A DNA stretch of 64,000 nucleotides from assembly GCA_964531785.1 (NCBI GenBank), contig CAZHFF010000001.1, positions 84,338-148,337 of the forward strand, read 5' to 3'. A program made the translations under genes and the position numbers. The notes under the pieces were generated by a model, which was not told the origin of the DNA, searched no databases, and saw nothing but the letters and a program-made list of their open reading frames with translations. Each line of letters begins with the position of its first letter. Positions within the stretch are counted from its first letter, which is position 1. This document shows positions 1-64,000 of this stretch, in pieces. Source of the DNA: an uncultured Candidatus Saccharibacteria bacterium. Its GTDB lineage: Bacteria; Patescibacteriota; Minisyncoccia; Phycocordibacterales; UBA12088.

Positions 1-3000
1 GGCACAGACCCGCTCGGCCTCGCGCTCTGGGGCAGTACCACGGTAACGACGCTTAGTGACGGCTTCTTCGAGCTCGCGGCGGAAGGTGGCAGCATGATGA
101 CCGTGTCATCAACGACCATCGACCACAACCCAGCGCTCCAGGTGTTCCGTCTTGGCTTCGCCACCTCATCAGGGATCGTTTCCGGTTACAACGTTACCGC
201 GACCGGCACGCCTATATCGTACTGGTGGTTCCGTGACCACTACGGCAACTATGACGGTGAGGCATACGACAATGATCCTGTGGCCGAGCCGGGCGCGCTT
301 CGTTGGGACGACTCCGGCTTCACGATCGCTATCTCGGGAAACGCGTATGCGGGAGAAGGTGTAGGCGGAGCAGCGAGCTCATGTGGTACGCACAATGTCC
401 GTCTTGTCGTGAACGGGACCACGCCGTACACAGCGGCCTGTGATAGTGGGACGGGTGCGTTCAGTTTCCCGGCGGTGTCGTTCGCAGGGGATGCGACCTT
501 TGTCGCATACCTCGACACGAACGGAGGCGCGCGCGGAGCTGTCGTGTCTCGCACCCCGCAGAGCACTATCGAGGACCTTGCTATCTACGAGCATCGGGTG
601 ATCGTGCGCCACGAGTACACCGAACCTCTCACGCTCACACAGATGGCCGCATACGACAGTGATCAGGATAGCGACATTCCGTACGACGCCGAGGTTGGAG
701 CGCTTACCGTTGCTCCGGAGACCGGCCTCTTTGTGTGGAGCGATAAGACCTTCGCGCCGGGCGGCAACGTCACCCTTGCGTCAGGGGGCAGTGGGGCAAC
801 CTACGATGGAACGCTTCGGCTCGGGACGAACGCCGTCTTTACCTCAGCAGGGACCGAGACCCACACGATAGGCGGCTCCTGGGTCGCGGACACGGATGCG
901 ACGTTCACTGCCGCGAGCTCGTCGGTCGTCTTTACCGCAACGACTTCGGGAAAGACCATTGCACCTTCCTCGCCCTTCTATGATGTCACGTTCTCGGGGA
1001 GTGGCGGTTGGACCATTGCGTCCTCGACGGTCGTAACGAACGCACTTGCGGTGAATGCGGGGTCCGTGGTGGGTACGGCGAACGTGACCGTCGAGAACGG
1101 GGCACTGAGCGGAAATGGCTCGGTCGCCCTCACCGGCGGCACGGTAACGCTCTACTCCGGGGGAATGTTCGGTGGTAGTACTGCCTGGAGTTTCAACAAC
1201 CTCACCCTAGGGAACGGCGGCATGGGAACCACGAGCAAGAGCGGTGCCGGGTCTGTTGCGATAGCAGGCGTGCTTACCGTTTCAGCGAACCATGTGCTCG
1301 AGGCAGGCAGCGTACCCTGGACACTGAGCGGGAGCGGTGCACCGCTCGTCGTCTCGGGCAGCTTCAGTGCGCAGACCTCGACGACGACCTGGACCGGAAC
1401 TGCAGCGACCGCAGTACCTGCGCTCTCATACCACAACCTCGTCTTTGCCCCGACCTCGGGCTCGCCCACGTTCACCTTGGCTGCGGGGACGCTCAACGCT
1501 CAGTCGCTTACGGTAGGCAATGGTACGAACGCGGTCACGGTCGAGGCGAACACCAATGACCCGCTCATCAATGTGTCGGGCACCGTGCGTATCCGTCCCA
1601 GCGCAACGTACTCGGCGGCGAGCGCGAACGATCTGCGTATCGGCGGTTCGTACCTCAATGAGGGCGTGTTCACCCATAACGGGGGTGGGGTGGTCATGCA
1701 AGGCAGCACGAGCGGTCTTTCGGTCACGCCCGGGAACTCGCCATTCCGCCACCTGACGTTCAACAACGCCTCCGGTGGCTGGACGATTAGTGGAAACGCT
1801 ACGACGACCGGCAATTTCACCCTTATGGCGGCGAACAGCTTCACCCAAGCGAACGGCACGACGCTCGAGGTGCAGGGCGTCTTCACGAATGAGGTAGGCG
1901 GCGGTGTGACCGAGTGGACGGGCAGCACGCTCTACCTGAACTCCGGCACGAGCTACACGATGAACTCCAAGACGTCGGGAGGCGACAGTTATGCGGCGCT
2001 GCGGCTTGGGGCCAGTACGCACGTGCGTGCCTGGGACTCTGCGGCCATGACGTACACCATACCGAGCAGCGCATCGTTCTACAGCCAGGACCACGCGAAC
2101 GTACCCGGCGAACTCTACATTTGGGGCAATTATACCCGCGCTTCCGGTGCCGACCATTGGAGCTATGCGACGGACTTCGATGGGACGGACATCACGAGCA
2201 CTCCGCGCCAGGCCAAGGTGTTCCTTGCAGATCAGGCGACCACGACCCTTTCAGGAGGATCGCTCTCGATCGTTGGAGGGGCTGGTGCAACGACGACCAT
2301 GCAGAATCAGGGGAGCGGGACGTACGGACTCGTCGTCTCGGGGGGCACGTTCACGGCGCAGTATTTCCGGATCCGAAACATACGGTCCCAAGGCCTCACG
2401 TTCTCCGGTGCGCCGACCGTGACCCAGCTTGCGGATGGTGATCTTGAGCTCTCGATTCAAGGCGGCAGTACCATGACCGTTGCCGGATCGGTCATCACCG
2501 CGAACCCGGCAAAAACGTGGCAGGGCATTTCGTTTGCGACCTCGAGCGGTGTGAGCGGTTTCAACGTGACCGCGACCGGTAGTACCGGCAGCTCGTGGCG
2601 GTTCACGCCCACGCTTGGAAACCTCTACGGTGAGTCCTATGACAATGACCCGAGCCCGGACCCTGATGGTAATCCCGGTTACCTCGTGTGGGAGGATAGC
2701 GTCCAAGCGATCAACGTTTCGGGGCGGGTGTACTCCGACGAGGGCACGACCGTTTCCGGTGTATGTAACGGCAGTACGCCGGTCGTGAAGCTCGTGGCAA
2801 AGAGTCTCGCGGCGACCACGGAAACGACCGTGCCCTGCGCAGCGGGTACCGGGCTCTATGAAGTGTCGAGCATCAATTTCTTCGGCGGTGGCACGGTCAC
2901 GGTCTATCTCACCGGCACTGCAGTGCCCGCCGCGCAGGTGGTCCATGACACCGTGTCGAGTCTGAGCGATGTCGACCTGTACGAGCGGCGTATCATGCTC

Positions 3001-6000
3001 AGGAGCGTTGGTCCGGACGCAATTCGTATCAGCGATCTTGCGGTCCATGACAGCGGGGAGGACCCCGACGTCCCGTTCATTGCCGCCACGGGCTCGCCTT
3101 CGAGCTTGACGTTGCCGGCGAACACCAAGCTCATTGTCATGCAGGACAGCGCATTCGCGCCACACGGGAACATAACGCTACAGAGCGGTGCCGGTACCGC
3201 GTGGGACGGGACGCTCGAGCTCAAACAGAATGCGACACTTGTCGCTTCGACGACCCAGGCGCACACGTACATCGTGGGTGGTGACTGGCTCGCGGGGAGC
3301 GGGTCGACGTTTACGGCCGGGCTTTCTACGGTGACCTTTACCGCGACCACATCCGGTAAGACGATCGAACAACGGAGCTCTGCCTTTAACACGGTGATCT
3401 TTAACGGGACAAGTGGTGCCTGGACGTTTACGGGAGCGAATGCGACCACGACAGATGATCTCATCGTCACCAACGGGTCCGTGACCGTCGGTACCTCGAC
3501 GCTCGCGGTCGGCGGGTCGCTCGTGAACGATGGCACCCTCGTGGCGGCGTCAACGACGATCACCCTGAGCAGCGCAGCCGCTGAGACCGTGAAGTTCGGC
3601 GGGGCGTCCGTGGGGAGCCTGCGGTTCACCGGATCCGGCACCTTCATGATGACCGATACGAACGCGACCTCGACCGGTTCGGTGCTTATTTCTGCCGGAG
3701 CGGTACATCTTCCGAGCGGGACCTTTGCCGTTGCCCATGGGTTCGAGAAGACCGGCGGGTCGTTCTCCCACAGCGGTACACTGCGCCTCTATGGCGATCT
3801 CGCCGGTCAGACCCTGCGCTTTGGTGGCAGTACGCTCCGGAACCTGACGATAGCTGGTACCGGCTCGTGGACCATAGCAGATACCGCCGCGACCTCGACC
3901 GGGTCCGTCACGATCCAATCGGGCGGCTTGACCGCGCCTTCGGCTAACTTTGGCGTTGGCGGTTCGTTCGTGAATAGCGGCACGTTCAATGCGAACGGTG
4001 GTCACCTCTACCTGTTCGCGACCTCGACCGGCCAGACCGTCGCTGTAGGCGGCGGGATCTTGTCGAACGTTACCTTTGCGGGAAGTGGCGGCGGATGGAC
4101 CGTTTCAGAAAGCGCTACCACGACCGGCGCACTGCGTTTGCGGCAGGGTACGAACTTCACCATGGCCTCGTCGACCGTCCTTGAGGTGCAGGGGGTCTTC
4201 GAGAACCTGATAGGCGGCAGTGCGACCGACTGGACGGATAGCAGGCTCTACCTTAATTCCGGCACGAGCTACACGATAAATACCAAAGCGGCGGGCGGCG
4301 ATGCATACGCATTCCTCACCCTTGGTGCTGATACTGACGTGCGCATGTGGAACAGTAGCGGAGCGACCACCACGGTACACGCGTCAAGTTCGCTCTACTC
4401 GATGAACCACGGAGGTTCACCGGGCCTGCTCCATGTCTACGGTGAGTACGTGCGTACCTCTGGTGCAGACTACTGGAGCCATGCGACCGACTTCGATGGC
4501 GTAGCACTCGGCGGCGGTGCGCGCCCCGTGTCGGTGAGGGTCGCCTCGAGCAGCTCGATCACGCTCACTGGCGGTACCCTGAGCATAGTAGGCACAGCTT
4601 CAGCGACCACCTCGATCGAGGTCCTGGGAACCGGCGCCTACTCCTGGAGCATACAGAACGGGACATTTGAGGCGACCTACTTCAGCGTCCGCAACTTGAC
4701 CGCCGCCGGCCTCATACTTGCCGGAACGACCAACGTGAACTCGCTGTCGTATGGTGATATGGAGCTATCTGCTGAAGGCGGTACACTGATTTCAGTCGCA
4801 TCATCGGTCATCGATCAGAATCCCACCAAGCTCATGAGCGGTAACCGGTTCGCGACCGGTACCGGGGCTACTATGGGGATCAACGTGAAGCGGACCGGCA
4901 ATACCTCGAACTATTGGTACTTCCAGGGTCACTACGGGGGGCTTTCGGGCGAGGCGTATGATGATGATGGTGGCGATGCGTGCGGCGCGATACGTTGGGC
5001 GGACAGCACCTGTCTTGAGGTAAGCCAGTCTGCCTATCGGTTCCGAGCGGATAATGGTGGAGGCGGTGCTCCCGATAGCGAATGGTTCAGTACCGATTGG
5101 GACAAGCGCATACGTGTCAATGTGCAGAACCAGAACGGACAGACGATCACGAACGGCGTGGTCCGAGTCGAGGTGCCGCTTCAGGACGGCATGCGGTCGG
5201 ATTTTGCGGACCTCCGGTTCACCGATACCTCCGGTACGAACCTGCTCTCGTATGTGATCGAGTCGTATACCGCAGCGACCGCAACAGTGTGGGTAAAGGT
5301 GCCGAGCGTAGCAGCAAACAGCATCAGTCCGATCTATGCGTACTACGATTACTATGATGTCACCGTGCCGAACGGCCAGAGCGCAACGAGCACGTTCTTG
5401 TTCCTTGATACGTTCGAGTCCACGAACCTAGCATCGCGCTACACCGGCAATACGAACTACTTCGCAGCGAGTGCGTCCTTCGCACGTCAAGGTTCGTACG
5501 GTCTTGGTGCTGCCGTGGGTTATGCTGAGGAGGAAACCACGGGCGGTATGTACGGCACGTCGACCTCTATCTCGCGAGGCAGCACCCTGCGCTGGTACCA
5601 GTATGTTGACACAGGCGCGTCTGAAGCAAGTGAACCCTGTACGCTCTTCGGTGTGCAGGGTTCGGGCCAGAACTATGCCGCATGTCTTGACCAATCGCCA
5701 GGGCGGGTCGTTATAGCACGGAACGTGTCATCACGCGATGAGTCGGGTACGATCCTTGCCTCGTCCACAGCGAGCTGGATGACCGGCTGGTATACGGTCG
5801 AGGTCGACTGGCTCTCCGGGGGCAATATGATACACATGACCGTCCATGATGTGAACGGAACGCTCGTTGCAAGCGCGAGCGCGTCGGACGGTACCTACTC
5901 CTCCGGTACGGTCGGGTACTCGTTCTGGTATCAGTATGGCGGCTGGGATTTCGTATCCGCCCGCCCCTACGCAGCGATCGACCTCACGGGCACGGTCGTT

Positions 6001-7299
6001 GGGTTGCCACAGGGCCGTGGCGGCGCCCCATGGCTTGCGGCACAGAACACATCGATAAGTCAGGAGCAGGAAGCCACGTTCCGTGTTCGTTTTGCGATCG
6101 AGAACTCAGGGCTCGAGATGACCGACCAGCAGATCCGGTTGCAGTATGCTGACAAGACCGGCTACGGTACCTGTAATGCGGTGCCATCGGTCGAGTATGA
6201 CGATGTACCGAACGCTGCGGGGTGCGGCGTCAATGCGATTTGCATGACGACCACGGCTCACTATAACGATGGTGACCCGACCGAACTATTGCTCAGCACT
6301 TCCGCGAACTACCGGGGTATTGCAGGAAAGCTCATTGAGAGCCCGAGCAATCAAACCACTGCGCTTACCATAGGTAATGAACGGGTCATTGAGGTCGAGT
6401 ATGCGATCGAGCTTACCCCGAACGCAACCTCCGACTCGTACTGTTTGCGCACGAGTGACGGCGGTGTGGAGTTCGACTCGTATCCGCAGATCGCCGAGGT
6501 GACCGCGAAGTACGGTCCACAGATCACGAACTGGCGGCTCAACTATGACGCCCCGATCGCGCTCGTCGAGGGGACGACGCGCGCGGTTGTGGCGACCGGC
6601 ACCGTGGCCGACCTCAACGGCTTTGAGGATCTCGTGTATGCGACGTCGACCATATACCGGAGCGGTGTAGGGAGCGATTGCGCTTCGGACCCGAACAACT
6701 GCTACCAGCTCACCTCGCTCCAGTGCCCGTTCGAGAACTGCTCCGGCACCACCTGCCAGGTCACCTGTACGGCCGATCTGCACTACTTCGCTGAGCCGAC
6801 CGACGATGGCAGCGCCTTCGAGGGAGAATCATGGCAGGCACGGCTCTTTATCCTTGACAGTACGGGCAATGAAGCAACCTCGACATCCGAAGGGGTCGAC
6901 CTCCTCACCCTGCGGGCGATGTCGGTCATCTCCGGTTCGATCAGCTATGGTACGCTCGGTCTTGCAGAGGATACCGGGAGCAGCAATGCGGTCGCGACGG
7001 TGCAGAATACCGGTAACGTTGGGATCGACCTGACCGTCGAAGGGACCGATATGACCGCGGGCTCGAGCGTGATCCCGGCAGGGAACCAGCTGTTCGCGAC
7101 CTCGACCTTCACGTATAGCTCGTGCGTGATCTGTTCCGCGCTCTCAGGTTCCCCGAGCCCCCTCGACCTCGACCTCGGCAAACCGACCTCGACCTCGAGT
7201 GCGGTAACGGACGACATCTACTGGGGTGTCTATATCCCGAGCGGTGTTGCGGGCACCGCGCACTACGGTGTGACCGAGTTCTATCCGATATCCACGTAA
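1..7299 (+). CDS. Giant secreted or surface protein, 5'-truncated at the window edge. Three ~800-aa tandem repeats (probable beta-helix/adhesin-like) followed by a unique C-terminal region with a DUF2341-like module.
   Basis: The frame is open from nt 1 with no upstream stop, and the listed 2401-aa ORF is at 94..7299. Three long internal repeats each end in a conserved F-A-T-S-S-G-x-S-G-[YF]-N-V-T-A-T-G ... Y-G-x-x-Y-D-N-D-P motif. Residues encoded at about nt 5090..5380 (DWDKRIRVNV...DLRFTD...TVWVKVP) resemble DUF2341. The protein is Thr/Ser/Gly-rich. Confidence 0.8.
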   Translation, partial: GTDPLGLALWGSTTVTTLSDGFFELAAEGGSMMTVSSTTIDHNPALQVFRLGFATSSGIVSGYNVTATGTPISYWWFRDHYGNYDGEAYDNDPVAEPGALRWDDSGFTIAISGNAYAGEGVGGAASSCGTHNVRLVVNGTTPYTAACDSGTGAFSFPAVSFAGDATFVAYLDTNGGARGAVVSRTPQSTIEDLAIYEHRVIVRHEYTEPLTLTQMAAYDSDQDSDIPYDAEVGALTVAPETGLFVWSDKTFAPGGNVTLASGGSGATYDGTLRLGTNAVFTSAGTETHTIGGSWVADTDATFTAASSSVVFTATTSGKTIAPSSPFYDVTFSGSGGWTIASSTVVTNALAVNAGSVVGTANVTVENGALSGNGSVALTGGTVTLYSGGMFGGSTAWSFNNLTLGNGGMGTTSKSGAGSVAIAGVLTVSANHVLEAGSVPWTLSGSGAPLVVSGSFSAQTSTTTWTGTAATAVPALSYHNLVFAPTSGSPTFTLAAGTLNAQSLTVGNGTNAVTVEANTNDPLINVSGTVRIRPSATYSAASANDLRIGGSYLNEGVFTHNGGGVVMQGSTSGLSVTPGNSPFRHLTFNNASGGWTISGNATTTGNFTLMAANSFTQANGTTLEVQGVFTNEVGGGVTEWTGSTLYLNSGTSYTMNSKTSGGDSYAALRLGASTHVRAWDSAAMTYTIPSSASFYSQDHANVPGELYIWGNYTRASGADHWSYATDFDGTDITSTPRQAKVFLADQATTTLSGGSLSIVGGAGATTTMQNQGSGTYGLVVSGGTFTAQYFRIRNIRSQGLTFSGAPTVTQLADGDLELSIQGGSTMTVAGSVITANPAKTWQGISFATSSGVSGFNVTATGSTGSSWRFTPTLGNLYGESYDNDPSPDPDGNPGYLVWEDSVQAINVSGRVYSDEGTTVSGVCNGSTPVVKLVAKSLAATTETTVPCAAGTGLYEVSSINFFGGGTVTVYLTGTAVPAAQVVHDTVSSLSDVDLYERRIMLRSVGPDAIRISDLAVHDSGEDPDVPFIAATGSPSSLTLPANTKLIVMQDSAFAPHGNITLQSGAGTAWDGTLELKQNATLVASTTQAHTYIVGGDWLAGSGSTFTAGLSTVTFTATTSGKTIEQRSSAFNTVIFNGTSGAWTFTGANATTTDDLIVTNGSVTVGTSTLAVGGSLVNDGTLVAASTTITLSSAAAETVKFGGASVGSLRFTGSGTFMMTDTNATSTGSVLISAGAVHLPSGTFAVAHGFEKTGGSFSHSGTLRLYGDLAGQTLRFGGSTLRNLTIAGTGSWTIADTAATSTGSVTIQSGGLTAPSANFGVGGSFVNSGTFNANGGHLYLFATSTGQTVAVGGGILSNVTFAGSGGGWTVSESATTTGALRLRQGTNFTMASSTVLEVQGVFENLIGGSATDWTDSRLYLNSGTSYTINTKAAGGDAYAFLTLGADTDVRMWNSSGATTTVHASSSLYSMNHGGSPGLLHVYGEYVRTSGADYWSHATDFDGVALGGGARPVSVRVASSSSITLTGGTLSIVGTASATTSIEVLGTGAYSWSIQNGTFEATYFSVRNLTAAGLILAGTTNVNSLSYGDMELSAEGGTLISVASSVIDQNPTKLMSGNRFATGTGATMGINVKRTGNTSNYWYFQGHYGGLSGEAYDDDGGDACGAIRWADSTCLEVSQSAYRFRADNGGGGAPDSEWFSTDWDKRIRVNVQNQNGQTITNGVVRVEVPLQDGMRSDFADLRFTDTSGTNLLSYVIESYTAATATVWVKVPSVAANSISPIYAYYDYYDVTVPNGQSATSTFLFLDTFESTNLASRYTGNTNYFAASASFARQGSYGLGAAVGYAEEETTGGMYGTSTSISRGSTLRWYQYVDTGASEASEPCTLFGVQGSGQNYAACLDQSPGRVVIARNVSSRDESGTILASSTASWMTGWYTVEVDWLSGGNMIHMTVHDVNGTLVASASASDGTYSSGTVGYSFWYQYGGWDFVSARPYAAIDLTGTVVGLPQGRGGAPWLAAQNTSISQEQEATFRVRFAIENSGLEMTDQQIRLQYADKTGYGTCNAVPSVEYDDVPNAAGCGVNAICMTTTAHYNDGDPTELLLSTSANYRGIAGKLIESPSNQTTALTIGNERVIEVEYAIELTPNATSDSYCLRTSDGGVEFDSYPQIAEVTAKYGPQITNWRLNYDAPIALVEGTTRAVVATGTVADLNGFEDLVYATSTIYRSGVGSDCASDPNNCYQLTSLQCPFENCSGTTCQVTCTADLHYFAEPTDDGSAFEGESWQARLFILDSTGNEATSTSEGVDLLTLRAMSVISGSISYGTLGLAEDTGSSNAVATVQNTGNVGIDLTVEGTDMTAGSSVIPAGNQLFATSTFTYSSCVICSALSGSPSPLDLDLGKPTSTSSAVTDDIYWGVYIPSGVAGTAHYGVTEFYPIST

Positions 7300-7407
7300 C
7301 AAAGTGTTAAACTATAGGGACCGAACGCGACGAGACACACGCATGCAGTATATATATTGTATAAGCGTACGCCGGTCGTCCGTGCGAAGCCGGTCCTAAA
7401 GCTCCTC

Positions 7408-8091
7408 ATGCGCTACCTCACCACCATTATCCTTGCGGCACTCATCGGCGGTTCGGGTGCCTATGCGTGGCTCTACTACGGGGGATTTGAGGGTGAGCGC
7501 GCTACCGCGGTCGCGTTCATCGACGTCTATGGCGACTATCGCGAGGTGGTGACACGGGTCGAGACGCTGACCCACATCCCCGGTGTCGAGAGCAACCCGG
7601 ACCGAGAGGAGCTCGAGCGGCTCCTCACCCGGATACTGACCGAGCAGGTAACCGATGAGGACCGCGAACGCCTGGCGCGTCTTGCCTTCTCCAACCTAGA
7701 TGTCCTCAAGCGCGAGGTCGATGCCGCGCAAGCCGCTCAGGCTGCGCTCTACGCGACCCTCCAGGACCTCGACAATGCGAGTCGTGCGTTCAGTGGTATC
7801 GAGGTGCGCAACCAGGCCCAAGAGCTCGTGCACCTGGCGCGCAAGCGCGCAGAGCTCACCGCGCGTATCACCTCGATCCAGGCAGAGACCCATGAGCATG
7901 CGTATGCCATAATCACGAAGGTCCTGGCTGATGGTGGGGCGCTCAGCGATAACCATAAGCGCGAGATCAATGCGGCGACGGCGGTCGCAGAAGCACGCCA
8001 CAGCACGCTGACCACGCTCCATCAGGAGCTCGGGGAACATACCGCTCGGTTCGACGCGCTCTTCAAGGTGTTCGTTGAGACAGCTGTGTAG
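7408..8091 (+). CDS. Hypothetical membrane-anchored coiled-coil protein.
   Basis: ATG at 7408 gives MRYLTTIILAALIGGSGAYAWLYYGG, an N-terminal TM segment, followed by a long helical region. The tool's start at 7357 is a TTG inside a TATATATTGTATAAG promoter-like box, so it was moved. Confidence 0.5.
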   Translation: MRYLTTIILAALIGGSGAYAWLYYGGFEGERATAVAFIDVYGDYREVVTRVETLTHIPGVESNPDREELERLLTRILTEQVTDEDRERLARLAFSNLDVLKREVDAAQAAQAALYATLQDLDNASRAFSGIEVRNQAQELVHLARKRAELTARITSIQAETHEHAYAIITKVLADGGALSDNHKREINAATAVAEARHSTLTTLHQELGEHTARFDALFKVFVETAV

Positions 8092-8145
8092 CCTGTCCAC
8101 AGGAGCGAACCACTGTTGTGACCGATCTGGTGCATACTAGAGAGC

Positions 8146-9633
8146 ATGGGAGGATACTTCGTGCGCACGGCTCTGGTGGCTGGTCTTACAGCATGGTTCG
8201 TGGTGATCGGCACCGTCCCGTCCGCTCACGTTGTGGACGAGCCGTTCGTAGGGTTCTCATTGCCGGTCGAGCAGAGCACACGTGCACCGTTTTCGCAGGG
8301 TGACGTGCGGCTTGCTGCCCGCGCACCGGCCCCTGCTCCCACGCTAGACACCCTGCTTGCCGCGGACGGTGTTTCTGAACTTGCCCCTCTGCCTGCGGCA
8401 GAAGCTCCGGCACGAGCTGCTTGGCTCGTACCGGACCGGGAACACACCCTCGGGTGTCCGTTCGTACCTGCGCCGGGACGTATCATCATAGACCTTACCG
8501 AAGGCAGTACGGCGCGGCTTGAGGACCGTCCGCTTGTTGCTCACAGGACCGCGTCGGAAGCACAGAGTTCGCAGGCTGTAACATTTGGACCAGGGCAGTA
8601 TGTGATCCGGGTCGCGACCTTAGATCACGATGACGGTGACCGCCGCATCGAGCTTGACGAGCGATGGTACGTGGCGTTCTTTGATCAAGCAGGGACCGAG
8701 ATCGTCCGGACCAAACCGACACGCGACCTGGAGCTCTCTGAGCGTGTCGTGCTCGAGCAGCTCGAACGATCGCTCACGATATCGAGACAAGTCAGCATGG
8801 TCCGTGTGGTGCATGACGCATTCCCCGGAAAGGAGCCGAACGCACTGCTTCCGCTCTGTGTTGCGCTAGATCAGGTACGTTCGCCGGTCCTTGCGCTGGC
8901 ATCCTCGCTCGTGCCGGCCCAAGAGCCATCGGTCACGTGTCCTATCCCGAAACGGGAGAACCGAACGATCGTCGATCTTACGAAAGGCGGGACCGTGCCG
9001 CTTGCCGAACTGTTTATCCGTTCCGATGGCGCCGAGCAAGATGCCATGCTGCCCGCGGCCCCGCTCTACCTGCAGCCAGGCAGCTACGAGGTGCGGTTCG
9101 CGGCACATGCGGCCGAGGGGGTTCGCACAGATGGTGAGCGTTGGCGTGCGGTGCTCTACGACCTGAGCGGTCAGCGGCAAGAGCTCGAAGTGACCCGAGA
9201 CATACCGGACTGGGAACAGACATTTGTCACGAAAGGATCGGACGAGGTCCTCATCGCACAGCCGATCGTACGATTCGCCCCGGTACACGCACGCTACCCG
9301 GACGCGGATGCGCATGCACTTGCGGTGCTCTGTGCGAGTTTTGATCGTCTGGGCATCGAAACGCGTCCCACAGTGGCAGCAGATGACGGGGCCATGAGCG
9401 CTGTGTTGCCCGAAACACACCAGGACGCTGATAGCACCGCTCTCGCGCAGACTGACGAGTCCTCGATGAACGGGACCGATTTGTCGACTTTGGAACCTGC
9501 GCAGGATGGAGACGAACAGCCTCAGGAAAGCGGCCCCCGGACACCGCTCGCGGTCGTTGCGATGACGTTCCTTGCACTGGTCATTCTTGGACTCCTGTGG
9601 CTCGGCGGCCTAGGCAGCCCAAGATCTACATGA
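8146..9633 (+). CDS. Hypothetical exported protein with an internally duplicated ~100-aa domain and a C-terminal TM anchor.
   Basis: N-terminal hydrophobic segment, two tandem related domains (LGCPFVPAPGRIIIDLTEGS... and VTCPIPKRENRTIVDLTKGG...), C-terminal TM PLAVVAMTFLALVILGLLWLGG. TGCATACT sits 7 nt before the ATG. Confidence 0.55.
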   Translation: MGGYFVRTALVAGLTAWFVVIGTVPSAHVVDEPFVGFSLPVEQSTRAPFSQGDVRLAARAPAPAPTLDTLLAADGVSELAPLPAAEAPARAAWLVPDREHTLGCPFVPAPGRIIIDLTEGSTARLEDRPLVAHRTASEAQSSQAVTFGPGQYVIRVATLDHDDGDRRIELDERWYVAFFDQAGTEIVRTKPTRDLELSERVVLEQLERSLTISRQVSMVRVVHDAFPGKEPNALLPLCVALDQVRSPVLALASSLVPAQEPSVTCPIPKRENRTIVDLTKGGTVPLAELFIRSDGAEQDAMLPAAPLYLQPGSYEVRFAAHAAEGVRTDGERWRAVLYDLSGQRQELEVTRDIPDWEQTFVTKGSDEVLIAQPIVRFAPVHARYPDADAHALAVLCASFDRLGIETRPTVAADDGAMSAVLPETHQDADSTALAQTDESSMNGTDLSTLEPAQDGDEQPQESGPRTPLAVVAMTFLALVILGLLWLGGLGSPRST

Positions 9634-9665
9634 ACCGGAAGCACGAGAAAGCGGAACCGATTCGC

Positions 9666-10313
9666 ATGTTCAGCAAGAAGTGCCGGGCACGGCTCTTGTT
9701 GTTCGGTGTTGCTGCAGCTGTGCTCACTTGTCTGTGCTGGCTTAGCTTCATGGACGCGGTAGGCAGGGTACAGGAGGAGCTTAACCGAGCACGCGTTCTC
9801 ACGATCATCGACAGTGCGGCGCTCTTCGTGCCAAGTCTCTTGGATGAACCCGATGTCCTGCGGGACGCGATGCGGTCGCTCGTTTTAGAGTACGCTGCAG
9901 TGCAGGCGGTGAGGATCGTAGCACCCCACGGGCCCGACTGGCGTGTCTACCTGACCGACACGGGCGATGGGGAAGGGGCGATCGAACGGGCCGTGCCAGA
10001 GCACTATGCTCGCGCATACGCTGACCCGTCCCGAACGTTCAGAGCAGGCGAGGGACAGAACTCCACATCGGTACGCGCACTCGCGAACGGGGGCTCGGTG
10101 CAGTCGCTCATCGTCGTTACCCATCGTCTGTCAGCGGCGGACCGTACGGCCGCGTATACGACGCTCACGTACCTTGGAGGGCTTGCGCTTCTGTTACTCG
10201 TGCTCGTTCTGGTCCTCGGGGGTTTGTTGCTCTGTGCTCGCGCCCTGGGTCACTCTGGTCTAAGGCAGTACGTACAGCAGCAAACAGGACCCGAGGCTGG
10301 TGTGCGTGCGTAG
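9666..10313 (+). CDS. Hypothetical two-TM protein with sensor-like topology.
   Basis: Start moved to the internal Met (MFSKKCRARLLLFGVAAAVLTCLCWL) to avoid overlapping the upstream gene. TM segments at both ends flank a soluble domain. Confidence 0.45.
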   Translation: MFSKKCRARLLLFGVAAAVLTCLCWLSFMDAVGRVQEELNRARVLTIIDSAALFVPSLLDEPDVLRDAMRSLVLEYAAVQAVRIVAPHGPDWRVYLTDTGDGEGAIERAVPEHYARAYADPSRTFRAGEGQNSTSVRALANGGSVQSLIVVTHRLSAADRTAAYTTLTYLGGLALLLLVLVLVLGGLLLCARALGHSGLRQYVQQQTGPEAGVRA

Positions 10314-10347
10314 CTACGTGTGGGGATAACTGCTACACATTCCCTTC

Positions 10348-10372
10348 ATGATGTTGCTATCATAGCAACATT
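10348..10372. promoter_or_regulatory. Perfect 21-bp palindrome immediately upstream of the 10381 gene; candidate operator.
   Basis: ATGTTGCTATCATAGCAACAT ends about 10 nt before the ATG at 10381. Confidence 0.35.
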
Positions 10373-10380
10373 CGTTCGTA

Positions 10381-11276
10381 TGCGTCCGTTCATCCTAGCT
10401 CTTGTTCTTGCTTTCGTTGTGTTCGGTAGTCTCTACACCACCGCAGAGGCGTGCGAGAACATCTATCCCTCGGGCAGTACCGTGCCGACCGGCTATGCGC
10501 CGCCATGGAACCAGTTCACGAGCGCGAAAGAGCTCTTGGTCCGGGTCACTACATGTACCGGCAGTACCGCGACGGTCGAGGTAGGTTCGACCGCGACCGC
10601 ATACACCCAATACACCTATAACAGCGGATACTACTGGGATGGTACCCAGTGGCGAGCCTACTCGCTCACGGGTACGACCGTCGCCACCGGGTGGCTCTCG
10701 CGCGGGACAGGTGTCGTTCCGCTCACCACAGGACAAGGTTATGTCGTAGGGTACACCTGTCAGCTTGTCGGTACCGACTGGAAGTGTGGCTGTCGCAACA
10801 CCTCGTGTACGCAACCCGCGTGGCAGCTCCAAGGCTACAAGGTTGCGACCGCATCGACCGGTGGTACGACCGGGGGCACGACGAACACCGCGACCTGGAA
10901 GGACGCGAACCTTACCTGGTACACCTCCTACCCTGACCCAGGGAGCGAAGAATGTATCGCATACAACGGGTGTACCTGGGCGGGGCAGTTTGCTGCGCTC
11001 TCAGGAAAGCAGCCCGAGAGCTGGGTCAAGGCGAATAACATTGCAGCGGTCCACGAGAAGTTTTTCAACCAGTATAAGCTCAAGACGCTTCGCCTTACTT
11101 CGGGATCGAACCAGATCGATGTGAAGGTGTATGACATGTGCGCGGATTCGGACTGTAATGGATGCTGTACGCGTAACCTGGGCAGTGCAGGCTTCCTTAT
11201 CGACATCGAAAAATACACCGCCGACCGATTCGGCGTACGAAGTGGTACGGTCAAGTGGACGTGCCTTGACTGCTAA
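10381..11276 (+). CDS. Secreted Cys-rich protein with a probable RlpA/expansin-like double-psi beta-barrel at the C-terminus.
   Basis: Signal peptide MRPFILALVLAFVVFGSLYTTAEA. C-terminal motif DMCADSDCNGCCTRN...FLIDIEKYTADRFG resembles the D.C...C...hFDLS...AF pattern of DPBB proteins. Assigned by pattern only. Confidence 0.45.
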
Positions 11277-11337
11277 GATAGGTCAAACTATGCCTGATCG
11301 CCGTGTTCGTCGGGCACGGTTCTGCTAGCATACACGC

Positions 11338-11733
11338 ATGGAAGATCTGCCTTGGGAGCGCTATATCGAGGATGGTGTACGTGCACTGCCGGAAAGCTTT
11401 CGCGCACGTATCGTGAACGTTGCTCTGCTGCTCGAGGACGAACCGAGCGATGAGGTACGCATCCGTGAGGGCCTGAGTGAGTACGAGACCCTGCTCGGCC
11501 TCTACCAAGGCGTGCCGCTCCCGGAGCGTGGCGACGGGTATGGGATAGGTCCAACCGTCCCAGACACCATTACGCTCTACAAGAACCCGATCCTTGAGGA
11601 GGCGGCACATGATCCCGAACAGGTCGCTCGGGTGGTCAAGGAGACCATTTGGCACGAGTTCGGGCACTACTTCGGCCTTGACGAGCACGAGGTACGTGCT
11701 CGCGAGGCAGGGCGGGGAAGTACCGAGGTGTAG
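11338..11733 (+). CDS. Zincin-like small metallopeptidase family protein (Zincin_1/DUF1025-like).
   Basis: 131 aa with an HExxH motif (IWHEFGHYFGLDEHE) in the typical C-terminal position of this family. Confidence 0.7.
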   Translation: MEDLPWERYIEDGVRALPESFRARIVNVALLLEDEPSDEVRIREGLSEYETLLGLYQGVPLPERGDGYGIGPTVPDTITLYKNPILEEAAHDPEQVARVVKETIWHEFGHYFGLDEHEVRAREAGRGSTEV

Positions 11734-11835
11734 TCTGGGTGGAGTGTGTGGATAGGGCAGCAAGGACGAGCCGGTCCGGATGCTATAGTGGAGCTACGAC
11801 CCGAACGGGGTCTTCTCGCGTAGCTTGCCTGTTGC

Positions 11836-14589
11836 ATGACAAAAAAAGGCCAACCTCAGGAACCGGTGCATGCGTACCATGCGTATAGTGTTGAGCAAAC
11901 GCTCGAACAGCTCGGCACCACAGGCTCCGGGCTGAGCCACGAAGAAGCGCTTGCTCGCCTCACCGTGCACGGCGCTAACGAGCTCACCGGCAAAGACAAG
12001 AACACGCCGCTCCTCGTATTCCTGAAGCAGTTCAATAGCGTACTCATTTACATTCTGCTCGCCGCTGCCGGCATCTCCTACCTGTTCGACCACATGGTCG
12101 ACGTGTACGTGATACTGGGTATCGTGCTCGTGAACGCGACACTCGGCTTCGTGCAAGAGTACCGCGCGCAACGCTCGATCGCTGCGCTCAAGCAGTCGCT
12201 TGTTCTCATGGCTCAGGTGTATCGTGATAATGAGCGGACCGAGATCCCCGCGCGTGAGCTCGTGCCCGGCGACATCATAGCGCTCGAGGCGGGCATGCTC
12301 GTTCCTGCCGATGTGCGGCTTGTCGAGGTGACCGACCTTGAGTGTAACGAATCGTCCCTCACCGGTGAGTCGCTCCCGGTCCATAAGACCCACGGGACCG
12401 TGCGTGCTGAGGCCGCACTGGCCGATCGGGTGAACTGCGCGTATATGGGTACGGTCGTGACGAAGGGCATTGCGCGCGCGGTCGTGATGGCGACCGGCGC
12501 ACGGACCGCGATCGGCACCGTTGCCACCCTTCTCGAGGAGGTGGAAGAACTGAGTACTCACTTCCACGCGCGCACCCGCGTGCTCGCGCTCCAGATGGGG
12601 GGCATAGCGATCGTCAGTACCCTTATCGTGTTCAGTGTCGGTTTCTTCATTCGTGATATTCCGTTCGATGAGATATTCCTCTTTGCGATAGCTACTCTGG
12701 TCTCTGGTATCCCTGAAGGTTTGCCGGCGATACTCTCGGTCGTCCTTGCGGCAGGCGCGTATCGGATGAGCAAGAAGAAAGCGCTCATGCGCACCCTGCC
12801 GGCGAGCGAGACCTTGGGCGTGGTGACGACGATCGTGACCGATAAGACCGGAACGCTCACCCAGAACGTGATGATGGTCGAGACGCTCGTCTACGGTGGT
12901 GCTGAAAAGCGTCTTACGGTGACGGGCGCCGGATGGGAACCGAAAGGAGAGTTTCTCGCGTCCGATCAGCCTGTGGCGCCGCTCGAGGAGCGGCCGCTCG
13001 CCAAACTGTTGCATATTGCTGGAAAGTGCTCGAGCGCACAGGTGTCCCGGCGGGGCGAACAGGGTGAGTACCAGATCCTCGGCGACCCTACGGAAGCAGC
13101 GCTCTCCGTCCTTGCGCACAAAGCGGGCCTCGTGGAGCCGATACTCTTTGCACACGAGAAGGTACTCAAGGACCTGCCGTTCTCCTCTGAGACGAAGATG
13201 CACGCGGTCCTCGTGGAACTCCGCGAGCATGGGGAGGGGTACGACAATTTTCGCGAAGTCTACGTGACCGGTGCGCCGGAAGAGGTCCTGAAGCGATCGA
13301 ATCGGTACTACGTTGAAGGTGCGGTGCATGCCCTTACCGACCAGACTCGTGAGAAGCACCTGCAAGAGATCGAGAAGCTTTCAAAAAAGGCATTGCGGGT
13401 GCTCGCGCTCGCGTATCGTACGCTCGAGCCCGATGCGAGCGATATTGGCGACCATGACCTTGCCGACTTGGTGTTCGTCGGTGTCGTCGGCATGAAGGAT
13501 CCTGTGCGTCCTGATGTACCGGAGGCGCTCGCTCGTGCCCGTACCGCAGGTATACGGGTCATTATGGCGACCGGGGACCATAAGGCCACCGCGGTCGCGA
13601 TCGCGAAGGAGATCGGGCTGGTCGACCAGCATGCACATACGGCCGAGGTCGCGATGACCGGGGTCGAGCTTGAGGCGCTTTCGGAGCCCGAGTTCCTGAA
13701 GGTGCTCAAGACAATGCAGGTATTCGCTCGCCTCGAGCCAAAGACCAAGCTCCGGATAGCACAGGCGCTCCAGAAGGACGGGCAGGTGGTCGCCATGACC
13801 GGGGACGGGGTGAACGATGCGCTGGCGCTCAAGCAGGCCGATATCGGCATAGCGATGGGGAAAGCCGGTACGGATGTTGCACGGCAGTCCTCCGACCTCG
13901 TGCTGACGGACGATAACTTTGCGACGATCATCAATGCGGTCGAAGAAGGGCGAACCGTGTTCACGAACACCCGTCAGTCGGCCATGTTCCTCACGAGTAC
14001 GAATTTCGGCGAACATGCGACCATCCTGACCACCATGGCCCTCGGCTTGCCGCTTCCGCTCCTGCCGACCCAGATCCTCTGGCTCAACTTGGTGACGGAC
14101 GGGACGGTAGGAATACCGCTTGCACTTGAGAAATCGCATCGCAACGTCCTTAAAGAGAAGCCCAAGAAGAAGAACGAGAACATACTGTCGCTCGAGATCA
14201 TACCGTTCATCGCGGTCGTGGTGTCCGTCATGACCGTTGGTACCGTGCTCGTCTTTTCGCTCTTCCTGCCTGAGGGTGTCGACAAGGCCCGCACGGGTGC
14301 CTTTGCGGTCATGTCGTTCACCCAGCTCTTCAACATGCTCAATCTGCGCGCGATGCATGATTCGCTGTTCAGTATCGGTTTGTTCAGCAACAAAAAAGCG
14401 CTCGTGGCGCTCGGCGTGGCCTTTTTGCTCATGGGTATGGTCATGTATATGCCGTTCTTCCAAAAGGTGTTCAATTTTGTGAGCCTTTCCGTGATCGAGA
14501 TGCTTGGCATCTTCATCCTTTCGTCGTTCGTGCTCTGGTTCGGGGAGCTCTACAAGCTCGTACGGAAGCGGGTCGTGAGGGAGGCATGA
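11836..14589 (+). CDS. P-type cation-transporting ATPase (P2-type, Ca2+/Mg2+-ATPase-like).
   Basis: DKTGTLT phosphorylation motif, MATGDHKATA, TGDGVNDALALKQADIGIAMG hinge motif, 10-TM architecture, 917 aa. Confidence 0.9.
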   Translation: MTKKGQPQEPVHAYHAYSVEQTLEQLGTTGSGLSHEEALARLTVHGANELTGKDKNTPLLVFLKQFNSVLIYILLAAAGISYLFDHMVDVYVILGIVLVNATLGFVQEYRAQRSIAALKQSLVLMAQVYRDNERTEIPARELVPGDIIALEAGMLVPADVRLVEVTDLECNESSLTGESLPVHKTHGTVRAEAALADRVNCAYMGTVVTKGIARAVVMATGARTAIGTVATLLEEVEELSTHFHARTRVLALQMGGIAIVSTLIVFSVGFFIRDIPFDEIFLFAIATLVSGIPEGLPAILSVVLAAGAYRMSKKKALMRTLPASETLGVVTTIVTDKTGTLTQNVMMVETLVYGGAEKRLTVTGAGWEPKGEFLASDQPVAPLEERPLAKLLHIAGKCSSAQVSRRGEQGEYQILGDPTEAALSVLAHKAGLVEPILFAHEKVLKDLPFSSETKMHAVLVELREHGEGYDNFREVYVTGAPEEVLKRSNRYYVEGAVHALTDQTREKHLQEIEKLSKKALRVLALAYRTLEPDASDIGDHDLADLVFVGVVGMKDPVRPDVPEALARARTAGIRVIMATGDHKATAVAIAKEIGLVDQHAHTAEVAMTGVELEALSEPEFLKVLKTMQVFARLEPKTKLRIAQALQKDGQVVAMTGDGVNDALALKQADIGIAMGKAGTDVARQSSDLVLTDDNFATIINAVEEGRTVFTNTRQSAMFLTSTNFGEHATILTTMALGLPLPLLPTQILWLNLVTDGTVGIPLALEKSHRNVLKEKPKKKNENILSLEIIPFIAVVVSVMTVGTVLVFSLFLPEGVDKARTGAFAVMSFTQLFNMLNLRAMHDSLFSIGLFSNKKALVALGVAFLLMGMVMYMPFFQKVFNFVSLSVIEMLGIFILSSFVLWFGELYKLVRKRVVREA

Positions 14590-14654
14590 TCGGTGCGCAG
14601 AAGGTAGAAAGGAGAATGAAAAGTGGCGACCAGGTATGGGGAACTACATAAGAG

Positions 14655-14812
14655 AAGATCAAAGGTCAAAAGGCAAAAATACAGTGCAAAGATAAAAAGT
14701 GAACGAGCACGTGTCACGAACATGCTCCCGGGAAAATGATCAGGCCGGGTGTACAGTGTAGTTGAATTTTGACCTGCACTTATGTATTTTGATCTTCGCC
14801 ATTTTGAATGGT
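14655..14812. repeat. AT-rich palindromic intergenic element (copy A) between convergent ATPase and trehalase genes.
   Basis: Left arm GATCAAAGGTCAAAAGGCAAAAATACAGTGCAAAGATAAAAAGTGAAC. Right arm is an inverted, related copy built of CAAAAG/TCAAAGG words. Sharp AT island in a GC-rich genome. Confidence 0.5.
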
Positions 14813-14818
14813 GTTCGT

Positions 14819-16435
14819 CTAGTCCTCGAACACCACCTCGCTCGATATCTCGTACCGATCGAGGAAATCGAGCGTCACCGCATTGGTCCAGCCAAAGCCG
14901 TCCTGGATACCATACTCACCACCGCCGGCGAGCTCGTGGGGATCGTCGACATTATACTTCTCCAGCATCGCACCGAAGCGCTTGTACATGCGCTTCACCG
15001 CTTCGACCCATCGCTCCGCGATATCCCGTGCCAGGTCGGTCCTTCCGTACCGTTCAAGGCCCTCGACAGCAACATACTGGAGCGGTGCCCAGCCATTTGG
15101 CGCATCCCACTGCTCGCCCGAGGTGACGAGCGTGGTGACCAGGCCACCCGGCCGCAGGAAGCGCTCCCTGAGAACCGTCTCCATGCGGTCCGCTTGCTCG
15201 GAGGTCGCGATGTTCGCAAAGAGGGCATAGGTCCCTGCCAGGGTGAGGGCAGGGCTCCGCACCCCGGTCTCCCAACTGAGGTCTACATAGAAACCCCGCA
15301 CCTCGTCAAAAAAGTGCGTACGAAGTGCTTCAGTGCGGCGTTCCGCGCGAGCCCGGAAGGTCGCACTGCGCGCTGCATGATCCGCTCTGTCGTGCGCTCG
15401 AGCGAGCACCATTTCATAGAGTGCGAGGAGGCAGTTGAGATCGACCGGCGCAAGGCGGGTCGTTCTGGACGTCGCTCGTTCAAGTGGCTGGTCGCACCAC
15501 CTGCTCGAAAAGTCCCACCCGCTCTCTGCTGCGGCACGAAGGTCGCGATAGAGTACCGACCGCGGCGGGCTGCTCGGTGCCGTCCTGAGGTCATCCGCGA
15601 GCATCTCTTCGCGGGGTCGGTCGGACACGTCGTAGTACCGGTTGAGTATCTCGCCACTTGGCAGTCGTACCACATGCCGGTACGCGCTTGCGCCGCTCGT
15701 TTTGGGTGCGAGCTTATCCTCTCCGCGCATCCAATAGGCATACTCGCGCTCCATCTCGCCGAGGTAGCGTACCAGTATGTCCGGTCCGAGCTCGCGGGCG
15801 AGGAGTTCGACCATGAGCGCAAAGAACGGCTGATTGCTCCGGGTGAGGTAGTAGGTCCGGTTGCCGTTCGGTATATGGCCGTACCTGCGTATCAAGTGGG
15901 CGAAGTTCTCCACCATATGCTCGACCAGGCCATGTCGGCCGCTGTGTGCAAGACCCACCATCGTGAAGTACGAATCCCAGTAGTAGGTCTCACGGAACCG
16001 ACCGCCCGGAACGATGTAGGGTCGGGGAAGCGGCAAGAGCGACGACCCCGGGGTATAGGTGTCTTTCGTGCGGGTAAGCGTCGTCCAGGTACGTTCGATG
16101 TAGTCTCTGATGTCGTCGCGTTCGCCCGCCCGTTCGCGGGGTGTACGGGGGGTCATATCCTCGGGAAGCGTAAAGTACGTCTCCACGAACTGACTGTAGG
16201 AGAACTGCTTGGTCCGTGATTCCCGGGCATATGCGCGCAGGATCGCCCGGGTCGACATGCGGGGCACTGCGTCGGCGAACGATTTGTTATCGAGCGTCGC
16301 ATGGTGCCGCTGTGCCTGCTCGAAGAGCTCCCCATAGAGTTCCCACGGGGAGAGCGGGTGGCTCCGTCTGATCGGTAAGCGTATCCCGGCGTTTTTCAGC
16401 AGTTCGGTGACCATGCAGTTCTGACGTGCGGACAC
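14819..16435 (-). CDS. treA: Trehalase (glycoside hydrolase family 37).
   Basis: PGGRFRETYYWDSYFTMVGL signature and GH37 C-terminal region, 538 aa. Upstream on the minus strand is TGGTATAGT with a ~57-nt leader. Confidence 0.88.
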   Translation of the reverse strand: MSARQNCMVTELLKNAGIRLPIRRSHPLSPWELYGELFEQAQRHHATLDNKSFADAVPRMSTRAILRAYARESRTKQFSYSQFVETYFTLPEDMTPRTPRERAGERDDIRDYIERTWTTLTRTKDTYTPGSSLLPLPRPYIVPGGRFRETYYWDSYFTMVGLAHSGRHGLVEHMVENFAHLIRRYGHIPNGNRTYYLTRSNQPFFALMVELLARELGPDILVRYLGEMEREYAYWMRGEDKLAPKTSGASAYRHVVRLPSGEILNRYYDVSDRPREEMLADDLRTAPSSPPRSVLYRDLRAAAESGWDFSSRWCDQPLERATSRTTRLAPVDLNCLLALYEMVLARAHDRADHAARSATFRARAERRTEALRTHFFDEVRGFYVDLSWETGVRSPALTLAGTYALFANIATSEQADRMETVLRERFLRPGGLVTTLVTSGEQWDAPNGWAPLQYVAVEGLERYGRTDLARDIAERWVEAVKRMYKRFGAMLEKYNVDDPHELAGGGEYGIQDGFGWTNAVTLDFLDRYEISSEVVFED

Positions 16436-16549
16436 GCCTATACTTACGTTCTGTGGCTCAAGATATACCTATTTCACTATACCACGGGTGGGGCCGTTTT
16501 ATGCACCGAACGGCTATAATAAGGTGGGTCGCTCTGGTATACTGCACTC

Positions 16550-16891
16550 ATGCAGCGACCGGAGCCTTTTTCCGACCGGAGACGTCGACCTGGCGTGGCT
16601 CGTCGTGTGCTCCGTATCCTCTCGGCGCTCGGTCAGTTCCTCGCAGATCGCGTTGCTCGCGATGTGGCGGTCGTGGTCAGCGAGGTGCGCCTGTTCCTCG
16701 GTCTCACCCTGGTGTTAGGTGGAATACTTTCGTTCCGGACGAACCGATACTGCGATGGTAACGTGATCGATATGAGCGCGTGCACCCGGCCTGCTACCTA
16801 CTACTACTATCCGTTCTGGGCGATCGTGTTCGTGGTGCTCGGCGGTTTTCTCATCTGCCTCTGGTACCTGCGTCGCACCAGACAACCCTAG
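16550..16891 (+). CDS. Hypothetical small membrane protein.
   Basis: 113-aa ORF with two hydrophobic segments. TGGTATACT sits 6 nt upstream of the ATG, the same promoter-like arrangement seen at many other starts. Lies in the divergent region next to treA. Confidence 0.35.
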   Translation: MQRPEPFSDRRRRPGVARRVLRILSALGQFLADRVARDVAVVVSEVRLFLGLTLVLGGILSFRTNRYCDGNVIDMSACTRPATYYYYPFWAIVFVVLGGFLICLWYLRRTRQP

Positions 16892-16972
16892 CGAACGCAC
16901 GGTGTCATTGCAGTGATCCGCTGTCCACTGCAGTACTCACACCTACGTGCTGAGGTAGGGTATACTTGGAGT

Positions 16973-18430
16973 ATGCGCGCGTCATACCTGGTGGTAGCTC
17001 TTGTGTTCACGAGCTCTTTGGTCGGCGCTGCGTCGACCCTGCTTGCGAATAACCCGCCGATCATATCGAACGTCCGCATCGCTTCGACGACCAAGGATAC
17101 CGCAATTATCACCTGGAGCACCGATAAACCCGGCGATTCGCTCGTGAATTTCGGCAAGCAGCCGCACTACGGGATGATCCGCACGCCCGGGAACGACAAG
17201 ACCGAGCACTCGGTCAAGCTTGAGGATCTCGATTCTTCGACGATTTACCATTTTCGCGTGTCGACCGCTGACACGCTCGGGAATCAAGCGGTTTCCGGCG
17301 ATTTCGTGTTCATCACCGAGGGGTTTAAGGACATCGAGGATATCGAAGAGGTTTCGAGCACCGAGCAGAAGACGCTGGTCGGCCAGGCGAAGGCAGCGAT
17401 CGAGCGGATCACCGACCCCGATGCGCTCAAGCTCGTGCAGCAGGAGCTTACCGAGCAAGCGGCGGATCTCCTGCGACCGCCCGAGGTCATCGGCAACCCC
17501 CGAGCGATCGACATCACCTCGACCGAAGCGAAGATCGTGTGGGCGACGAGCCGCGAGAGCAGCTCGGTCGTGTATTACTCGACCGAGGCACAGTTTTCGG
17601 GCGGGGACTATGCGCAAAGCTCAGCGGACCTCGAGAACATGACCAAGGACCACGAGGTACTGCTCTCGGGCCTCCGGCCGGCCACCACATACCATTTCAA
17701 GGTGTACTCGGAGGACGAGTTCGGCCTGTCGGGCGAGAGCGGTGATGTCACCTTTACCACCAAATCACCGCTTCCAACGATCGAGGATGTCCAGATAATC
17801 AAGATCGAGGAGGATAGCGCCACGTTCGCTTGGTCGACCGATATCCCCGCCGCTGGAGCGGTCATCTACGAGAACACGGTCACTGGTGAGATACGGTCCG
17901 AGGGAAGTCCCGAATTTCTGACGACCCAGACCGTGCGGTTGACCGACCTGACGTTCGGTGCGACCTATGTCGCTACGGTGCGTGCGGAGAACGAGCAAGG
18001 TGAGCCTTCTGAGAGCGAACCGATCACGTTCACGACCGTCCGCGACGAGGAACCGCCTCTGATAAGTCGGGTGAACAACGAATCGACCCTCTATCCAGGG
18101 GCCGAGACGCGTATTCAGACCATTGTCAGTTGGGGTACTGATGAACCCAGCTTCTGTAATCTGGCGTATAGCGAGGGTCTGGCGCCTGCCGAGAATGCTG
18201 TAGAGCTGGCGAGGAATGCCGATCCGGCGATCGACCACGTGCGGGTCATTACTGAGTTCCTGCCATCGACCGTGTACAAGTTCTGGGTCACCTGTGAGGA
18301 TAGGTCAGGCAACAGCGAGCGCTCAGAGGATTTCGTGCTCTTCACCCCGGAAAAAGAGAAGAGCATTATCGACATCATCCTTGAGAACTTTGAAGGTACC
18401 TTCGGCTGGGTGAAGAACATCGGGAAGTAG
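16973..18430 (+). CDS. Secreted protein with four fibronectin type III-like (purple-acid-phosphatase N-terminal-like) repeats.
   Basis: Start moved to the signal-peptide Met (MRASYLVVALVFTSSLVGAAS), with GGGTATACT 6 nt upstream. Four repeats of the form I.W.T..P....V.Y.........YHF[RK]V. Confidence 0.65.
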   Translation: MRASYLVVALVFTSSLVGAASTLLANNPPIISNVRIASTTKDTAIITWSTDKPGDSLVNFGKQPHYGMIRTPGNDKTEHSVKLEDLDSSTIYHFRVSTADTLGNQAVSGDFVFITEGFKDIEDIEEVSSTEQKTLVGQAKAAIERITDPDALKLVQQELTEQAADLLRPPEVIGNPRAIDITSTEAKIVWATSRESSSVVYYSTEAQFSGGDYAQSSADLENMTKDHEVLLSGLRPATTYHFKVYSEDEFGLSGESGDVTFTTKSPLPTIEDVQIIKIEEDSATFAWSTDIPAAGAVIYENTVTGEIRSEGSPEFLTTQTVRLTDLTFGATYVATVRAENEQGEPSESEPITFTTVRDEEPPLISRVNNESTLYPGAETRIQTIVSWGTDEPSFCNLAYSEGLAPAENAVELARNADPAIDHVRVITEFLPSTVYKFWVTCEDRSGNSERSEDFVLFTPEKEKSIIDIILENFEGTFGWVKNIGK

Positions 18431-18569
18431 TTCAAAATGCAAAAGTTAAAGATCAAAAGTACAAGGCAAAATCTAGAAGTGCATCATAGTGCACCGTGTG
18501 GTTCGCTCAGTACTTTTAACTTTTTACATACACTTTTGCATCTTGCCCTCTGATTCTTGACATTTCATT
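18431..18569. repeat. AT-rich palindromic intergenic element (copy B).
   Basis: TTCAAAATGCAAAAGTTAAAGATCAAAAGTACAAGGCAAAAT ... inverted partner GTACTTTTAACTTTTTACATACACTTTTGCATCTTG. Confidence 0.5.
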
Positions 18570-20006
18570 ATGCGCGCTATCATCACCACAGAGAACGTCG
18601 ACGTGACCTATAACGCAGGTAAGTCGAACGAATTCAAGGCACTGGTCAATGTCTCGGTCGAGATCGCCGCGCGCGAGTACATCATTTTCTTCGGCCCCTC
18701 CGGTTGCGGTAAGTCGACCTTGCTCTACTCGATCTTTGGGGTTCTGGCACCAACCTCGGGCAAGGTCGTGGTGAAGGGAGACTCGATCTATGACTATGAG
18801 CCGATGGACCTGGTGATGTACCAGCGGAAGACGATGGGCATCATGTACCAGTCGTTCAACCTTATCCCCTCGCTCACCGTGCTCGATAACGTCCAGCTAC
18901 CGCTCATTTTCGCGGGGTTTCCTCCGTCCGTACGGGAGGGCAGGGCGATGGACCTGCTCGATCGGTTCGGTATCGCACACGTTGCCCACAAGCGCCCTGC
19001 ACTCCTCTCCGGAGGTCAGCAGCAGCGCGTTTCCGTGGCTCGCAGCCTAGTGAACGATCCGGAGATCCTTATCGCAGACGAGCCGGTCGGTAACCTCGAC
19101 GCGGTCTCCGCAGAAGCCGTTATGAACACGCTCGAGGAGATCAACCGTCACGACAAGAAGACGGTGCTTCTCGTGACGCACGATGCGAAGTACCTCCCGT
19201 ACGCGCACCGCGTGTTCTACCTTGACTACGGGAAGGTCGACCGCATCGTGCCGAACCCGGAAAAGCGCCAGATCATCAAGGTTCGTCCCGGCGAGACGAT
19301 CGTCACTGAGATCGAGCAGCTTGCCCGCATCTATCCGTACGACACGCCCGAGCAGCTGCGCGTCAAGAGCCTGATCAATTACCTCACCCAGAACCTCTCG
19401 TTCGATCAGATCGTACGGCTCGAACATATGACCCAAAAGGTGATCGAAGGCGTGCTCGGCGAGGAGCACTTCAGGACCATGCTGGTGACCGACTACGAGC
19501 AGGGCGGGTGCGGTATCAAGCCGGAGCAGGCGACACTGATGACCCAGCGCATGTACCAGATACTCTCACAATCGGGCGATGTGGTGCGTTTCCGACGCGT
19601 CACGCGTGATCAGAACACGATAGACTTAGAACGTACCGAGCTTGTGAAGCACATTCACGGGTACATGGTCGAAGAATGTAAGATCGCCGCAGATTCGCGC
19701 CTGCTCGAGCGTTTGACCAAAATGGTGACCGCACGCGTGTATGGCTACATAACGCGCGAGGAATTCCATCGTCAGCTTCGCCTGTCAGCAGACGAAGGTG
19801 GTGGCGGGTTCGACATCTACCTTGCTGCGGACCTCTCGCGATACCTCGAAAAGCTCATCGCTCAAGGGGTGTCGCACTTCTCGCAGCACCAAGAGGCGAA
19901 ACCGTCGTCAACGAACCTACATGCCGCACAGGCCAAGAAGTTCGAAGAGATGGATAAGGGTATACTGAGTAAACTGACGGGGATGCTGCATCGGCACAAG
20001 AAGTAA
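18570..20006 (+). CDS. ABC transporter ATP-binding protein (MacB/LolD/FtsE-like) with a ~250-aa C-terminal extension of unknown function.
   Basis: Walker A GPSGCGKST, signature LSGGQQQRV, Walker B ILIADEP. About 250 extra C-terminal residues with no recognisable motif. Confidence 0.85.
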   Translation: MRAIITTENVDVTYNAGKSNEFKALVNVSVEIAAREYIIFFGPSGCGKSTLLYSIFGVLAPTSGKVVVKGDSIYDYEPMDLVMYQRKTMGIMYQSFNLIPSLTVLDNVQLPLIFAGFPPSVREGRAMDLLDRFGIAHVAHKRPALLSGGQQQRVSVARSLVNDPEILIADEPVGNLDAVSAEAVMNTLEEINRHDKKTVLLVTHDAKYLPYAHRVFYLDYGKVDRIVPNPEKRQIIKVRPGETIVTEIEQLARIYPYDTPEQLRVKSLINYLTQNLSFDQIVRLEHMTQKVIEGVLGEEHFRTMLVTDYEQGGCGIKPEQATLMTQRMYQILSQSGDVVRFRRVTRDQNTIDLERTELVKHIHGYMVEECKIAADSRLLERLTKMVTARVYGYITREEFHRQLRLSADEGGGGFDIYLAADLSRYLEKLIAQGVSHFSQHQEAKPSSTNLHAAQAKKFEEMDKGILSKLTGMLHRHKK

Positions 20007-20148
20007 GTCCAAAGTTCAAATCTCAAAATCCAAAATGACAGTCCAAATTGAAAAAAACATGAAAACAAGCAAACATTGTCACGTGCAGTCTTTACTTTTG
20101 AACTTTACATTGTAATTTTGGACCTTGGACTTTAATTTTTAAACTTCT
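20007..20148. repeat. AT-rich palindromic intergenic element (copy C), between the ABC ATPase and permease genes.
   Basis: GTCCAAAGTTCAAATCTCAAAATCCAAAATGACAGTCCAAATTG ... inverted partner ...TTTTGAACTTTACATTGTAATTTTGGACCTTGGACTTT. Confidence 0.5.
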
Positions 20149-21357
20149 ATGAGGATCCAAGACATTGCAAAGCTCTCGACGCGTATGTTCAAGACGAACC
20201 CTGCGCGTACCTGGCTTACGATCCTCGGCATGGGCGTCGGTACCGGAGCGGTCGTGACGCTCGTGGGCTTGGGTTTCGGCCTTCAGAACATCATCCTCGA
20301 GCAGATCGTCTTCGGTGAGACGCTCCTGTCGCTCAATGTGACACCTCCGCCGTCCCGTTCCGTCGACCTGAACCCGCAAACGGTACAAGAATTCTTTGAG
20401 ATCGAACGGGTGAACGATGTGGCTCCGATGGCAAGCTTTGCAGCGCTCATCACCTACGAGGGACTGACGGGCAATACCTTTCTCCAGGGGGCAAACCCGG
20501 CGTTTTTGCGGTTCACAGGCGCAAAAGAGGTGGCGGGGAGGCTCTTTGACGACAAGACCCTTGCCGAGGATACAGGGAGCGTGCTCCTCTCGAGCGCCAT
20601 GCTCAAGCTCTTCGAGGTGGAAGACCCCGAGGAGGCTATTGGGAAGCAGGTCTCGTTCAGGGTCTTTGTGCCGGTCGCGGGGACGAACGACACAAAGGAA
20701 GCAGAGCTGCGTAAGCGCTACACTATCGTTGGTGTTACGAACGAGGAGAGTCGACCTACCGCGATGGTGCTCCTTGATGAACTCTCGACCCAGCTCCAGG
20801 TTTCGAGCTATGAGCGTGTCCAGGTGCGTGTCGAAGCAAGCGAGTACCTCGACCAGGTCTCAGAAGCCATCGTCGAGCGTGGGTATGGTGTGACCGCACT
20901 CTCGAAGACCGTTGAACAGGCGAACAAGATCTTCCAGGGCATCCAGGCGGTGCTGGCGGTCTTTGGTGGTATCGCACTCGTCGTTTCTGCGATAGGTATG
21001 TTCAACACTATGACCGTCACCCTCCTCGAACGTACGGGAGAGATCGGTATCATGCGTACCCTCGGCGCATCATCGAACGATATTCAGATATTGTTCGTTT
21101 CCGAGGCCGTGATCGTGGGTTTTTTGGGAGGCATCGTCGGCATTTCGATCGGAGTCGGTATCGGTTTTGCGCTCAATACGATGGTCAATGTGGCAGCATC
21201 CAATTTCGGCGGTAAGGCGGTAGCGCTGTTCGCCTACCCGATCCCGTTCATCCTGTTCATCGCCGCGTTCTCAGCAATAGTCGGGTTTCTCACGGGAGTG
21301 TTCCCGGCACGGCGCGCGGCAGGGCTCAATCCGCTCGATGCTATCAGGTACAAGTAA
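20149..21357 (+). CDS. ABC transporter permease, MacB/FtsX family.
   Basis: N-terminal TM, large periplasmic domain, C-terminal FtsX-like 3-TM region (RTLGASSNDIQILFVSEAVIVGFLGGIVGI). Directly downstream of the ABC ATPase. Confidence 0.85.
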   Translation: MRIQDIAKLSTRMFKTNPARTWLTILGMGVGTGAVVTLVGLGFGLQNIILEQIVFGETLLSLNVTPPPSRSVDLNPQTVQEFFEIERVNDVAPMASFAALITYEGLTGNTFLQGANPAFLRFTGAKEVAGRLFDDKTLAEDTGSVLLSSAMLKLFEVEDPEEAIGKQVSFRVFVPVAGTNDTKEAELRKRYTIVGVTNEESRPTAMVLLDELSTQLQVSSYERVQVRVEASEYLDQVSEAIVERGYGVTALSKTVEQANKIFQGIQAVLAVFGGIALVVSAIGMFNTMTVTLLERTGEIGIMRTLGASSNDIQILFVSEAVIVGFLGGIVGISIGVGIGFALNTMVNVAASNFGGKAVALFAYPIPFILFIAAFSAIVGFLTGVFPARRAAGLNPLDAIRYK

Positions 21358-21420
21358 CGTGGTGAAAAGTCAGAACGTAAAGAGCAACGTCAAAAGTGCA
21401 GGTCAATATTCACTAGAACC
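21358..21420. repeat. AT-rich element, half copy (copy D), downstream of the permease gene.
   Basis: GAAAAGTCAGAACGTAAAGAGCAACGTCAAAAGTGCAGGTCAATATTCAC shares the word structure. The inverted partner is weak. Confidence 0.35.
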
Positions 21421-21686
21421 GCGCACCAACCGCTCGACGGTTCCAAGAGCATAACGGTGACGCGCAATCGTCTCCTCTCATCCTTCACCTCGCACTGCTG
21501 CACGTTGCCTCTTGACCTATGCATGTCTTCTGATTATTTCGCAATACCCACGTGCCCCGCCCACGCCCTTTGATGCAGGATACCGTGCCCTGCTGCCTGC
21601 CAGCACGTTATCCACACATACTAGGTGAGTTTCCCCCCTTGTTTTCCACTTTACGGTATACTTTCATAAAGCCCCGTACGGAGCGT

Positions 21687-23567
21687 ATGCAGCACCACAA
21701 CGCGATAGCAACTGATGCAGGAAAAGCGAGCATCGCGATGCTCGTTTCGTTCTGTGCGGTTCTCGTGCTTGCCGTACTCTTCGGTGTGGGAGACCGTGGC
21801 GCGGTGTCGAACGTTCAGGCGACCACGACCGCGACCACGACCGTTACCGTCCTGAACCAGCCTCCGCAGTGGACCGAGACCGCCCGTGAGTACTACCCCT
21901 CCTCGACCTCGACCCCGACCAATTCCGGCACCTCGACGGTCTGGACCGCAATAGGTACCGATAGCAACAGCGAGAACTACTACCTCCTGATCTGTAAATC
22001 GAGTTCGACCCCTACCGCGCAGTCGCTTGCCGCTCCCGCTTGCGGCGGCGGCACGACCGACCTGTGGGGCGTATCGACCTCGACCATAAGCGGGCAACGC
22101 GCGTTCGTCAGTACGACGACCACGAATGATTGGGCAGAGAAGAACGATTGGTACGCGTACATCTGCGACTACAATGAGGGCAGTCCGCGCTGTAATGCAG
22201 CCATGTACAACGGCCTGCATGAACCGGGCGAAGCGTCGGCAACGAGCTCGCCATTCATGGTGAACCGGCGCCCGATCCTCACCTCCGCCACCGACGATTC
22301 ACCGACCTTGCCGGGCGCTACGACGACGTGGAACGCGGTAGCAGACGACCCTGACAGTGTTGGAGGTGATGACACCATCAAGCTCCATGTCTGCAAGGCT
22401 CAAGATTTCAACGTGACGCTCGGAGTTTGTGGAGGCGGCGGCTTCTGGGCAAGTTCGACGTTCGTTACCTCGAACCCGAGCGCAGAGGGGTATATCACCA
22501 TACCAATGCAGGACACCAATTATGGAGCGTACGTCTACCTCATTGACGAACATGGTCATGTGTCGGATAGCCTTTGGCACGGGTCGAGTACGGTCTTGAC
22601 CGTGGCGAACGCAGCCCCGTACGTTTCATCGTCGAGCATACAGCTCTACAATACGTTCGGCACCACGACTACGAACCAGAACCTAACGTTGACGGTACCT
22701 GAAGGGGTGACTAACAATTTTGTGCTTCAGTTCGAGGTGAACGACGATAATAGCTGCGAGGCGTTCGGAGGCGGTAACGAGATCACCGCGACACAGATCA
22801 ACGTCTTCAGGTCCGCAGTGGGAGGGGCGCTCGGTGCCGGCTGCGACGCTTCGGGTGAGTTCAATGCGAACAACTGCTATACCCACACTACTAATGCAAC
22901 GAACTGGGCGCCGACCTGCTACCAGGTGCCGGGCTCATGCGCTGGCCCGGCGGATAGCACTGCGGTATGGGAGTGTACGTTCCCGCTCTGGTACGTGGCC
23001 GACGCGACGGATGTTGGTAGCGAGTATGCAGGTGAGGATTGGCGGGGTTCTGCGCGCGCGATCGACGAAGCGTTGACCGGTCCGTATTCGACTTATGATG
23101 GTGGTATCGATGTTGCGGGGTCTGCGAATGTGCAGCAGTTCCTCTCGTTCCGCGCCACGGGGTCGCCCATCGCGTATGGCGCGTGGGAGCCAGGGGAGAA
23201 CACGGGTACCCTGAGCGCGTCGACCACGCTGTATGTGACGGGAAACACGGGTGTTGATGAGGCACTCTCGGGGGACCCTATGTGTATCAACTACCCGACC
23301 TGCTCGAACCTTGCAACTTCGACGATCTTTGTCGGGTACCAGCGATATGCGTCAACGAGCGTCGCGTATGGTTCGGGTATCGAGCTATCGACGAGCACCC
23401 TTGCAACGCGTTTCAACCTGCGTATCCCTAAAACGACCGCTACCTCAAGCCCAACGAATGCAAAGACCTACTGGGGTATAGCGGTGCCTTCGAGCATCAC
23501 CGTCGCGGGCGACTACATAGGCAGGAACTACATCGACGCGCTCGTTTCGCCCTCGGCTGAGTGGTAG
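21687..23567 (+). CDS. Hypothetical secreted or surface protein, Cys- and Thr-rich.
   Basis: Start moved to MQHHNAIATDAGKASIAMLVSFCAVLVLAV, a signal anchor. Thr-rich linker, many paired Cys. GGTATACT lies upstream. A stem plus T-run at about 23617..23642 follows the stop. Confidence 0.55.
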   Translation: MQHHNAIATDAGKASIAMLVSFCAVLVLAVLFGVGDRGAVSNVQATTTATTTVTVLNQPPQWTETAREYYPSSTSTPTNSGTSTVWTAIGTDSNSENYYLLICKSSSTPTAQSLAAPACGGGTTDLWGVSTSTISGQRAFVSTTTTNDWAEKNDWYAYICDYNEGSPRCNAAMYNGLHEPGEASATSSPFMVNRRPILTSATDDSPTLPGATTTWNAVADDPDSVGGDDTIKLHVCKAQDFNVTLGVCGGGGFWASSTFVTSNPSAEGYITIPMQDTNYGAYVYLIDEHGHVSDSLWHGSSTVLTVANAAPYVSSSSIQLYNTFGTTTTNQNLTLTVPEGVTNNFVLQFEVNDDNSCEAFGGGNEITATQINVFRSAVGGALGAGCDASGEFNANNCYTHTTNATNWAPTCYQVPGSCAGPADSTAVWECTFPLWYVADATDVGSEYAGEDWRGSARAIDEALTGPYSTYDGGIDVAGSANVQQFLSFRATGSPIAYGAWEPGENTGTLSASTTLYVTGNTGVDEALSGDPMCINYPTCSNLATSTIFVGYQRYASTSVAYGSGIELSTSTLATRFNLRIPKTTATSSPTNAKTYWGIAVPSSITVAGDYIGRNYIDALVSPSAEW

Positions 23568-23616
23568 GGGGTGTTGTGATCGAATCGTGCTGCTTTGGTG
23601 CATGGTAGCGGGAGGT

Positions 23617-23642
23617 AGAGCGGGCAACCGCTTTTTCTTTTG
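23617..23642 (+). terminator. Candidate Rho-independent terminator after the 21687..23567 gene.
   Basis: AGCGG-gcaa-CCGCT stem followed by TTTTTCTTTTG. Confidence 0.45.
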
Positions 23643-23784
23643 CATAAATCTCCGTGACAGAGGTGAGGTTGCTGCCCACAAGTTGTCTACAGGCGCAAGG
23701 TAGGCGTGGTGTTGTTTTAGGGCTACAATCAAGGAACGAAGCCTTGGCTTCGGTTGGCGTATCGATAAGGTACAATATCACATA

Positions 23785-24831
23785 ATGAGCCGGCTCACGT
23801 TCCTGGCTGCGCTGTTCGTAGTGGCGTTCGTAGGCGCTGAGTGTGCATACGCAGGTTTTGGTATCACGCCGCCCTACGTGCGGAACGATCGTCTGACCCA
23901 GGGGTCTCAGTACACCCAGGAGATCATCATCGTACGCGGTGATCCGGTCGACGACCTCAAGGCGGAGATCGCAGTCAACGTTCCCGGTATCGAAGGCTGG
24001 ATCTCGATAGACCGGGGGAACGAGTTTTTGCTTCCCGCAGGCGTGAAGCAGATTCCCATCCAGGTCACCATACGCGTGCCACAATCCGCGGCATACGAGC
24101 GTCATCAGGGGAATATTCGGATCCGGACCACGTCACCTGACCCGGCTTCCGGTGTGTCGATCGCGCTTGGTGCGCAGATCGACGTCGACATACGTGTGGT
24201 CGATGAGATCCGTGATTTCGAGGTCAAACGGGTACAGATCAGCGAGACCGAGGAGCCCCGCCGCTTCTGGTGGCTCGAGTATCCCGGCAAGATCACGTTC
24301 ACCATGGGTATCGAGAATACGGGAAATGCGCCCACCGCGCCTGCCCGGGTACAGTTCGACATCTACGACAAGCGCGGGAACGTCGTGCTCGAGAGCACCC
24401 AGAACACGAACAGCATCGAGTCCGTGCTGCCGTTCGAGACCCGTGATGTGGTGGCATACCTGCCGACCCGACTTCCCCCAGGAGCATACCTGGTGAAGTA
24501 CTCCGTGTTCCGTTTTGAGGATGAGGTCAAGCGTTCGGGCGAACTCACGTTGTCGGTATTGCCGCAGGGTACCCTGTCAGCCTATGCCGGGTACGGGCTC
24601 GATGGCTTGTCGCTCAAGGACAAGCTCACGCTGATCATACCGGTGGGGCTTCTCGTATTCTTGCTCCTGGTAACGGTCCTTGTTTTGAATCTCCGGAGAC
24701 ACCGAAAGCGCAGGCAACCGGCGCGTAGACGGCAGCAGGTTGATGATGACCCCCCACCTCCCGCTCATCCGCGCCCTCGTGCGGCCACATCGGGCCACGG
24801 CGTTGTCGACCTCTCGAGAAGGAACCGTTAG
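23785..24831 (+). CDS. Cell-surface protein: signal peptide, beta-sandwich domains, C-terminal TM anchor and basic/Pro-rich tail.
   Basis: MSRLTFLAALFVVAFVGAECAYA signal peptide. C-terminal TM LTLIIPVGLLVFLLLVTVLVL followed by RRHRKRRQ. AGGTACAAT sits 8 nt before the ATG. First gene of the cohesin/dockerin cluster. Confidence 0.55.
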   Translation: MSRLTFLAALFVVAFVGAECAYAGFGITPPYVRNDRLTQGSQYTQEIIIVRGDPVDDLKAEIAVNVPGIEGWISIDRGNEFLLPAGVKQIPIQVTIRVPQSAAYERHQGNIRIRTTSPDPASGVSIALGAQIDVDIRVVDEIRDFEVKRVQISETEEPRRFWWLEYPGKITFTMGIENTGNAPTAPARVQFDIYDKRGNVVLESTQNTNSIESVLPFETRDVVAYLPTRLPPGAYLVKYSVFRFEDEVKRSGELTLSVLPQGTLSAYAGYGLDGLSLKDKLTLIIPVGLLVFLLLVTVLVLNLRRHRKRRQPARRRQQVDDDPPPPAHPRPRAATSGHGVVDLSRRNR

Positions 24832-24834
24832 AGT

Positions 24835-26031
24835 ATGTGGGGCCGCTTCTCTCTGTGTGCACGTGAGGTATGCCTCTTGGCGGTGGTGCTTGGCGCACTG
24901 CTCGTGTCCCTTGCGTCGGGTGTGCCGCGCGACGTAGGAGCACAGGTGTATGTTGCAACGACCACCGTGTCGCTCACCGTTTGCGGTGACGGTGTCGTGA
25001 GCGGTGCGGAGTTCTGTGACGACGGCACGAATACCGGGGCGTACGCTGGCTCTATTGCTGGACGGAACTGCGACCCGCTCTGCCGATCCTACGGCCCCTA
25101 TTGTGGTGACAGCATTATCCAGGTGTTCTATGGCGAGGAGTGTGATGATGGGAATAACAGCTCAGGAGATCTGTGCAACAATATTTGCCAGAACGAGACA
25201 CCGCCGGTCACCGTGGGTGGCGGTGGAGGCGGTACGACGGGTGGCGGTGGCGGAAAGAGCAGCGGTACCGGTCAGACGGGGATACCGGGCGCCTCGACGC
25301 AAGGTAACATCGATTTCGTCGGGGAAACGACCGTGCTGGTACGCGGTATGGCGTACCCCGGCGCCACGGTGAGCATTCTGCGTGACGGTGAGCTCGAGCG
25401 CGTCGTCGAGGCGGATTCGAGCGGCATGTTCAACTATGCGCTCAGTGGCCAGACCGCAGGCATCACGACGTTCGGTTTTTGGGCGCTCGATCGAGCGAAC
25501 CGGAGCTCGATCACCTACTCGGCAACGTTCCAGATCGTTGAGAACGCCGCTACCACGCTCTCAGGCATTCTCATACCGCCGACGATCGCGGCAGTACCTG
25601 AAAAGGTACCACCCGGCAGTTCCGTGCAGTTCGAAGGCACCGCGGCCGCGAACAGCTCGGTCCGTGTGTTCGTGGATGCGGCCGATACCCCCGAGGAGAC
25701 CAAGGCAGCTCAATCCGGTGCATATGTCCTTGCGTATGATACGAAAGACCTCGCGGCAGAGCAGTTCCATACGGTGAAAGCCCACTATGTTGACGCGTCG
25801 AACAGCGAGCTTAAGAGCGGTTTCAGTGCACTGCTCAACTTCTACGTGGGCACGCGTGACGTAGCGTCGACCGTGACCGCCGACCTCAATGGCGACCGTG
25901 CGGTGAACCTGACCGATTTCTCGATACTGCTCTTCAATTGGAACTCGAACAACCCGGTGGCTGATATCAACAAGGATGGGGTCGTGTCGCTGCCGGACTT
26001 TTCCATTCTCCTCTTCTACTGGACCGGCTAG
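24835..26031 (+). CDS. Secreted dockerin-containing protein with two Myxococcus-type cysteine-rich repeats and a Gly-rich linker.
   Basis: Two CGDG....E.CDDGN...C repeats. GGGGGGTTGGGGGKSSGTG linker. C-terminal dockerin type-I duplicated Ca-binding repeats DLNGDRAVNLTDFSILLFNW and DINKDGVVSLPDFSILLFYW. Confidence 0.6.
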   Translation: MWGRFSLCAREVCLLAVVLGALLVSLASGVPRDVGAQVYVATTTVSLTVCGDGVVSGAEFCDDGTNTGAYAGSIAGRNCDPLCRSYGPYCGDSIIQVFYGEECDDGNNSSGDLCNNICQNETPPVTVGGGGGGTTGGGGGKSSGTGQTGIPGASTQGNIDFVGETTVLVRGMAYPGATVSILRDGELERVVEADSSGMFNYALSGQTAGITTFGFWALDRANRSSITYSATFQIVENAATTLSGILIPPTIAAVPEKVPPGSSVQFEGTAAANSSVRVFVDAADTPEETKAAQSGAYVLAYDTKDLAAEQFHTVKAHYVDASNSELKSGFSALLNFYVGTRDVASTVTADLNGDRAVNLTDFSILLFNWNSNNPVADINKDGVVSLPDFSILLFYWTG

Positions 26032-26123
26032 CCGCTATGGTGAGGAAACACCCTTGCCCGAGTACCAGCGCTGTCCACCGCGCCAGTATCTTCTTGCTTG
26101 CTGGCTTGGGGTATACTGTATGC

Positions 26124-27170
26124 ATGCGTGCGCTCAGAGCACCTCTGTTTCTGCTACTTGCCGTGTATATGCTGCCGTTTCCGGTACAAGCGGCGCGGGT
26201 GTACCTTGACCCTGGTGCGACCGAACAAGGCAGGCTCGATACGTGGTACCTTCCGGTACGGATCGACACCGAAGGAGCCTGTATCAATGCGGTCACGGTG
26301 AAGGTGAACTATGACCCTGCGCTCGTGAGCGTGATCGATACCTCGCGTGGCAACTCGATCATACCGCTCTGGGTAGATCACCCGAGCGTCGCCCGTGAAG
26401 AAGCGGACCAAGAGGTCGGCGTCGTTTCTTTCACCGGGGGTATTCCTGGCGGCTATTGTGGCCGTGTCCTCGGTGATCCGGGCCAGACCAATACGCTTCT
26501 CACGCTTGTGGTGACAGGCGCGTCGGGCGGGCGGCCGCTCGAAGTCCCGGTCAAGACGCTCTTTACGCTCGATCCGACCACGACCGCATACCTGCACGAT
26601 GGGACCGGCATGGCAGCTGCCATGACGCTCCTCGGGACCGAGGTCACGCTCTATGAGGGCACCAGCACTCCGGCGAACGTCTGGCTCGATGAGGTGCGGA
26701 GCGATACGATCGCGCCTGAGCTGTTCGACATCACCCTCGTACGCGGTCCTTCTGAGGGAAATGTTCGCCACTACATCGTCTTCTCGACGACCGATAAGCA
26801 GAGCGGGATCGATCACTATGAGGTCCGTGAGACCGATCCGCTGCGTTTTGGCTTCCTGACGCTCTTTCCGGACAAGAGCAGCTATTGGATCGAGGCATCA
26901 AGCCCCTACATTCTGCGCGACCAGACACTGCGATCGAAGATCCTGGTCAAAGCCGTCGACAAGAACGGCAATGAGCGGATCGTGACGCTCATGCCAGAAC
27001 TCGATCCACTGGAGCGCGTGCTCCACCCGACCATACTCGCCCTCCTTGCGGTGATCATCGGAGTCCTGGCGTTGATCATCGTCCTGTATACGCGAAGGCG
27101 ACGCACGACGAAACGTCCCGAAACCTTAGGCGGCGAACCCCATGACCATGAAACACAAGATCGTCCTTAG
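26124..27170 (+). CDS. Cohesin-like domain surface protein with C-terminal TM anchor.
   Basis: Start at MRALRAPLFLLLAVYMLPFPVQAA, a signal peptide, with GGGGTATACT 6 nt upstream. Cohesin-like pattern VYLDPGATEQGRLDTWYLPVRIDTEGACINAVTVKVNYDPALVSVIDTSRG. C-terminal TM ILALLAVIIGVLALIIVLY followed by RRRR. Confidence 0.6.
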   Translation: MRALRAPLFLLLAVYMLPFPVQAARVYLDPGATEQGRLDTWYLPVRIDTEGACINAVTVKVNYDPALVSVIDTSRGNSIIPLWVDHPSVAREEADQEVGVVSFTGGIPGGYCGRVLGDPGQTNTLLTLVVTGASGGRPLEVPVKTLFTLDPTTTAYLHDGTGMAAAMTLLGTEVTLYEGTSTPANVWLDEVRSDTIAPELFDITLVRGPSEGNVRHYIVFSTTDKQSGIDHYEVRETDPLRFGFLTLFPDKSSYWIEASSPYILRDQTLRSKILVKAVDKNGNERIVTLMPELDPLERVLHPTILALLAVIIGVLALIIVLYTRRRRTTKRPETLGGEPHDHETQDRP

Positions 27171-28980
27171 TTTCTTGTTCGCGCTTGGTGCGGTCGCGAA
27201 TGCGCCTCATGCAGCGCAGGCAGCGCAGGACGCGGGGCTCTACCTCACGCCGGCGACCGCCGTATTCCCGGTGGGCGAGCCTTTTACGGTCGAGGTTCGT
27301 ATCAGGAATACCGGTGGATCGATAGGTACGGCGGACGCTACGGTGGGATATGAGCCGTCGGATCTCGAGTTCGTTTCGTTCTCGTCGGACGGCTCGATCT
27401 TTGCGTCTATCATCGTCCCCGAAACGAACGAACGAGGTCGGGTCAAGGTCCAGGGCGTGGTCTCGCACGGGAGGTCTTGGAGCGGAGAAGACGGCCTGTT
27501 CGCGACCTTGACGTTCCGTCCGCTGCGGAGCACAGCGACCGAGCTGCGTTTTATGCAGGGTGCCGCGACACCGCTCATGGCGGCGGTCGGCGCATCGAAT
27601 GTCCTGTCACGGCTGGGAGCTGCGACCTACACGCTCGTGCCGAAGGAGATGGTACCTGCGCCAGCTGCGGTCATTGCGGCAACACCTGCTCAGGAGGGTT
27701 CGATCGAGATCACGCCACTTCCTTTGCCGGACGATGGCTGGTTCGGAACAACGTCCGTAAAACTCGCATGGTCCTTGCCTCAGTCGGTCACTGAGATGCG
27801 CACGATCCTCTCCGACAAGCCAGTCGACACGCCTTCAAAGCTGTACCCGGTCCCGGTCTCGTCGGTACTACTCGACGGTCTCGCTGAGGGGACCAACTAC
27901 TTCCATATGCAATGGAAACAGGAGGGGGTCTGGGGGCCCGTTACCCGCTATCCGATCAAGGTCGACCTGACGCCACCTGAACATGTGATCGTGACCGAAG
28001 CCGATCGAACCGACCCGACCGACCCGCGCGCAGCGTTCGTGATCGACAGTGCGGACCTGCTCTCTGGCATCAGTAGCTATTTGATCTCGATCGACAACGA
28101 TGAGCCCGAGGTCTGGGAAAAGAGCAAGGACGAGCTCTATCGTCCGCAGGGTCTTACACCGGGGAGTCACTTGATCACGGTCACTGCACGCGATCGCGCA
28201 GGGAACACGAAGACCGCAGAGCTCGAGTTCCTCGTGCGGTCGCTCGACCCACCTACCATGACCCGCTCTCCTGACCACGTCCTTGCCGGCAACCAGATCA
28301 CCATCGAGGGAACGACCTACCCGAACGCTGAGGTCACGACGTACATCAGTTTCAAGGATGGGGAAGCGACCGAAAAGAAGGTGCGGAGCGATGCGTCGGG
28401 CGCGTTCATCGTCACACTGACCGAGGAGGCACGTCCGGGCAAGTATACCATCTGGTTCTCCGTTGCTGATGAGCGCGGCGCGGTGAGCCCGCCCTCGATC
28501 AAACGGTCGGTCACGGTGACGCAGCCGTATATCATGCTGTTCGGGTCGACCGCGGTCACGTACATGTCGGTGATCGTGCCGCTCGTCGGCCTCATCCTGC
28601 TCCTTGGTTTGATCCTTTGGCTGCTCTACACCTATGTGCGCGGCTACCGAGCCCGCGTTCGGCGTGAGACCGACCAAGCGTACCGTGCGGTCCAAGACGA
28701 GTTCAGCAACCTCGAACAGGACATGGTCAAGCAGATCGGCGTGCTCGAGCAGGCGAACCATGCACGTAAGCTGACCCGCGAAGAGCTCCGCATCCTGACC
28801 GAGCTACGCGAGAAGCTGAACAAGATACAGGAGCACATCTCATCAGAGATCGATGATATCGAGCCGGTCGCACACGAACTCCGGGTACCACCAAAGCGAC
28901 AACGTGAAGAAAGCGCTCTCGCTCGAGTGCGCGAAACGCAGCCGTCGAAACGGACGATAACGATCGAACGAGTGAGGTAA
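27142..28980 (+). CDS. Cohesin-like domain surface protein with Ig-like domains, a TM anchor and a cytoplasmic coiled-coil tail.
   Basis: Signal peptide. LYLTPATAVFPVGEPFTVEVRIRNTGGSIGTADATVGYEPSDLEFVSF resembles a cohesin. TM VIVPLVGLILLLGLILWLLY, then a charged helical tail. Confidence 0.6.
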   Translation: MTMKHKIVLSFLFALGAVANAPHAAQAAQDAGLYLTPATAVFPVGEPFTVEVRIRNTGGSIGTADATVGYEPSDLEFVSFSSDGSIFASIIVPETNERGRVKVQGVVSHGRSWSGEDGLFATLTFRPLRSTATELRFMQGAATPLMAAVGASNVLSRLGAATYTLVPKEMVPAPAAVIAATPAQEGSIEITPLPLPDDGWFGTTSVKLAWSLPQSVTEMRTILSDKPVDTPSKLYPVPVSSVLLDGLAEGTNYFHMQWKQEGVWGPVTRYPIKVDLTPPEHVIVTEADRTDPTDPRAAFVIDSADLLSGISSYLISIDNDEPEVWEKSKDELYRPQGLTPGSHLITVTARDRAGNTKTAELEFLVRSLDPPTMTRSPDHVLAGNQITIEGTTYPNAEVTTYISFKDGEATEKKVRSDASGAFIVTLTEEARPGKYTIWFSVADERGAVSPPSIKRSVTVTQPYIMLFGSTAVTYMSVIVPLVGLILLLGLILWLLYTYVRGYRARVRRETDQAYRAVQDEFSNLEQDMVKQIGVLEQANHARKLTREELRILTELREKLNKIQEHISSEIDDIEPVAHELRVPPKRQREESALARVRETQPSKRTITIERVR

Positions 28981-29025
28981 ACGGTAGACCCGGCGCCCTA
29001 TTGTGTTGCTTGCGTCAATCGGGCC

Positions 29026-29754
29026 CTAGGACCAAAAGAGTACGAGGCCGCCGAGCCGGGTTGAGTCAGCCATGTTCGAGATGATGATCGCAAGGTCGGC
29101 GAGCGTTATCTTGCCGTCCTGATCAAGGTCGTACTGCGCCTCGTAGGCGAGGAACAGCCTTGACGAAACGATGCCAAAGTCGATCAGGTTGACCTGCGCA
29201 TCACCGTTTATATCGGGTGAGGGTGCCGACGCTTCCCGTACCGAGAGGATGATCGGACTTTTTTTGCTGGTGAGCTCTGTGCCCTGTCCGTCGTGGGCGA
29301 GTACGTGCGCCTCCCCCCAGAGCACGCTCGCCTTACCCTGTTCGAGCGGACGGAGCGTGAGCGTGAAGAGCGTCCCGGACCCGGTAAAACCGGTCGGAGA
29401 GACGACGCCGCCTGCAAATCGTAGCTCGCCGTCCTTCAGCACCGGTTCCTCTGCCCAGAGGTCAATGATCGAGCCGTCGTAGGCGATCCGCTCGACCACG
29501 AACTTGTCCATAGGCACAGCGATCGTGCCGCTCACCACGTTGATCGGCTGCTTGCTCGCTAGGTTGACCTGGAGCGTAACCTGCTCACCGACCGCAACGA
29601 AGCGCCCATCTTCGGGTACCAGGTACACGTCATACGGGCTTCGTATGAAGGAGAGCGATGTTGCCAATAGAACGATGACCGGCAGGCCTACTGCCAGGGT
29701 GTACCTATGGCGCAACAGCTGGTGTGTTACCATCCGGAACATCAGTACCTCCAT
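29026..29754 (-). CDS. Signal-anchored protein carrying both a cohesin-like domain and a C-terminal dockerin; possible adaptor.
   Basis: Start moved to MEVLMFRMVTHQLL...LAVGLPVIVLLATSL, a TM segment. Cohesin-like YLVPEDGRFVAVGEQVTLQVNLASKQPINVVSGTIAVPMDKFVVERIAYDGS. Dockerin repeats DINGDAQVNLIDFGIV and DLDQDGKITLADLAIIISNM. Confidence 0.55.
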   Translation of the reverse strand: MEVLMFRMVTHQLLRHRYTLAVGLPVIVLLATSLSFIRSPYDVYLVPEDGRFVAVGEQVTLQVNLASKQPINVVSGTIAVPMDKFVVERIAYDGSIIDLWAEEPVLKDGELRFAGGVVSPTGFTGSGTLFTLTLRPLEQGKASVLWGEAHVLAHDGQGTELTSKKSPIILSVREASAPSPDINGDAQVNLIDFGIVSSRLFLAYEAQYDLDQDGKITLADLAIIISNMADSTRLGGLVLFWS

Positions 29755-29835
29755 AGTACCAGGAACAGGATCCCTGTGGAGCCTGTGCTGGTGATAACTC
29801 GGTCCGCATGCTCGCGACGCGCGTATACTGGAGGT

Positions 29836-30351
29836 ATGAAGAGCGTCCTGGTGGTCGGTCTGTTCTGCTTGGTGTGCCTGCTCGGTTTTGGTATCTGGTA
29901 CTACAGCGACCCGAGTCCGGAACCAGCAAGCGACGAGTCCAGTGTTCCTCCCGATGGGATCCCGGTGCCGATCTACTTTTACCAGCAAGCGACCGATGTC
30001 GATCAGAACGGTAACCTGCTGTGCTCCCGCAAGGGTGTCGTGTCCGTGCGACGCTACCTGCCACCGAGCCACACCTTGGCTGATCGTATCGAGCTCGTGC
30101 TTGGCGGCAAGCTTACGGCGAACGAGCGCGCGCAGGGCATCGCGACCGAGTATCCGCTCGCCGGCGTGCGGCTCGTGAGTGCGGTCATTGAGAACCGTAA
30201 GGCGATACTCACGTTCGAGGATGTGCTCGGCAAGACGAGAGGTGGAGCGTGTCGTTCGGCCATCCTTTGGTACCAGCTCGAGCAGACCGCGCTCTCGTTC
30301 GGAGAGGTGCGCGATGTCGAGTTCCGGCCTTCCAGTCTGTTCCAGCCCTAA
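29836..30351 (+). CDS. GerMN domain protein, signal-anchored.
   Basis: Start at MKSVLVVGLFCLVCLLGFGIWYY. CGTATACT then GGAGGT precede the ATG. GerMN-like pattern (IPVPIYFY...LVLGG.LTANERAQGIATEYP...ILTFEDV...VEFRP). Confidence 0.55.
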   Translation: MKSVLVVGLFCLVCLLGFGIWYYSDPSPEPASDESSVPPDGIPVPIYFYQQATDVDQNGNLLCSRKGVVSVRRYLPPSHTLADRIELVLGGKLTANERAQGIATEYPLAGVRLVSAVIENRKAILTFEDVLGKTRGGACRSAILWYQLEQTALSFGEVRDVEFRPSSLFQP

Positions 30352-30390
30352 GGGCTAGCGCCTTGTCTCACGCAGCCAGCCTACCTTGCC

Positions 30391-30915
30391 ATGCACCGCT
30401 CACGCCTACTTGCACAAGCCTCGACGTACCTTGATGAGGCGATATACGGCGCGAATGACGGGATCATCACCACGTTCGCGGTCGTTTCAGGTGCGACCGG
30501 CGCCTCCCTCGGGTTCGAGTCGATCATCATTCTTGGTTTTGCGAATCTAGTGGCTGATGGGTTCTCGATGGGGGTCTCGAGCTTTCTCTCGATACGTACG
30601 GAGGTTGACGTAAAACGTGCGCACGGCCAGCGCGTGTCCGGCGACCTTAAACGGGCGAGGAGCAGGTCGCTCGTCACCTTTGGCGGGTTCGTGTTCGCCG
30701 GGCTCTTACCGCTCTTGCCGTTCTTCTTTGTCGTCGGGCATGAGTTCCTCGTGTCCTGCATCGCGACCGCGACCGCGTTCTTTGTGGTTGGCGGTCTCAG
30801 AAGTCTCGTCACCAACAGGTCGTTCGTTGTATCAGGACTTGAGATGCTCGCGGTAGGCGGGGTCGCCGCCGCGCTAGCCTATACGGTGGGGGTACTGCTA
30901 CGCACGCTCGTGTAG
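30391..30915 (+). CDS. VIT1/CCC1 family (vacuolar iron transporter-like) membrane protein.
   Basis: LDEAIYGANDGIITTFAVVSGATGA motif typical of the VIT family, several TM helices, 174 aa. Confidence 0.7.
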   Translation: MHRSRLLAQASTYLDEAIYGANDGIITTFAVVSGATGASLGFESIIILGFANLVADGFSMGVSSFLSIRTEVDVKRAHGQRVSGDLKRARSRSLVTFGGFVFAGLLPLLPFFFVVGHEFLVSCIATATAFFVVGGLRSLVTNRSFVVSGLEMLAVGGVAAALAYTVGVLLRTLV

Positions 30916-31287
30916 CTCTTGGCACAGGAAAACCCCGCACAGGGCGGGGCGTTCGGTTGAGCGAAGAGCTCAGAGGAGCAATCGCTGGCAATAGCTCGTG
31001 AGCCAGGTCGGCAGGACCGGTTCGATGAGGTGAACCTCTTTGAGTGTGCGCAAGAGGTGTCGCAGCTCGTCCGTCGATACCGTGTTCTCCGTTTCGTACC
31101 AAGCCTGCATCACTACGTCGGACACGTTAACGCGGAGGCGTTCCGCCGTTAGGGTGAGCAGTCCCATGGTGCTCGTCATGTTCGGTTTCCGTGCTGGTTG
31201 CCTCTTGGAACCATACGACAGCTTCAAGTCCGGTGCAACCTGCACGGTTTCCGTCCCGGTGCTACGCTACAAGGTCCGTCGCAGCCG

Positions 31288-32337
31288 CTAGGCTCGTGCC
31301 CGCGCGGCGTACGCAGCTGCTATTCCGCTGATGAGGCTCGGTCCTGTATAGATCATGCCGGTGATCATATGTATGAGCTTGGCGCCCCGTTCGAACTTCT
31401 CTATCGCATCGTCGACCGAGAGCACGCCCCCGCACCCGATGAGCGTGAAGCGATCACCGTATGATTCGTGTGCGAGGGACAGGAGGCGGTTGCTGTCGTC
31501 CCGACAAGGCGCGCCGGACAGGCCTCCTGTGTAGGACGCCGGTTTCTGGTCGCGCGGGTCGATGTGGCGATAGTCTTTTTGGAGGTTACCGATGATCAGT
31601 CCTTGGACCCTGTGGCGAGCGGCGGTCGTGCAGAGCGCGTGGAACTGTGCCTCCGACACCGAGATCGGCATTTTCAGATAGACCGGCTGCTTCGTCTTCG
31701 TTCGTTCGAGTGCAGATAGGAGCAGATCCAAGTTCTCGGGTTGGAGGAACAGCTCTCCGGTGCAGGTGTTGGGGCACGAAATGTTCACCGTGAGCCAGTC
31801 ACCGACCCGGTGTTCGACCAGGTGCGCGAAGCTTGACCGAAAATCCTCAATACCCGCCTCGAGGGACGCAGAATCCGTATCGTTCGTTCGAGCGATCGAG
31901 ACACCGACCGCAAACCCAGGTACTCGCCGAGCCTGTTTCAGGCGTGCGGTGACCTGCTGTACGCCCTCGTTTCGCAGACCCTTGTTGACCACGAGGCTTT
32001 TCGTGTACGGGAGACGGATCTGGTTCGGGGGAGGGTTGCCTGCGCACGGGCGCGCGGTCACCGAACCCACCTCCTCACCACCGAAGCCGATCGCGGGGAG
32101 TGTGTCCGTGAGGAGCCCGTTCGGGTCGAAGCCGGCAGAAAGCACGACCGGCGTATGGTACCGCACCCCATCGATCAGCACCTCAGCATCGTGCTTACGA
32201 TAACCGTAGATGGCGCTGAGTGCCGACCTGCCGGGCGGTAGCGTGCCTGCTATCTTGCCAAGCGGCAGGATGCTCTTGTGGACCAGTTCCGGGTCGATAC
32301 GGAAGAGCAACGGCCGAATGACGTTCTTGTAGAGCAT
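31288..32337 (-). CDS. pyrD: Dihydroorotate dehydrogenase (quinone), class 2.
   Basis: IGFGGEEVGSVTARPCAGNPPPNQIRLP and NKGLRNEG motifs, TIM-barrel FMN region, 349 aa. Confidence 0.8.
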   Translation of the reverse strand: MLYKNVIRPLLFRIDPELVHKSILPLGKIAGTLPPGRSALSAIYGYRKHDAEVLIDGVRYHTPVVLSAGFDPNGLLTDTLPAIGFGGEEVGSVTARPCAGNPPPNQIRLPYTKSLVVNKGLRNEGVQQVTARLKQARRVPGFAVGVSIARTNDTDSASLEAGIEDFRSSFAHLVEHRVGDWLTVNISCPNTCTGELFLQPENLDLLLSALERTKTKQPVYLKMPISVSEAQFHALCTTAARHRVQGLIIGNLQKDYRHIDPRDQKPASYTGGLSGAPCRDDSNRLLSLAHESYGDRFTLIGCGGVLSVDDAIEKFERGAKLIHMITGMIYTGPSLISGIAAAYAARARA

Positions 32338-32375
32338 GGTCGGAGGAAGGGTACCCGTAGTATACTATGGTAACC

Positions 32376-33539
32376 ATGTGGAGACTATGGAGCCTGTTTG
32401 GTGCGTTTGTGCTAGTCGGGTTCGCACTGCTCGGGCCGTCGATCGGGCTCGCAGGCAACACGGACCAGAAAGCCGAGCCCGAGCTTCACTTCTTCTACAG
32501 CGAGACCTGCCCACACTGTATCAAGCAGCAGTCGTTCCTTGATACTATCGAGGAGAAATACCCGGAGCTCACCGTGCATCGGTATCCCGTGAGCGATCCT
32601 GCTCATCACCCGCTCATGCAGCGCCTGCTCGAGGAGCACGGTGCGTTGCGCAACTTTGGTATGGTGCCGCTCACGTTCGTTGGCGAGTCCTTTTTTCCGG
32701 GTTTCGGCGGCGTCGAAACGACCGGTAAAGAGATCGAACGCGCGATCACGGTGCTGCTCGGCCATGCTCCCGAACCAGCCGGAACGTCGGCCCCACGCAC
32801 CTTTACGGTGCCGCTCGTGGGCACGATCGACCCGACCGGGTATCCGTTGTACGCGCTCGCGCTCCTCTTGGGGTTTCTTGACGGGTTCAATGTCTGCTCT
32901 TTGGGTGCACTTGTGATGATCATTGGCCTCACCCTGAAGCTTCAAAGGAGGCGCGCGATCATCCTGTTTGGCGGCACGTTCGTCGTCATTACGGCCCTCA
33001 CGTACGGTGCGCTCATCGTACTCTGGTATCAGCTCTTCGCGACGCTTGGCACGTACCTGGGTACCATGAAGGTCGCTATAATGCTGCTGTCGCTTGGAGG
33101 CGGGCTCTATTTCCTCAGGGAGTTCCTGAGGATGCAGAAAACAGGGGCCGTGTGCACCATGGCCGAGCTCCCGCTCCTCACGCGGCTCTCCGACCGCACC
33201 ATGCGTGCGTTCACTGACAAGACCGCGCTCCTAGGGCTGCTCGGCCTGGTCGTCGCGTTCGCCGCGGTCGTGGCGATGGTAGAGTTCCCATGCTCCGCAG
33301 CGGTGCCGGTCGCGTTCGCGGCGCTCCTTGCCGATGCAGGCCTTACAGGCCTTGGCTACCTGTCCCACATCGCGCTCTTCGTGTTCGCGTATATGCTTGA
33401 TGAACTCGTGATCTTCGGTATTGCGGCGTGGCGACTCAAGCTTTGGCTTTCGAGCGGGGCGTTCACCAAGTGGGCGGTGCTTGCAGAAGCGTTCATACTG
33501 CTTGGTATAGGGGTCTGGTACCTTCTAGCACTGCTATAA
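32376..33539 (+). CDS. Thioredoxin-like (CPHC) domain fused to a CcdA/DsbD-like polytopic membrane domain; putative thiol-disulfide transfer protein.
   Basis: FFYSETCPHCIKQQSFL thioredoxin-fold CxxC motif. Membrane domain with Cys in TM helices (GFNVCSLGALVMIIGL, EFPCSAAVPVAF). GTAGTATACT abuts the start. Confidence 0.55.
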   Translation: MWRLWSLFGAFVLVGFALLGPSIGLAGNTDQKAEPELHFFYSETCPHCIKQQSFLDTIEEKYPELTVHRYPVSDPAHHPLMQRLLEEHGALRNFGMVPLTFVGESFFPGFGGVETTGKEIERAITVLLGHAPEPAGTSAPRTFTVPLVGTIDPTGYPLYALALLLGFLDGFNVCSLGALVMIIGLTLKLQRRRAIILFGGTFVVITALTYGALIVLWYQLFATLGTYLGTMKVAIMLLSLGGGLYFLREFLRMQKTGAVCTMAELPLLTRLSDRTMRAFTDKTALLGLLGLVVAFAAVVAMVEFPCSAAVPVAFAALLADAGLTGLGYLSHIALFVFAYMLDELVIFGIAAWRLKLWLSSGAFTKWAVLAEAFILLGIGVWYLLALL

Positions 33540-33584
33540 AAAAGAGTGCAGTACTCAAGGAGAGTACCGCACAGGTCCGTTCAG

Positions 33585-34076
33585 TTACGGACGGTGAAAC
33601 ACAAGGTGCCCGTCCGGCTCTAGGACGGCACCGAATTTTCTATTGAAGCGCTGACTTGCGACATTCGCTGGATTGACCCAGGTCCTGACGTACTCGATCT
33701 TTGGATCGCGAAAGAGATGATCGAGCACGGCCCGCTTCACACTGCTGCCGATGCCGCGACCTGCGAGCTCATCGGGTCCAATGAGGGTTTCGCCCCAACG
33801 TACGTCTTTCGACCCGAACCAAACGGAAACAGAGCCGATCGGTGTGTTATCACGCCCGCGAAGCATCCACTGCCATGTTCGCTCCGGCCACGGGGAGAGT
33901 ATCAATGATGAGCCTTGGATGCTATCTAGTGGCACCTGAAGGGGTCCACCCATGAAGCGCGCCACACGCTCTTTACTGCGCCACGCATACCAGAGCGGCA
34001 GGTCCTCGTACTCGAAGGGAACGAGCACAAGGTCGCGCATCATCTGCAACACAGGTGTTTTTGGTGCAAGGATCAT
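33585..34076 (-). CDS. GNAT family N-acetyltransferase.
   Basis: 163 aa with a GNAT fold pattern (IGSVSVWF....GIGSSVKRAVLDHLFRDPKIEYVRTWVNPANVASQRFNRKFG). Confidence 0.7.
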   Translation of the reverse strand: MILAPKTPVLQMMRDLVLVPFEYEDLPLWYAWRSKERVARFMGGPLQVPLDSIQGSSLILSPWPERTWQWMLRGRDNTPIGSVSVWFGSKDVRWGETLIGPDELAGRGIGSSVKRAVLDHLFRDPKIEYVRTWVNPANVASQRFNRKFGAVLEPDGHLVFHRP

Positions 34077-34330
34077 TGTATTCCTCCCAGTACCATGAAT
34101 TGAAAGGGGCTTAACGCCACGACCACGCCCGACGTGATGAACGACCGAAGCGGAAAAAGGCTTGCGGTCCAGTCACGCTGCATAACAGGTCGGATTATGC
34201 CAACGAATGAGGCAAGAGTAATGAGCATCCATGCCTCGAGGCATTCGTTCGCTGCGTCCTCGGCAAGGCGTAGCCAGAGCGGTATGAATCCTATCGTGAT
34301 CGCCAGATTAATTATGAGCACCGAAAACAC
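34073..34330 (-). CDS. Small hydrophobic membrane protein, or the frameshifted continuation of the upstream gene.
   Basis: Only the C-terminal ~85 aa of the listed ORF 34073..34564 look protein-like (VFSVLIINLAITIGFIPLW...). A GTG at 34330 overlaps the upstream gene's stop. Alternatively, a +1 shift at a TTTT run would join it to 34312..34677. Confidence 0.3.
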   Translation of the reverse strand: MFSVLIINLAITIGFIPLWLRLAEDAANECLEAWMLITLASFVGIIRPVMQRDWTASLFPLRSFITSGVVVALSPFQFMVLGGIQ

Positions 34331-34677
34331 CGATGCTTTCGCTTGGTTACGATGAAGAGTGTGAATCCGAACGTTGACAGCGCAAGTACGAAGCCGTCGA
34401 GTAGTCGTAGCGTACCGTATGACTCCGTAATGATACAAGTCACGATGATGAAGACGGCACCACCAAGCCCGGTTACAAGATATGCGTTCGTTCGCAAATC
34501 GCGCTGTCCCTCCCACCACAGAATGGCAAGGTTCATGGCCGAGCTTGCGGTAAGGACGAGCCATGTCGTCAGTGCGGTATTAACCGCGCCTGTAGCCACG
34601 CCGGCAAGATAGAAGCCGAGCGAAGCTAACGTGAGTACCGCCGTAAGGTATGGCGCGATTCGATTGAACTGCCGCAT
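34312..34677 (-). CDS. Hypothetical integral membrane protein.
   Basis: Four predicted TM helices (MRQFNRIAPYLTAVLTLASLGFYLAGVATGAV...). Adjacent to and overlapping the next minus-strand ORF. Confidence 0.4.
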   Translation of the reverse strand: MRQFNRIAPYLTAVLTLASLGFYLAGVATGAVNTALTTWLVLTASSAMNLAILWWEGQRDLRTNAYLVTGLGGAVFIIVTCIITESYGTLRLLDGFVLALSTFGFTLFIVTKRKHRCFRCS

Positions 34678-34800
34678 GGCAGCCTCCTTCCTAATGCAAG
34701 GTCCAAGAAATAAAAAAGCACGAATATGTGCCTACTGTTTGCAATTATAACACAATACAGGTTGTTGAGCAAATTTCACGTATCTCCTTTCCGGTATCTC

Positions 34801-34870
34801 GTTGTGCACTTTTTACTTTTGAGCTGTACTTTTGCCTTTTGATCTTTGCATTTTAACCTGCTCTTGCATC
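34801..34870. repeat. AT-rich element (copy E, reverse orientation) overlapping the 3' end of the SET-domain gene.
   Basis: GTGCACTTTTTACTTTTGAGCTGTACTTTTGCCTTTTGATCTTTGCATTTTAACCTG is the reverse complement of a sequence closely related to copy A (GATCAAAAGGCAAAAGTACAGCTCAAAAGTAAAAAGTGCAC). Confidence 0.5.
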
Positions 34871-35310
34871 AAAGCTTTATCCCTACACCCTTTACACTTA
34901 CACCCATACGGCTTGATGAACTCATCGACATACTCTTTGCCGTAATCGTAGGTCAGCTCTTCGCCTGGCTGTATCACGCGTCGCGCTTTGATGAACACCC
35001 GCTTGCTGGCAAGCACAGATTCGCAGTTAGCCCGTGCGCATTGGTGGTTGATGTAGCGTGCGAGGTTCGTTCGGGCGCTTCCGTCTATCGTCCAGCGTGC
35101 ATTCACTTCGAACAGGTACTTGGTCTTCCAGCCAAGGATCGCCTCGTTCCGGTACAAGGTACCCGTGTACTCGAGGTACTGGCCGGGTTCGATGCGTGAG
35201 GTCGCGAACAGTCCCAGACCGGCGCTCGACCGACCGATGCGAACGTGGGTACGGGGTATGGTGCGCGTGCGTCGTACGTCCATATGGCGCTCTATCGTAG
35301 CACGGACCAC
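34813..35310 (-). CDS. SET domain protein (putative protein-lysine methyltransferase).
   Basis: RYINHQCARANCE (NHxC motif), ELTYDYG, post-SET CKCKGCRDK. The last ~15 codons lie inside an AT-rich repeat element. Confidence 0.75.
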   Translation of the reverse strand: MVRATIERHMDVRRTRTIPRTHVRIGRSSAGLGLFATSRIEPGQYLEYTGTLYRNEAILGWKTKYLFEVNARWTIDGSARTNLARYINHQCARANCESVLASKRVFIKARRVIQPGEELTYDYGKEYVDEFIKPYGCKCKGCRDKALMQEQVKMQRSKGKSTAQK

Positions 35311-35413
35311 CTCATATGCTCAAACCGGCGGCGGGAGGAGGTGCGCCGATTCAGTGCTCCGTGAATGCACAGCAGCAACTCGCGTCAGCATGTGCACGCG
35401 GTATACTGGATAC

Positions 35414-36724
35414 ATGGATGAGCTTCCGGCCCGCACGATACAGAACTTCGACGAACTAGCCACGACTCCAGCCCGCGCGAGCCTCCTAACGATCGCCGAG
35501 GCAGGGTATGAAGCGATACGTACACCTCATGTCATTGCCCGGGCGGTCACGCGCGATGGCACGCTCCTTACCGTGCAAGGGCGGTCGTACGATCTCGCGA
35601 GCTACGAGCACCTCTTTGTCATCTGTTTTGGCAAGTGCGCACAGGATGCGGCACACGAGCTTGAGGCGATCCTTGGCGACCGGATCGATGATGGTGTCGT
35701 GCTCGATGTGCGGGAGGGAGCGCCGCTTTCGCACCTGCGCGCCTATGCCGGCACCCACCCCTACCCATCGCCCGAGAACGTGCAGTACACCCGCGTGATC
35801 CTCGACCTGGCACAACAGGCAGGACCGCATGACCTGGTGCTTGTTGTGGTGTCAGGTGGTGGCTCAGCGCTTCTCTGTCAGCCGGAGAGCCATTCTGTTC
35901 ATGATGAGCTCGAGCTCGTGCGACACCTGTTCAAGAAAGGTGCCTCGATCCACGAATTGAACACGGTACGGAAGCATATCTCCCGCGCACGGGGCGGGGG
36001 GCTTGCCGCAGCGGTCTACCCGGCAGAGCTCGTAACCCTCATCTTTTCCGATGTGCCGGGGGATGATCTTGCAACGATCGCCTCGGGTCCCACGGTCCTT
36101 GATACGACGTCGCTCGACGACGCGCTCGAGCTGTTCCGGCGCTATGATGTCGCGGCGACCGGTTTTTCTGAACAGCACCTCTTCGAGACCCCGAAAGAGC
36201 CGGAGTATTTTGCCTCGGTCCGCAACGAACTGGTGCTCACCAATACGACCGCGCTCGACGCAATGCGGGACACGGCGGAACGTCTGGGGTATTCGGCGGA
36301 GGTTCGCGAGCGAACACTGCAGGGCGAGGCACGCGAAGTTGCTGAACGGATCGCTTCGGAGCTTCATGGTGCGCCGGCACGCACGGTCTGGCTCTATGGA
36401 GGAGAAACCACGGTGACCATCACCGGACCGGGCAAGGGCGGCAGGAACCAGGAGTTCGCACTCAGCGCGCTCCGGAGCGGCAAAGACGACGAGCTCTATC
36501 TCTCACTTGCGTCGGATGGTAGGGACAATACGGACCATGCAGGGGCTATAGCAGATCAGGTTACCCGCATGCAAGCGAACGAGCAGCGACTTGACCCGAC
36601 GCAGTACCTCTATACGAACGACTCGTTCGCTTTTTTCCACACCTTACATCAGGGGGTGTGTACGGGGTATACTGGAGCCAACGTTGCCGACCTTATCATT
36701 GTGATGAAGCACGACATCGATTAG
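35414..36724 (+). CDS. Glycerate kinase, MOFRL family (DUF4147 + MOFRL).
   Basis: Start moved to MDELPARTIQNF, with CGGTATACT 6 nt upstream. VVSGGGSALL and RGGGLAAAVYPAELVTLIFSDVPGDDLATIASGPT are characteristic of the GckA/TtuD family. Confidence 0.7.
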   Translation: MDELPARTIQNFDELATTPARASLLTIAEAGYEAIRTPHVIARAVTRDGTLLTVQGRSYDLASYEHLFVICFGKCAQDAAHELEAILGDRIDDGVVLDVREGAPLSHLRAYAGTHPYPSPENVQYTRVILDLAQQAGPHDLVLVVVSGGGSALLCQPESHSVHDELELVRHLFKKGASIHELNTVRKHISRARGGGLAAAVYPAELVTLIFSDVPGDDLATIASGPTVLDTTSLDDALELFRRYDVAATGFSEQHLFETPKEPEYFASVRNELVLTNTTALDAMRDTAERLGYSAEVRERTLQGEAREVAERIASELHGAPARTVWLYGGETTVTITGPGKGGRNQEFALSALRSGKDDELYLSLASDGRDNTDHAGAIADQVTRMQANEQRLDPTQYLYTNDSFAFFHTLHQGVCTGYTGANVADLIIVMKHDID

Positions 36725-36788
36725 CAGGAGTTTAACGGGCAATGCCTCGTGCACTGCTTACGACCCTCGGGTCTGCACTTTATACAAT

Positions 36789-39209
<2,421 letters not shown>

Positions 39210-39271
39210 AACATGTGGTGATACAACAGAACCGCCGCTTGGGTGCGGCGGTTCGTGGTACACTGGTCCCT

Positions 39272-40276
39272 ATGACGAGCGTGGGTTTCTACAGCACAGA
39301 AGGGTGGGAACGGGAACGCCTGGAGCGGGAGCTCGGCGCTGCCGCCTCGTTCACGTTCTACGAGCAGCCGCTCGGTGGGGTGAACGACGGAGCGCGTCAT
39401 GAGATCGTGGTCGTGCGGCCCGACAGTATCCTCGATGTCGAGCTCCTGAACGGGCTTCCCGACCTTCGATACATCGTCACACGATCCACGGGTTTCGATC
39501 ATATCGACCTTGCGACCGCTGCAACACGAGGTATACGTGTTCTCTACGTCCCTTCCTATGGGAGCGCGACCGTGGCTGAACATGCGTTCGCGCTCCTATT
39601 GTGTCTCTCGAAGCGAGTATTTGACGGGTATGAACAGGTGCGCGAACGTTCTGATTTCGACCCACGCCGACTGCGCGGCTTTGATCTCGCCGGGAGGACG
39701 ATCGGCATGATCGGGACGGGCAGCATCGGTCGACATGCGGTAGGTATCGCCCAGGGCTTCAGGATGAGCGTCGTGGCGCACGATGTGCGACCCGACGAAG
39801 CGTTCGCGGCAGAGCGTGGTATACGCTACCTCCCCCTGGAAGAACTCCTTTCCGTGAGCGACGTGGTCATGCTCCACGTCCCCGCGAATCCGCAGACGAG
39901 ACATTTGCTCAACCGCGGCAATCTACCGCTCATGAAACAAGGCTCGGTCCTCATTAACACCTCACGAGGTTCGGTCGTTGAGACCGAGGCTATTGTAAAG
40001 GCCCTTGCAGAGGGCCGGCTTCGTGGTGCCGGACTCGATGTGTTCGAGGAAGAAGCGGTCGTCCGTGATGAGCTGCACCTCTTGGCACGAGGCGACATCA
40101 AGGAAGAAGAGTACCGGCTGCTCGTCGCGAACCACGTGCTCGTCGATCATCCCGGCGTCATCGTGACGCCTCATAGCGCCTACAATACCGACGAAGCGCT
40201 TGCGCGCATCATGGACACGACCGTGCAGAATGTGCAGAGCATTCTTAGCGGAGCGCCTATCAATGTGGTAGGCTGA
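39272..40276 (+). CDS. D-isomer-specific 2-hydroxyacid dehydrogenase (NAD-binding; D-lactate or phosphoglycerate dehydrogenase family).
   Basis: Start moved to MTSVGFYS, with TGGTACACT 7 nt upstream. GMIGTGSIGRHAV Rossmann motif, catalytic His region VTPHSAYNT. Confidence 0.8.
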   Translation: MTSVGFYSTEGWERERLERELGAAASFTFYEQPLGGVNDGARHEIVVVRPDSILDVELLNGLPDLRYIVTRSTGFDHIDLATAATRGIRVLYVPSYGSATVAEHAFALLLCLSKRVFDGYEQVRERSDFDPRRLRGFDLAGRTIGMIGTGSIGRHAVGIAQGFRMSVVAHDVRPDEAFAAERGIRYLPLEELLSVSDVVMLHVPANPQTRHLLNRGNLPLMKQGSVLINTSRGSVVETEAIVKALAEGRLRGAGLDVFEEEAVVRDELHLLARGDIKEEEYRLLVANHVLVDHPGVIVTPHSAYNTDEALARIMDTTVQNVQSILSGAPINVVG

Positions 40277-40332
40277 TACCTCCGGCCAAGGTTACATACC
40301 GGTCGCCGGTTACTAACGTTATTCGTATACCT

Positions 40333-41622
40333 ATGGCACGTATCACAGAGCTGCGCGCGCGGCAAATACTAGATTCGCGAGGTAATCCGACCGTTGAAGC
40401 GGATGTTCTCCTTGACGATGGTACGATGGGCAGAGCGGCCATACCGTCGGGCGCATCGACCGGGTCGCTCGAGGCACATGAGCTCCGTGATGGTGATCCG
40501 AAAATGTTCGGGGGCAAGTCGGTCCGAGCGGTCGTTGCGAATATCGAGGGTGAGATCGCGGACGCGCTGCTCGGCGAAGATGCCGGCGAACAGTCTCGCA
40601 TCGATGCCCGCCTAGTCGAGCTTGACGGCACTGCGAACAAAGAGCGACTCGGCGCGAACGCGCTGCTCGCGGTCTCGCTCGCCATTGCGAAGGCGGAAGC
40701 GTTGTCTCGCGGGCAATTCCTCTTCGAGCACATCACCTCGCTCTCGCGCGTACGCCGCGCGCCCGTCCTCCCGGTCCCCCTTGCTAACCTCATCAATGGC
40801 GGTAAGCACGCCGCAGGTTCGACCGACTTCCAGGAGTTCATGGTGATGCCGATCGGAGCGCCCACGTTCTCAGAAGCGCTTCGGATGACGGGCGAGATCT
40901 TCCACGCGCTCCGATCGTTGCTTAATGAGGAAGGCTACGCGACCACCGTCGGTGACGAAGGCGGTTTTGCGCCAGCCGTGAAGGGTGGCAATCGAGAAGC
41001 ACTGGAACTCCTCATGCGTGCGGTCGCGAACGCGGGCTACACACCGGGGCGTGATACCATGTTCGCAATAGACGCTGCAGCCACCGAGTTCTATGATGGG
41101 GAGCAGTATACCCTTGCAAGCGAGGACCGCTCGCTCTCGCGGGACGAAATGGTGGACCTGTACGCTTCACTTTCGGGGGAGTTCCCGCTCGCGTCTATTG
41201 AGGACGGCCTTATGGAGAGCGATTGGGTAGGCTGGCACGAGCTGTACGAGCGACTCGGCGACCATGTTCAGTTGGTCGGTGACGACCTCTTGGTCACGAA
41301 CGTAGCACTGCTCACCCGGGCGATCGAGGACAAGAGTGCCAATGCCATCCTTGTCAAACCGAACCAGATCGGTACGCTCACCGAAACGATCGACGCGGTC
41401 GATACCGCTCACGAGGCGGGTTTTCGCGCCGTTATATCGCACCGCTCGGGTGAGACCGAAGATTCCACGATCTCACATCTTGCGGTCGGACTCGGCACAG
41501 GCCAGATCAAGTGCGGCAGCGTGTCGCGTGGCGAACGTACGGCGAAGTACAACGAGCTGCTGCGGATCGAAGAGCTCCTCGGAGAGCAGGCCCACTACGC
41601 CGGAGTGAACGCGCTCGCGTAG
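40333..41622 (+). CDS. eno: Enolase (phosphopyruvate hydratase).
   Basis: MARITELRARQILDSRGNPTVEADV N-terminus, SHRSGETEDSTISHLAVG, 429 aa. Confidence 0.95.
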   Translation: MARITELRARQILDSRGNPTVEADVLLDDGTMGRAAIPSGASTGSLEAHELRDGDPKMFGGKSVRAVVANIEGEIADALLGEDAGEQSRIDARLVELDGTANKERLGANALLAVSLAIAKAEALSRGQFLFEHITSLSRVRRAPVLPVPLANLINGGKHAAGSTDFQEFMVMPIGAPTFSEALRMTGEIFHALRSLLNEEGYATTVGDEGGFAPAVKGGNREALELLMRAVANAGYTPGRDTMFAIDAAATEFYDGEQYTLASEDRSLSRDEMVDLYASLSGEFPLASIEDGLMESDWVGWHELYERLGDHVQLVGDDLLVTNVALLTRAIEDKSANAILVKPNQIGTLTETIDAVDTAHEAGFRAVISHRSGETEDSTISHLAVGLGTGQIKCGSVSRGERTAKYNELLRIEELLGEQAHYAGVNALA

Positions 41623-41837
41623 TGAAGTGCACGGCCGCATACACCGTTCGGATGTTTGCCTGAACGGTGCTTTGTCACGCCCATGAACCGATTCGCCTGT
41701 ATTTGCGAAGCTTATTCGACCGCATGTTTTGCACTTAGGCAAACCTGTTTTGGGATAGGTAATGCACAGTACGAACGATAGGGGCTGGGGTACAATGACA
41801 AGCACCGACTCCCATTACATCATAACCATAGAACGAT

Positions 41838-44249
41838 ATGGCAAGTTCGTCGTCCCATACAGCAACAAAAAAGAAAGCGCATGCCCCCAAAGATGCGATC
41901 GAGGAGATATTCGAGCCTCGTGAAGATGTGGTCGAGCAGGGTGCGAGCAAAACTGACGGCGCTACTTACTATGCCAAGTTCGTTCCGGTGATACAGAAGC
42001 GCGACGGCTCGATCGTACCGTTCGATTTTTCGAAGATCGTGCGTGCGGTCAGTATGGGAATGACCGCAGCAGGCGAAGGTTCTCCTGAAGAAGCTGAAAT
42101 GGTGTCGCACCGAGTTGTGGCTGATGTTGTGCGCATCACGAAAAAGTACAAGAACTTCCTCCCGACCGTCGAGGGCATCCAGGACGAGGTCGAACGACAG
42201 CTCATCTACTCCGATTATGTAAAAACGGCCAAACACTATATCCTTTACCGTGAAGAGCGCACCCGATTGCGTAAGCACACCGTCGCGATCCCGGCACATG
42301 TCCGGCAACTTGCCGAGGAGAGTGCCAAGTATTTTGAGGGTAATCCGCTCGGCGAGTTCGTCTACCTCAGGACGTATGCGCGTTGGATCGATGCTGAGAG
42401 CAGGCGAGAGACCTGGATCGAGACCGTCGATAGGTATATGGCGTTCATGCGCGAGAACCTCGGGGACAAGCTTACTGAGGAGGAGTATGCCGAGGTGCGT
42501 GAGGCGATCCTGAAGCAGGAGGCGATGCCCTCGATGCGTCTCTTACAGTTTGCGGGCGGCCCGGCGCGTCGTTGCAATGCGACCGCATACAACTGTTCGT
42601 TCATAGCCCCGTCCACGCTGGAGGATTTCGGCGAGGTGCTCTACCTCTCGGCCTGTGGTTGTGGGGTCGGATTCTCTGCCGAGAGCAAGAACATCGAACA
42701 ACTGCCTCAGATCAAGGCACAGACCGGCATTATGCTGAAGACGCACGTGGTCGAGGATTCTAAAGAGGGCTGGGCGCGAGCCTTGGTTCACGGTCTTGAG
42801 ACGTGGTACGGCGGCAAGGACGTCCAGTTCGACTACAGCCAGGTCCGTCCCGCAGGGACACGTCTGAAGACCATGGGTGGCAAAGCTTCCGGGCCGGAGC
42901 CGCTCCGTTCACTTTTGGACTTCGCCCGCGCAAAGATCCTTTCGCGCCAGAACCGTCGCTTGCGCAACATCGATGCGCACGACATCCTATGTAAGATAGG
43001 CGAAGCTATCGTTTCAGGAGGAGTCCGGCGGAGCGCCATGATCTCGCTCTCCGACCTCGACGATGATGACATACGTCATGCAAAGGATGGGGCGTTCTAC
43101 AACACCGATCCGCACCGCATGCTCGCTAATAACAGCGCGGTCTATGAACAGAAACCGACGAGCGAAGAATTCATGGAGGAATGGATGGCGCTCATGAAGG
43201 GAAAGAGCGGAGAGCGGGGCATTTTCAATCGGGGCGGTCTCATGGCACAGCTTCCCAAGCGACGCCTCGATCAGTGGCGCAAGGAGGGTCTCATCGAGAA
43301 CGATCGGATCGTGGGGCCGGTCGGTACCAACCCCTGTGGCGAGATCATCCTCAAGTCAAAGCAGTTCTGTAATCTCTCCGAGGTGATAGCGCGAAGGAAC
43401 GATACGCTCGCTTCGCTCAAGCGAAAGATCCGTATCGCTGCTATCCTGGGCACCTACCAATCTTCGCTCACGAACTTCAACTACCTGTCAAAGACCTGGA
43501 AGGAAAACTGCGAGAGCGAGCGGCTGCTTGGCGTTTCAGTGACCGGACAGTGGGACTCGCCTGAATCGCGAAAGCCGGAGGTCTTGCGCGAGCTTCGGGA
43601 CGAGGCGATTGCGGTCAATCGGAAGTACGCAAAGCGATTCGGCATCAATCCCTCGACCGCGGTGACCGCGGTAAAGCCTTCCGGTACGGTGAGTCAGACC
43701 GTGAACTGTGCGTCCGGCATGCATCCGCGCCACAGCGAGTACTATATTCGGCGTATCCGTATCACCGCGACCGATGCGCTCTTCAAGATGCTCAAGGACC
43801 AGAACGTCCCGTTCCATCCGGAGATAGGCCAAACGATGGAGAATGCGAACACGTTCGTTATTGATTTTCCAGTGAAAAGTCCGAAGTCTTCCGTGTATAA
43901 CGATGACCTCTCGGCGATCGAACAGCTCGAGTACTGGAAGGTCGTCAAGGAGAACTACACCGAACATAACCCGTCAGTGACCATTACGATCGGTGACAAT
44001 GAGTGGGTCGGTGTTGCGAACTGGCTTTACGAGAACTGGGACATGATCGGCGGACTCTCGTTCTTGCCGCGCATGAACCACGCCTACCGTTTAGCCCCCT
44101 ATGAAACCATCACCAAAGAACAGTACGAGGAGCTCGCAAAACGGTTCGAGCATATCGATTACAGCAAGCTCGTGACCTATGAGTTCAAGGACGAGACCGA
44201 ACAAGCCAAGGAGCTCGCATGTGCTGGTGGCACTTGCGAGATAAACTAA
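41838..44249 (+). CDS. nrdJ: Ribonucleoside-diphosphate/triphosphate reductase, class II (adenosylcobalamin-dependent) with N-terminal ATP-cone.
   Basis: ATP-cone (VIQKRDGSIVPFDFSKIVRAV), active-site GTNPCGEIIL, C-terminal redox Cys pair CAGGTCEIN, 803 aa. No adjacent small-subunit gene. Confidence 0.8.
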   Translation: MASSSSHTATKKKAHAPKDAIEEIFEPREDVVEQGASKTDGATYYAKFVPVIQKRDGSIVPFDFSKIVRAVSMGMTAAGEGSPEEAEMVSHRVVADVVRITKKYKNFLPTVEGIQDEVERQLIYSDYVKTAKHYILYREERTRLRKHTVAIPAHVRQLAEESAKYFEGNPLGEFVYLRTYARWIDAESRRETWIETVDRYMAFMRENLGDKLTEEEYAEVREAILKQEAMPSMRLLQFAGGPARRCNATAYNCSFIAPSTLEDFGEVLYLSACGCGVGFSAESKNIEQLPQIKAQTGIMLKTHVVEDSKEGWARALVHGLETWYGGKDVQFDYSQVRPAGTRLKTMGGKASGPEPLRSLLDFARAKILSRQNRRLRNIDAHDILCKIGEAIVSGGVRRSAMISLSDLDDDDIRHAKDGAFYNTDPHRMLANNSAVYEQKPTSEEFMEEWMALMKGKSGERGIFNRGGLMAQLPKRRLDQWRKEGLIENDRIVGPVGTNPCGEIILKSKQFCNLSEVIARRNDTLASLKRKIRIAAILGTYQSSLTNFNYLSKTWKENCESERLLGVSVTGQWDSPESRKPEVLRELRDEAIAVNRKYAKRFGINPSTAVTAVKPSGTVSQTVNCASGMHPRHSEYYIRRIRITATDALFKMLKDQNVPFHPEIGQTMENANTFVIDFPVKSPKSSVYNDDLSAIEQLEYWKVVKENYTEHNPSVTITIGDNEWVGVANWLYENWDMIGGLSFLPRMNHAYRLAPYETITKEQYEELAKRFEHIDYSKLVTYEFKDETEQAKELACAGGTCEIN

Positions 44250-44252
44250 TTT

Positions 44253-44367
44253 CAGCTCGTCCAGAATTGGCGGATACCATTGTCGCCTGCGTTGTCGACC
44301 CCTTCACCGTATGCGTGTACGGCTGAGGGGTACGACTTCCTGGGCTTCTCGATCTTCATCCAATTCT
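44253..44367 (+). other. Large hairpin immediately 3' of nrdJ: 18-bp perfect stem around a structured ~79-nt loop. Possible terminator or small structured RNA.
   Basis: CAGCTCGTCCAGAATTGG at 44253..44270 pairs with CCAATTCTGGACGAGCTG at 44350..44367. The loop contains further GC-rich stems. Confidence 0.4.
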
Positions 44368-44426
44368 GGACGAGCTGGTCGCTTCTGTAATTGCACGTCG
44401 GTGCAGGTGACCTTGTCGGCGTGACT

Positions 44427-44712
44427 AAGTTCAAAGGTCAAAACCAACGGCAATAGTACAGGTCAAAATGTAAAAGTGATCACGCAATAGGGCGATGTCT
44501 ACCCCACACCTTCCGGCAAGTAAGGATGGTCGTCGTAACGATAGGGGAAAAAGTAAGTTCAATTTAGACGACACCAGGAGAGCTGTGACAAAAATACGCT
44601 CTATGGTTATGCAGCTGTGCATAATGCAAAGAACCGCGGCCAACTTTTTGAGCTTCGATCAGGCCCTTTGATTTTGGCTCGCACTTTTGTCTTTTGACCT
44701 TTGAATTCAGTT
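44427..44712. repeat. AT-rich element pair (copy F) with ~190-bp spacing, in the nrdJ-smc intergenic region.
   Basis: Left arm AAGTTCAAAGGTCAAAACCAACGGCAATAGTACAGGTCAAAATGTAAAAGTGATCAC. Right arm CACTTTTGTCTTTTGACCTTTGAATTCAG. Confidence 0.5.
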
Positions 44713-44762
44713 CCCCATACCCGTACTTATTCCCCATACAAGTTTGCTGGTATACTTAACCC

Positions 44763-47021
44763 ATGTACCTCCGTTCACTCGAGCTCAACGGCTTTAAATC
44801 GTTCGGTAAGAAGAGTGCCCTCGAGTTCTCTGCACAGGTGACGGCGATCGTAGGACCGAACGGGAGCGGCAAGAGCAACTGCGCCGAAGGATTTCGGTTC
44901 GTGCTCGGTGAGCAATCGATGAAGAGCCTGCGCGGGAAACGCGGTGAAGACCTCATCTGGGGCGGGTCACAGCTCGTGCCGAGGAGCAATCGCGCGTCGG
45001 TCGTGCTCAGTTTTGACAACAGCCAGCGCCTGCTTGATATCGATTTCGACGAAGTGGTCATTGAGCGCGTGGTATATCGCGACGGCACGAACGAATACTC
45101 GATCAATGGCAGCAAGGTGCGCCTGAAGGACGTGACCGAGCTCCTGGCGGGCGCGAACATCGGCAGTTCGGGTCACCATATCATTTCACAAGGGGAAGCA
45201 GATCGCGTACTTGCGGCAAGTCCACGAGAGCGACGACACATGATCGAGGACGCGCTCGGTCTGCGCGTGTACCAGTACAAGAAAGAGGAAAGCAGGAAGA
45301 AGCTCGAACGAACCGAGGAGAACAAGTCCCAAGTCGAAGCGTTGCGCCGGGAGAACGCACCGCATCTGAAGTTCTTGGAACGCCAGATGCGTAAGCTCGA
45401 GAAAGCACGCGAGCTCCGCGAGGAGCTTCAGGAGGAGTACCAGCGATATCTCGCGATCGAAGATGGCTACCTCGCGGTTACCGCCGAGGAGCTGAGCGGC
45501 CTCCGGGCAGCGCCTGAACAAGAGCTGAAACACGCGCTAGCCCGGATAACGACACTCCGCTCGGAGCTCGAGCAGCAAAAGCAGGGCGATCGTGAGAGCG
45601 ACGCACTGCTTGGGCTCGAACGCAGGATAGGCGAGAAGCGCTCGGTGCTGGCCCAGGCAACGCGCGAGCTCGGCCGTATCGAGGGGCAGATCACGTTCGA
45701 GGAGCGCCGGCTTGCGGACGAGGCGCGTAAGATGCATGAAGAAGAGGGTAAGCCGATACCGTACCGGGATGCTAAGGATTTTTGGGAAGAACTGATACAG
45801 GTCCTTGCCGAGGGGCATGATAAGAACGGTGATATCGGGCCGGTGCACAAAGCGCTCAAGCGTGCCCAGGAGCTGGTACACCGCTTCGTGGAGCGGTTCA
45901 AGGCAGCACATGAAGCGTACGAGCCAGACCGACGACCGCTCGAAGCGCTCATTGCTGAGAAACGTACCGTCGAGAGCCACATGAGCGATGCGGAGCTCGC
46001 GATCGCCGATCTCACCAAGGAAGTGGCGGAGCTCAAGGCGACGATCGAGGCCGGGAAAGACCAGAACCGTGAACTTGAGCGCGAGCTGTTCACGCTCATG
46101 GCCCGGGAGAGTGCGCTCAGGAGCGACCTTGCCTCGGTCCGCCAGCGCGAGGAGGCGCTCCGAAGGGACCAAGAGGAGTTCAAGCGCGAGATCGCCGAGG
46201 GTATCGCGCTCGTTGGTCGTGCCATAACCGCGTATAAGGACCGTGTGGGGGATGCTGGCACAGTTGAGCTCAGTGAGGACCGGAGCGTTCAGCTCGACCG
46301 AAAGCGCGAGCTCGAACGATTGAAGATCAGGCTCGAAGAGATGGGTGGAGCTTCGGCAGACGAGATAACCAAAGAGTACGAAGAGGTCCAGGGCAGGGAC
46401 GCGTTCCTCGAGCGTGAGCTTGCTGATCTTGAGGCGTCCGCCGCGTCGCTTCGGTCGCTCATTGCCGACCTTGAAAAAGAGCTGGGCGACAAGTTCGCGG
46501 CCGGCGTTGCGCAGGTTTCGAGCCAGTTCAATGAGTTCTTTGCGCTCATGTTCGGAGGAGGCTCCGCAAAGTTGGTCGTCACCGAGCAGAGGAAGCGCAC
46601 GCTGGCCGAACAGCTCTTTGGTGAAGGGCAGGAGGCCGGGGAAGATGAGGATTCGGAGGCGATCGAGCATGGGCTCGAGGTTGAGGTCTCGCTGCCGAAG
46701 AAGCGGATACAGTCGCTCATGCAGCTCTCCGGAGGCGAACGAGCGCTTACCTCGATCGCGCTCATCTTTGCAATGAGCCAGGTCAATCCCCCACCGTTCC
46801 TGATCCTCGACGAGACCGATGCTGCCCTTGACGAAGCAAACTCGCGACGATACGGGGATATGATCGAGAACCTTTCGAGGAAGAGTCAGCTGATCCTCAT
46901 CACGCACAACCGTGAGACCATGAGTCGCGCAGGCATTCTGTACGGTATTACCATGGGTCTTGATGGCGTATCGAAGCTCCTATCCGTGAAGTTCGAAGAG
47001 GCCGTTACCAATGCGAAGTGA
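44763..47021 (+). CDS. SMC-family ATPase; short, with no recognisable hinge domain.
   Basis: N-terminal LELNGFKSFGKKSALEFSAQVTAIVGPNGSGKSN Walker A. C-terminal LSGGERALTSIALIFAMSQVNPPPFLILDETDAALDE signature and Walker B. About 500 aa of coiled coil with no Gly-rich hinge; 752 aa total. TGGTATACT sits 6 nt upstream. Confidence 0.7.
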   Translation: MYLRSLELNGFKSFGKKSALEFSAQVTAIVGPNGSGKSNCAEGFRFVLGEQSMKSLRGKRGEDLIWGGSQLVPRSNRASVVLSFDNSQRLLDIDFDEVVIERVVYRDGTNEYSINGSKVRLKDVTELLAGANIGSSGHHIISQGEADRVLAASPRERRHMIEDALGLRVYQYKKEESRKKLERTEENKSQVEALRRENAPHLKFLERQMRKLEKARELREELQEEYQRYLAIEDGYLAVTAEELSGLRAAPEQELKHALARITTLRSELEQQKQGDRESDALLGLERRIGEKRSVLAQATRELGRIEGQITFEERRLADEARKMHEEEGKPIPYRDAKDFWEELIQVLAEGHDKNGDIGPVHKALKRAQELVHRFVERFKAAHEAYEPDRRPLEALIAEKRTVESHMSDAELAIADLTKEVAELKATIEAGKDQNRELERELFTLMARESALRSDLASVRQREEALRRDQEEFKREIAEGIALVGRAITAYKDRVGDAGTVELSEDRSVQLDRKRELERLKIRLEEMGGASADEITKEYEEVQGRDAFLERELADLEASAASLRSLIADLEKELGDKFAAGVAQVSSQFNEFFALMFGGGSAKLVVTEQRKRTLAEQLFGEGQEAGEDEDSEAIEHGLEVEVSLPKKRIQSLMQLSGGERALTSIALIFAMSQVNPPPFLILDETDAALDEANSRRYGDMIENLSRKSQLILITHNRETMSRAGILYGITMGLDGVSKLLSVKFEEAVTNAK

Positions 47022-47082
47022 GTGGTGCCGTGCATGGGCATGAGGTGTGGTATACTACTCCAATTAAACAGCTTTACTGTAT

Positions 47083-47805
47083 ATGAAAACACCCTACTTA
47101 GTTCTTACGCTCGTTGTGGTCGTCATCGTTGCGTTCGGTATCATGCGCCTCATCGCTCCGCCAGGAGAGAACGATCCGTTACCCACCGTGAGTGACGCCG
47201 CGATCGAGGACGCACTTCGAACGATGGAGGAGGGGTATACTGGTATTGATCAAGAACAACAGAGCACTATGCAAGACAACAACACACAACAGAACGCCGA
47301 AACTGCGCCACAGGACGCGAGTAGCGACGCGACGGTCGTCCTGCGAACGAACAAAGGTGACATCGAGGTGCAGCTCTATCTGCGCGACCTTCCGGTGACC
47401 GCTGGCAACTTCTTGAAGCTGGCACAGGATAATTTCTATGACGGGGTCAAGTTCCACCGAGTGATCGACGGTTTTATGATACAAGGCGGTGACCCGCTCA
47501 CAAAGGACGATACACAGAAAGCGCGCTGGGGTACGGGCGGGCCCGGGTATGCGATACCGGACGAGTTCGGACCGAGGCATAGCAATGCGCGCGGCACACT
47601 GTCCATGGCGAACGCGGGGCCGAACACCGGCGGGAGCCAGTTCTTCGTGAACACGACCGATAATACGTTCCTCGACGGCAAGCATCCCGTATTTGGCAAG
47701 GTCATTTCCGGTATGGAGGTCGTCGATCTGATATCGAGCGTCGAAACGGGGCCAGGTGATGTTCCGGTCGAAGCGGTCGTCATTACCGATGTGGTCATCA
47801 AGTAA
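47083..47805 (+). CDS. ppiB: Peptidyl-prolyl cis-trans isomerase, cyclophilin type, with an N-terminal membrane anchor.
   Basis: N-terminal TM, low-complexity linker, then cyclophilin motifs FHRVIDGFMIQGGDP, GTLSMANAGPNTGGSQFFV, HPVFGKV. Confidence 0.9.
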   Translation: MKTPYLVLTLVVVVIVAFGIMRLIAPPGENDPLPTVSDAAIEDALRTMEEGYTGIDQEQQSTMQDNNTQQNAETAPQDASSDATVVLRTNKGDIEVQLYLRDLPVTAGNFLKLAQDNFYDGVKFHRVIDGFMIQGGDPLTKDDTQKARWGTGGPGYAIPDEFGPRHSNARGTLSMANAGPNTGGSQFFVNTTDNTFLDGKHPVFGKVISGMEVVDLISSVETGPGDVPVEAVVITDVVIK

Positions 47806-47810
47806 GGATC

Positions 47811-48101
47811 ATGGATTTCTTTCGTACACGTAAAGCAGGGGTGTCCGAGAACGAATGGCAGAATGCACGCAGCCGTGTGCGTGGGATATTCGGGTGGAGC
47901 GGGCCCGGAAAGAAAAAGGCTGATGACGTTGAACGATTGATCAAAGCGCACCTCGATCCGGAGCATGGTTCGAAGGATCATCGGGTGATGACGCGCGAAG
48001 AGCTCGACGAGGCGCTCCATGACCTCGAAAAGGACAAGCGGATCACGGTCAATGAAGCTCGAAAGATACGTAATGTGCTCGACCGCGACCTGCGCGATTA
48101 G
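47811..48101 (+). CDS. Hypothetical small protein.
   Basis: 96-aa ORF with an AAGGA Shine-Dalgarno before the ATG. Charged and helical. Confidence 0.4.
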   Translation: MDFFRTRKAGVSENEWQNARSRVRGIFGWSGPGKKKADDVERLIKAHLDPEHGSKDHRVMTREELDEALHDLEKDKRITVNEARKIRNVLDRDLRD

Positions 48102-48115
48102 TAGAGACAAGAAAC

Positions 48116-48135
48116 GCCCCCGGACAGTACCGGGG
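48116..48135. terminator. GC-rich hairpin between convergent small ORFs; possible bidirectional terminator.
   Basis: CCCCCGG-acagta-CCGGGGG. On the minus strand it is followed by a U-rich GCGUUUCUUGUCUC. Confidence 0.4.
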
Positions 48136-48151
48136 GCAATGCAGGAGAGCC

Positions 48152-48472
48152 TTACTTTTTCTGCGACTTGTGCTTTTTCTTCAGAAGCTCATCCTGCTTC
48201 TGAAGCTCTTTGAACCTTGTTTCAGTTTTCCTGATCTGCGCGATCAGATGGTCGAAGCTGTTTGCGACATCAGACATCGCTTGTCTCAGTTCGATCAGCT
48301 GAGAGAGCAACAATGCCGCGTGTACGTGAAATATCAAGAGGTCCTGCAAGTTCGCCTCGAACTCGCGCGCGTTCTCGTCGGTATGTTTGTTGCCCATGGC
48401 AACCCCCGTGTGATAGACCTGAATGTACGGGGAAAATCGTACCACGTGCGCTAAATATTGACAAGCTCCCAA
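48152..48472 (-). CDS. Hypothetical small coiled-coil protein downstream of rnr.
   Basis: 106-aa ORF overlapping the RNase R stop, which is consistent with co-transcription. Basic C-terminal tail. Confidence 0.35.
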   Translation of the reverse strand: MGACQYLAHVVRFSPYIQVYHTGVAMGNKHTDENAREFEANLQDLLIFHVHAALLLSQLIELRQAMSDVANSFDHLIAQIRKTETRFKELQKQDELLKKKHKSQKK

Positions 48473-50400
48473 TCGATGGTCTTCCGCTCGATGTCCACAC
48501 CTCTAAGCTTCATCCGCACCTTGCTGCCAAGGGAAAGTGTTCTTCCGGTCTGTTGACCTACCAGGCGGAAGCCGCGATCTTGGAGCTCATAGCGATCGTC
48601 TCGCATGGTACGGATGTGCGCAAGACCCTCGGCCATGGTCCCGACCTCCTCGATGAAAACGCCCCAGTCGTTCACGCCGGTGATCACACCCTCGAACTCC
48701 TCGCCAACATGGCTCGAGAGGTACTCGACCTGCTTGAGCTTGATCGAGTCCCGCTCGGCCTCCATAGCGGCTATCTCACGCTCCGTCGAGTCCGCGCACA
48801 GGCGCTCATAGTACGGGAAGTCCCGGGTCGTCGGTGGCTTGCCACGCAGGATATCCTTCAGGATGCGGTGCACCATGAGGTCGGGGTAGCGTCGTATGGG
48901 TGAGGTGAAGTGGGTGTAGAATTCGAACGCAAGGCCGAAATGTCCGATGTTCTTGGTCGAGTATATGGCCTTAGACATAGAACGTATGGTTGCGGTCTCG
49001 ATCATGTCTTGCTCTGGAGAACCTGCGATCTCGTCAAAGAGCTTATTGAGGCTGCCTGCGCGCACGAACCCGTCCTTGTGGGGCAGCTCATAGCCGAGCG
49101 CCTTGAGGAAAAGGGCCAATTCTTCGATGCGCTCTGGTTTCGGGCTGTCGTGCACGCGCCACACGAAGACGCAGGTGCTCGCGTCACGTTTGCTTCGCTC
49201 CCAGGCGTAGGTAGCAACTTCGCGGTTCGCGAGGAGCATGAGGTCCTCAATGAGCAGCATGGTGTCGAGCCGCTCTTTGCGGAACGCACGGATCGGCTTA
49301 CCGGCGGCATCCAGTTCGAACTTGATCTCATCGGTCTCGAACCCGATCGATCCGTTCGCAAAGCGGATCTTACGGAGCGCGCGGGCGATCATGTCCGCGG
49401 TCGTAAGCTCCGCGTAGAGGTCCCCGGTGCCTTTGCTGAGCACATCCTGCGCTTCCTGGTAGCTGAAGCGCCGAATGCTGCGTATGAGCGTTTCCCCGAA
49501 CCAGCGTTCATGCACGGTGCCGGAGCGATCCATCGTAAAGAGCGCAGAGAACGCCAACCGGTCCTCATTGGGGCGGAGCGAACAAAGGTCGTTCGATAGG
49601 ACCTCGGGGAGCATGGGTATCGTGCGGTCCACCAGGTAGATCGATGTGCCGCGCTTCTGTGCCTCCAGGTCGATGGGGTCACCTTTTGCAACGAACGCTG
49701 AGACGTCGGCGATATGCACGCCAACTTCAACGAGTCCATCAGGCAGGGTTCGAATGCTGATCGCGTCATCAAAATCCTTCGCGTCAGCAGGATCGATCGT
49801 GAACGTGGGTACGGTCCTCAGGTCGCGTCTTACCCCTTTTGGATCCGAGAGCAGGTCGGTTCGCTCGTTCTCGAGCCGGTGCGCGAGCGTCATCACCTCG
49901 GCGGGGAAGTTCCAGTCGAATCCTTGAGCTGCCACGACGCTGCGCAGCTCCGTTTCGTGTTCGCCCGCTTCGCCAAGCACTTCGACGATGCGCGCGAGCG
50001 GGTTCTTCTGCGGGCTGGTCCAGCGCGTGAGCTCGACGAGTGCTTTTTGTCCCGGTCTGCCCTTATGCATGTCGTCGCGTTCAATGATGAAATCAAGGTA
50101 GACGCGATGGTCATCCGGTTTGAGGAACAAGAAACCGCTCTCCTCTTCGAGCGTTCCAACGAAGCGGGTGCGCGCGCGCTCGAGGACCTCGAGTACCTCG
50201 CCTCGAATACGACCTTCACGTAGTTTGGGGCGCACGAGCACCCGCACCGAATCACGATCAAGGGCGGTGTTGAGGAGCTCTGGCGGCACCTCGATATCCT
50301 CGGTCTCCGATGCTACGTTGACATAGCCAAAACCGCGCGCGGTGACGCGCACTGTTCCAGTGACCTCGGCCCCTCCTCGTACCTTTCCCCTGTGTGCCAT
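48451..50400 (-). CDS. rnr: Ribonuclease R (RNB family 3'-5' exoribonuclease).
   Basis: OB/cold-shock N-terminus, RNB catalytic domain (DPADAKDFDDAISI), S1 C-terminus, 649 aa. TTGTCA-17-TATAGT promoter-like sequence upstream. Confidence 0.9.
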   Translation of the reverse strand: MAHRGKVRGGAEVTGTVRVTARGFGYVNVASETEDIEVPPELLNTALDRDSVRVLVRPKLREGRIRGEVLEVLERARTRFVGTLEEESGFLFLKPDDHRVYLDFIIERDDMHKGRPGQKALVELTRWTSPQKNPLARIVEVLGEAGEHETELRSVVAAQGFDWNFPAEVMTLAHRLENERTDLLSDPKGVRRDLRTVPTFTIDPADAKDFDDAISIRTLPDGLVEVGVHIADVSAFVAKGDPIDLEAQKRGTSIYLVDRTIPMLPEVLSNDLCSLRPNEDRLAFSALFTMDRSGTVHERWFGETLIRSIRRFSYQEAQDVLSKGTGDLYAELTTADMIARALRKIRFANGSIGFETDEIKFELDAAGKPIRAFRKERLDTMLLIEDLMLLANREVATYAWERSKRDASTCVFVWRVHDSPKPERIEELALFLKALGYELPHKDGFVRAGSLNKLFDEIAGSPEQDMIETATIRSMSKAIYSTKNIGHFGLAFEFYTHFTSPIRRYPDLMVHRILKDILRGKPPTTRDFPYYERLCADSTEREIAAMEAERDSIKLKQVEYLSSHVGEEFEGVITGVNDWGVFIEEVGTMAEGLAHIRTMRDDRYELQDRGFRLVGQQTGRTLSLGSKVRMKLRGVDIERKTIDWELVNI

Positions 50401-50595
50401 AACGTATGCTCAACACTATACCAGAAGTTCTTGACAATGTCACCGGACCGCGCTAAAGTATTTTCGTCCTCGCATTCTCCCGCGTGCACCCGCACACAGC
50501 GAGGACCGGGTGCTTACGCACCCCTCCTATCCAACTTGGCTCGTCGACACCTGTCGATGGGCCTCTTTTTTACAGGCGATCCGGAAGCTGACCCG

Positions 50596-51186
50596 CTATA
50601 TCTTTCCGACAATGTCGAGACCAGGCTTGAGCGTATCCTTGCCCGGTTCCCATGCAGCAGGGCAGACCTGGCCACCGTGGTCCGCGACGAACTTGGCCGC
50701 TTGGAACTTGCGGAAGAGCTCCTTAGCGCTCCTCCCCACACCATCAGCATGGACCTCCATCGCCTGTATGACACCCTTCGGGTCAATGATGAAGCTCCCA
50801 CGGAGCGCAACCCCCTCGTCCTCCAGATAGACTCCGAACGCGCGCGACAGGGCTCCTGTCGGGTCCGCAAGCATAGGGAAGGTGATCTTCTTCACCGCCT
50901 CCGACTGATCGTGCCAAGCCTTGTGTACCCAGTGGGTATCGGTCGATACCGAGAGCACCTCCGCTCCCTGCTTCTTGAACTCAGGATAGAGACCTGCCAT
51001 TTCCTCGAGTTCGGTAGGACAAACGAAGGTAAAGTCAGCAGGGTAAAAGAAGAGTATCAACCACCCTCCTTCATAGCTTTTGAGGGCGATATCCTTGATA
51101 TCCTCGTTATGGAAGGCTTTGAGCGTGAAATCCGGTACCTTCTCGCCCACTTTTACCGCGCAGGTGAATTGGCGTGTTTCAGACAT
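50596..51186 (-). CDS. Peroxiredoxin (typical 2-Cys, AhpC/Prx1 family).
   Basis: FTFVCPTELEEM peroxidatic Cys motif, resolving-Cys region GQVCPAAW, 196 aa. Confidence 0.95.
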   Translation of the reverse strand: MSETRQFTCAVKVGEKVPDFTLKAFHNEDIKDIALKSYEGGWLILFFYPADFTFVCPTELEEMAGLYPEFKKQGAEVLSVSTDTHWVHKAWHDQSEAVKKITFPMLADPTGALSRAFGVYLEDEGVALRGSFIIDPKGVIQAMEVHADGVGRSAKELFRKFQAAKFVADHGGQVCPAAWEPGKDTLKPGLDIVGKI

Positions 51187-51240
51187 GGTTCGTACTTCGT
51201 ACTTAGGCTGGTATGCTGCCAGTATACCACAGGCTTGTAC

Positions 51241-51858
51241 CTACTCGACCGAGATCCCTTCGTCCGTGATGAGCGGAACAAAGACGAACCCGTCATGTCG
51301 TTCGATCAGATGATCGGTCGTCCGGCGAGTCACTTTTACGATCATGTGTCGCACGGGCATGACCAGGATCCCGCCGACCTTGAGCTGCTCCACGAGCGTT
51401 GCCGGTAGGTTGCGTGCGGCCGCAGATACGAGAATGCGGTCGAACGGGGCTTCCTCGGGTGCGCCAAGCGCGCGTGCCTCACGGATGGTCGCGTGTTCGC
51501 TACCTGCGGCACGCAGGTTCCCTTGGCCCAGTGTTACAAGCTCTGGTATGCGTTCGATACCCAGAACCGTCCCGTCGGGCGAAACCGCGTGTGCCATGAG
51601 CGCGGTCGTCCAGCCGGAACCGGTGCCGATATCAAGCACCTGCTGCCCGGATGCAAGTTCCAAGAGCTCGAGCATGAACGCCACTGTGCTCGGCTGACTG
51701 ATCGTTTGGCCTTCACCAATGGGGAGCGGGACATCCTCATAGGCGCGGGCGTGATACTGCGCAGGTACGAACCATGCACGGTCGACCGCGCTGAACGCTG
51801 CCTTGAGCTGTGGTGAGTATAAAATACGTTGCGTTACAAGATAGTCGAGCCCTGTCAT
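51241..51858 (-). CDS. pcm: Protein-L-isoaspartate O-methyltransferase.
   Basis: QTISQPSTVAFMLELL and VLDIGTGSGWTTALMA SAM-binding motifs, 205 aa. Confidence 0.9.
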   Translation of the reverse strand: MTGLDYLVTQRILYSPQLKAAFSAVDRAWFVPAQYHARAYEDVPLPIGEGQTISQPSTVAFMLELLELASGQQVLDIGTGSGWTTALMAHAVSPDGTVLGIERIPELVTLGQGNLRAAGSEHATIREARALGAPEEAPFDRILVSAAARNLPATLVEQLKVGGILVMPVRHMIVKVTRRTTDHLIERHDGFVFVPLITDEGISVE

Positions 51859-51917
51859 AGAGCCATAGTACCAGAACCTGCGACCGGTGCTTGGCCGCTG
51901 CGTGGTATACTAGACAC

Positions 51918-52661
51918 ATGCGATTGTTTGTTCATGCAATGCTCGTCATGCTGGTGCTCATGGGTGGTGTGGTACCCGTACGCGCCGTTGCAGCCCTTAC
52001 GGTAGATGGCGTGCTCGCGCACACCAATGCAGCGCGGTATCGGGACGGCGCGGGGTTCCTCGTGCGGAGTCCGGAGCTCAGCAAGGCAGCAGAAACCAAG
52101 CTCAATGATCTGTTCGCTCGTCAGTACTTTGCTCATGACTCACCCACGGGCGAATCTATCGCGGACCTCGCAAAACAGGCAGGGTATCGCTACATAACCG
52201 TGGGCGAGAACTTGGCGCTTGGCACGTTCGGTTCGAGCAAAGCGGTCGTTGATGCGTGGATGGGAAGCCCCGGACACCGGGCGAACATCCTCAAGCGCTC
52301 GTACCAAGAGATAGGCATTGCGGTTGCAGAGGGTACATATGAGGGGAGACGGGTGTGGATAGCGGTACAGGCGTTCGGACTGCCACAGGCAGCGTGTCCG
52401 CCCCCTTCCGAGACAGAGCGTGAGCTTGTTCGGCACGTCGAGGCGCGCCTGAAGGTGCTACTTACGGTCGCGGAGCTTCGCAAAGCGGTGTTCGAGAGCA
52501 CACGTCAGAGCTCGCCGCTCTACCTCGATCGGTACGACAGTTTTAAGAAGGCCGCACTGCTGTACAACGACGAACTTGAGCAGCAGAAAAAGGTGGTTGC
52601 GAAGTACAACCGCGCGGTAGAATCTTTCAACTCGTGCGTCAAGCGGGCTACGAGCTCGTAG
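51918..52661 (+). CDS. Secreted CAP (SCP/PR-1-like) domain protein.
   Basis: Start at MRLFVHAMLVMLVLMGGVVPVRA, with TGGTATACT 6 nt upstream. CAP motifs GENLALG...GHRANIL....IGIAV. Confidence 0.7.
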   Translation: MRLFVHAMLVMLVLMGGVVPVRAVAALTVDGVLAHTNAARYRDGAGFLVRSPELSKAAETKLNDLFARQYFAHDSPTGESIADLAKQAGYRYITVGENLALGTFGSSKAVVDAWMGSPGHRANILKRSYQEIGIAVAEGTYEGRRVWIAVQAFGLPQAACPPPSETERELVRHVEARLKVLLTVAELRKAVFESTRQSSPLYLDRYDSFKKAALLYNDELEQQKKVVAKYNRAVESFNSCVKRATSS

Positions 52662-53454
52662 CGGTCTCGCTTGGCTCCGGATCTAGCAACGCTTCCGTCT
52701 CATCGAGCATGTCTTCGTCGAAGCCGTCTTCCGTTGATACCTCTTCCTCGGCTCGCTCGGTTTCAAGCGTATCCGCAGGGGGGAGCGGTTCCGTTTCATG
52801 TGTTTCGCCTAGGTACTGGTTCGGGCGGTAGTTCTGTCGCATGCTTCCGTCCTCGCTCATTCCATAGAGGGAGTTCTCCGTGATCGTTCCGCCGCGAAGG
52901 AGTACCCATCCGTTCGCATCATGCTCGACGACCGCACCACTACGTGCCTCAACATGCATGACCGGTCGGTAGAGGTAGGTTCCGTCCTCATCAATGAGCG
53001 TCCTTTCCAGGCGCACCAGGAGCGCCGTGACAGCTCCGGCTCGCGCCTCGAACGACACAGGAACACGCACCAGATCGTGGGGAAGTGAGACCGCGCCGGG
53101 AGCGGGGGGTGTGGCTGCCGGATCGCGCAGCCTGAATGATAGCCCAGTATACGAGCCGGTCGGGATAGGGACTTCGAGGACAAGCGTAAGCCCGGCCTGC
53201 TGTTCGAGCGACACACGGCGCGTGCGCAGGGTAGCGCGCACCGGGCGGCCGACTGCCCGTTCAAGCACCAGGTCGTCGAGGCCGATAGCGGCGACCCATA
53301 ACTCCGCATGATCGAACGCTGGGCCGAGCACGATCACGAGCGTGCCGGTCGGCTTCCAGGGCGGAGCATGTCGCACCAAGGTGCTTGCGAACAGTCCCAA
53401 GCTGATCAAGAGCATAACAATAACGACGAACACTGTTAAGCGCTTCGCGTCCAT
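52648..53454 (-). CDS. Hypothetical signal-anchored protein with an acidic C-terminal tail.
   Basis: Start moved to MDAKRLTVFVVIVMLLISLGLF, with GGTATACT 6 nt upstream on the minus strand. Its 3' end overlaps the convergent CAP-domain gene by 14 nt. Confidence 0.5.
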   Translation of the reverse strand: MDAKRLTVFVVIVMLLISLGLFASTLVRHAPPWKPTGTLVIVLGPAFDHAELWVAAIGLDDLVLERAVGRPVRATLRTRRVSLEQQAGLTLVLEVPIPTGSYTGLSFRLRDPAATPPAPGAVSLPHDLVRVPVSFEARAGAVTALLVRLERTLIDEDGTYLYRPVMHVEARSGAVVEHDANGWVLLRGGTITENSLYGMSEDGSMRQNYRPNQYLGETHETEPLPPADTLETERAEEEVSTEDGFDEDMLDETEALLDPEPSETATSS

Positions 53455-53544
53455 GGCCTCAGTATACCGCAGGGCCAAGAAAAGGGTGATGTCGTGGCGC
53501 TTCCGTCTTGTGTGGTTCGGGGGCTACGGTATACTAGTATCTGT

Positions 53545-53913
53545 ATGGAGGCGGCTTTCTTGAAAATGGACATATTCTTTTTTGTAACGACGGTTGCTGT
53601 TGTGCTGTTCTCGACCGTGTTCCTTATCGCGCTTATTTTTATTGTGCGCATTCTCCAGGACATTCGTGAGATCACCAAGATCGCGCGTCGTGAGACCGCT
53701 GAACTTGCGGAAGATTTCGATGCCGTACGGGCTGACATCAAGGAGGGTGTTGCGGATGCGCGGGAGGCCGTATCGGTCGGCCTGCGCACGGCACAGGCCG
53801 CTTCGGGTGTTGCGGGCGCCGCGGGCATCATGCGCGCGCTCGTGGGCATTTTCGATTCGTTCGGGGAAACAAAGCGCAGGACGCGTCGGCGGCATAAGCG
53901 TAGTGGAGAGTAA
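53545..53913 (+). CDS. Small membrane-anchored helical protein (DUF948/YtxG-like).
   Basis: CGGTATACT lies 9 nt upstream. N-terminal TM DIFFFVTTVAVVLFSTVFLIALIFIV then a helical region with a basic tail. Confidence 0.45.
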   Translation: MEAAFLKMDIFFFVTTVAVVLFSTVFLIALIFIVRILQDIREITKIARRETAELAEDFDAVRADIKEGVADAREAVSVGLRTAQAASGVAGAAGIMRALVGIFDSFGETKRRTRRRHKRSGE

Positions 53914-53941
53914 ATTACCAGGAGTAAGTAACATAAGACGT

Positions 53942-54304
53942 ATGGCGGAGAAGAAGCAGAAGGAGGAAAAGGCAGGTGGACTTGGTTTTGCGGCGGCACT
54001 CGTGGCAGCGGCCGCGGCGGGGATGTACCTCTATGGTAAAAATGGCACAGAAAGACGCCAGAAGATCCAGGCGTGGAGCCTGAAGGCCAAAGCTGATGTG
54101 CTCGAGCAATTCGAAAAGCGGAAAGAGGTCGGAAAGGCTCAGTACGAAGAGGTCATCGATAAGGTGACCGCCAAGTATGCGAGGCTCAAGAACGTCGGTG
54201 ACGAAGAGGCGACCAAGCTCAATAAGGAGCTCAAAAAGCACTGGAAGGCGATCAGCGACGCTGCGCAGGTCGAACCTAAAAAAGGTCGCAAGAGCACAAA
54301 GTAG
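53942..54304 (+). CDS. Small membrane-anchored coiled-coil protein (YtxH-like).
   Basis: AGGAGT Shine-Dalgarno. N-terminal hydrophobic segment GLGFAAALVAAAAAGMYLY then a Lys/Glu-rich helix. A stem plus T-run at about 54331..54356 follows the stop. Confidence 0.45.
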   Translation: MAEKKQKEEKAGGLGFAAALVAAAAAGMYLYGKNGTERRQKIQAWSLKAKADVLEQFEKRKEVGKAQYEEVIDKVTAKYARLKNVGDEEATKLNKELKKHWKAISDAAQVEPKKGRKSTK

Positions 54305-54414
54305 CGTACCCGCCAACAACGTAGAGAGAAGGGCCGCAGAGCGGCTCTTTTCTGTCCCCAGTCTCAGTATCTTGTATCCTACACGGCACGGCGTAAGCGT
54401 GCGACAATATCCGT

Positions 54415-55491
54415 GTGGTCGGAACCAAGCTAGAGGGATACTTCTTCACCGCGATCCTCATAGGTGCGCTCGTTATCGTGGCGTACCTTTTTTTGCCGTA
54501 CCTGGGGGCGCTTGCAGTGGCGCTCGTGACCGCGGTACTCCTGTATCCATTACATTGCCGCATCCAGAGGTTGGTGCGGCATGAGGCGATCTCTGCGTTC
54601 CTGTCGGTACTGCTCGCCTCGGTACTGCTCATTGTCCCGGCAACGCTCCTCGTATACCTCATCGTGCAGGAGGTGCGGGCACTGACGGCCATGTTCGCAA
54701 GCGCCGACATGAACGGTGTCTTCACCCTGCTCGCGCCGTTCGAGTCGGTCCTACAAGACGCTTTTCCTGCACTGTTCGATCTCAATATTCGTACGGTCAT
54801 GGTCGAAGCGCTTGGCATTGTCTCGCGCAATCTCGGGGGCGCGTTCGCTTCGACTGCTCATCTCTTGCTGGGACTGTTCGTGTCCCTGATCGCGCTGTAC
54901 TATTTCCTCAAGGATGGCAGGCGGTTCGTGCGGCTCATCATTATGTACTCGCCGCTTGCTGACCGCGACGATCACGCCGTACTCCAAAAATTGGACATGG
55001 TCATGCACTCGCTTATCCGCGGAGGTCTGGTGATCGCGGTGCTCCAGGGGCTCTTGACGGGCATTGGTTTCTACCTCTTCGGATTGCCGAGTCCGATCCT
55101 CTGGGGTTCGGTCGCCGGTATTGCTGCTATTCTGCCGACCATCGGCACTGCGTTCGTAACATTGCCTGCATTCCTCTGGCTCTTGGTGAGCGCTTCGCTT
55201 CCGGAAGCCTTCCTCTTCGCCGCGTACGGGCTCATGATCATCGGGCTGGTCGACAACATCCTCGGCCCTCGTATCATCGGTCGGGGGAAGGGAGTCGAGA
55301 TCCATCCATTGCCGGTCCTCCTCTCCGTCCTCGGCGGCCTCGGCGTCTTCGGCGCCCCGGGCTTTTTGATCGGACCTATGGTACTCGCGTTCCTCATTGC
55401 GCTCATGCATATCTATGCGCAAAAGATACCGCTCATCGAGGAGGTGACCGTACTTGCACCTGAGGATGTGGACCCGCATGAGGTGCGGTAG
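54415..55491 (+). CDS. AI-2E family transporter (PerM/YhhT-like).
   Basis: GTG start. 8 TM helices with the LKDGRRFVRLIIMYSP...LIRGGLVIAVLQGLLTGIGFYLFGLPSPILWGSVAGI pattern of PF01594. Confidence 0.8.
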   Translation: MVGTKLEGYFFTAILIGALVIVAYLFLPYLGALAVALVTAVLLYPLHCRIQRLVRHEAISAFLSVLLASVLLIVPATLLVYLIVQEVRALTAMFASADMNGVFTLLAPFESVLQDAFPALFDLNIRTVMVEALGIVSRNLGGAFASTAHLLLGLFVSLIALYYFLKDGRRFVRLIIMYSPLADRDDHAVLQKLDMVMHSLIRGGLVIAVLQGLLTGIGFYLFGLPSPILWGSVAGIAAILPTIGTAFVTLPAFLWLLVSASLPEAFLFAAYGLMIIGLVDNILGPRIIGRGKGVEIHPLPVLLSVLGGLGVFGAPGFLIGPMVLAFLIALMHIYAQKIPLIEEVTVLAPEDVDPHEVR

Positions 55492-55560
55492 GTGCTTTTG
55501 TGAAACGCTCCTCGCGCGTATCTTCATGATGACGCCATGCGGTGCGGGTAGACTGTTTGC

Positions 55561-55929
55561 ATGAGGCTGCATCCTTTCGTCAGGCTCTGGCTCTTAAGGC
55601 GCGAGGTGTTCGCGCTCCTTGTGGCAGCGGGTGACCCGAGGACTCCGCCGCTCGCACGGCTCATGACCGTCGCATCGGTCCTGTACCTGTTACTGCCGTT
55701 CGACCTCGTACCTGAGTTCATACCAATTCTCGGCTTGTTAGACGATCTCGTGCTCGTGCCGCTTGGGCTCAGTATCGCTCATACCCGGGTGCCGGCCAGT
55801 ATCCTCGCACACGCACGCGTGCGTGCGAAACGCTTTGACCGGATCTTCACGGGAGCGCTCATCCTGGCTTTTATCTTCATCCTCGGATCTGTTGCGGTCG
55901 GATTGTCACTGCTCTGGCGTTTCCTGTAG
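55561..55929 (+). CDS. DUF1232/YkvA family membrane protein.
   Basis: Signature LLPFDLVPEFIPILGLLDDLVLVPLGL, 122 aa. Confidence 0.75.
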   Translation: MRLHPFVRLWLLRREVFALLVAAGDPRTPPLARLMTVASVLYLLLPFDLVPEFIPILGLLDDLVLVPLGLSIAHTRVPASILAHARVRAKRFDRIFTGALILAFIFILGSVAVGLSLLWRFL

Positions 55930-55980
55930 GGGATATGGGTAACAATAAGAGACCCGCGTCCTTCGTGGACGCGGGATCGT

Positions 55981-57423
55981 TTACGCTTCTGTTTGCGCAA
56001 GCACTGCCCGAACGACATCGGCCGCCTGCATCGGCCGGCCGGGTGTGCCAGTGCCGGTCACCTGCCACACGTACCGTGTGTCACGTGCGAGGAACGTGCC
56101 CCCGGTCTGGATCGGAGGTATGTGCTTCGCTTCCTCCTCGTCGAGTACGTCACTGGTCGCAGCAAGGCCATTGCATAGGCACGCTTTGTCCGTGTCATCC
56201 TTGGTGCCACCCCGCTGCTTATAGAGCGGGTCTCCAGTGCACTCGTAGCGGACCACGTAACTACCTTCCTCCAGAACGAGCACGGGGGTCCTGAGGTAGC
56301 ACTTCGTGCACCCGGGTTTCTTGAGCGCATTCGGATCGGACATCGTGTTCTCATGCTGCACGACCTGGAATCGATAATTGGTCGGGGACATGTTCGTTGA
56401 CTCGACCACGAGCGTATCGTTCCTTATCTTCTCGAGCGTAGCGTCGCGAAGCCGTGCAAGTGTCCCTGACTCAGGGGTAAGCGAGAACGGGCCGCCCACC
56501 TGTATGCCGACAGCGCCGAGCTCACGCGCTTCCTGAAAGCGGGGTAACCATCCGCCCGCCAACCAGTAGGGGAGCGAGGTGAGCCTACGAAGCTTATCAA
56601 AGTCCATCTCATCCTTTGGACCGTACTCCGTCTTGTTCCTCGGGTTCGCATTATGGCCGCCCGCGTCTTTGTTCTCGACGATGAAACCGTCAATGCCCTC
56701 AAATCCGGACGTCATGCGTCGAAGCCCTTCGACCGCGCTCTGCATGGTCACGATCGGGAGGAACAGCGGAATACGGAACAGTGCCGGGTCGCGTGTGCTC
56801 GCTTTCGCCACCTCTCCCATCTTGCTCGTCAGCACCTCGAGATCGAGTACCATATACTGACCGACCTTTGAGTTTTCCACGTCATGGAGGAACGTTGTGC
56901 GACGCTCGGTAACAAGTTCCTGCATCATGTGCGGGAAGTCGCCAGGTAGACCGGCACCCACGATGAGGTATGAGATCGCCGTAGGTTTACGCAGAGCAAC
57001 GGCCATCATGAGCCCAACGAGCGTGTCGAGGTGGGGGTACCCGACCTTGTAGAGCACGTTGGCACCCACCGGGTGATCGTGCCCTTCGCTTGCGAGGTAG
57101 AACTCGGCGAATGACCCGAACAGGGTCATCCAGCGCAGGAGTACCGGCGGATCGAGGTTGTATGCCGGCAAGACCTTGCGATTTTCCACGAACGCGTGGC
57201 GTATGAGCTGCGCCACTTCGGGAAAGAAACTCCCAAAGAGGTCGAGCGCACGGAGCTGGTCGATATCGTTCTTAACGAGGCGCGAACGCGCGACGTGTGC
57301 GATCATGGTGAGCGATACGGTGCCTCCCGCGCGGCCGTTCCCGGTCTTGGCGACGGTGCGCGCAAGCGTGTATTGGGATATTTTGACACCCATCCCTCCT
57401 TGGATGAGCTTCATGTTTTGCAT
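55981..57423 (-). CDS. Nitronate monooxygenase (NMO, 2-nitropropane dioxygenase-like) family FMN oxidoreductase, long form.
   Basis: N-terminal IQGGMGV, internal IVENKDAGGH, 480 aa. AAGGAGG Shine-Dalgarno 5 nt before the ATG. Confidence 0.65.
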   Translation of the reverse strand: MQNMKLIQGGMGVKISQYTLARTVAKTGNGRAGGTVSLTMIAHVARSRLVKNDIDQLRALDLFGSFFPEVAQLIRHAFVENRKVLPAYNLDPPVLLRWMTLFGSFAEFYLASEGHDHPVGANVLYKVGYPHLDTLVGLMMAVALRKPTAISYLIVGAGLPGDFPHMMQELVTERRTTFLHDVENSKVGQYMVLDLEVLTSKMGEVAKASTRDPALFRIPLFLPIVTMQSAVEGLRRMTSGFEGIDGFIVENKDAGGHNANPRNKTEYGPKDEMDFDKLRRLTSLPYWLAGGWLPRFQEARELGAVGIQVGGPFSLTPESGTLARLRDATLEKIRNDTLVVESTNMSPTNYRFQVVQHENTMSDPNALKKPGCTKCYLRTPVLVLEEGSYVVRYECTGDPLYKQRGGTKDDTDKACLCNGLAATSDVLDEEEAKHIPPIQTGGTFLARDTRYVWQVTGTGTPGRPMQAADVVRAVLAQTEA

Positions 57424-57539
57424 CTTAGCCTCCTTGCTATGTTCTGCGCGCAGTATACGTGAGTGTATGCCTGCTGGCCAATACCGCCCAGTAGCTCTGC
57501 AGCAGGTGTTTCCTCTGGTGATCGGTGCGCGCTACTGCT

Positions 57540-58268
57540 TCAGGCAGAGATACCCAGTGTCTCAAGCAGCGTGGTGTGCTCGCTCGGGGTAAGGGCACGG
57601 TAGCGGCCTGGTTGCAGGTCGTCGAGGTTGATGTGCCCGATGCGTACCCGCAGAAGACCTGTGACCGAGTATCCAAGAGTCGCGCACATGCGTCGGATCT
57701 GTCGGTGCTTTCCCTCAGTGAGCATGATCGAAAAGGTGTGCCGGTCGTGCACGACGACCTGACACGGCTTGGTCCGGTAATCCGAAAGCTTGACTCCGCT
57801 TTCCATACGCTGTTCGAAGTCCCGCCTGATCGGCTCTTGCACCGTGACCCGGTACTCTTTTTCATGGCGTGTCTGGGGAGAAAGGAGCGGCCCGACGATA
57901 CGGGTGTCGTTCGTGATCAGGATAAGGCCGCTCGAGTCCTTGTCGAGGCGACCGACAGGCTGTAGGTTCTCGTGCGGATCGAGTCTTGCTGCGGTTGCAA
58001 TATCAGTTTCTCCCTCTGCAGGGGCGTTCGTAACGATACCAACGGGTTTGTGGTACGCGAGATAGGTATAAGACGAAAGCGGGGCCTGGCCGAGGACAGT
58101 GACCGTGTCACCCTCCGTAACCTGGTCGCCGATCTTCGCGATACGGCCATTGATCCGTACCTGCCTGCTTTCTATGAGCAGGTCGGCACCGCGCCTCGAC
58201 GCATAGCCCTTCTGGGCAAGGTATCGGTTTATGCGGATCGGGTATTGGGTGTTGGTCATGGTTCTCAA
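57540..58268 (-). CDS. rsuA: Pseudouridine synthase, RsuA/RluB/RluF family (S4 domain plus catalytic domain).
   Basis: S4 domain (IRINRYLAQKGYASRRGADLLIESRQVRINGR) and catalytic motif VGRLDKDSSGLILITND. Confidence 0.85.
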   Translation of the reverse strand: MRTMTNTQYPIRINRYLAQKGYASRRGADLLIESRQVRINGRIAKIGDQVTEGDTVTVLGQAPLSSYTYLAYHKPVGIVTNAPAEGETDIATAARLDPHENLQPVGRLDKDSSGLILITNDTRIVGPLLSPQTRHEKEYRVTVQEPIRRDFEQRMESGVKLSDYRTKPCQVVVHDRHTFSIMLTEGKHRQIRRMCATLGYSVTGLLRVRIGHINLDDLQPGRYRALTPSEHTTLLETLGISA

Positions 58269-58344
58269 CTCTCTATTGAGCCGTGCTGTAACAGGTTAGG
58301 CTGGCGCGACGACAGCATGTCGTTATCGCACCAGCCCATTACTA

Positions 58345-58644
58345 CTACCGCTTTTTCCTTCGCTTACGTTTTTGCGTCACAAAAACTATGCTCTGCAAGA
58401 GGTGGGGCACGGAATGGTTAGTGATGCCCATTGCAAGGAGCAGCAGCGCAGCTTGTGCTTCACGTTTATCCTGCTTGGCGAGCTCGAGCTTGTTGGACAA
58501 GAGGACATTCCGCGCCCGTGTCTGCCCAAGTAGAGCCAGGAGCTCGGAGATCTTGTCATGCAGCACCTCACGATCCTCCAGCACCAGTCGAATATCATGT
58601 TCCAGCTCCTCGACCGTTGGCGAGGTTCTTTTCCGCTTTGCCAT
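58345..58644 (-). CDS. Hypothetical small helical protein with a basic tail.
   Basis: 99-aa ORF with no recognisable motifs, directly flanking the islet's distal direct repeat. Confidence 0.3.
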   Translation of the reverse strand: MAKRKRTSPTVEELEHDIRLVLEDREVLHDKISELLALLGQTRARNVLLSNKLELAKQDKREAQAALLLLAMGITNHSVPHLLQSIVFVTQKRKRRKKR

Positions 58645-58972
58645 TGCGTCCTCCCGCGCGACTCAACTGTTCACCATAAAACCATCTACCAACTTCACTG
58701 TCAATAGTAGGCACAGAACATGCCTTCGCGTTTCGATACCCGCACGCGAGCAAAGAAGTTTGCTCGCTCCTCTTCACCTCAACGAAAAACGGCACGCTGA
58801 TCGCGTGCACGTTTTCGTAATCGGTGGAGATTGCTGAAGGAAGTTAGAGCCTGTTTGATTGAATGCAGGGTTACACATTTCCTACGTCTGGTGGATGAAT
58901 GGGTACCCCCAATACCGTTTTAAACTATGAAAAGGGAATGGGGATAGCTGGCGATTAGAACCTTGGCATGCA

Positions 58973-60277
58973 TTATTTCTTCCGATATACAATCGCAGAT
59001 GGTACACGCCTGCCGTTTGATGGTGACCATAGGAAAGGATGCTCCTCTTTCTTTGGCCAACGTACGTAGTGTTGATTGCCAAATGTTTTGACTTTGCCAT
59101 TTAGCTCTTTAACAGCAAGTCGTGAAGATTGGCCTGGATCAAGATGATATGCCCATTGCACGGCTTCTTTTGGAAGCAACAATGCGGTCTCTTGCGGCGT
59201 AATACCTTGAAAATGTTCTGTCTGGGGTGCGCCATCAAATACTCGCGTATGAATGTTTCCGTCAGTATCCTTATAAATTACCGATCGTGCCATCCTACGT
59301 TCTCCAAATGGCGGATGTTCACCAAGAGAAAGATCATGATTGATCTCGTGATCTTTCTTATCTATAAAATGATGTACATTTGGACCGATACTGACTGCAG
59401 ATTCAATGTCTGTAAGACTCAGTGTGTCGAGGGTAAGGGGTTGTACTGGATCCCCAACTTTGAAATGACTAGCATCAACACCTTTCAACTGGAAAATAAA
59501 ATTTCCCGCAAAGAGATTGGTATGACCCCCCGCGATAACTTGTTTGATACGCAATACGCCATCATTATCTGCCAGTACAACTACATCAAACGAGTCGTTG
59601 TCTTGTGGTGTAAAATTTACTGCCTCATCCAGAACCCGTTTTGTGCCAGTGTTTTGAGCTTGTACATGCCGCACCACACAGCACGCGGAATTATACAAAA
59701 CCATATGGTTTTCATTCGTTTCATTGCGATGTTGAGACCGTGCGCCTACCCACTCGTATTCATCTGAACCAAAGCCGATGGTTCCTTTCGCTCGTACTTC
59801 TTTTACATCAAACCCACTCTCTGTTGAGAACACTGCCGGGCGATCCGCTGCTGGCAATCCCACAACATAACGTCCCCGTATGCAAAGATTGTACGTCGGG
59901 TCAGTAGGCACATATGCACCCTCGTCAACGAGATGGAAAAATCCGGCGTTCATGGCACCGATTGCATGTTCGTCGTTTATGAGCAATCGTTTGAGCGAGA
60001 CAGCATGGCTTGCAGTAAATACCTCCGGTGTTGTGGAAGGATTTTCATCCGGTAATGACAAATCGTAAATGTTTGTGAACGCCTGGTCGCCTAACTCAAC
60101 CGTATTCTGCGAAAATACAGCACCTCCCATAGCCTCTCTCGTTTCTGCGTTTGCCCGCACTTCAAAAGGGGACTGGTCGGTACGCAGCGATTCAACACTA
60201 GGAATTTCAAGTCCAGTTTCTTCCCCATATGTCTCTATCTGTTTCTGGTTAAATGATTCAAAAAATTGCTTCGCCAT
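58973..60277 (-). CDS. Phosphodiester glycosidase family (NAGPA/DUF2233-like) protein, no signal peptide. Islet cargo.
   Basis: AIGAMNAGFFHL and C-terminal SVIYKDTDGNIHTRVFDG....AYHLDPGQSSRLAV match the NAGPA-domain pattern (aiNGGFF ... vvvDGR ... NLDGGGS). Low-GC codon usage. Confidence 0.45.
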   Translation of the reverse strand: MAKQFFESFNQKQIETYGEETGLEIPSVESLRTDQSPFEVRANAETREAMGGAVFSQNTVELGDQAFTNIYDLSLPDENPSTTPEVFTASHAVSLKRLLINDEHAIGAMNAGFFHLVDEGAYVPTDPTYNLCIRGRYVVGLPAADRPAVFSTESGFDVKEVRAKGTIGFGSDEYEWVGARSQHRNETNENHMVLYNSACCVVRHVQAQNTGTKRVLDEAVNFTPQDNDSFDVVVLADNDGVLRIKQVIAGGHTNLFAGNFIFQLKGVDASHFKVGDPVQPLTLDTLSLTDIESAVSIGPNVHHFIDKKDHEINHDLSLGEHPPFGERRMARSVIYKDTDGNIHTRVFDGAPQTEHFQGITPQETALLLPKEAVQWAYHLDPGQSSRLAVKELNGKVKTFGNQHYVRWPKKEEHPFLWSPSNGRRVPSAIVYRKK

Positions 60278-60286
60278 GATTTTGTA

Positions 60287-60922
60287 CTACGTAAGTCGCT
60301 TGCGAATATCTTCTCGCTGTAAGAAAAATTGTACAGGATAAGTTATTTCTTTGGGGATGTGGTCAACTGTAAACCAATCATATCTTGCTCCTTCCTCATC
60401 AAGCTTTACATCTTTTATGGTTGTGTGTGCAAGATACAAATACCAGTAATGAATGTCAGCTCCGCCGACGCATTCGTCTCCGGCAATCTCGCTTTCAAAT
60501 ACGAGTTCAGCATCAGGCACAATGATACCTACTTCTTCTTCGGTCTCGCGCAGAGCAGCTACCTTCGGATCTTCGCCGTTTGAAATATGTCCCGCGGGAA
60601 TGGTGTAGAGAAATGGATACTTCGTACGCAAAAAAAGCAGGAGTTCCTTTTTTTCATTTACCAGCAAAGTCCCTGCGCTGTAGTGTACCAATTCGTTCGC
60701 TTTGTTGAATGTCTGCATCATGCCTGGATCGTAGATTAACACCCGCGCATTGAGCTTTCCGCATACGCGACAGTGATACATGTTTCGCCCACTTTCTTTT
60801 GCTTTTTCCACATCAGTTGAACCACATACAAAACAATACTGTGTTTTTTGAGCAGGAAGTATTGGAGGAAATTGTGAGCGGTGAGTCATATGCTCACTAT
60901 ACAGCGTCTTAAACAATATCAT
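60287..60922 (-). CDS. NUDIX hydrolase with an N-terminal CxxC...CxxC zinc ribbon. Islet cargo.
   Basis: Nudix box GHISNGEDPKVAALRETEEEVGI. N-terminal CFVCGS...CRVCGK. Low-GC. Confidence 0.8.
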   Translation of the reverse strand: MILFKTLYSEHMTHRSQFPPILPAQKTQYCFVCGSTDVEKAKESGRNMYHCRVCGKLNARVLIYDPGMMQTFNKANELVHYSAGTLLVNEKKELLLFLRTKYPFLYTIPAGHISNGEDPKVAALRETEEEVGIIVPDAELVFESEIAGDECVGGADIHYWYLYLAHTTIKDVKLDEEGARYDWFTVDHIPKEITYPVQFFLQREDIRKRLT

Positions 60923-60958
60923 AGGGGTTCCAATTTCCTCACATCTCTCCCAAAATAC

Positions 60959-60988
60959 GCAAAAACGAGCCTTATGAAAAAAGGCTCG
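60959..60988 (-). terminator. Rho-independent terminator on the minus strand between the TIR element and the NUDIX gene.
   Basis: Stem CGAGCCTT/AAGGCTCG with a 7-nt loop, followed on the minus strand by UUUUUG. Confidence 0.55.
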
Positions 60989-60993
60989 TACAT

Positions 60994-61357
60994 GTGGACT
61001 TTTAGTAGCCTTTGCCCGAACCTATTTCGAGTCAAAGACCGACTAGAATCGCGCTTGCCCGTCCGTAGCCTTGGCGAAGGCGGGCGCCTCCACGGCTCCG
61101 CTGCGCTCCGCCGTCCCGCAAAACGTCCCCGTCCTTCTCCACTACGACGTAAACGACGGCGACGGGTGGGGCAGCAAAAACGAGCGAAGAACGGGGACGT
61201 TTCGCGAAAGAGCGGAGGACGAACGGAGGCGGTGCCAAGTGTGCCCGTAGGGCGCACTTGGCAACGGCGGAGTGAGGACGGAGCGACGGAGGCTCGAGAT
61301 CATGCGGCGGTCTTTGACCCGAAGTAGGTTCGGGCAAAGGCTGCTAAAAGTCCACCG
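60994..61357. repeat. MITE-like element of about 364 bp with ~48-bp imperfect terminal inverted repeats and a GC-rich, highly self-complementary interior.
   Basis: Left TIR GTGGACTTTTAGTAGCCTTTGCCCGAACCTATTTCGAGTCAAAGACCG at 60994..61041. Its reverse complement, with 3 mismatches, is at 61308..61357. The only interior ORF is an Arg-rich low-complexity frame. Confidence 0.5.
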
Positions 61358-61402
61358 ATTACGAAAACGTGCACGCGATCAGCGTGCACGTTTTCGTAAT
61401 CG
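61354..61402 (-). terminator. Perfect 24-bp inverted repeat that includes the tmRNA 3' terminus; hairpin, terminator or att core.
   Basis: CCACCGATTACGAAAACGTGCACG-cgatcag-CGTGCACGTTTTCGTAATCGGTGG. The right arm overlaps the 29-bp direct repeat. Confidence 0.5.
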
Positions 61403-61811
61403 GTGGAGATGGCGGGTATCGAACCCGCGTCCAACGAGAATTCTGAGAAATGCTCTACAGGTTTAGACTGTTTTTTCCGCGCAAGGCGGATCCAAGAAGG
61501 GTAGGGCGAAACAGACAAAATCTACCCGTCCGGCCATGCTTGGTCTCGATGTCTGTGGTGATGGTAACCGGTCGACGTCAGAGCCGAATGGTATTACACC
61601 GAGTTCCGCGTATCGGCGTCAAACGGAACCGATGGCAAGGCGTAACTGTTTAGGTTAGGCCATTGCGAAGCCAAGGTCTTTCATCTGGAAAGGTGAAAGG
61701 ATGGCCCGTGCGGTTTTTTCTGCACGTATCTTTTTCCAGAGTTTTACGACTTCCTGGAGGTCGACCTGCACATTTCAAAGAACGATCCCGCTGTCTAAGC
61801 CGGTCATCCCC
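61403..61811 (-). ncRNA. ssrA: tmRNA (ssrA).
   Basis: 5' GGGGAUGACCGGCUUAGACAGCGGG. The 3' end is ...GACGCGGGUUCGAUACCCGCCAUCUCCACC. The GGGGAUG/CAUCUCC acceptor stem has a G3:U70 pair. T-loop UUCGAUA. The resume codon GCA is at nt 89, and the candidate tag AEKTARAILSPFQMKDLGFAMA ends at a UAA. The terminal A of CCA is not encoded. Confidence 0.85.
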
Positions 61812-62073
61812 CTGGAAGATATGAATTTCTGTACTGTATCGTGCGGTGCAGTACGTATTCACATGCTCTAGGGAGCTGGCCAAACCTACATCACAAACAC
61901 AAAATTTCAAGCTCCAAACACATCAGGTCTCGTGTTCAGCGTTCTGGTGTGCGTATTGGGTCCAGAACACCAGTATTATACACGAAAGGGCCTTGTATCT
62001 CTTACATTCGGTCCTGTGAGTGGGGCGGGAGCGTAGCGCTCCCGCACGCTATTCTTTGGAGAGGCGCGGCGTA

Positions 62074-62520
62074 TTAGCCTTCTTCCTCCTCATCTTCATC
62101 GCATGTACACGGCAGCACGTGTTTGCCGCAGAGGCATGCGAACCAGGCCTCCGCCGGTTCGATGACGCCGCGGAGCATAGCGTACTCATCATCGTCAAGG
62201 ATCCGCGGTTCCTCGGCATCATAGCGGTCATCCGCGAATACTGCTCGCAGGAGCTGGTCCTGCACAACGTCGGGGTCCTCTGCAGAACCACGCGGTGGTC
62301 GGAGGAGCCCCTTGAGTTTCCTCGTGGCGTTCTTGACCTTTTTTAAGCGGGTCAAGCTGATGCCGACCTCGGCACCGCACGCGTGCGCGTACGCGACCGG
62401 ACGCTCTGCTGTGCCTTCAAAAACAGCAGTCGCAAGATACTGAAGCGCACGCTCGCGCGCTTCACCGTGCAGGGCGAGTTCGTCCACAGCACGGTCGCAA
62501 TTGGTGACGCAACAGTCCAT
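62074..62520 (-). CDS. Hypothetical Cys-rich acidic protein encoded between smpB and ssrA.
   Basis: AAGGAGG sits 8 nt before the ATG of MDCCVTNCDRAVDEL. Cys clusters CCVTNC and CLCGKHVLPCTC. Acidic C-terminus DEDEEEEG. The tool's longer ORF begins at a GTG. Confidence 0.45.
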   Translation of the reverse strand: MDCCVTNCDRAVDELALHGEARERALQYLATAVFEGTAERPVAYAHACGAEVGISLTRLKKVKNATRKLKGLLRPPRGSAEDPDVVQDQLLRAVFADDRYDAEEPRILDDDEYAMLRGVIEPAEAWFACLCGKHVLPCTCDEDEEEEG

Positions 62521-62617
62521 AGAGACATTCCTCCTTTCTGGTACGGCCATTCCGTACCCTCTCACAAGATCGAATATGTAGCTGTAAAGGTTCAGTTCAA
62601 GTTCCCTCCGTACCTAC

Positions 62618-63073
62618 CTATCGCAGCCGTTGCTTGTGCTCGCGGCGCACCTCGCGTTCGACATCGCGGCGTTTGATATCCTCACGCTTGTCGTACTTCT
62701 TCTTACCGCGTGCTATCGCGAACTCGAGCTTGAGCCTGTTACTCCCACTATTGTACACCATAATAGGCACGTATGTCAACCCTTTCTGCGATTCCGCGCC
62801 GAGGAGCCGACTGAGCTCCTTCTTGGTAAGCAAAAGCCGCCTGGGGCGCTCGGCATCATATGCTTTCGCTGTATTGGCCGGCTGATAGGGCTCGATCGAG
62901 GCGTTCACGAGGTACGCTTCACCGCCGCGCACGATAACATGTGCACCCTCAAGCTTGCCGCGTCCCCTACGGAGACTCTTCACCTCGTGGCCCATGAGCT
63001 CGAGCCCTGCGCTGAACTTCTCGAGGAGCTCATAGTCCACTCCGGCCTTCTTGTTCCTTATCAACATGCTCAT
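62618..63073 (-). CDS. smpB: SsrA-binding protein SmpB.
   Basis: MSMLIRNKKAGVDYELLEKFSAGLELMGHEVKSLR N-terminus typical of SmpB, basic C-terminal tail, AAGGAG Shine-Dalgarno. The listed 439-aa ORF is antisense to the antiporter gene except for this 3' part. Confidence 0.9.
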   Translation of the reverse strand: MSMLIRNKKAGVDYELLEKFSAGLELMGHEVKSLRRGRGKLEGAHVIVRGGEAYLVNASIEPYQPANTAKAYDAERPRRLLLTKKELSRLLGAESQKGLTYVPIMVYNSGSNRLKLEFAIARGKKKYDKREDIKRRDVEREVRREHKQRLR

Positions 63074-63118
63074 GGCTCCTTGAATATACCAGAAAACGTG
63101 GCGTGCTACGATAGACCT

Positions 63119-64000
63119 ATGGAGCAGCTCTGGGCCTTCTTTCTCGTTCTGTTTGTCGGCGTGTTCGCGAGCACGCTCCTGCGCCGGTTCCACGTCCCCT
63201 GGGTCGTTGCGCTCTTGGTTGCCGGCTCGCTCGTCGGCGGGCACGGGCTCGGGCTTGTGCCAAGGTCCGAGGTCATCACCGTCATCGCCGAGATCGGTCT
63301 CGTATTTCTCATGTTCATGGCGGGTCTCGAGACCCGACTCTCTTCGTTTGCGGCCTACACGCGGGATATCGCCACCCACGCGCTCTTTCATGCCGCTGTG
63401 CCGTTCTCGGTAGGTGTCGGACTTGCGTACCTGCTGTCGTTCACGTTCATCGAGGCGATCATTCTTGGCATCGTGCTTATGTCGAGTTCGGTCGCGGTGA
63501 TCGTGCCCGCGCTCGAGTCGGAAGGGATCATCGCGAGCAAGCTCGGCCGCATCATTGTTGCGTCGGCGATCCTCGTCGACGCGTTGTCGCTCATCGCACT
63601 TGCGGCGCTGCTCGATGTGCGCGCGGGCGGCATGCTCCTGCCTGCATACCTCTTCTACCCGCTCCTCGTCGGTGTCCTCGTGACGCTTCGGTGGACACTG
63701 CCGCGCGTTGAAACCTTGCTCGCAGGGAATAGCGGGCTGGTGGACGATCAGCCGGTGCGCGCCACGATAGCGATATCGCTCGGAACCGCGGTGCTGTTCA
63801 GCATACTGGGTCTCAACCCGATCCTCGGCGGGTTTTTCGCCGGTCTGGTCCTTTCTGACACCATCCGGGACCCCATCATCGTGGGTAAGCTCCATGCTGT
63901 GGCCTACGGCGTATTCATTCCGGCGTTCTTTGTTCACGTCGGGATGGAGACCGATCTTTTTGCGCTCACCGACCTCAACGCCGGACTCTGGTTCGCGCTC
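63119..64000 (+). CDS. Monovalent cation:proton antiporter (CPA1/CPA2, Kef/Nha-type), 3'-truncated by the window end.
   Basis: Hand-translated open frame from the ATG at 63119 to the window end. Polytopic, with VVALLVAGSLVGGHGLGLV, VIAEIGLVFLMFMAGLETRL and GGFFAGLVLSD motifs. Not in the ORF table because no stop occurs in the window. Confidence 0.75.
   Translation, partial: MEQLWAFFLVLFVGVFASTLLRRFHVPWVVALLVAGSLVGGHGLGLVPRSEVITVIAEIGLVFLMFMAGLETRLSSFAAYTRDIATHALFHAAVPFSVGVGLAYLLSFTFIEAIILGIVLMSSSVAVIVPALESEGIIASKLGRIIVASAILVDALSLIALAALLDVRAGGMLLPAYLFYPLLVGVLVTLRWTLPRVETLLAGNSGLVDDQPVRATIAISLGTAVLFSILGLNPILGGFFAGLVLSDTIRDPIIVGKLHAVAYGVFIPAFFVHVGMETDLFALTDLNAGLWFAL

Follow-up and report, generated by a model that had tools for sequence, protein, structure and literature searches.

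The 64-kb window (the whole stretch of DNA analysed, 64,000 nucleotides) carries a family of dispersed repeats: 10 clear copies and one degenerate copy of an A-rich unit of ~50 nt (47% A, consensus approximately TCAAAGGTCAAAAGGCAAAAGTACAGGTCAAAAGTAAAAAGTGCAC) lie at six intergenic loci (Table 1). We put the probability at about 0.5 that they are a non-autonomous, REP/BIME-like family that colonises spacers and whose main effect is a bidirectional RNA hairpin. An earlier note on this DNA had reported six AT-rich intergenic loci built from short words. All six were confirmed, coordinates included, but "sharply AT-rich" does not fit locus D.

Table 1 Repeat units in the window, with nhmmer E-values for the profile of 10 arms and for the profile built with the locus left out
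Unit	Position	Strand	Character	E	E, left out	Gene context
A left	14655..14706	+	A-rich on + strand	1.4e-7	8.8e-6	starts 66 nt past the stop codon of a P-type ATPase gene (11836-14589)
A right	14757..14812	-	A-rich on - strand	1.1e-9	1.2e-4	ends 6 nt from the stop codon of a convergent trehalase gene (14819-16435, - strand)
B left	18430..18490	+		1.6e-9	1.8e-5	begins on the last stop-codon base of an FN3/purple-acid-phosphatase-like gene (16913-18430)
B right	18505..18569	-	T-rich on + strand	7.6e-9	0.027	last base immediately precedes the ABC ATPase ATG (18570)
C left	20007..20070	+	TCCAAA-word variant; TRF period 7, 4.3 copies	9.2e-8	0.11	directly abuts the ABC ATPase stop codon
C right	20085..20148	-		2.9e-8	0.011	final base immediately precedes the ATG of a MacB/FtsX-type permease gene (20149)
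D left	21358..21420	+	degenerate, GC-richer	1e-8	0.006	directly abuts the permease stop codon
D right arm	21483..21549	-	strongly degenerate, GC-richer; weak HMM trace at 21505-21523	5.6		ends just short of a GTG at 21552
E solo	34801..34870	-	most consensus-like	1.1e-11	5.9e-9	end of the SET-domain gene (34813-35283, - strand)
F left	44427..44485	+		8.9e-10	3.1e-6	178 nt past the ribonucleotide reductase stop codon (44249)
F right	44655..44712	-		3e-9	5.5e-5	50 nt upstream of the SMC gene ATG (44763)

The motif search that the earlier note had proposed, run here over the window, recovered the family and nothing else: a profile HMM built from the 10 arms matched those arms alone in the window (E from 1e-11 to 1.4e-7), besides the weak trace within the degenerate right arm of locus D. 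We then built the profile without one locus and searched the window for its arms. Results showed that the omitted arms returned as the best non-training matches at every locus, the weaker values belonging to loci D and C and to the right arm of B. A 2.4-kb AT-rich island at 58.9-61.3 kb gave zero matches to any unit profile. The family was also detected independently by a repeat finder (D1, with 5 copies, I3 and I4). The 19-mer CAAAGRTCAAAAGRCAAAA had 4 matches at up to 3 mismatches (0.02 expected), WWAGTRCAGNTCAAWA had 6 (0.44 expected), and the words named earlier were 20-220 times denser within the 987 nt of the loci than outside. Copies keep the same word order (alignment A1), and the irregular, non-repeat landmarks GTACAG and GTAAAAAGTGCAC are common to different copies. 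The outer ends of the units read TTCAAA, GATCAAAGG or GTCCAAAG.

The words had been taken for 7-8-mers; their enrichment stands, but the arms are more than sets of such words, being phased with a period of seven (lag-7 identity 0.441 vs 0.312 in shuffles, z = 7.3; second peak at lag 13-14). Word spacings within the unit are 7, 7 and 13, and about six or seven 7-nt words, always in the same order, make up the unit. TRF reports only 2.4-4.3 imperfect copies at the family loci. It could be supposed that there is no family at all, each locus having arisen independently by local slippage of A-rich heptamers on top of generic AT-rich intergenic composition. Heptamer arrays arise readily in bacteria (PMC4692102, PMC4679880), and period-7 arrays of unrelated words are common in relatives of this genome. 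We hold this to be very improbable, given the conserved word order with its irregular landmarks, the recovery of omitted arms, the lack of matches in other AT-rich DNA and pattern counts far above those of shuffles. The same observations contradict the generic AT-rich composition that the earlier note had set against its own proposal. These results show that the family of dispersed heptad-built repeats is real and that its copies are of common origin.

At five of the six loci the units form inverted pairs, and the A-rich arm comes first in 5/5 pairs; metagenome hits gave 28 A-rich-first against 2 of the opposite order. The arms are ~14 nt apart at B and C, 50 at A, 62 at D and 169 at F. The claim of two inverted copies 10-200 bp apart is thus borne out for these five loci (14-169 nt), whereas E is solo, and the right arm of D had been missed. 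The pairs span from the upstream stop codon toward the next start codon, and the reported position at gene 3' ends, including the ABC ATPase-permease junction, was confirmed by the units directly past the stop codons at B, C and D. The single arms (all 10) are unstructured, folding at 0 to -7.4 kcal/mol (z from -0.59 to +1.39 vs shuffles). Folding is significant for the pairs at A (whole locus -49.1 kcal/mol, z = -3.41), B (-32.8 kcal/mol, z = -3.22), D (region 21355-21552, -57 kcal/mol, z = -3.75, the left unit pairing with the right arm) and F (-85 kcal/mol, z = -2.28), and not for C in the sense direction (z = -1.18). The antisense strand folds as well as or better than the sense strand (-41.2 kcal/mol at B, -35.2 kcal/mol at C); nothing thus points to a strand-specific RNA, and strand-specific sense structure was rejected.

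Locus F carries a perfect 14-nt terminal repeat, TTCAAAGGTCAAAA; no convincing small ORF was found in its 169-nt loop or upstream of it, and the loop has no convincing Pfam match. Pairwise local alignment of the five linkers or loops gave scores of at most 14, which is chance level. Arms within a locus were no more similar than arms of different loci, and the duplex energy of cognate arms (-29.3 vs -25.7 kcal/mol, rank 16 of 120) was unexceptional; compensatory evolution between the arms of one locus was rejected on these two grounds. The units behave as modules with unrelated linkers. Unit E, which has no partner arm (fold z = -0.33), gives the top pairwise scores to other units. Its likeness to the left unit of A holds, but at 84% identity over 45 nt (I4) the two are not near-identical as had been claimed. 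Selfish spread alone does not account for the strict A-rich-first order, a hint that the transcript or the DNA is under selection.

Comparison with relatives for presence or absence, another check proposed earlier, separated this genome from them. The ATPase-permease spacer is 142 bp long here vs 53, 12, 4, 24 and 6 bp in relatives with a 79-84% identical permease, and the FN3-ATPase and ATPase-permease junctions measure 1-30 bp in many relatives. An HMM search of 80 related loci (1.37 Mb) gave a sole, weak match, at the orthologous site B in L037. These spacers indicate that the repeats were gained in this lineage relative to its closest relatives. At locus E the element reaches into a gene: unit E supplies ~19 codons at the end of the SET-domain gene together with its stop codon. 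SET homologues end 1-12 residues past the CxCxxC motif, with one outlier that has a longer, unrelated tail, and the tail encoded by unit E was not found in them. The last codons had been described as overwritten. They do lie in the element, but both the SET domain and the CxCxxC motif are undamaged; a better description is that the element extends the gene and terminates it. The tail looks like insertion-like damage, and as such we counted it for the spread of a repeat.

REP units are imperfect palindromes (stem-loops) of 20-40 nt with a conserved GTAG at the 5' end and a cognate RAYT (Y1 transposase); they are extragenic and often stand as inverted pairs with variable linkers. The REP, BIME and REPIN elements of Enterobacteria and Pseudomonas were reportedly described by Stern in 1984, Gilson in 1991, Nunvar in 2010, and Bertels and Rainey in 2011. 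The present loci resemble them as short dispersed extragenic units, mostly in inverted pairs with unrelated linkers but with solos too, which lie after stop codons and between operon genes, whose pairs form long RNA/DNA hairpins, and whose presence differs among relatives. In contrast to REP, the unit is not itself palindromic, is A-rich (47% A) and not GC-rich, is built of 7-nt words and lacks a conserved 5' GTAG. Judging by the single-arm folds, a Y1 transposase would find no hairpin to recognise within the unit, and a scan of ~30 proteins (the window plus 4 kb) revealed neither a transposase nor a RAYT-like domain. Bacterial MITEs (Correia, RUP, ERIC) are comparable in their terminal inverted repeats of ~50 nt, total length of 140-290 bp, intergenic position, possible hairpin RNA and alteration of gene ends; unlike them, the copies share no internal sequence, the arms also occur singly, and no parent IS is known. 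No direct target-site duplication was found in the flanks of A, B, C and F, and the elements abut stop and start codons. The organisation fits a REP/BIME-like family (extragenic inverted pairs, 3' ends, operons), as the earlier note had suggested, but by definition the family belongs neither to REP (unit not palindromic, no conserved GTAG, A-rich) nor to the MITEs.

By its words the family would fall among the heptanucleotide arrays described in other bacteria. Like the heptanucleotide LSSRs, which include cyanobacterial STRR, the TAACTGA repeats of Beggiatoaceae (PMC4679880) and the GGGAATC repeats of Xanthomonas, for which inverted arrangements were noted (PMC4692102), it has 7-nt periodicity, intergenic position often near start codons, and lineage-specific word sets. 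Relatives of this genome carry classic perfect heptad arrays: among their TRF periods that are not multiples of 3, period 7 dominates with 33 arrays of at least 4 copies, vs 4 of period 5 and 2 of period 8. Unlike LSSR/STRR, the array here is not a locally expanded perfect tandem; it is degenerate, frozen in a ~50-nt order and copied to many sites, and its irregular order recurs at other loci and in other genomes. TIGR arrays of CPR bacteria consist of many ~36-nt or stem-loop tandem units with an adjoining Nop-domain Tas gene and box C/D motifs (PMC12045711). We rejected TIGR-Tas: the loci are single and dispersed between housekeeping genes, there is no tandem unit array, and the flanking proteins have no Nop-domain match. 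CRISPR and Rfam families were also rejected; Rfam gave nothing at the gathering threshold in the whole window except tmRNA, and nothing at E <= 1 in 14500-21650.

In the preferred reading, that of a spacer-colonising REP/BIME-like family, the ~50-nt unit would have multiplied within this Parcubacteria (CPR) lineage, settling in gene-end and intercistronic spacers. Its usual state would be two units head-to-head, an A-rich arm and then a T-rich arm, like REP units in BIMEs and REPINs. The spacers are presumably transcribed with the flanking genes, and the pair would fold as a long imperfect AU-rich hairpin on the transcript of either strand. At B, C and D the base of the predicted hairpin would bring the upstream stop and the downstream start codon close, which would explain why insertions are tolerated in a normally tight gene cluster. 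The likely effect on RNA would be transcript punctuation: the hairpin might block 3' exonucleases, cause partial termination along its U-rich 3' arm or be cleaved as a double strand. Such punctuation looks like a by-product or a mild domestication, not the reason for the existence of the family.

The pairs might alternatively be dedicated bidirectional factor-independent terminators or attenuators: the hairpin would zip behind a weak rU:dA hybrid while the U-rich 3' arm is transcribed, each CUUUUG word serving as a small U-tract, and the A-rich-first order would let termination work in both directions. That order, observed in all pairs of the window and nearly all metagenome hits, is the order of a bidirectional terminator (A-rich, pairing, U-rich, the same on both strands). 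The units come after stop codons, the genes on either side of locus A converge, and the 5 divergent spacers of the window are all without a copy; the inner unit end AAAAAGTGCAC resembles the A-tract and stem start of a canonical terminator of the same genome (33546-33572). However, three pairs sit inside the conserved FN3-ATPase-permease-next gene cluster with its short junctions in relatives, and no sigma-70-type promoter-like match or extended -10 lies between the B and C pairs and the downstream start codons. Compact GC-rich terminators already stand at other convergent spacers of this genome. Long AU-rich stems occur in A, B, D and F, but they are interrupted and no better in sense than in antisense, and C falls short. 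Both sides of the stem come from the A-rich and U-rich tracts, each of ~50 nt, whereas an intrinsic terminator has a GC-rich core followed by a U-tract on the sense strand. A terminator consensus scan picked up core hairpins with a T-run in A and B, on the minus strand alone, the antisense strand in the case of B. In a close relative an A-first palindrome occupies a divergent, promoter-side spacer; L008 and L213 carry T-rich-first versions; and solo arrays in a broad metagenome set, with crude and noisy gene calls, have no 3'-end bias (20 vs 15). Of the AU-rich terminator hairpins suggested earlier, the significant folding at A, B, D and F is what stands; the equal antisense folds, the ordinary cognate arms, the placement within a cluster and the divergent-spacer copy count against them. 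A dedicated terminator role is possible, although rather unlikely and not supported.

The repeated TTGAC of the T-rich arm was also considered as a promoter and rejected, no -10 being present at the proper distance before the B and C genes. In this genome promoters resemble a TGnTAnnnT box placed 6-11 nt ahead of the ATG, and an extended -10-like TGGTATACT lies between the right unit of F and the SMC ATG.

The unit extends beyond this genome. It follows each of three successive genes in L189, and the units of L126 and L183 share CAAAAGTAAAAAGT with unit E, beyond the 19-mer used to find them; alignment A3, with these two included, has 70% mean column identity. The ~50-nt unit is also present in Microgenomates and its three-word core in Acidobacteriota, where some arrays of this type start with GTAGGTCAAAGG. 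As Acidobacteriota are an unrelated phylum, the core could reflect convergence on a functional motif and not shared descent. The spacers of secE-nusG-rplK-rplA are 7, 4 and 2 nt in a Roizmanbacteria genome, vs 105/34/96 and 177/66/196 nt, filled with repeats, in organisms with 87-88% identical NusG. Analogous heptad palindromes of other words occur in other CPR lineages, and related lineages use quite different words (AATAGAG, TAGAAAG, TCTAAAT, CTTGAAT) at the same spacers. Heptad phasing, the insertion polymorphism against relatives and the unit outside this genome had all gone unseen in the earlier note.

Could the arms be binding arrays, as the earlier note had also suggested, with the conserved words as sites that a protein recognises on nucleic acid at steps of 7 nt? 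On RNA the candidate would be a single-strand binder of S1 type or with a cold-shock domain, on DNA a nucleoid protein or one associated with RNA polymerase. The strict 7-nt phase is consistent with this, as are the unusually unstructured single arms, expected of a single-strand binding platform, the repeated TTGAC for the DNA-binding version, and the recurrence of the same three words in CPR classes of 35-60% GC and in Acidobacteriota. For TAACTGA heptamer repeats, binding by S1, Csp or CsrA has been proposed (PMC4679880). Within the window, however, none of the loci has a candidate protein linked to it, and the quite different words used by related lineages at the same spacers are not expected for a conserved binding partner. 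Heptad excess also has an accepted mutational explanation, polymerase slippage, according to the passages of PMC4679880 and PMC4692102 that cite Mrazek 2007. We consider binding arrays unlikely. A broader version is quite improbable in our view: the heptad arrays would be the visible part of a cross-phylum system in which a conserved factor with a 7-nt footprint reads heptad words at gene boundaries as punctuation, in organisms without Shine-Dalgarno-led translation. The factor might be a cold-shock/S1-type RNA binder or a polymerase-associated protein reading A-rich or U-rich words; A-rich-first palindromes would then be the bidirectional form, and copying to new spacers part of the spread of the system.

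In the ATPase-permease spacer of L078 a heptad palindrome encloses a gene for a PF05635 "23S rRNA-intervening sequence protein" (E = 1.6e-30). This case suggests that the elements may be intervening-sequence-like: RNase III would cleave the long stem and so separate the cistrons of a polycistronic RNA, as with the intervening sequences of 23S rRNA, and a small gene could be carried by larger versions. In length the stems suffice for RNase III, and their bases lie at stop and start codons in B, C and D. Yet L078 is a single case, with no other PF05635 gene found by tblastn in ~2 Mb of loci, the stems are broken by many bulges, and the solo unit E could not act in this way. We think such a function is quite unlikely as well.

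Returning to the spacer-colonising repeat family, CPR bacteria have very small, gene-dense genomes, so it is unexpected that a repeat should widen tight operon junctions of a few bases to 100-200. The family may offer a handle on how uncultured CPR bacteria organise transcription and translation. It connects two phenomena that are usually kept separate: dispersed palindromes of REP/BIME type, and an excess of heptanucleotide repeats in bacteria that has gone unexplained. The presence of the unit in Parcubacteria and Microgenomates, with its core in Acidobacteriota, would mean either that units move between genomes or that a common factor selects the words. In practice, such repeats alter protein C-termini and mark insertion polymorphisms at strain level, which could be useful for tracking CPR populations. 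Short-read assemblies are broken by comparable exact repeats: one Logan contig ends in a 26-bp perfect palindrome beside tmRNA.

A viral origin was rejected, the 19-mer having 2 matches in IMG/VR vs 5 for the reversed control. The 4 kb of sequence added beyond the window held no elements, and the purine-first test on TRF arrays of relatives found too few pairs. Identical arrays occur across several metagenome samples (L105, L153, L163) without length polymorphism.

All six intergenic loci located by the earlier note (A-F) are present, and most, not all, of them match the sharpest AT-rich islands of the window outside a low-GC stretch near the tmRNA gene. The ten arms (single copies of the unit), aligned in one orientation (alignment A1), showed a common word order, which bears out the claim of shared words. 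A repeat finder recovered the family independently (entry D1, five copies; I3, 58 nt, 72%; I4, left unit of A against unit E, 45 nt, 84%). In a profile search of the 64 kb the arms were the only matches. With leave-one-locus-out profiles, the omitted locus was the best non-training match (E 6e-9 to 0.1), and a 2.4-kb AT-rich island was never matched. Pattern counts were 4 vs 0.02 and 6 vs 0.44 in shuffles, and the words listed in the earlier note were 20-220 times denser within the 987 nt of the loci. The alternative that the words reflect generic AT-rich composition without conserved order is contradicted by word order, profile recovery and pattern counts, and therefore fails. These comparisons indicate that the loci are a real and well-defined dispersed repeat family.

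The unit is ~50 nt long and 47% A, with a consensus of approximately (T)TCAAAGG TCAAAAG GCAAAAG TACAGNT CAAAAGT AAAAAGT GCAC. It has a 7-nt phase (lag-7 identity 0.441, shuffles 0.312, z = 7.3), a further peak at lag 13-14 and word spacings of 7, 7 and 13. Single units showed no structure beyond that of shuffles (fold z -0.6 to +1.4). The claim of inverted copies held for five loci, each made of two inverted units 14-169 nt apart with unrelated linkers, but locus E is a solo unit; the right arm of D, degenerate and GC-richer, had been overlooked. The A-rich arm comes first on the + strand in all five pairs (A-first), and the pairs fold as long, interrupted hairpins (see table). Arms within a locus did not exceed arms of different loci in similarity or complementarity; cognate arms are not better matched, and pairing thus follows from family membership, with no visible upkeep by compensatory change. 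By pairwise scores unit E was nearest to every other unit, which would be as expected for a young copy.

Coordinates, strands, predicted folds and gene context of features in the window
Feature	Position	Strand	Fold (kcal/mol)	z	Context
Locus A			-49	-3.4	spacer between convergent genes
Locus B			-33	-3.2	B, C, D: three successive spacers of the FN3-ATPase-permease-next cluster, filled from stop codon to next start codon
Locus C			-22	-1.2	as B
Locus D			-57	-3.75	as B
Locus E					follows SET gene, encodes part of its end
Locus F			-85	-2.3	between ribonucleotide reductase and SMC genes
GC-rich stretch	44250-44426				177 nt, ribonucleotide reductase stop codon to element F
Compact GC-rich terminators	33546-33572, 30932-30950, 48115-48138				
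Start codons with -10-like box upstream (examples)	16550, 23785, 32367, 36789, 44763, 47083, 48451-50400 (- strand)				
Gene of 2401-aa protein	94-7299				
Internal ~120-nt DNA repeat	1864-1985 vs 4180-4301				81% identical
Cohesin-domain and dockerin-domain protein genes	27142-28980 and 29026-30072 (- strand)				convergent neighbours
Low-GC stretch	58782-61413				44-46% GC vs 60%; NAGPA-like and NUDIX genes
53-nt copies of tmRNA 3'-end sequence	58782-58834 and 61361-61413				83% identical
48-nt inverted repeat	60994-61041 / 61308-61355				94% complementary
Perfect 26-bp-stem palindrome	61351-61407				
Break of one Logan contig	61358				
tmRNA	61401-61811	-			
SmpB	62618-63067	-			

None of the five divergent spacers in the window, a small number, holds a copy. 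At loci B, C and D the stop and start codons would lie at the base of the stem, which may suggest why insertions inside gene clusters are tolerated. Past its CxCxxC motif the SET protein continues for ~23 residues, of which the last ~19 (LMQEQVKMQRSKGKSTAQK) are encoded by element E; SET homologues end 1-12 residues past the motif, except for one outlier whose tail is longer and unrelated. In the GC-rich stretch preceding element F no ORF was convincing; it may be what is left of a gene, or a structured 3' region.

To place the family among relatives, the arm profile was run on 80 related loci (1.37 Mb) and found nothing except, at the L037 site orthologous to B, a weak match. In the window the ATPase-permease spacer measures 142 bp, vs 53, 12, 4, 24 and 6 bp in five of the seven closest relatives (L002-L006), the other two (L007 and L008) having 210 and 319 bp. 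Across the 80 loci it measures 1-30 bp in ~45 and 100-450 bp in ~22, and many of the longer spacers consist of inverted heptad arrays made of different words, such as AATAGAG/CTCTATT (L045, L067), TTTCTAT (L049), TCTAAAT/TCCAAAT (L046) and TAGAAAG (L078). In the last, a related Paceibacteria contig, a purine-rich TAGAAAG-type array and its inverted partner (2700-3132) surround a gene for a 114-aa 23S rRNA-intervening sequence protein (PF05635, E = 1.6e-30); by this predicted gene content, the heptad palindrome is one that carries cargo. Among repeat periods other than multiples of 3, period 7 was by far the most frequent in the related loci. In L210, which among available relatives is closest at the SET locus (SET protein 76% identical), the heptad array after the SET stop codon is a different one (AGATTTT), and an A-first palindrome (2395-2585, fold z = -3.5) occupies the divergent spacer between the MOFRL/DUF4147 and SET genes.

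A 19-mer common to three arms matched at least 120 metagenome stretches; in viral contigs it had 2 matches vs 5 for the reversed control. Among the matches listed, contigs of 55-66% GC have the 19-mer inside a more extended array of these words, with an inverted T-rich array downstream in 28 and upstream in 2, and one such contig comes from Acidobacteriota (Vicinamibacterales-like permease, 74-75% identity). The unit is complete in the low-GC contigs L126, L183 and L189, which also have parts of it beyond the 19-mer (CAAAAGTAAAAAGT), and with them mean column identity was 70% (alignment A3). By its NusG (87% identical), L126 belongs to Roizmanbacteria-like Microgenomates. Units of L126 and L189 occupy secE-nusG-rplK-rplA spacers, in the order stop codon, A arm, T arm, start codon if the spacer has both arms. 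These junctions are 7, 4 and 2 nt in the Roizmanbacteria genome L211, and 177, 66 and 196 nt (5657-5833, 6422-6487, 6914-7109) in the Microgenomates contig L213, where all three are filled by a different family with the T-rich arm first (GAATTTTTGAAGTKAGAAGT..., CTTGAAT words); the NusG proteins of L211 and L213 each share 87-88% identity with that of L126. L211 and L213 also have cohesin genes in the neighbourhood of the nusG cluster. GC-rich (63%) soil contigs (L085 at 7500-8300, also L117, L110, L131, L103 and L200) contain long non-coding stretches full of diverse heptamer arrays (AACCAAG, CATCTTA, CTTTTGG, CCACAGATT and others), with a common module in which CAAAGGTCAAAAGGCAAAAGCCAAGAGTCAAAA comes after a GC hairpin, GCGCGTCGGACGCGC. 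L102, a further GC-rich match, is acidobacterial.

The pairs fold as long hairpins, but a dedicated role as terminators, one of the readings in the earlier note, is weakened by their operon-internal positions, by antisense transcripts that fold equally well or better than sense, by the compact GC-rich terminators that the genome already has, by the divergent-spacer copy in L210 and by T-first variants in other genomes. By sequence comparison, the members of the repeat family share a common descent, were gained recently, consist of modular units and, at one gene end, have had an insertion-type effect; non-autonomous repeats of the REP/BIME or MITE type behave in this way. The REP/BIME likeness suggested in the earlier note thus stands for organisation and behaviour but not for membership: unlike REP, the unit is not a palindrome and lacks GTAG, and unlike MITEs, the loci have neither target-site duplication nor a shared core. 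The family is also built from heptanucleotide words, a repeat class whose excess in bacteria is already known (Mrazek 2007, as quoted by PMC4679880 and PMC4692102). Small intergenic repeats are an already known kind; the 7-nt architecture and cross-lineage distribution are intriguing. The A-first rule is not accounted for by selfish spread, so a selective constraint at the transcript or DNA level is possible.

The window (~60% GC) was matched by the Logan assembly of run SRR9016294 with 100% identity across 12.4 kb, and the nearest matches of its permease among 185,579 species genomes were Parcubacteria/Paceibacterota MAGs (identity up to 84%), which makes the organism a CPR (Patescibacteria) species not represented in that set. 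Besides the conserved cluster of FN3-protein, ABC ATPase and MacB-type permease, it encodes a P-type ATPase, trehalase, class II ribonucleotide reductase, SMC, the SET-domain protein, cohesin and dockerin proteins, RNase R, SmpB and tmRNA. Shine-Dalgarno motifs are nearly absent, and at many genes an extended -10-like box (TGnTAnnnT; TGnTATACT or TACAAT) ends 6-11 nt before the ATG. This suggests that leaderless or very-short-leader mRNAs may be the norm in this organism, and also that the usual rules for operon spacers may not apply. The low-GC stretch, flanked by the two copies of tmRNA 3'-end sequence, looks like an island integrated at the tmRNA gene; no integrase was seen for it. A perfect palindrome and a 48-nt inverted repeat lie at the tabulated coordinates, and one Logan contig breaks exactly at 61358. 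In the 2401-aa protein DUF2341 was the sole domain match; besides the ~120-nt repeat, the gene of this protein holds more repeats 2316 nt apart.

Follow-up and report, generated by a model that had tools for sequence, protein, structure and literature searches.

A conserved, enzyme-free cohesin-dockerin locus beside a type VII ABC transporter in Paceibacteria

Many non-cellulolytic bacteria and archaea have long been known to carry cohesin and dockerin modules, whose role there is unexplained. The locus described here raises this question in a compact form: what do such modules build in an ultra-small, uncultivated and probably host-dependent CPR bacterium when no enzyme is attached to them? 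A 64-kb stretch of DNA (the window) was analysed, in which a preliminary description had recognized five adjacent genes as a cohesin-dockerin surface protein cluster. All five ORFs, here called B, C, D, E, and F, are present where they had been placed. The cluster is real but incomplete, since the conserved unit begins about 7 kb further upstream, at position 16913, and takes in genes for an fn3 protein, for a MacB/FtsX-type ABC transporter, and for a further protein, A. Counted from there, the conserved block has nine genes or more, arranged as fn3 protein, ABC ATPase, MacB/FtsX permease, A, B, C, D, E, F. B, the first gene of the original cluster, belongs to this block but carries neither a cohesin nor a dockerin. 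We did not find this nine-gene cohesin-dockerin/ABC locus described in the searchable literature.

Two proteins, C and F, had been said to end in duplicated dockerins, and both score above the Pfam threshold for Dockerin_1 (PF00404; cutoff 22.9 bits), C with 26.5 bits (E=7.4e-6) and F with 29.3 bits (E=9.6e-7). The dockerin of C lies at 25879..26028 on the plus strand, with Ca-binding loops at residues 350 and 377 (DLNGDRAVNLTD and DINKDGVVSLPD). That of F lies at 29059..29214 on the minus strand, with loops at residues 181 and 209 (DINGDAQVNLID and DLDQDGKITLAD). The loops of both proteins fit D-x-[ND]-x-D-x6-D and form the dockerin arrangement of two tandem 12-residue loops with a helix after each, and their Ca-ligand Asp/Asn residues are invariant. 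All of the near-complete C orthologues (73 of 73) carry a dockerin, and 37 of 41 F orthologues gave a Dockerin_1 match. The F profile matches many solved dockerins, the best being 2jnk at 7e-7. The Pfam dockerin matches also overlap EF-hand models.

Cohesin-type modules had been proposed for D, E, and F, and all three are borne out, E by Pfam and the other two by profile homology to E. The cohesin of E (27226..27651, plus strand) exceeds the Pfam gathering threshold for PF00963 (36.5 bits, cutoff 24.1, E=6.6e-9), but the single sequences of D (E=0.13) and F (E=0.24) match Cohesin only weakly and fall below it. Profile-profile comparison with hhalign aligned the E cohesin with the D module (26190..26648, plus strand) at 99.1% probability and E=6e-19, and with the F module (29230..29640, minus strand) at 98.0% and E=1.8e-13; the F and D modules matched each other at 97.4%. 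Among orthologues, 13/51 of D (best 4e-7) and 8/41 of F (best 2e-5) have a Pfam Cohesin match at E<=0.01. The only PDB matches of the D profile are cohesins, 5g5d_A (E=0.009) and 5aoz_A (0.097). Judged by these profiles, D and F each have an N-terminal module homologous to the cohesin of E.

The proteins that carry these modules differ in how they are built and held. Protein C (24835..26031, plus strand) is secreted, with a signal peptide alone by hydropathy, two DUF4215 repeats, a Gly-rich linker, two Ig domains (Big_6, 1.6e-8), and the C-terminal dockerin. Its cysteine-rich repeats (24976..25197, plus strand; about residues 48-121) had been read as Myxococcus-type, and they pass both the DUF4215 model (PF13948, E=1.7e-12, 47.8 bits, cutoff 27) and the NCBIfam myxo_disulf_rpt model TIGR02232 (2.2e-11, 43.3 against a cutoff of 20.8). 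The pairing of such repeats with a dockerin was thought unusual but is not a one-off, as DUF4215 is present in C orthologues wherever Pfam was run or recorded. In protein D (26124..27170, plus strand), the signal peptide is followed by the cohesin-like module, in which a pair of Cys residues is invariant, and by an Ig-like domain also found in E; a TM helix and a short, basic tail form its C-terminus. Protein E (27142..28980, plus strand) has a signal peptide, the cohesin, Ig-like domains (Big_13), a TM helix, and, in the cytoplasm, a conserved coiled-coil tail of about 110 aa. By hydropathy, B, D, and E each begin with a signal sequence and have a TM helix near the C-terminus, followed by a tail in the cytoplasm, in line with the TM-anchored partners with cytoplasmic tails of the preliminary description. 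Protein F (242 aa; 29026..29754, minus strand) combines an N-terminal membrane anchor, again by hydropathy, with a cohesin-like module and a C-terminal dockerin. The preliminary description saw in this pair of modules the architecture of an adaptor scaffoldin; the two modules are there, but F is not a free adaptor because it is itself membrane-anchored. The domain identities and topology of the locus proteins are thereby established.

Upstream of these genes lies the ABC machine. The block opens with the fn3 protein (16913..18430, plus strand), which has an N-terminal signal or anchor and matches Pur_ac_phosph_N (1.5e-23) and fn3 (7.8e-23). It is 73-84% identical in related loci and lies upstream in 28 of the 30 loci with enough sequence. 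The ATPase (478 aa; 18570..20006, plus strand) is of the LolD/FtsE/MacB type (ABC_tran, 1.1e-30); in NCBIfam it comes closest to LolD, FtsE, and MacB, with each score lying far under its equivalog cutoff. In all these loci it carries a conserved C-terminal extension of about 240 aa, for which a search found no known homologue and no PDB relative. The permease (20149..21357, plus strand) matches MacB_PCD (1e-21) and FtsX (2.3e-17) and is 79-84% identical among close relatives. It has four TM helices, at about residues 21-50, 260-293, 311-348, and 353-388 (hydropathy, overlapping stretches merged), and a MacB-like extracytoplasmic domain; at E<=1, MacB_PCD is the only ECD family among its Pfam matches. 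A type VII ABC system is recognized by a LolD/FtsE-like ATPase and an FtsX-type permease of four TM helices whose TM1 and TM2 enclose a large extracytoplasmic domain; the pair here answers to this description. Orthology to a named MacB, LolC/E, or FtsX was rejected, as the scores are far below the equivalog cutoffs (MacB 83.6 against 966, LolCE 78.7 against 362, FtsX_Gpos 50 against 225). The locus has no adaptor (MFP) gene and no other substrate-related gene.

Proteins A and B lie between the transporter and the dockerin protein C. A (626 aa; 21687..23567, plus strand) has an N-terminal hydrophobic helix with a possible signal-peptidase site (after VQA, before T), about five beta-sandwich domains, and conserved Cys residues, and its AF2 model is a stalk of about five Ig-like domains. 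Its C-terminal ~270 aa are shared with a giant DUF2341 surface protein (ORF 94-7299), whose homologous C-terminal module lies at 6541..7266 on the plus strand; in many related loci the giant gene immediately precedes the fn3 gene. In B (23785..24831, plus strand) a signal peptide precedes the mature N-terminus, which is invariant (GFGITPPYVRND). Two Ig domains of the PapD/ASH-like kind follow, then a C-terminal TM helix and, on the cytoplasmic side, a tail whose end carries the conserved motif GVVDLSRRR. The AF2 model of B is a tandem PapD/WxLIP-like Ig protein. Both models are all beta-sandwich, with no catalytic fold, and their fold matches are ubiquitous Ig-like folds, with low TM-scores for B.

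Is this gene set more than a chance neighbourhood? About 90 loci from Parcubacteria/Paceibacterota genomes and metagenomes preserve its order, sampled as 10 reference-genome loci, 5 loci from contig look-ups, and 80 metagenome loci. Counting only loci with sufficient sequence, B co-occurs upstream with A (56/56), FtsX (47/48), and ABC (33/34), and downstream with C (48/48), D (41/41), E (37/39), and F (32/36). The block persists where insertions separate ABC from FtsX or C from D, and where F is inverted. The neighbours outside it vary from locus to locus. Packing within the cluster is operon-like, with a B-C gap of 3 nt and a D-E overlap of 29 nt. Module number is just as stable. In the window, custom HMMs found two dockerins and three cohesin modules, no more and no fewer, and they found the same set in 12 of the first 15 related loci, the exceptions being L001, its duplicate L002, and L006, where the sequence fetched does not include F. 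The same HMMs found both modules in 43 of 43 F orthologues. Gene order and module count are conserved in all related loci long enough to judge. With three cohesins and two dockerins, one cohesin is spare within the locus.

The modules are also free of enzymes. The preliminary description had noted that no glycoside hydrolases are attached, and indeed no dockerin or cohesin sits on an enzyme: Pfam finds no catalytic domain and no CBM in A-F, and the custom HMMs place neither module on any other ORF in the window, including the trehalase at 14819-16435. CPR genomes have few glycoside hydrolases in general. Neither mark of a cellulosome or amylosome is seen, since within the window C and F, the dockerin proteins, lack a catalytic domain, and in place of a scaffoldin there is a single cohesin per protein, with no CBM, SLH, or LPXTG matches and with TM anchoring. 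The conserved 2:3 set and gene order suggest a dedicated complex rather than a cellulosome, in keeping with the non-cellulolytic character first proposed. Because no enzyme is attached, the role of the locus is likely structural or adhesive (envelope architecture, or attachment to a host or particle), not polymer degradation.

Our preferred reading, to which we give a probability of about 45%, sees in the locus the genes for a display complex of cohesins and dockerins that is anchored in the membrane, is not a cellulosome, and may be coupled to the type VII ABC machine. D and E would be type I membrane proteins and F would be anchored N-terminally, so that the three cohesins would be presented at the cell surface. 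We infer that the modules bind and pair with each other: the Ca-dependent dockerins of secreted C and of F would plug into the cohesins of D, E, and F, so that C would be displayed, on a stalk of Ig-like domains, by a small scaffold whose composition is fixed. This complex would probably work beside the type VII (MacB/FtsX/LolC-like) ABC machine, the Ig-stalk A, and the WxLIP/PapD-like B. The class acts on extracytoplasmic protein partners by mechanotransmission, a mechanism established for MacB, LolCDE, and FtsEX (PMC5985334, PMC12646458), and ATP-driven movements could be transmitted to such partners here too. Coupling might run through the unique C-terminal domain of the ATPase and through the cytoplasmic tails of B and E, which are conserved. 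Points that weigh against this reading are the cohesin left over in the locus, the single-sequence scores of D and F under the Pfam cohesin cutoff, the terminator-like hairpin in the A-B gap, and the commonness of the Ig-like folds that A and B match.

Adjacency to the ABC genes may not mean physical coupling, as CPR genomes are small and often syntenic. Another possible explanation is that the surface complex is real and the transporter functionally separate, a neighbour in a streamlined genome that serves efflux, antimicrobial-peptide resistance, or extraction of lipids or lipoproteins. MacB-family transporters are commonly efflux pumps or extractors (PMC5985334, PMC12646458), and ABC and FtsX are 79-85% identical across related loci compared to 44-80% for A-F, as expected of a housekeeping pump. 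The intergenic gaps among ABC, FtsX, A, and B are longer than those inside B-E, and a terminator-like hairpin follows A in the A-B gap (23617..23634, plus strand), which may separate two transcription units. The number of terminator-like sites in the region does not exceed the shuffled expectation, so the hairpin is weak evidence. We consider a separate transporter somewhat unlikely, given that the linkage is near-universal in about 90 loci and survives insertions within the block and variable flanks, that the ATPase has its family-specific 240-aa domain in all of them, and that no adaptor or other substrate-related gene is present.

The same linkage could be read in the opposite direction, as an ATP-powered surface organelle. 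Here the type VII ABC engine would be coupled, through the ATPase C-terminal domain and the tails of B and E, to the cohesin-dockerin scaffold, A, and the giant LamG/DUF2341 adhesin, and would extend, load, or remodel a host-attachment structure. This bolder version strikes us as doubtful. More improbable still is a fibre or stalk formed by beta-strand complementation, with membrane-anchored B as a PapD-like chaperone or platform, with A and C as subunits that each contribute a conserved strand from the N-terminus, and with the cohesin-dockerin pairs serving only as anchors. Ig-like folds are ubiquitous, the TM-scores are low, and neither an usher nor a sortase is present; the shared motif may be no more than the strand with which each first domain starts, or a site of glycosylation. 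A chaperone-usher system proper was rejected, as B is membrane-anchored, its resemblance to PapD is one of fold alone, and the locus has no usher.

It could also be that the two module types do not pair at all, with the EF-hand-like repeats providing stability with Ca2+ or binding something else and the beta-sandwiches acting as generic spacers. The overlap with EF-hand models would fit, and many orphan dockerin-like modules with unknown partners exist in non-cellulolytic organisms. We regard this as very unlikely, because in all loci examined the two module types occur strictly together, at a fixed 2:3 count, and a non-cellulosomal pair from Archaeoglobus fulgidus does bind (PMC9705933, PMC6394049). 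Least probable is a degradative role, with the locus as a minimal cellulosome or amylosome whose spare cohesin takes up dockerin-bearing enzymes from genes in other parts of the genome. The excess of cohesins over local dockerins would fit, the Ruminococcus bromii amylosome is a precedent outside cellulose degradation (PMC4611034), and the 2jnk match of the F dockerin is a hint. Against it stand the scarcity of glycoside hydrolases in CPR genomes, the lack of CBMs, catalytic domains, or further module-bearing ORFs noted above, and a composition fixed across lineages.

With two dockerins, three cohesins, no enzymes, a MacB/FtsX-type ABC machine as its constant companion, and near-universal conservation in a large clade, the locus is a compact test case for these modules. 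It may reveal how ultra-small cells build their surface or attach to hosts, and it points to what may be a new type of extracytoplasmic partner for type VII ABC systems. It also suggests orthogonal cohesin-dockerin pairs that protein engineering could use. If the surface organelle exists, it would give non-cellulosomal cohesin-dockerin pairs their first physiological role and MacB/FtsX-type machines a new partner class.

The Clostridium thermocellum-type cellulosome shares with the locus the families PF00963 and PF00404, duplicated Ca-binding dockerin loops, assembly at the cell surface, and, in its adaptor scaffoldins, the combination of cohesin and dockerin seen in F. In contrast, the locus has no dockerin-tagged enzymes or CBM, is anchored by transmembrane helices rather than SLH domains or sortase, has three single-cohesin proteins in place of multi-cohesin scaffoldins, and occurs in a CPR bacterium, linked to a type VII ABC transporter. 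Cohesin-dockerin pairs outside cellulosomes are no novelty as such, one being that of A. fulgidus, for which we know of no natural role. Like the locus, that pair, the Clostridium perfringens hyaluronoglucosaminidase dockerin (PDB 2jnk/2ozn), and the R. bromii system (PMC4611034) use cohesin-dockerin modules outside cellulose degradation. The C. perfringens and R. bromii systems recruit glycoside hydrolases, whereas none is seen with the Paceibacteria locus in the window, and none of the three is reported with this gene set or an ABC machine. Also comparable is the cultivated Saccharibacterium Southlakia epibionticum, a CPR bacterium in which the dockerin-domain envelope protein SEML1_0315 is essential and matters for growth on the host (PMC10633639), a precedent that favours the preferred reading; it belongs to another CPR class, and that work describes no cohesin partners or ABC-linked locus.

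For the proteins around the scaffold, the comparisons are with WxL loci and with other type VII systems. B resembles WxLIP (DUF916-DUF3324-TM; PMC10599100; PDB 9i1y, 9i25) in its two tandem Ig-like domains and C-terminal TM helix. Neither B nor its neighbours have a Pfam match to DUF916, DUF3324, or WxL at E<=1, so B was rejected as a WxLIP or WxL locus member and is an analogue; the WxL surface-protein loci of Firmicutes also belong to a different envelope and phylum, and the TM-scores of B are low. The ABC machine shares with MacAB-TolC, LolCDE, FtsEX-EnvC/PcsB, and YbbAP-TesA a LolD/FtsE-like ATPase and a four-TM, MacB-type permease. It differs from them in lacking an MFP adaptor, a coiled-coil hydrolase activator, and a LolA-like partner, in the extra 240-aa domain of its ATPase, and in its candidate partners, which would be Ig-domain and cohesin-dockerin proteins.

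The genes B to E are tightly packed on the forward strand. B (23785-24831, +) is followed after a gap of 3 nt by C (24835-26031, +). The ORF of D (+) opens at 26037, has its probable start at 26124, and ends at 27170, overlapping E (27142-28980, +) by 29 nt. F (29026-29754, -) lies on the opposite strand. Hydropathy agreed with the preliminary description, which had the partners anchored by transmembrane (TM) segments: B, D, and E start with a signal sequence and end with a TM helix and a cytoplasmic tail, and F has an anchor at its N-terminus. C has a signal peptide alone. A scan for promoters and terminators showed no excess over chance. Opposite the 5' end of F, and overlapping it, is a 214-aa ORF (29707-30351, +). 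It has a TM segment at its N-terminus and a weak Germane match (E=0.028), and among the related loci a homologue was found in L011 only.

Duplicated dockerins had been claimed for C and F, cohesin-like modules for D, E, and F, and Myxococcus-type Cys-rich repeats for C. The HMMER search against Pfam that had been proposed as a check gave significant matches to both module families. C matched DUF4215 (1.7e-12), Big_6 (1.6e-8), and Dockerin_1 (7.4e-6, exceeding the gathering score), and its Cys-rich repeat matched TIGR02232 of NCBIfam (2.2e-11). F also exceeded the gathering score for Dockerin_1 (9.6e-7). Each dockerin has two canonical loops, DLNGDRAVNLTD and DINKDGVVSLPD in C and DINGDAQVNLID and DLDQDGKITLAD in F, and the Asp ligands of the latter are invariant in 41 F orthologues. 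E matched Cohesin above the gathering score (6.6e-9) as well as Big_13.

The Cohesin matches of the single D and F sequences were weak (0.13 and 0.24, respectively), and these calls were re-examined at the family level with orthologue profiles. The D and E cohesin profiles aligned with 99.1% probability (E=6e-19), together with a second Ig-like domain common to both proteins. F aligned with E at 98.0% probability (E=1.8e-13) and with D at 97.4%. Pfam Cohesin was matched at E<=0.01 by 13/51 D orthologues, among which it is the sole recurrent Pfam family, and by 8/41 F orthologues. Searched against the PDB, the D profiles matched cohesins only: 1aoh (0.74) with a 6-sequence profile, and 5g5d_A (0.009) and 5aoz_A (0.097) with a 51-sequence profile. 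Of the 36 chains matched by the F profile at E<=0.1, roughly two dozen are solved dockerins, the best being 2jnk (7e-7); EF-hand calcium-binding proteins rank below them. The domain matches and the family-level comparisons therefore confirm the cohesin-dockerin observation, including the presence of both modules in one protein, F, and we regard the modules as very probably genuine. Two features of the cohesin-like module of D (26190-26648) are absent from the E cohesin: an invariant pair of cysteines, C53 and C112 in D numbering, and the conserved insertion GGIPGGYCGR...GDPG.

The conserved unit is larger than the five genes first reported. A contig with an E orthologue (47% identity) encodes an fn3 protein, an ABC ATPase (478 aa), a MacB_PCD/FtsX permease, an A protein of ~628 aa, B, C, D, and E. 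This order is identical to that of the window, where the block begins well upstream of B with the fn3 gene (16913-18430, +), the ATPase (18570-20006, +), the permease (20149-21357, +), and A (21687-23567, +). When tblastn was run with the window proteins, the same order was found in 10 reference-genome loci, with F added on the opposite strand and then VIT1. The order was also seen in three more distant contigs, with B identity of 52-57%.

A metagenome scan seeded with the invariant N-terminus of B yielded 326 relatives, and 80 of these loci were examined with family HMMs. Counting only loci with sufficient flanking sequence, B was accompanied by A in 56/56, FtsX in 47/48, ABC in 33/34, fn3 in 28/30, C in 48/48, D in 41/41, E in 37/39, and F in 32/36. 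The dockerin was present in all 73 near-complete C orthologues, and all 43 F orthologues carried cohesin and dockerin together. The genes flanking the block vary from locus to locus, and the block persists through insertions. In L066, a RhuM/Fic gene lies between ABC and FtsX, and an uncharacterised 380-aa gene lies between C and D. F is inverted in 11/43 loci, which form one subclade. An altered subclade comprises L066 (4601-6099, 12485-13627), L052, L069-L073, L076, L079, L081, L086, and L089; besides the RhuM/Fic and 380-aa inserts it has an extra 221-aa ORF between E and F, and F shares the strand of the rest of the block. Identity of the window proteins to the 10 reference-genome loci and L001 was 77-85% for ABC/FtsX, 73-84% for fn3, 65-80% for B, 53-65% for A and C, and 44-55% for D/E/F. 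Judged by sequence identity, evolution is fastest in the outermost components.

The ATPase and permease were placed in the MacB/LolCDE/FtsEX (type VII) class and are orthologues of no named system. The canonical FtsEX cell-division pair was rejected: the extracytoplasmic domain is MacB_PCD, scores fall far under the FtsX/FtsE cutoffs, and the coiled-coil hydrolase partner is absent from the locus. The C-terminal 240 aa of the ATPase (19275-20006) form a conserved extension containing EIEQLARIYPYDTPEQLRVKS. With a custom HMM, this extension was found in every related locus with a complete ABC gene. No relatives of it were found in Pfam, NCBIfam, or the PDB, where one spurious coiled-coil match was returned (E=0.27). 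The type VII class acts through mechanotransmission (PMC5985334, PMC12646458). By analogy, the ABC pair may work on the cohesin-dockerin assembly in this manner; the candidate contact points are the extension of the ATPase, residues 240-478, and the conserved tails, residues 307-348 of B and 503-612 of E. The fn3 protein, A, B, and the type VII ABC pair are strictly co-conserved with the module set. Functional coupling of the ABC machine to the complex is a tentative proposal, to which we give somewhat less than even odds. That the transporter is functionally unrelated to the complex appears unlikely, and of the alternatives considered it survives best.

B belongs to no Pfam family. Its own family is large, with >1000 homologues. 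At E<=1e-3, the B profile matched 976 clusters made at 50% identity, of which 603 reached E<=1e-10, and a profile search for PDB relatives was empty. The mature N-terminus, GFGITPPYVRND, is invariant. The cytoplasmic tail (end 24790-24831) is Pro/Arg-rich and variable; its terminal GVVDLSRRR is conserved in the closer clade and missing in more distant members of the family. For A, at least 398 homologues were found; wherever the source gives a name, it is "hypothetical protein". No PDB relatives of A were found by sequence profile. Its AF2 model (pLDDT 78) places about five beta-sandwich domains behind an N-terminal helix, and its structural neighbours are generic Ig/fn3 only.

The C-terminal ~270 aa of A are homologous to the C-terminal ~250 aa (6541-7266) of the giant DUF2341 surface ORF (94-7299, +), which encodes 2401 aa with internal repeat segments. 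The C-terminus of the giant ORF shares 26-34% identity with the A genes of related loci (E 3e-8 to 3e-20), and A of the window is 29% identical to the giant gene of L014. In many related loci, the next gene upstream of fn3 is the giant gene, whose products are 6,000-7,600 aa. The first Met of the window's giant ORF does not open a signal peptide, so a truncation or frameshift may lie upstream. Next to it are four small ORFs lacking annotation (7357-11276), and between this group and the fn3 gene come a P-type cation ATPase (11836-14589, +) and a trehalase of family GH37 (14819-16435, -). One or two small genes separate the giant gene from fn3 in L014 and L015, and the P-type ATPase and trehalase therefore look like an insertion into this neighbourhood.

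A and C also have in common a motif, ATT[TS]V[TS][VL], immediately past their predicted signal-peptidase sites. It was found in 58/80 A orthologues, 30/85 C orthologues, and 3/435 background ORFs. In the window proteins, the N-terminal peptides are ATTTVTVLN in A and ATTTVSLTV in C. This motif could be a donor strand or a recognition strand. The AF2 model of A assigns no strand to the invariant stretch and gives it pLDDT values of 37-67, a low to moderate confidence. We consider it improbable that the locus builds a fibre by strand complementation on B as its platform. The shared C-terminal module and N-terminal motif might serve as leads to possible contacts among the giant protein, A, B, and C.

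The setting is a non-cellulolytic CPR bacterium. The MAGs of the closest E, A, and B relatives are labelled Parcubacteria group, Candidatus Paceibacterota/Pacebacteria, or Patescibacteria group, and four large-scale-binning records are labelled "uncultured Candidatus Saccharibacteria". Apart from the single GH37 trehalase and the giant ORF, the remaining window is housekeeping: enolase, PPDK, RNR, SMC, RNase R, SmpB, and tmRNA. The region 58001-62000 has a GC content of 49%, compared to ~59% elsewhere; its genes include NUDIX and an ORF of 434 aa (58973-60277) for which Pfam gave no match. It adjoins the tmRNA gene (61401-61811, -; tag AEKTARAILSPFQMKDLGFAMA) and may be an island integrated there. 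In the 439-aa ORF at 62618-63937 (-), the SmpB domain is confined to residues 293-435; the true start lies downstream of the listed one, or the protein has an unusual N-terminal extension.

Domain identities, membrane topology, and a closed 2:3 dockerin:cohesin set are established for the locus. The dockerins span residues 349-398 of C and 176-242 of F, and the cohesin modules residues 23-175 of D, 29-170 of E, and 39-175 of F. We propose that C and F dock, through their dockerins and with calcium, onto the membrane-tethered cohesins of D, E, and F. The resulting small scaffold would display C with its Cys-rich and Ig domains. The role of this assembly would be structural or adhesive, because no enzyme is attached. 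We put the probability that the modules form a dedicated, non-degradative surface complex at about 70%. That the cohesin-like and dockerin-like modules do not pair with one another is quite improbable. A cellulosome was rejected: as the preliminary description had stated for glycoside hydrolases, Pfam placed no catalytic domain in A-F, nor any CBM, and no dockerin or cohesin was found beyond A-F within the window (64 kb of a 360-kb contig), the GH37 trehalase and giant ORF included. Dockerin-bearing enzymes encoded elsewhere in the genome are the least probable alternative.

Non-cellulosomal cohesins and dockerins have been described before. The A. fulgidus pair serves in engineering (PMC9705933, PMC6394049); further examples are the R. 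bromii amylosome (PMC4611034) and the C. perfringens dockerin 2jnk, the best PDB match of the F profile. Therefore, neither the module types nor their non-cellulosomal use is new. In a cultivated Saccharibacterium, a dockerin-domain envelope protein is essential (PMC10633639). In the searchable literature on CPR/Patescibacteria/Parcubacteria and cohesin or dockerin, no description was found of the conserved locus, of its fixed, enzyme-free 2:3 composition with TM anchors, or of its invariable link to a MacB/FtsX-type ABC system with a novel ATPase domain. The locus does not qualify as a cellulosome, as any of the named type VII ABC systems, or as a WxL locus, yet it has working principles in common with all of them.

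Follow-up and report, generated by a model that had tools for sequence, protein, structure and literature searches.

The window analyzed here, a 64-kb stretch of the high-GC genome of an uncultivated CPR bacterium (Patescibacteria, Paceibacteria-like), carries a full-length ssrA gene on the minus strand at 61401–61811 (ARAGORN, 61402–61811; Rfam RF00023, 61401–61811, 129 bits, model positions 1–374), with the tag peptide AEKTARAILSPFQMKDLGFAMA. The tmRNA 3′ end reads ..CCAUCUCCACC(G), indicating that CCA is not fully encoded. This end, ..CAUCUCCACC[G], overlaps the last 9–10 nt of a 29-mer, GCGTGCACGTTTTCGTAATCGGTGGAGAT, of which two exact copies lie 2579 bp apart on the plus strand: a proximal copy at 61382–61410 and a distal copy, identical at 29/29 positions, at 58803–58831. 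No exact duplicate of this length is expected in shuffled sequence, and the 29-mer is unique to the locus. An earlier reading of the window, made from the sequence alone, had correctly counted these two copies and placed one at the ssrA terminus, although its overlap of 8 nt needs correction to 9–10 nt. It had missed a third, inverted copy with 2 mismatches at 61348–61376 on the minus strand.

Beyond the nucleotides that belong to ssrA, the remainder of the proximal copy forms the ascending arm of the gene's terminator. The segment 61351–61376 is perfectly complementary to 61382–61407, yielding a palindrome with 26-nt arms and the loop GATCA (61377–61381). The inverted copy and its loop (61348–61381), hereafter arm A′ and loop, thus fold with the proximal copy into hairpin H1, which looks like the ssrA intrinsic terminator because CTTTTAG comes next on the tmRNA strand. 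In the Rfam scan, H1 also drew spurious miRNA-like matches. The distal copy forms hairpin H2 with a degenerate partner arm, a′, and the loop TGATC (58768–58802, plus strand); H2 is terminator-like on both strands, and a′ is a candidate for the original, displaced ssrA terminator arm. Similarity falls into two tiers, with the 29-mer identical throughout and a′ only ~75% similar to A′ (~25–30% diverged). The 30 nt at 58799–58828 are the reverse complement of 61351–61380. Just outside H2, at 58732–58743 on the plus strand, is an exact 12-nt copy of the tmRNA T-arm/loop, TTCGATACCCGC, inverted relative to ssrA; its score was reached by 1/1000 shuffles.

Between the hairpins lie two segments of different composition. 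Adjacent to H1 is a non-coding foldback of 362 nt (60994–61355), whose 48-nt arms (60994–61041 and 61308–61355) are 94% complementary and enclose nested hairpins at 61106–61217 and 61230–61266 (folding z-score, −17.9), bearing out the TIR-bounded element that had been proposed. It has no Rfam match, its ORFs have no Pfam match, and no further copy was found in the 64-kb window or the fetched loci. Like MITEs, foldback elements and REP-like palindromes, it is GC-rich, non-coding and strongly self-complementary with terminal inverted repeats; unlike them, it is single-copy in the sequence examined, has no recognized target-site duplication of its own, and has an arm continuous with the ssrA terminator hairpin. 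At 61% GC the foldback is host-like and compositionally not part of the foreign cargo. The AT-rich stretch is limited to 58832–60993, with 44.5% GC compared to 58.6% (sd 1.9) in 2162-bp windows elsewhere in the 64 kb (z = −7.4). The two genes it carries have GC3 values of 0.38 and 0.41, versus 0.52–0.76 (mostly 0.6–0.76) in other selected ORFs of the window. The claim of an AT-rich interior therefore holds for the cargo but not for the 0.36-kb foldback, and composition supports a foreign origin of the two genes, as had been suggested. The islet is probably composite, with a GC-rich foldback beside ssrA and an AT-rich operon of ~2.16 kb that would have different origins, and acquisition of the operon is probably recent.

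The GC break falls exactly at the cargo edges, where the sequence GTGGA sits (58824–58828, plus strand, with a second copy at 60994–60998). Deleting 58829–60998 in silico joins 58828 to 60999 and produces a continuous, uninterrupted inverted repeat of ~100 nt against 61308–61410, including a 44-nt perfect run, with the 5-bp GTGGA as the duplication. Since this deletion restores the inverted repeat, the AT-rich cargo may have been inserted secondarily into a palindromic, GC-rich element, with the GTGGA pair as a possible target duplication or microhomology of that event.

The cargo is a single minus-strand operon. At its upstream edge, an intrinsic-terminator-like hairpin with a T-run (60955–60989) would shield it from ssrA read-through; the closest homologous module, at locus L082, has an analogous, non-homologous hairpin. 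An extended −10-like box, TGTATAGT (60896–60903), located 6 nt ahead of an ATG at 60889, is the probable promoter, of leaderless type. The first gene (60287–60922) encodes a Zn-ribbon (CxxC..CxxC) NUDIX hydrolase (PF00293, 61 bits); its longest ORF is 211 aa, and the likely start is at 60889, which yields the 200-aa protein that the Logan assembly also has. The protein retains an intact Nudix box, GHISNGEDPKVAALRETEEEVGI, which the ribbon precedes as in NudC, with weak NudC/MutT-type matches overall.

The second gene (58973–60277) encodes a 434-aa protein of the NAGPA/DUF2233 (phosphodiester glycosidase) fold, whose Pfam match (PF09992, E = 1e-4) is just under threshold. Both gene assignments agree with those made from the sequence alone. 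An AF2 model (pLDDT 92.4) matches only DUF2233/NAGPA proteins significantly in the PDB (5h3k, 6ozd, 3ohg and NAGPA 6pk*), and the motifs INGGFF and LDPGQS are conserved, so that we confidently predict a NAGPA/DUF2233 fold and not a recombinase. NAGPA, Slr0280, BPSS2145 and BACOVA_00430 have the same fold and a matching C-terminal LDxGxS region. In contrast to those proteins, the cargo enzyme is cytoplasmic, lacking a signal peptide by inspection, is ~15% identical to solved structures, scores far below any NCBIfam equivalog cut-off, and invariably has a Nudix or HD phosphohydrolase as its partner. An AT-rich 141-nt spacer (58832–58972) separates its stop codon from the distal 29-mer and has no homology to the flank of the L082 module.

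The family to which this pair of genes belongs is rare, with 22 word-index matches and with 126 of 1.84 billion cluster representatives matching at E < 1e-30, and the pair is kept in both gene orders. With L082, which has a similar GC content (45.9%), DNA homology begins at the promoter box and spans promoter to stop codon only, so the module ends, and with them any attP, are not conserved. At two or more other metagenomic loci, a host gene end with an exact core is present as diverged duplicates on either side of the pair, and no recombinase lies inside these brackets. At L085, 54-nt repeats (76% over 54 nt) are identical throughout a 13-nt core at their gene-internal edge, each copy encoding the last 13 codons and stop of a Pyr_redox_2 gene with mostly synonymous differences. 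At L089/L092, 155-nt repeats (81% identity, exact blocks of 23 nt and 19 nt) extend over the 5′ portion of a GIY-YIG gene, with 12 synonymous and 2 non-synonymous differences in the first 29 codons. The alignments thus show the pair recurring with similar brackets. Such xenologous copies with an exact core at the gene-internal edge resemble Campbell-type insertion-duplications and surrogate gene ends, as does the exact 29-mer beside ~75%-similar arms in the window. They differ in that no recombinase is encoded and that the L085 homology is too short and diverged for RecA. No flanking repeats were found around the homologous pairs at L086, L088 and L095.

Between the 29-mers we found no integrase, excisionase or replication gene, as had been noted, and no recombinase pseudogene fragments; none of the 33 window ORFs tested has a recombinase domain. 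Searches suggested earlier for an empty site in relatives and for an integrase acting in trans found neither, nor did we find the circular junction (A′-GATCA-29mer-TGCTGAAGG). No contig of IMG/VR or of the JGI metagenomes contains the 26-mer of the repeat. The idea that the cargo serves defence or anti-defence found no support: the sole PADLOC match is 20-bit and Nudix-level, and no viral homologue of the NAGPA-like gene was found.

We consider that the locus is best explained, with a probability of roughly 55%, as a passive, integrase-less islet occupying the very 3′ end of ssrA and its terminator, either mobilized in trans or CIME-like. As aligned, the 29/29 identity beside ~75% a′/A′ similarity presents the core-plus-surrogate arrangement that integration produces at the 3′ ends of genes, and an identity core with a displaced host arm matches the two tiers better than simple palindrome symmetry. 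The proposed att-type geometry is upheld to that extent; the direct-repeat attL/attR reading is not unique, however, because the 29-mer is also an inverted repeat. Other observations count against this explanation. Little of ssrA lies within the repeat, and the palindromic site makes the flanking copies inverted as well as direct, with loops that are reverse complements. The GTGGA duplication and the restored inverted repeat suggest that cargo and repeat arrived separately. The absence of a conserved attP relative to L082, the pairs lacking flanking repeats and the negative searches for an empty site, a circular junction, a cognate integrase and the 26-mer also weigh against it.

Tyrosine-integrase islands at tRNA/tmRNA 3′ ends have reportedly been sorted into sublocation classes (Williams, 2002). 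As in such islands, the low-GC insert lies directly 3′ of ssrA, the direct repeat holds the gene's 3′ terminus and the gene is intact; here, unlike there, an integrase is found neither beside the gene nor in the 64 kb, the portion of ssrA in the repeat is 9–10 nt, the repeat forms one half of a terminator palindrome and thus is also inverted, and the insert is tiny (2.55 kb). In Dehalococcoides, integrase-less, att-flanked islands are documented at ssrA; they lie downstream of the gene, whose 3′ end recurs as a ~20-bp repeat at their borders (PMC3146451). They are 10–30 kb in size with a crossover in the T-loop, and some "cis-mobilizable" units without an integration module are proposed to move in cis or in trans, with DsiB-bearing units in the same array (PMC3146451). 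CIMEs were defined for streptococcal ICEs (PMC5704250). The islet shares with the Dehalococcoides islands its position at ssrA and its bounding repeats, and with some of their units the missing integration module; a serine recombinase also lies at the tmRNA of the closest relative, L002. The islet differs from the Dehalococcoides islands in being a single unit, with no cognate integrase seen and a repeat mostly outside the gene.

We hypothesize that incoming DNA, perhaps a circular or donor intermediate carrying a 29-mer copy together with A′ as its perfect complement, underwent recombination with the 29-mer already in the chromosome, with the crossover inside the 29-mer. A recombinase encoded elsewhere would have worked in trans (CIME-like or satellite behavior), Campbell-type recombination at short homology being the less likely route. 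Recombination would have duplicated the 29-mer, so that the incoming arm A′ would now end ssrA as H1, followed by TTTT, and the old imperfect arm a′ would have moved 2.58 kb away, where H2 would now end the cargo operon. The operon may have entered the distal arm of the foldback later, at GTGGA microhomology.

A different and rather unlikely history dispenses with site-specific integration: the ssrA 3′ end and terminator already had an inverted duplication or foldback, of which the 29-bp direct repeat would be a by-product and not an att duplication, and the AT-rich operon (58829–60993) was inserted later into the distal arm at GTGGA through illegitimate or microhomology-mediated recombination, as might follow natural transformation. 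The restored ~100-nt repeat with GTGGA at both cargo edges, the coincident GC break, the complementary hairpin loops and the inverted T-arm copy outside H2 all fit this history, as do the terminator stems of relatives, which also extend into the tmRNA 3′ end. Moreover, 58792–58828 (37 nt) matches the proximal site better inverted (94% of 47 nt) than direct (83% of 53 nt). Yet a single inverted duplication predicts even decay, and here the inner 31 nt are perfect and the outer a′ is diverged; the extra GAT that brings the direct match from 26 nt up to 29 nt would be a 1/64 coincidence; and homologous modules at other loci have att-like brackets. Even a foldback stripped of its cargo would have 26-nt direct repeats on its two sides at the ssrA end, and their simplest origin would then still be an att-type event.

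It is improbable that the islet is instead the immobile remnant of a tyrosine- or serine-recombinase island at ssrA that lost its integrase and other genes in situ, leaving attL/attR and two genes. Independent decay to identical minimal content is not expected, as other organisms have the two-gene unit between repeats at two or three unrelated loci with a recombinase remnant in none, and pseudogene fragments are likewise missing here. Serine recombinases use 2-bp crossover sites and are not known to leave 29-bp direct repeats. The case for decay comes from the streamlining of CPR genomes, from CIMEs being decay products by definition (PMC5704250), and from L002, where the large serine recombinase right after the tmRNA lacks its N-terminal catalytic part.

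An autonomous module that uses the NAGPA-like protein or the Zn-ribbon Nudix as a recombinase of a novel type is very hard to credit: although the NAGPA-like gene is the one part that stays constant among the units that lie between repeats at different target genes and lack a recombinase, its product has a glycosidase-type fold with conserved catalytic-region motifs, its partner can be swapped for an HD phosphohydrolase, as is typical of a metabolic couple, the module ends vary, and many homologues have no flanking repeats. We give equally little credence to a metagenome assembly artefact that joined an AT-rich segment from another organism or position via the 26–30-nt repeat, a concern raised by the strongly host-unlike cargo and by the Logan contigs. 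The genome is present in only one sequencing run (SRR9016294), and an independent k = 31 assembly of it breaks exactly inside the repeat (L001 = 58799–61380; L102 ends at 58821), so the connectivity and orientation of the islet rest on the original assembler. However, the single unitig L001 holds both the host-like foldback and the cargo, its two ends carry a 30-mer with which the flanking host contigs terminate as well, an identity unexpected by chance between unrelated genomes (shuffles), and the reads far exceed the repeat in length, so that it poses no difficulty to any standard assembler.

Neither cargo protein is able to move DNA. The two enzymes probably act as a phosphohydrolase and glycosidase couple, for which we infer a nucleotide-linked or phosphodiester-linked sugar as substrate. 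Judging from L002, the tmRNA 3′ end is a hot spot in the host lineage, and the islet is of the small passive kind already known, with an unusual palindromic architecture.

An exact search of the window for the 29-mer GCGTGCACGTTTTCGTAATCGGTGGAGAT returned two plus-strand copies, a distal one at 58803-58831 and a proximal one at 61382-61410, which are identical at 29/29 positions; no 29-mer duplicate is expected by chance (100 shuffles). The ssrA gene is complete and lies on the minus strand (ARAGORN, 61402-61811; Rfam tmRNA, 61401-61811, 129 bits, model positions 1-374), so that "downstream" of it means towards lower coordinates. Together, these searches confirm the exact repeat pair at the ssrA 3′ end proposed by the sequence-only reading. 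The proximal copy does overlap the tmRNA, but only over the last 9-10 nt of the 29-mer, which are the tmRNA 3′ end (..CCAUCUCCACC/G); the remaining ~20 nt are the first arm of a hairpin 3′ of ssrA. That the 29-mer occurs exactly twice holds for the plus strand. A further copy, absent from that reading, lies inverted on the minus strand at 61348-61376 with two terminal mismatches, and with the proximal 29-mer it forms a perfect palindrome with 26-bp arms and the 5-nt loop GATCA.

Read on the tmRNA strand, with α denoting the reverse complement of the 29-mer, the tmRNA is followed by α, the loop TGATC and α′, which pairs with α in a hairpin (H1) that is perfect over 26 bp and precedes TTTT. Then come a non-coding foldback element, the terminator, promoter and two genes of the cargo, and the second α, which is followed by the loop GATCA and by α″, a degenerate arm (~75% similar) that forms hairpin H2 with the second α.

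The interior had been described as AT-rich, and the computed composition supports this for 58832-60993: this stretch has 44.5% GC compared to 58.6 ± 1.9% in same-size windows across the 64 kb (z = -7.4), and its two genes have GC3 values of 0.38 and 0.41, with other ORFs mostly at 0.6-0.76. The description fails for the foldback (60994-61381), which at 61% GC is host-like, making the islet composite. The proposed non-coding element bounded by terminal inverted repeats is real, with 48-nt arms at 60994-61041 and 61308-61355 that are 94% complementary and a folding z-score of -17.9 for the region. We reject the view that it is a known RNA or a MITE present in many copies, since it had no Rfam match at E ≤ 1 and no second copy either elsewhere in the window or among the fetched loci; tandem repeats are absent. 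Elsewhere in the window, a milder GC dip (0.44-0.53) at 34100-35050 adjoins a GNAT acetyltransferase gene, with two small ORFs (34073-34564, minus strand; 34846-35199, plus strand) that have GC3 values of 0.52-0.53 and no Pfam match.

Only two credible genes lie between the repeats, both on the minus strand, and ORF calls, Pfam and a fold model agree with their earlier assignment as a NAGPA-like protein and a Zn-ribbon NUDIX protein. The NAGPA-like ORF (58973-60277, 434 aa) has a weak PF09992 match (Pfam, 23.0 bits against a cut-off of 25). Several of its homologues carry a precomputed match to this family, and a profile search of PDB sequences matched NAGPA catalytic domains (E = 3.6e-4). Alignment with 18 homologues revealed conserved INGGFF.., LYNSACC and LDPGQS motifs. 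When compared to the PDB with Foldseek, its AlphaFold2 model (pLDDT 92.4, pTM 0.91) matched 5h3k (E = 7e-17), 6ozd, 3ohg and six NAGPA entries (6pk*); all significant matches belong to the DUF2233/NAGPA family, with no other fold at E < 0.08. By its predicted structure, the protein is a phosphodiester-glycosidase-fold enzyme and not a recombinase. On inspection, it lacks an N-terminal signal sequence, as had been stated.

The second ORF (60287-60922, 211 aa) matches PF00293 with 61.4 bits (cut-off 21.1); a CxxC..CxxC motif precedes the domain, and the Nudix box GX5EX7REUXEEXGU is intact, reading GHISNGEDPKVAALRETEEEVGI. The protein scores below every NCBIfam equivalog cut-off, and its likeness to NudC extends only to the arrangement of Zn-ribbon and Nudix domains, the NAD(+) diphosphatase score being far below threshold (19.3 bits compared to 158). 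On the minus strand, the operon runs from a terminator (60989-60955) through a TGTATAGT box, the Nudix gene and the NAGPA-like gene to a 141-nt spacer and the distal hairpin. For the Nudix gene, 60889 is the probable start, giving 200 aa in agreement with the Logan gene call. The TGTATAGT box stands only 6 nt before this ATG (60889-60903, minus strand), suggesting that the transcript is leaderless; the arrangement is also present in L082, the locus with the most similar module. The two enzymes would probably act in a two-step hydrolysis of a nucleotide-linked or phosphodiester-linked sugar. The idea that the cargo serves defense or anti-defense went unsupported, as did a phage or defense origin: in PADLOC the NAGPA-like protein had no match and the Nudix protein matched only PDC-S07 (20 bits), PHROGs returned generic Nudix matches only, and IMG/VR contained no relatives of the NAGPA-like family.

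No recombinase is encoded between the repeats, which hold the two cargo ORFs and foldback ORFs without a Pfam match. A regular expression for the tyrosine-recombinase boxes and tblastn with a serine recombinase from L002, the closest relative, returned nothing across the window. Pfam detected no integrase, resolvase or transposase domain on 33 tested ORFs from across the 64 kb, and no trans-acting integrase was found among them. A self-encoded recombinase is rejected as well, as AlphaFold2 and Foldseek place the 434-aa protein in NAGPA/DUF2233 and as Pfam, NCBIfam, PADLOC and PHROGs found nothing recombinase-like. The islet is thus integrase-less, as first proposed. The same window encodes a 2401-aa ORF (94-7299) and a secreted cluster with cohesin, dockerin, Big and DUF4215 domains (23785-30072); proteins of this kind form the cell-surface machinery that CPR epibionts typically have, and they bear no relation to the islet.

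Among known classes, the islet fits the structural definition of a CIME (cis-mobilizable element; PMC5704250), keeping attL/attR-like repeats and lacking recombination and transfer genes, if, as we infer, its repeats are functional att sites. CIME-like or satellite behavior has been proposed for integrase-less ssrA islands in Dehalococcoides (PMC3146451). The islet resembles t(m)RNA integrase islands in that the insert abuts the 3′ part of the gene, the direct repeat holds the 3′ end and the composition is deviant, but it lacks one of their defining features, a tyrosine or serine integrase gene within the island, as a rule beside the t(m)RNA gene. The islet does not match an integron cassette: an attC site is an imperfect palindrome with R″/R′ boxes (GTTRRRY) in an array near intI/attI, usually without a promoter, whereas the 29-mer shows no GTTRRRY core by inspection and the islet has no intI, no array, and its own promoter-like box and terminator. 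Inspection likewise found no core motif matching a Xer/dif-like site. A DDE-transposon or MITE origin does not fit the AT-rich cargo, whose ends, GATTGCTG... and ...CTCGTACAT, are not inverted repeats, although a GTGGA duplication exists.

To place the islet in its lineage, we turned to relatives. The best SmpB matches among GTDB species representatives are Paceibacteria/Kaiserbacteria-like high-GC Patescibacteria MAGs with at most 72% identity, and the host belongs to this group as well; L002, the best of them, has a nearly identical tmRNA tag peptide. Distant relatives carry a long terminator hairpin directly after the tmRNA, its stem often reaching into the ..CTCCAC end, so that a hairpin overlapping the tmRNA 3′ end is native to the lineage. 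The region downstream of ssrA differs between the window and its SmpB-nearest relatives, and we recognized no empty site among the SmpB-scanned GTDB relatives, all of which are distant (identity ≤ 72%). In L002, a large serine recombinase gene with Recombinase and Zn_ribbon_recom domains (8841-10322, minus strand) lies directly 3′ of the tmRNA (8570-8959). Its Resolvase domain is matched only from profile position 63, so that the catalytic N-terminus is missing, and the locus looks like a decayed island at tmRNA; it points to the site as a hot spot of the lineage at which recombinase decay occurs. On the other side of ssrA, a 163-aa ORF (62074-62565, minus strand) separates it from smpB; in relatives such as L002 the two genes abut, about 60 nt apart. 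This ORF has a host-like GC3 of 0.64 and no Pfam, NCBIfam, PADLOC or PHROG match, and may be a second lineage-specific insertion at the ssrA locus.

Exact-protein look-ups placed the locus in run SRR9016294 only, and neither IMG/VR nor the JGI metagenome contigs contained an exact copy of the 26-mer. The Logan contig L001 (2582 bp) corresponds to 58799-61380 and stops at a 30-nt inverted repeat; it is a linear stretch broken at that repeat rather than a circle. The adjacent contig, L102, ends at 58821. Assembled independently, both contigs bear out the sequences, though not the orientation across the repeat.

The gene pair is found elsewhere. Word-index searches gave 22 and 23 matches for the two cargo proteins, often on common contigs. 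Members of the NAGPA-like subfamily are rare: of 1.84 billion clusters, 126 representatives matched at E < 1e-30. For the metagenome scan, the profile was built from 10 sequences, that of all 19 homologues being too diverse. The pair is adjacent in either gene order, and in more distant members an HD phosphohydrolase takes the Nudix position, which argues for a functional couple of phosphohydrolase and glycosidase.

Several homologous pairs lie between direct repeats that consist of a host gene end, and none of these brackets encloses a recombinase. At the metagenomic locus L085, the repeats are 54 nt long and 76% identical, lie 2354 bp from each other and have, at their gene-internal edge, a 13-nt core without mismatches; each copy comprises the last 13 codons and the stop of a Pyr_redox_2 gene, and the differences are mostly synonymous. 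At L089 and L092, the 5′ part of a GIY-YIG gene is duplicated in repeats of 155 nt that share 81% identity and include two exact blocks, one of 23 nt and one of 19 nt; over the first 29 codons, 12 differences are synonymous and 2 non-synonymous. Weaker evidence comes from L082, where a module with 73% identity to that of the window is accompanied by two orphan C-terminal fragments, LRA[ML][IV]DAVGT.IR. The bias towards synonymous differences indicates that each bracket combines copies from two different lineages. The incoming DNA brought along part of the donor's orthologue, which is the hallmark of integration into a gene end by DNA that supplies a surrogate copy. No flanking repeat of this type was found at L086, L088 or L095, and L085 and L082 show no third att copy or tandem accretion. 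Homology between the modules of the window and L082 extends from promoter to stop codon only, so that the genes move without any conserved element end or attP, and we reject conserved element ends on this basis.

Other repeats and mobile genes occur near these homologues. In L093, and likewise in L094, the 5′ end of a T2SSE (pilB-like) gene occurs twice as a direct repeat of 154 nt (4522-4675 and 10019-10172, 95% identical). The 5.5 kb enclosed by the copies encode two transposases, one IS200-like (Y1) and one DDE, together with a NAGPA-like homologue that lacks a Nudix partner. An IS3-family (rve) transposase (L092 2415-3233, plus strand; L089 28-150) abuts the left bracket of the NAGPA-like/HD pair, a truncated copy of the GIY-YIG gene. 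In L086, a HicA-toxin/His_Phos_1 unit directly follows the Nudix gene of the pair and is enclosed by a promoter-like 48-nt direct repeat (4275-4322 and 5558-5605, 85% identical). Contigs L082, L083 and L084, from three different runs, all start at one and the same base, 16 nt short of the left bracket around the homologous module; this suggests that the position is a strain-level branch point, is polymorphic for an insertion or contains a repeat.

The simplest origin of the two α copies is that they are att-type direct repeats. They are identical over 29/29 nt, after which identity drops sharply to ~75% (α″ compared to α′), a pattern also seen at L085 and L089. Even without the cargo, direct repeats of 26 nt would stand on either side of the foldback at the ssrA end, which points to att-type recombination at the ssrA terminator. 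The earlier interpretation as integration into tmRNA accordingly agrees with the repeat geometry, the foreign-like GC and the similar brackets elsewhere, but neither an empty site nor a circle was found among the relatives and metagenome contigs searched. If the repeats are of att type, the predicted empty junction is ...ACGGCACGCTGATC-29mer-GGCGGGTATCG and the circular junction ...GTGCACGCGATCA-29mer-TGCTGAAGGAAG.

A competing explanation is that the repeats arose from the symmetry of the palindrome. The segment 58799-58828 is identical to the reverse complement of 61351-61380, and the loops of H1 and H2 are mutually reverse complementary. Moreover, in silico deletion of 58829-60998 joins 58782-58828 to 60999-61041 and restores an uninterrupted inverted repeat of ~100 nt with 61308-61410, and GTGGA stands at each cargo edge as a 5-bp duplication. 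Just outside H2, at 58732-58743 (plus strand), lies an exact 12-nt copy of the tmRNA T-arm/loop (TTCGATACCCGC), inverted relative to ssrA, with a score reached by 1/1000 shuffles. A single inverted duplication as the sole source of the repeats is nevertheless disfavored, as the inner 31 nt are perfect yet the outer arm is ~25-30% diverged. We note that a palindromic site makes any direct-repeat argument weaker than usual. Whether the AT-rich operon was an original part of the element or entered later at GTGGA, we regard the two options as roughly equally likely; later entry predicts the pre-cargo junction ...AATCGGTGGA-CTTTTAGTAGCC.

Under att-type recombination, a donor carrying α (and α′) would recombine with the chromosomal α, the recombinase being supplied in trans, as for a CIME or satellite. 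Short-homology Campbell recombination would be a less likely route, and at L085 the core of only 13 nt makes RecA alone unlikely. After insertion, H1 would end the ssrA transcript and H2 the cargo operon.

With its exact repeats, deviant composition, two identified genes, absent recombinase and a gene pair that recurs in similar brackets, the islet is a small genomic islet at a tmRNA hot spot, a known kind in which the palindromic nesting is unusual. It provides a clean case of very small, non-autonomous DNA acquisition at such a hot spot in a CPR bacterium; to our knowledge, the mobile-element biology of CPR is poorly known. It also flags a rare, uncharacterized enzyme couple that spreads horizontally, in which a cytoplasmic NAGPA-fold protein is paired with either a Nudix or an HD phosphohydrolase. 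We consider it improbable, at roughly one chance in seven, that the pair is the cargo of an undescribed class of recombinase-free mini-cassettes (~2.3-2.6 kb) that carry surrogate gene-end copies and are inserted in trans. Such cassettes would be present in CPR and other uncultivated bacteria, would target the tmRNA terminator, an oxidoreductase C-terminus and a GIY-YIG N-terminus, and would show an integron-like division of labor, but with gene ends as targets. If the brackets do not reflect one mechanism, the islet is ordinary, decayed or passive; if the recurrent brackets of core plus xenologous duplicate do, they would suggest that a recombination system acts in trans on mini-cassettes in streamlined genomes.
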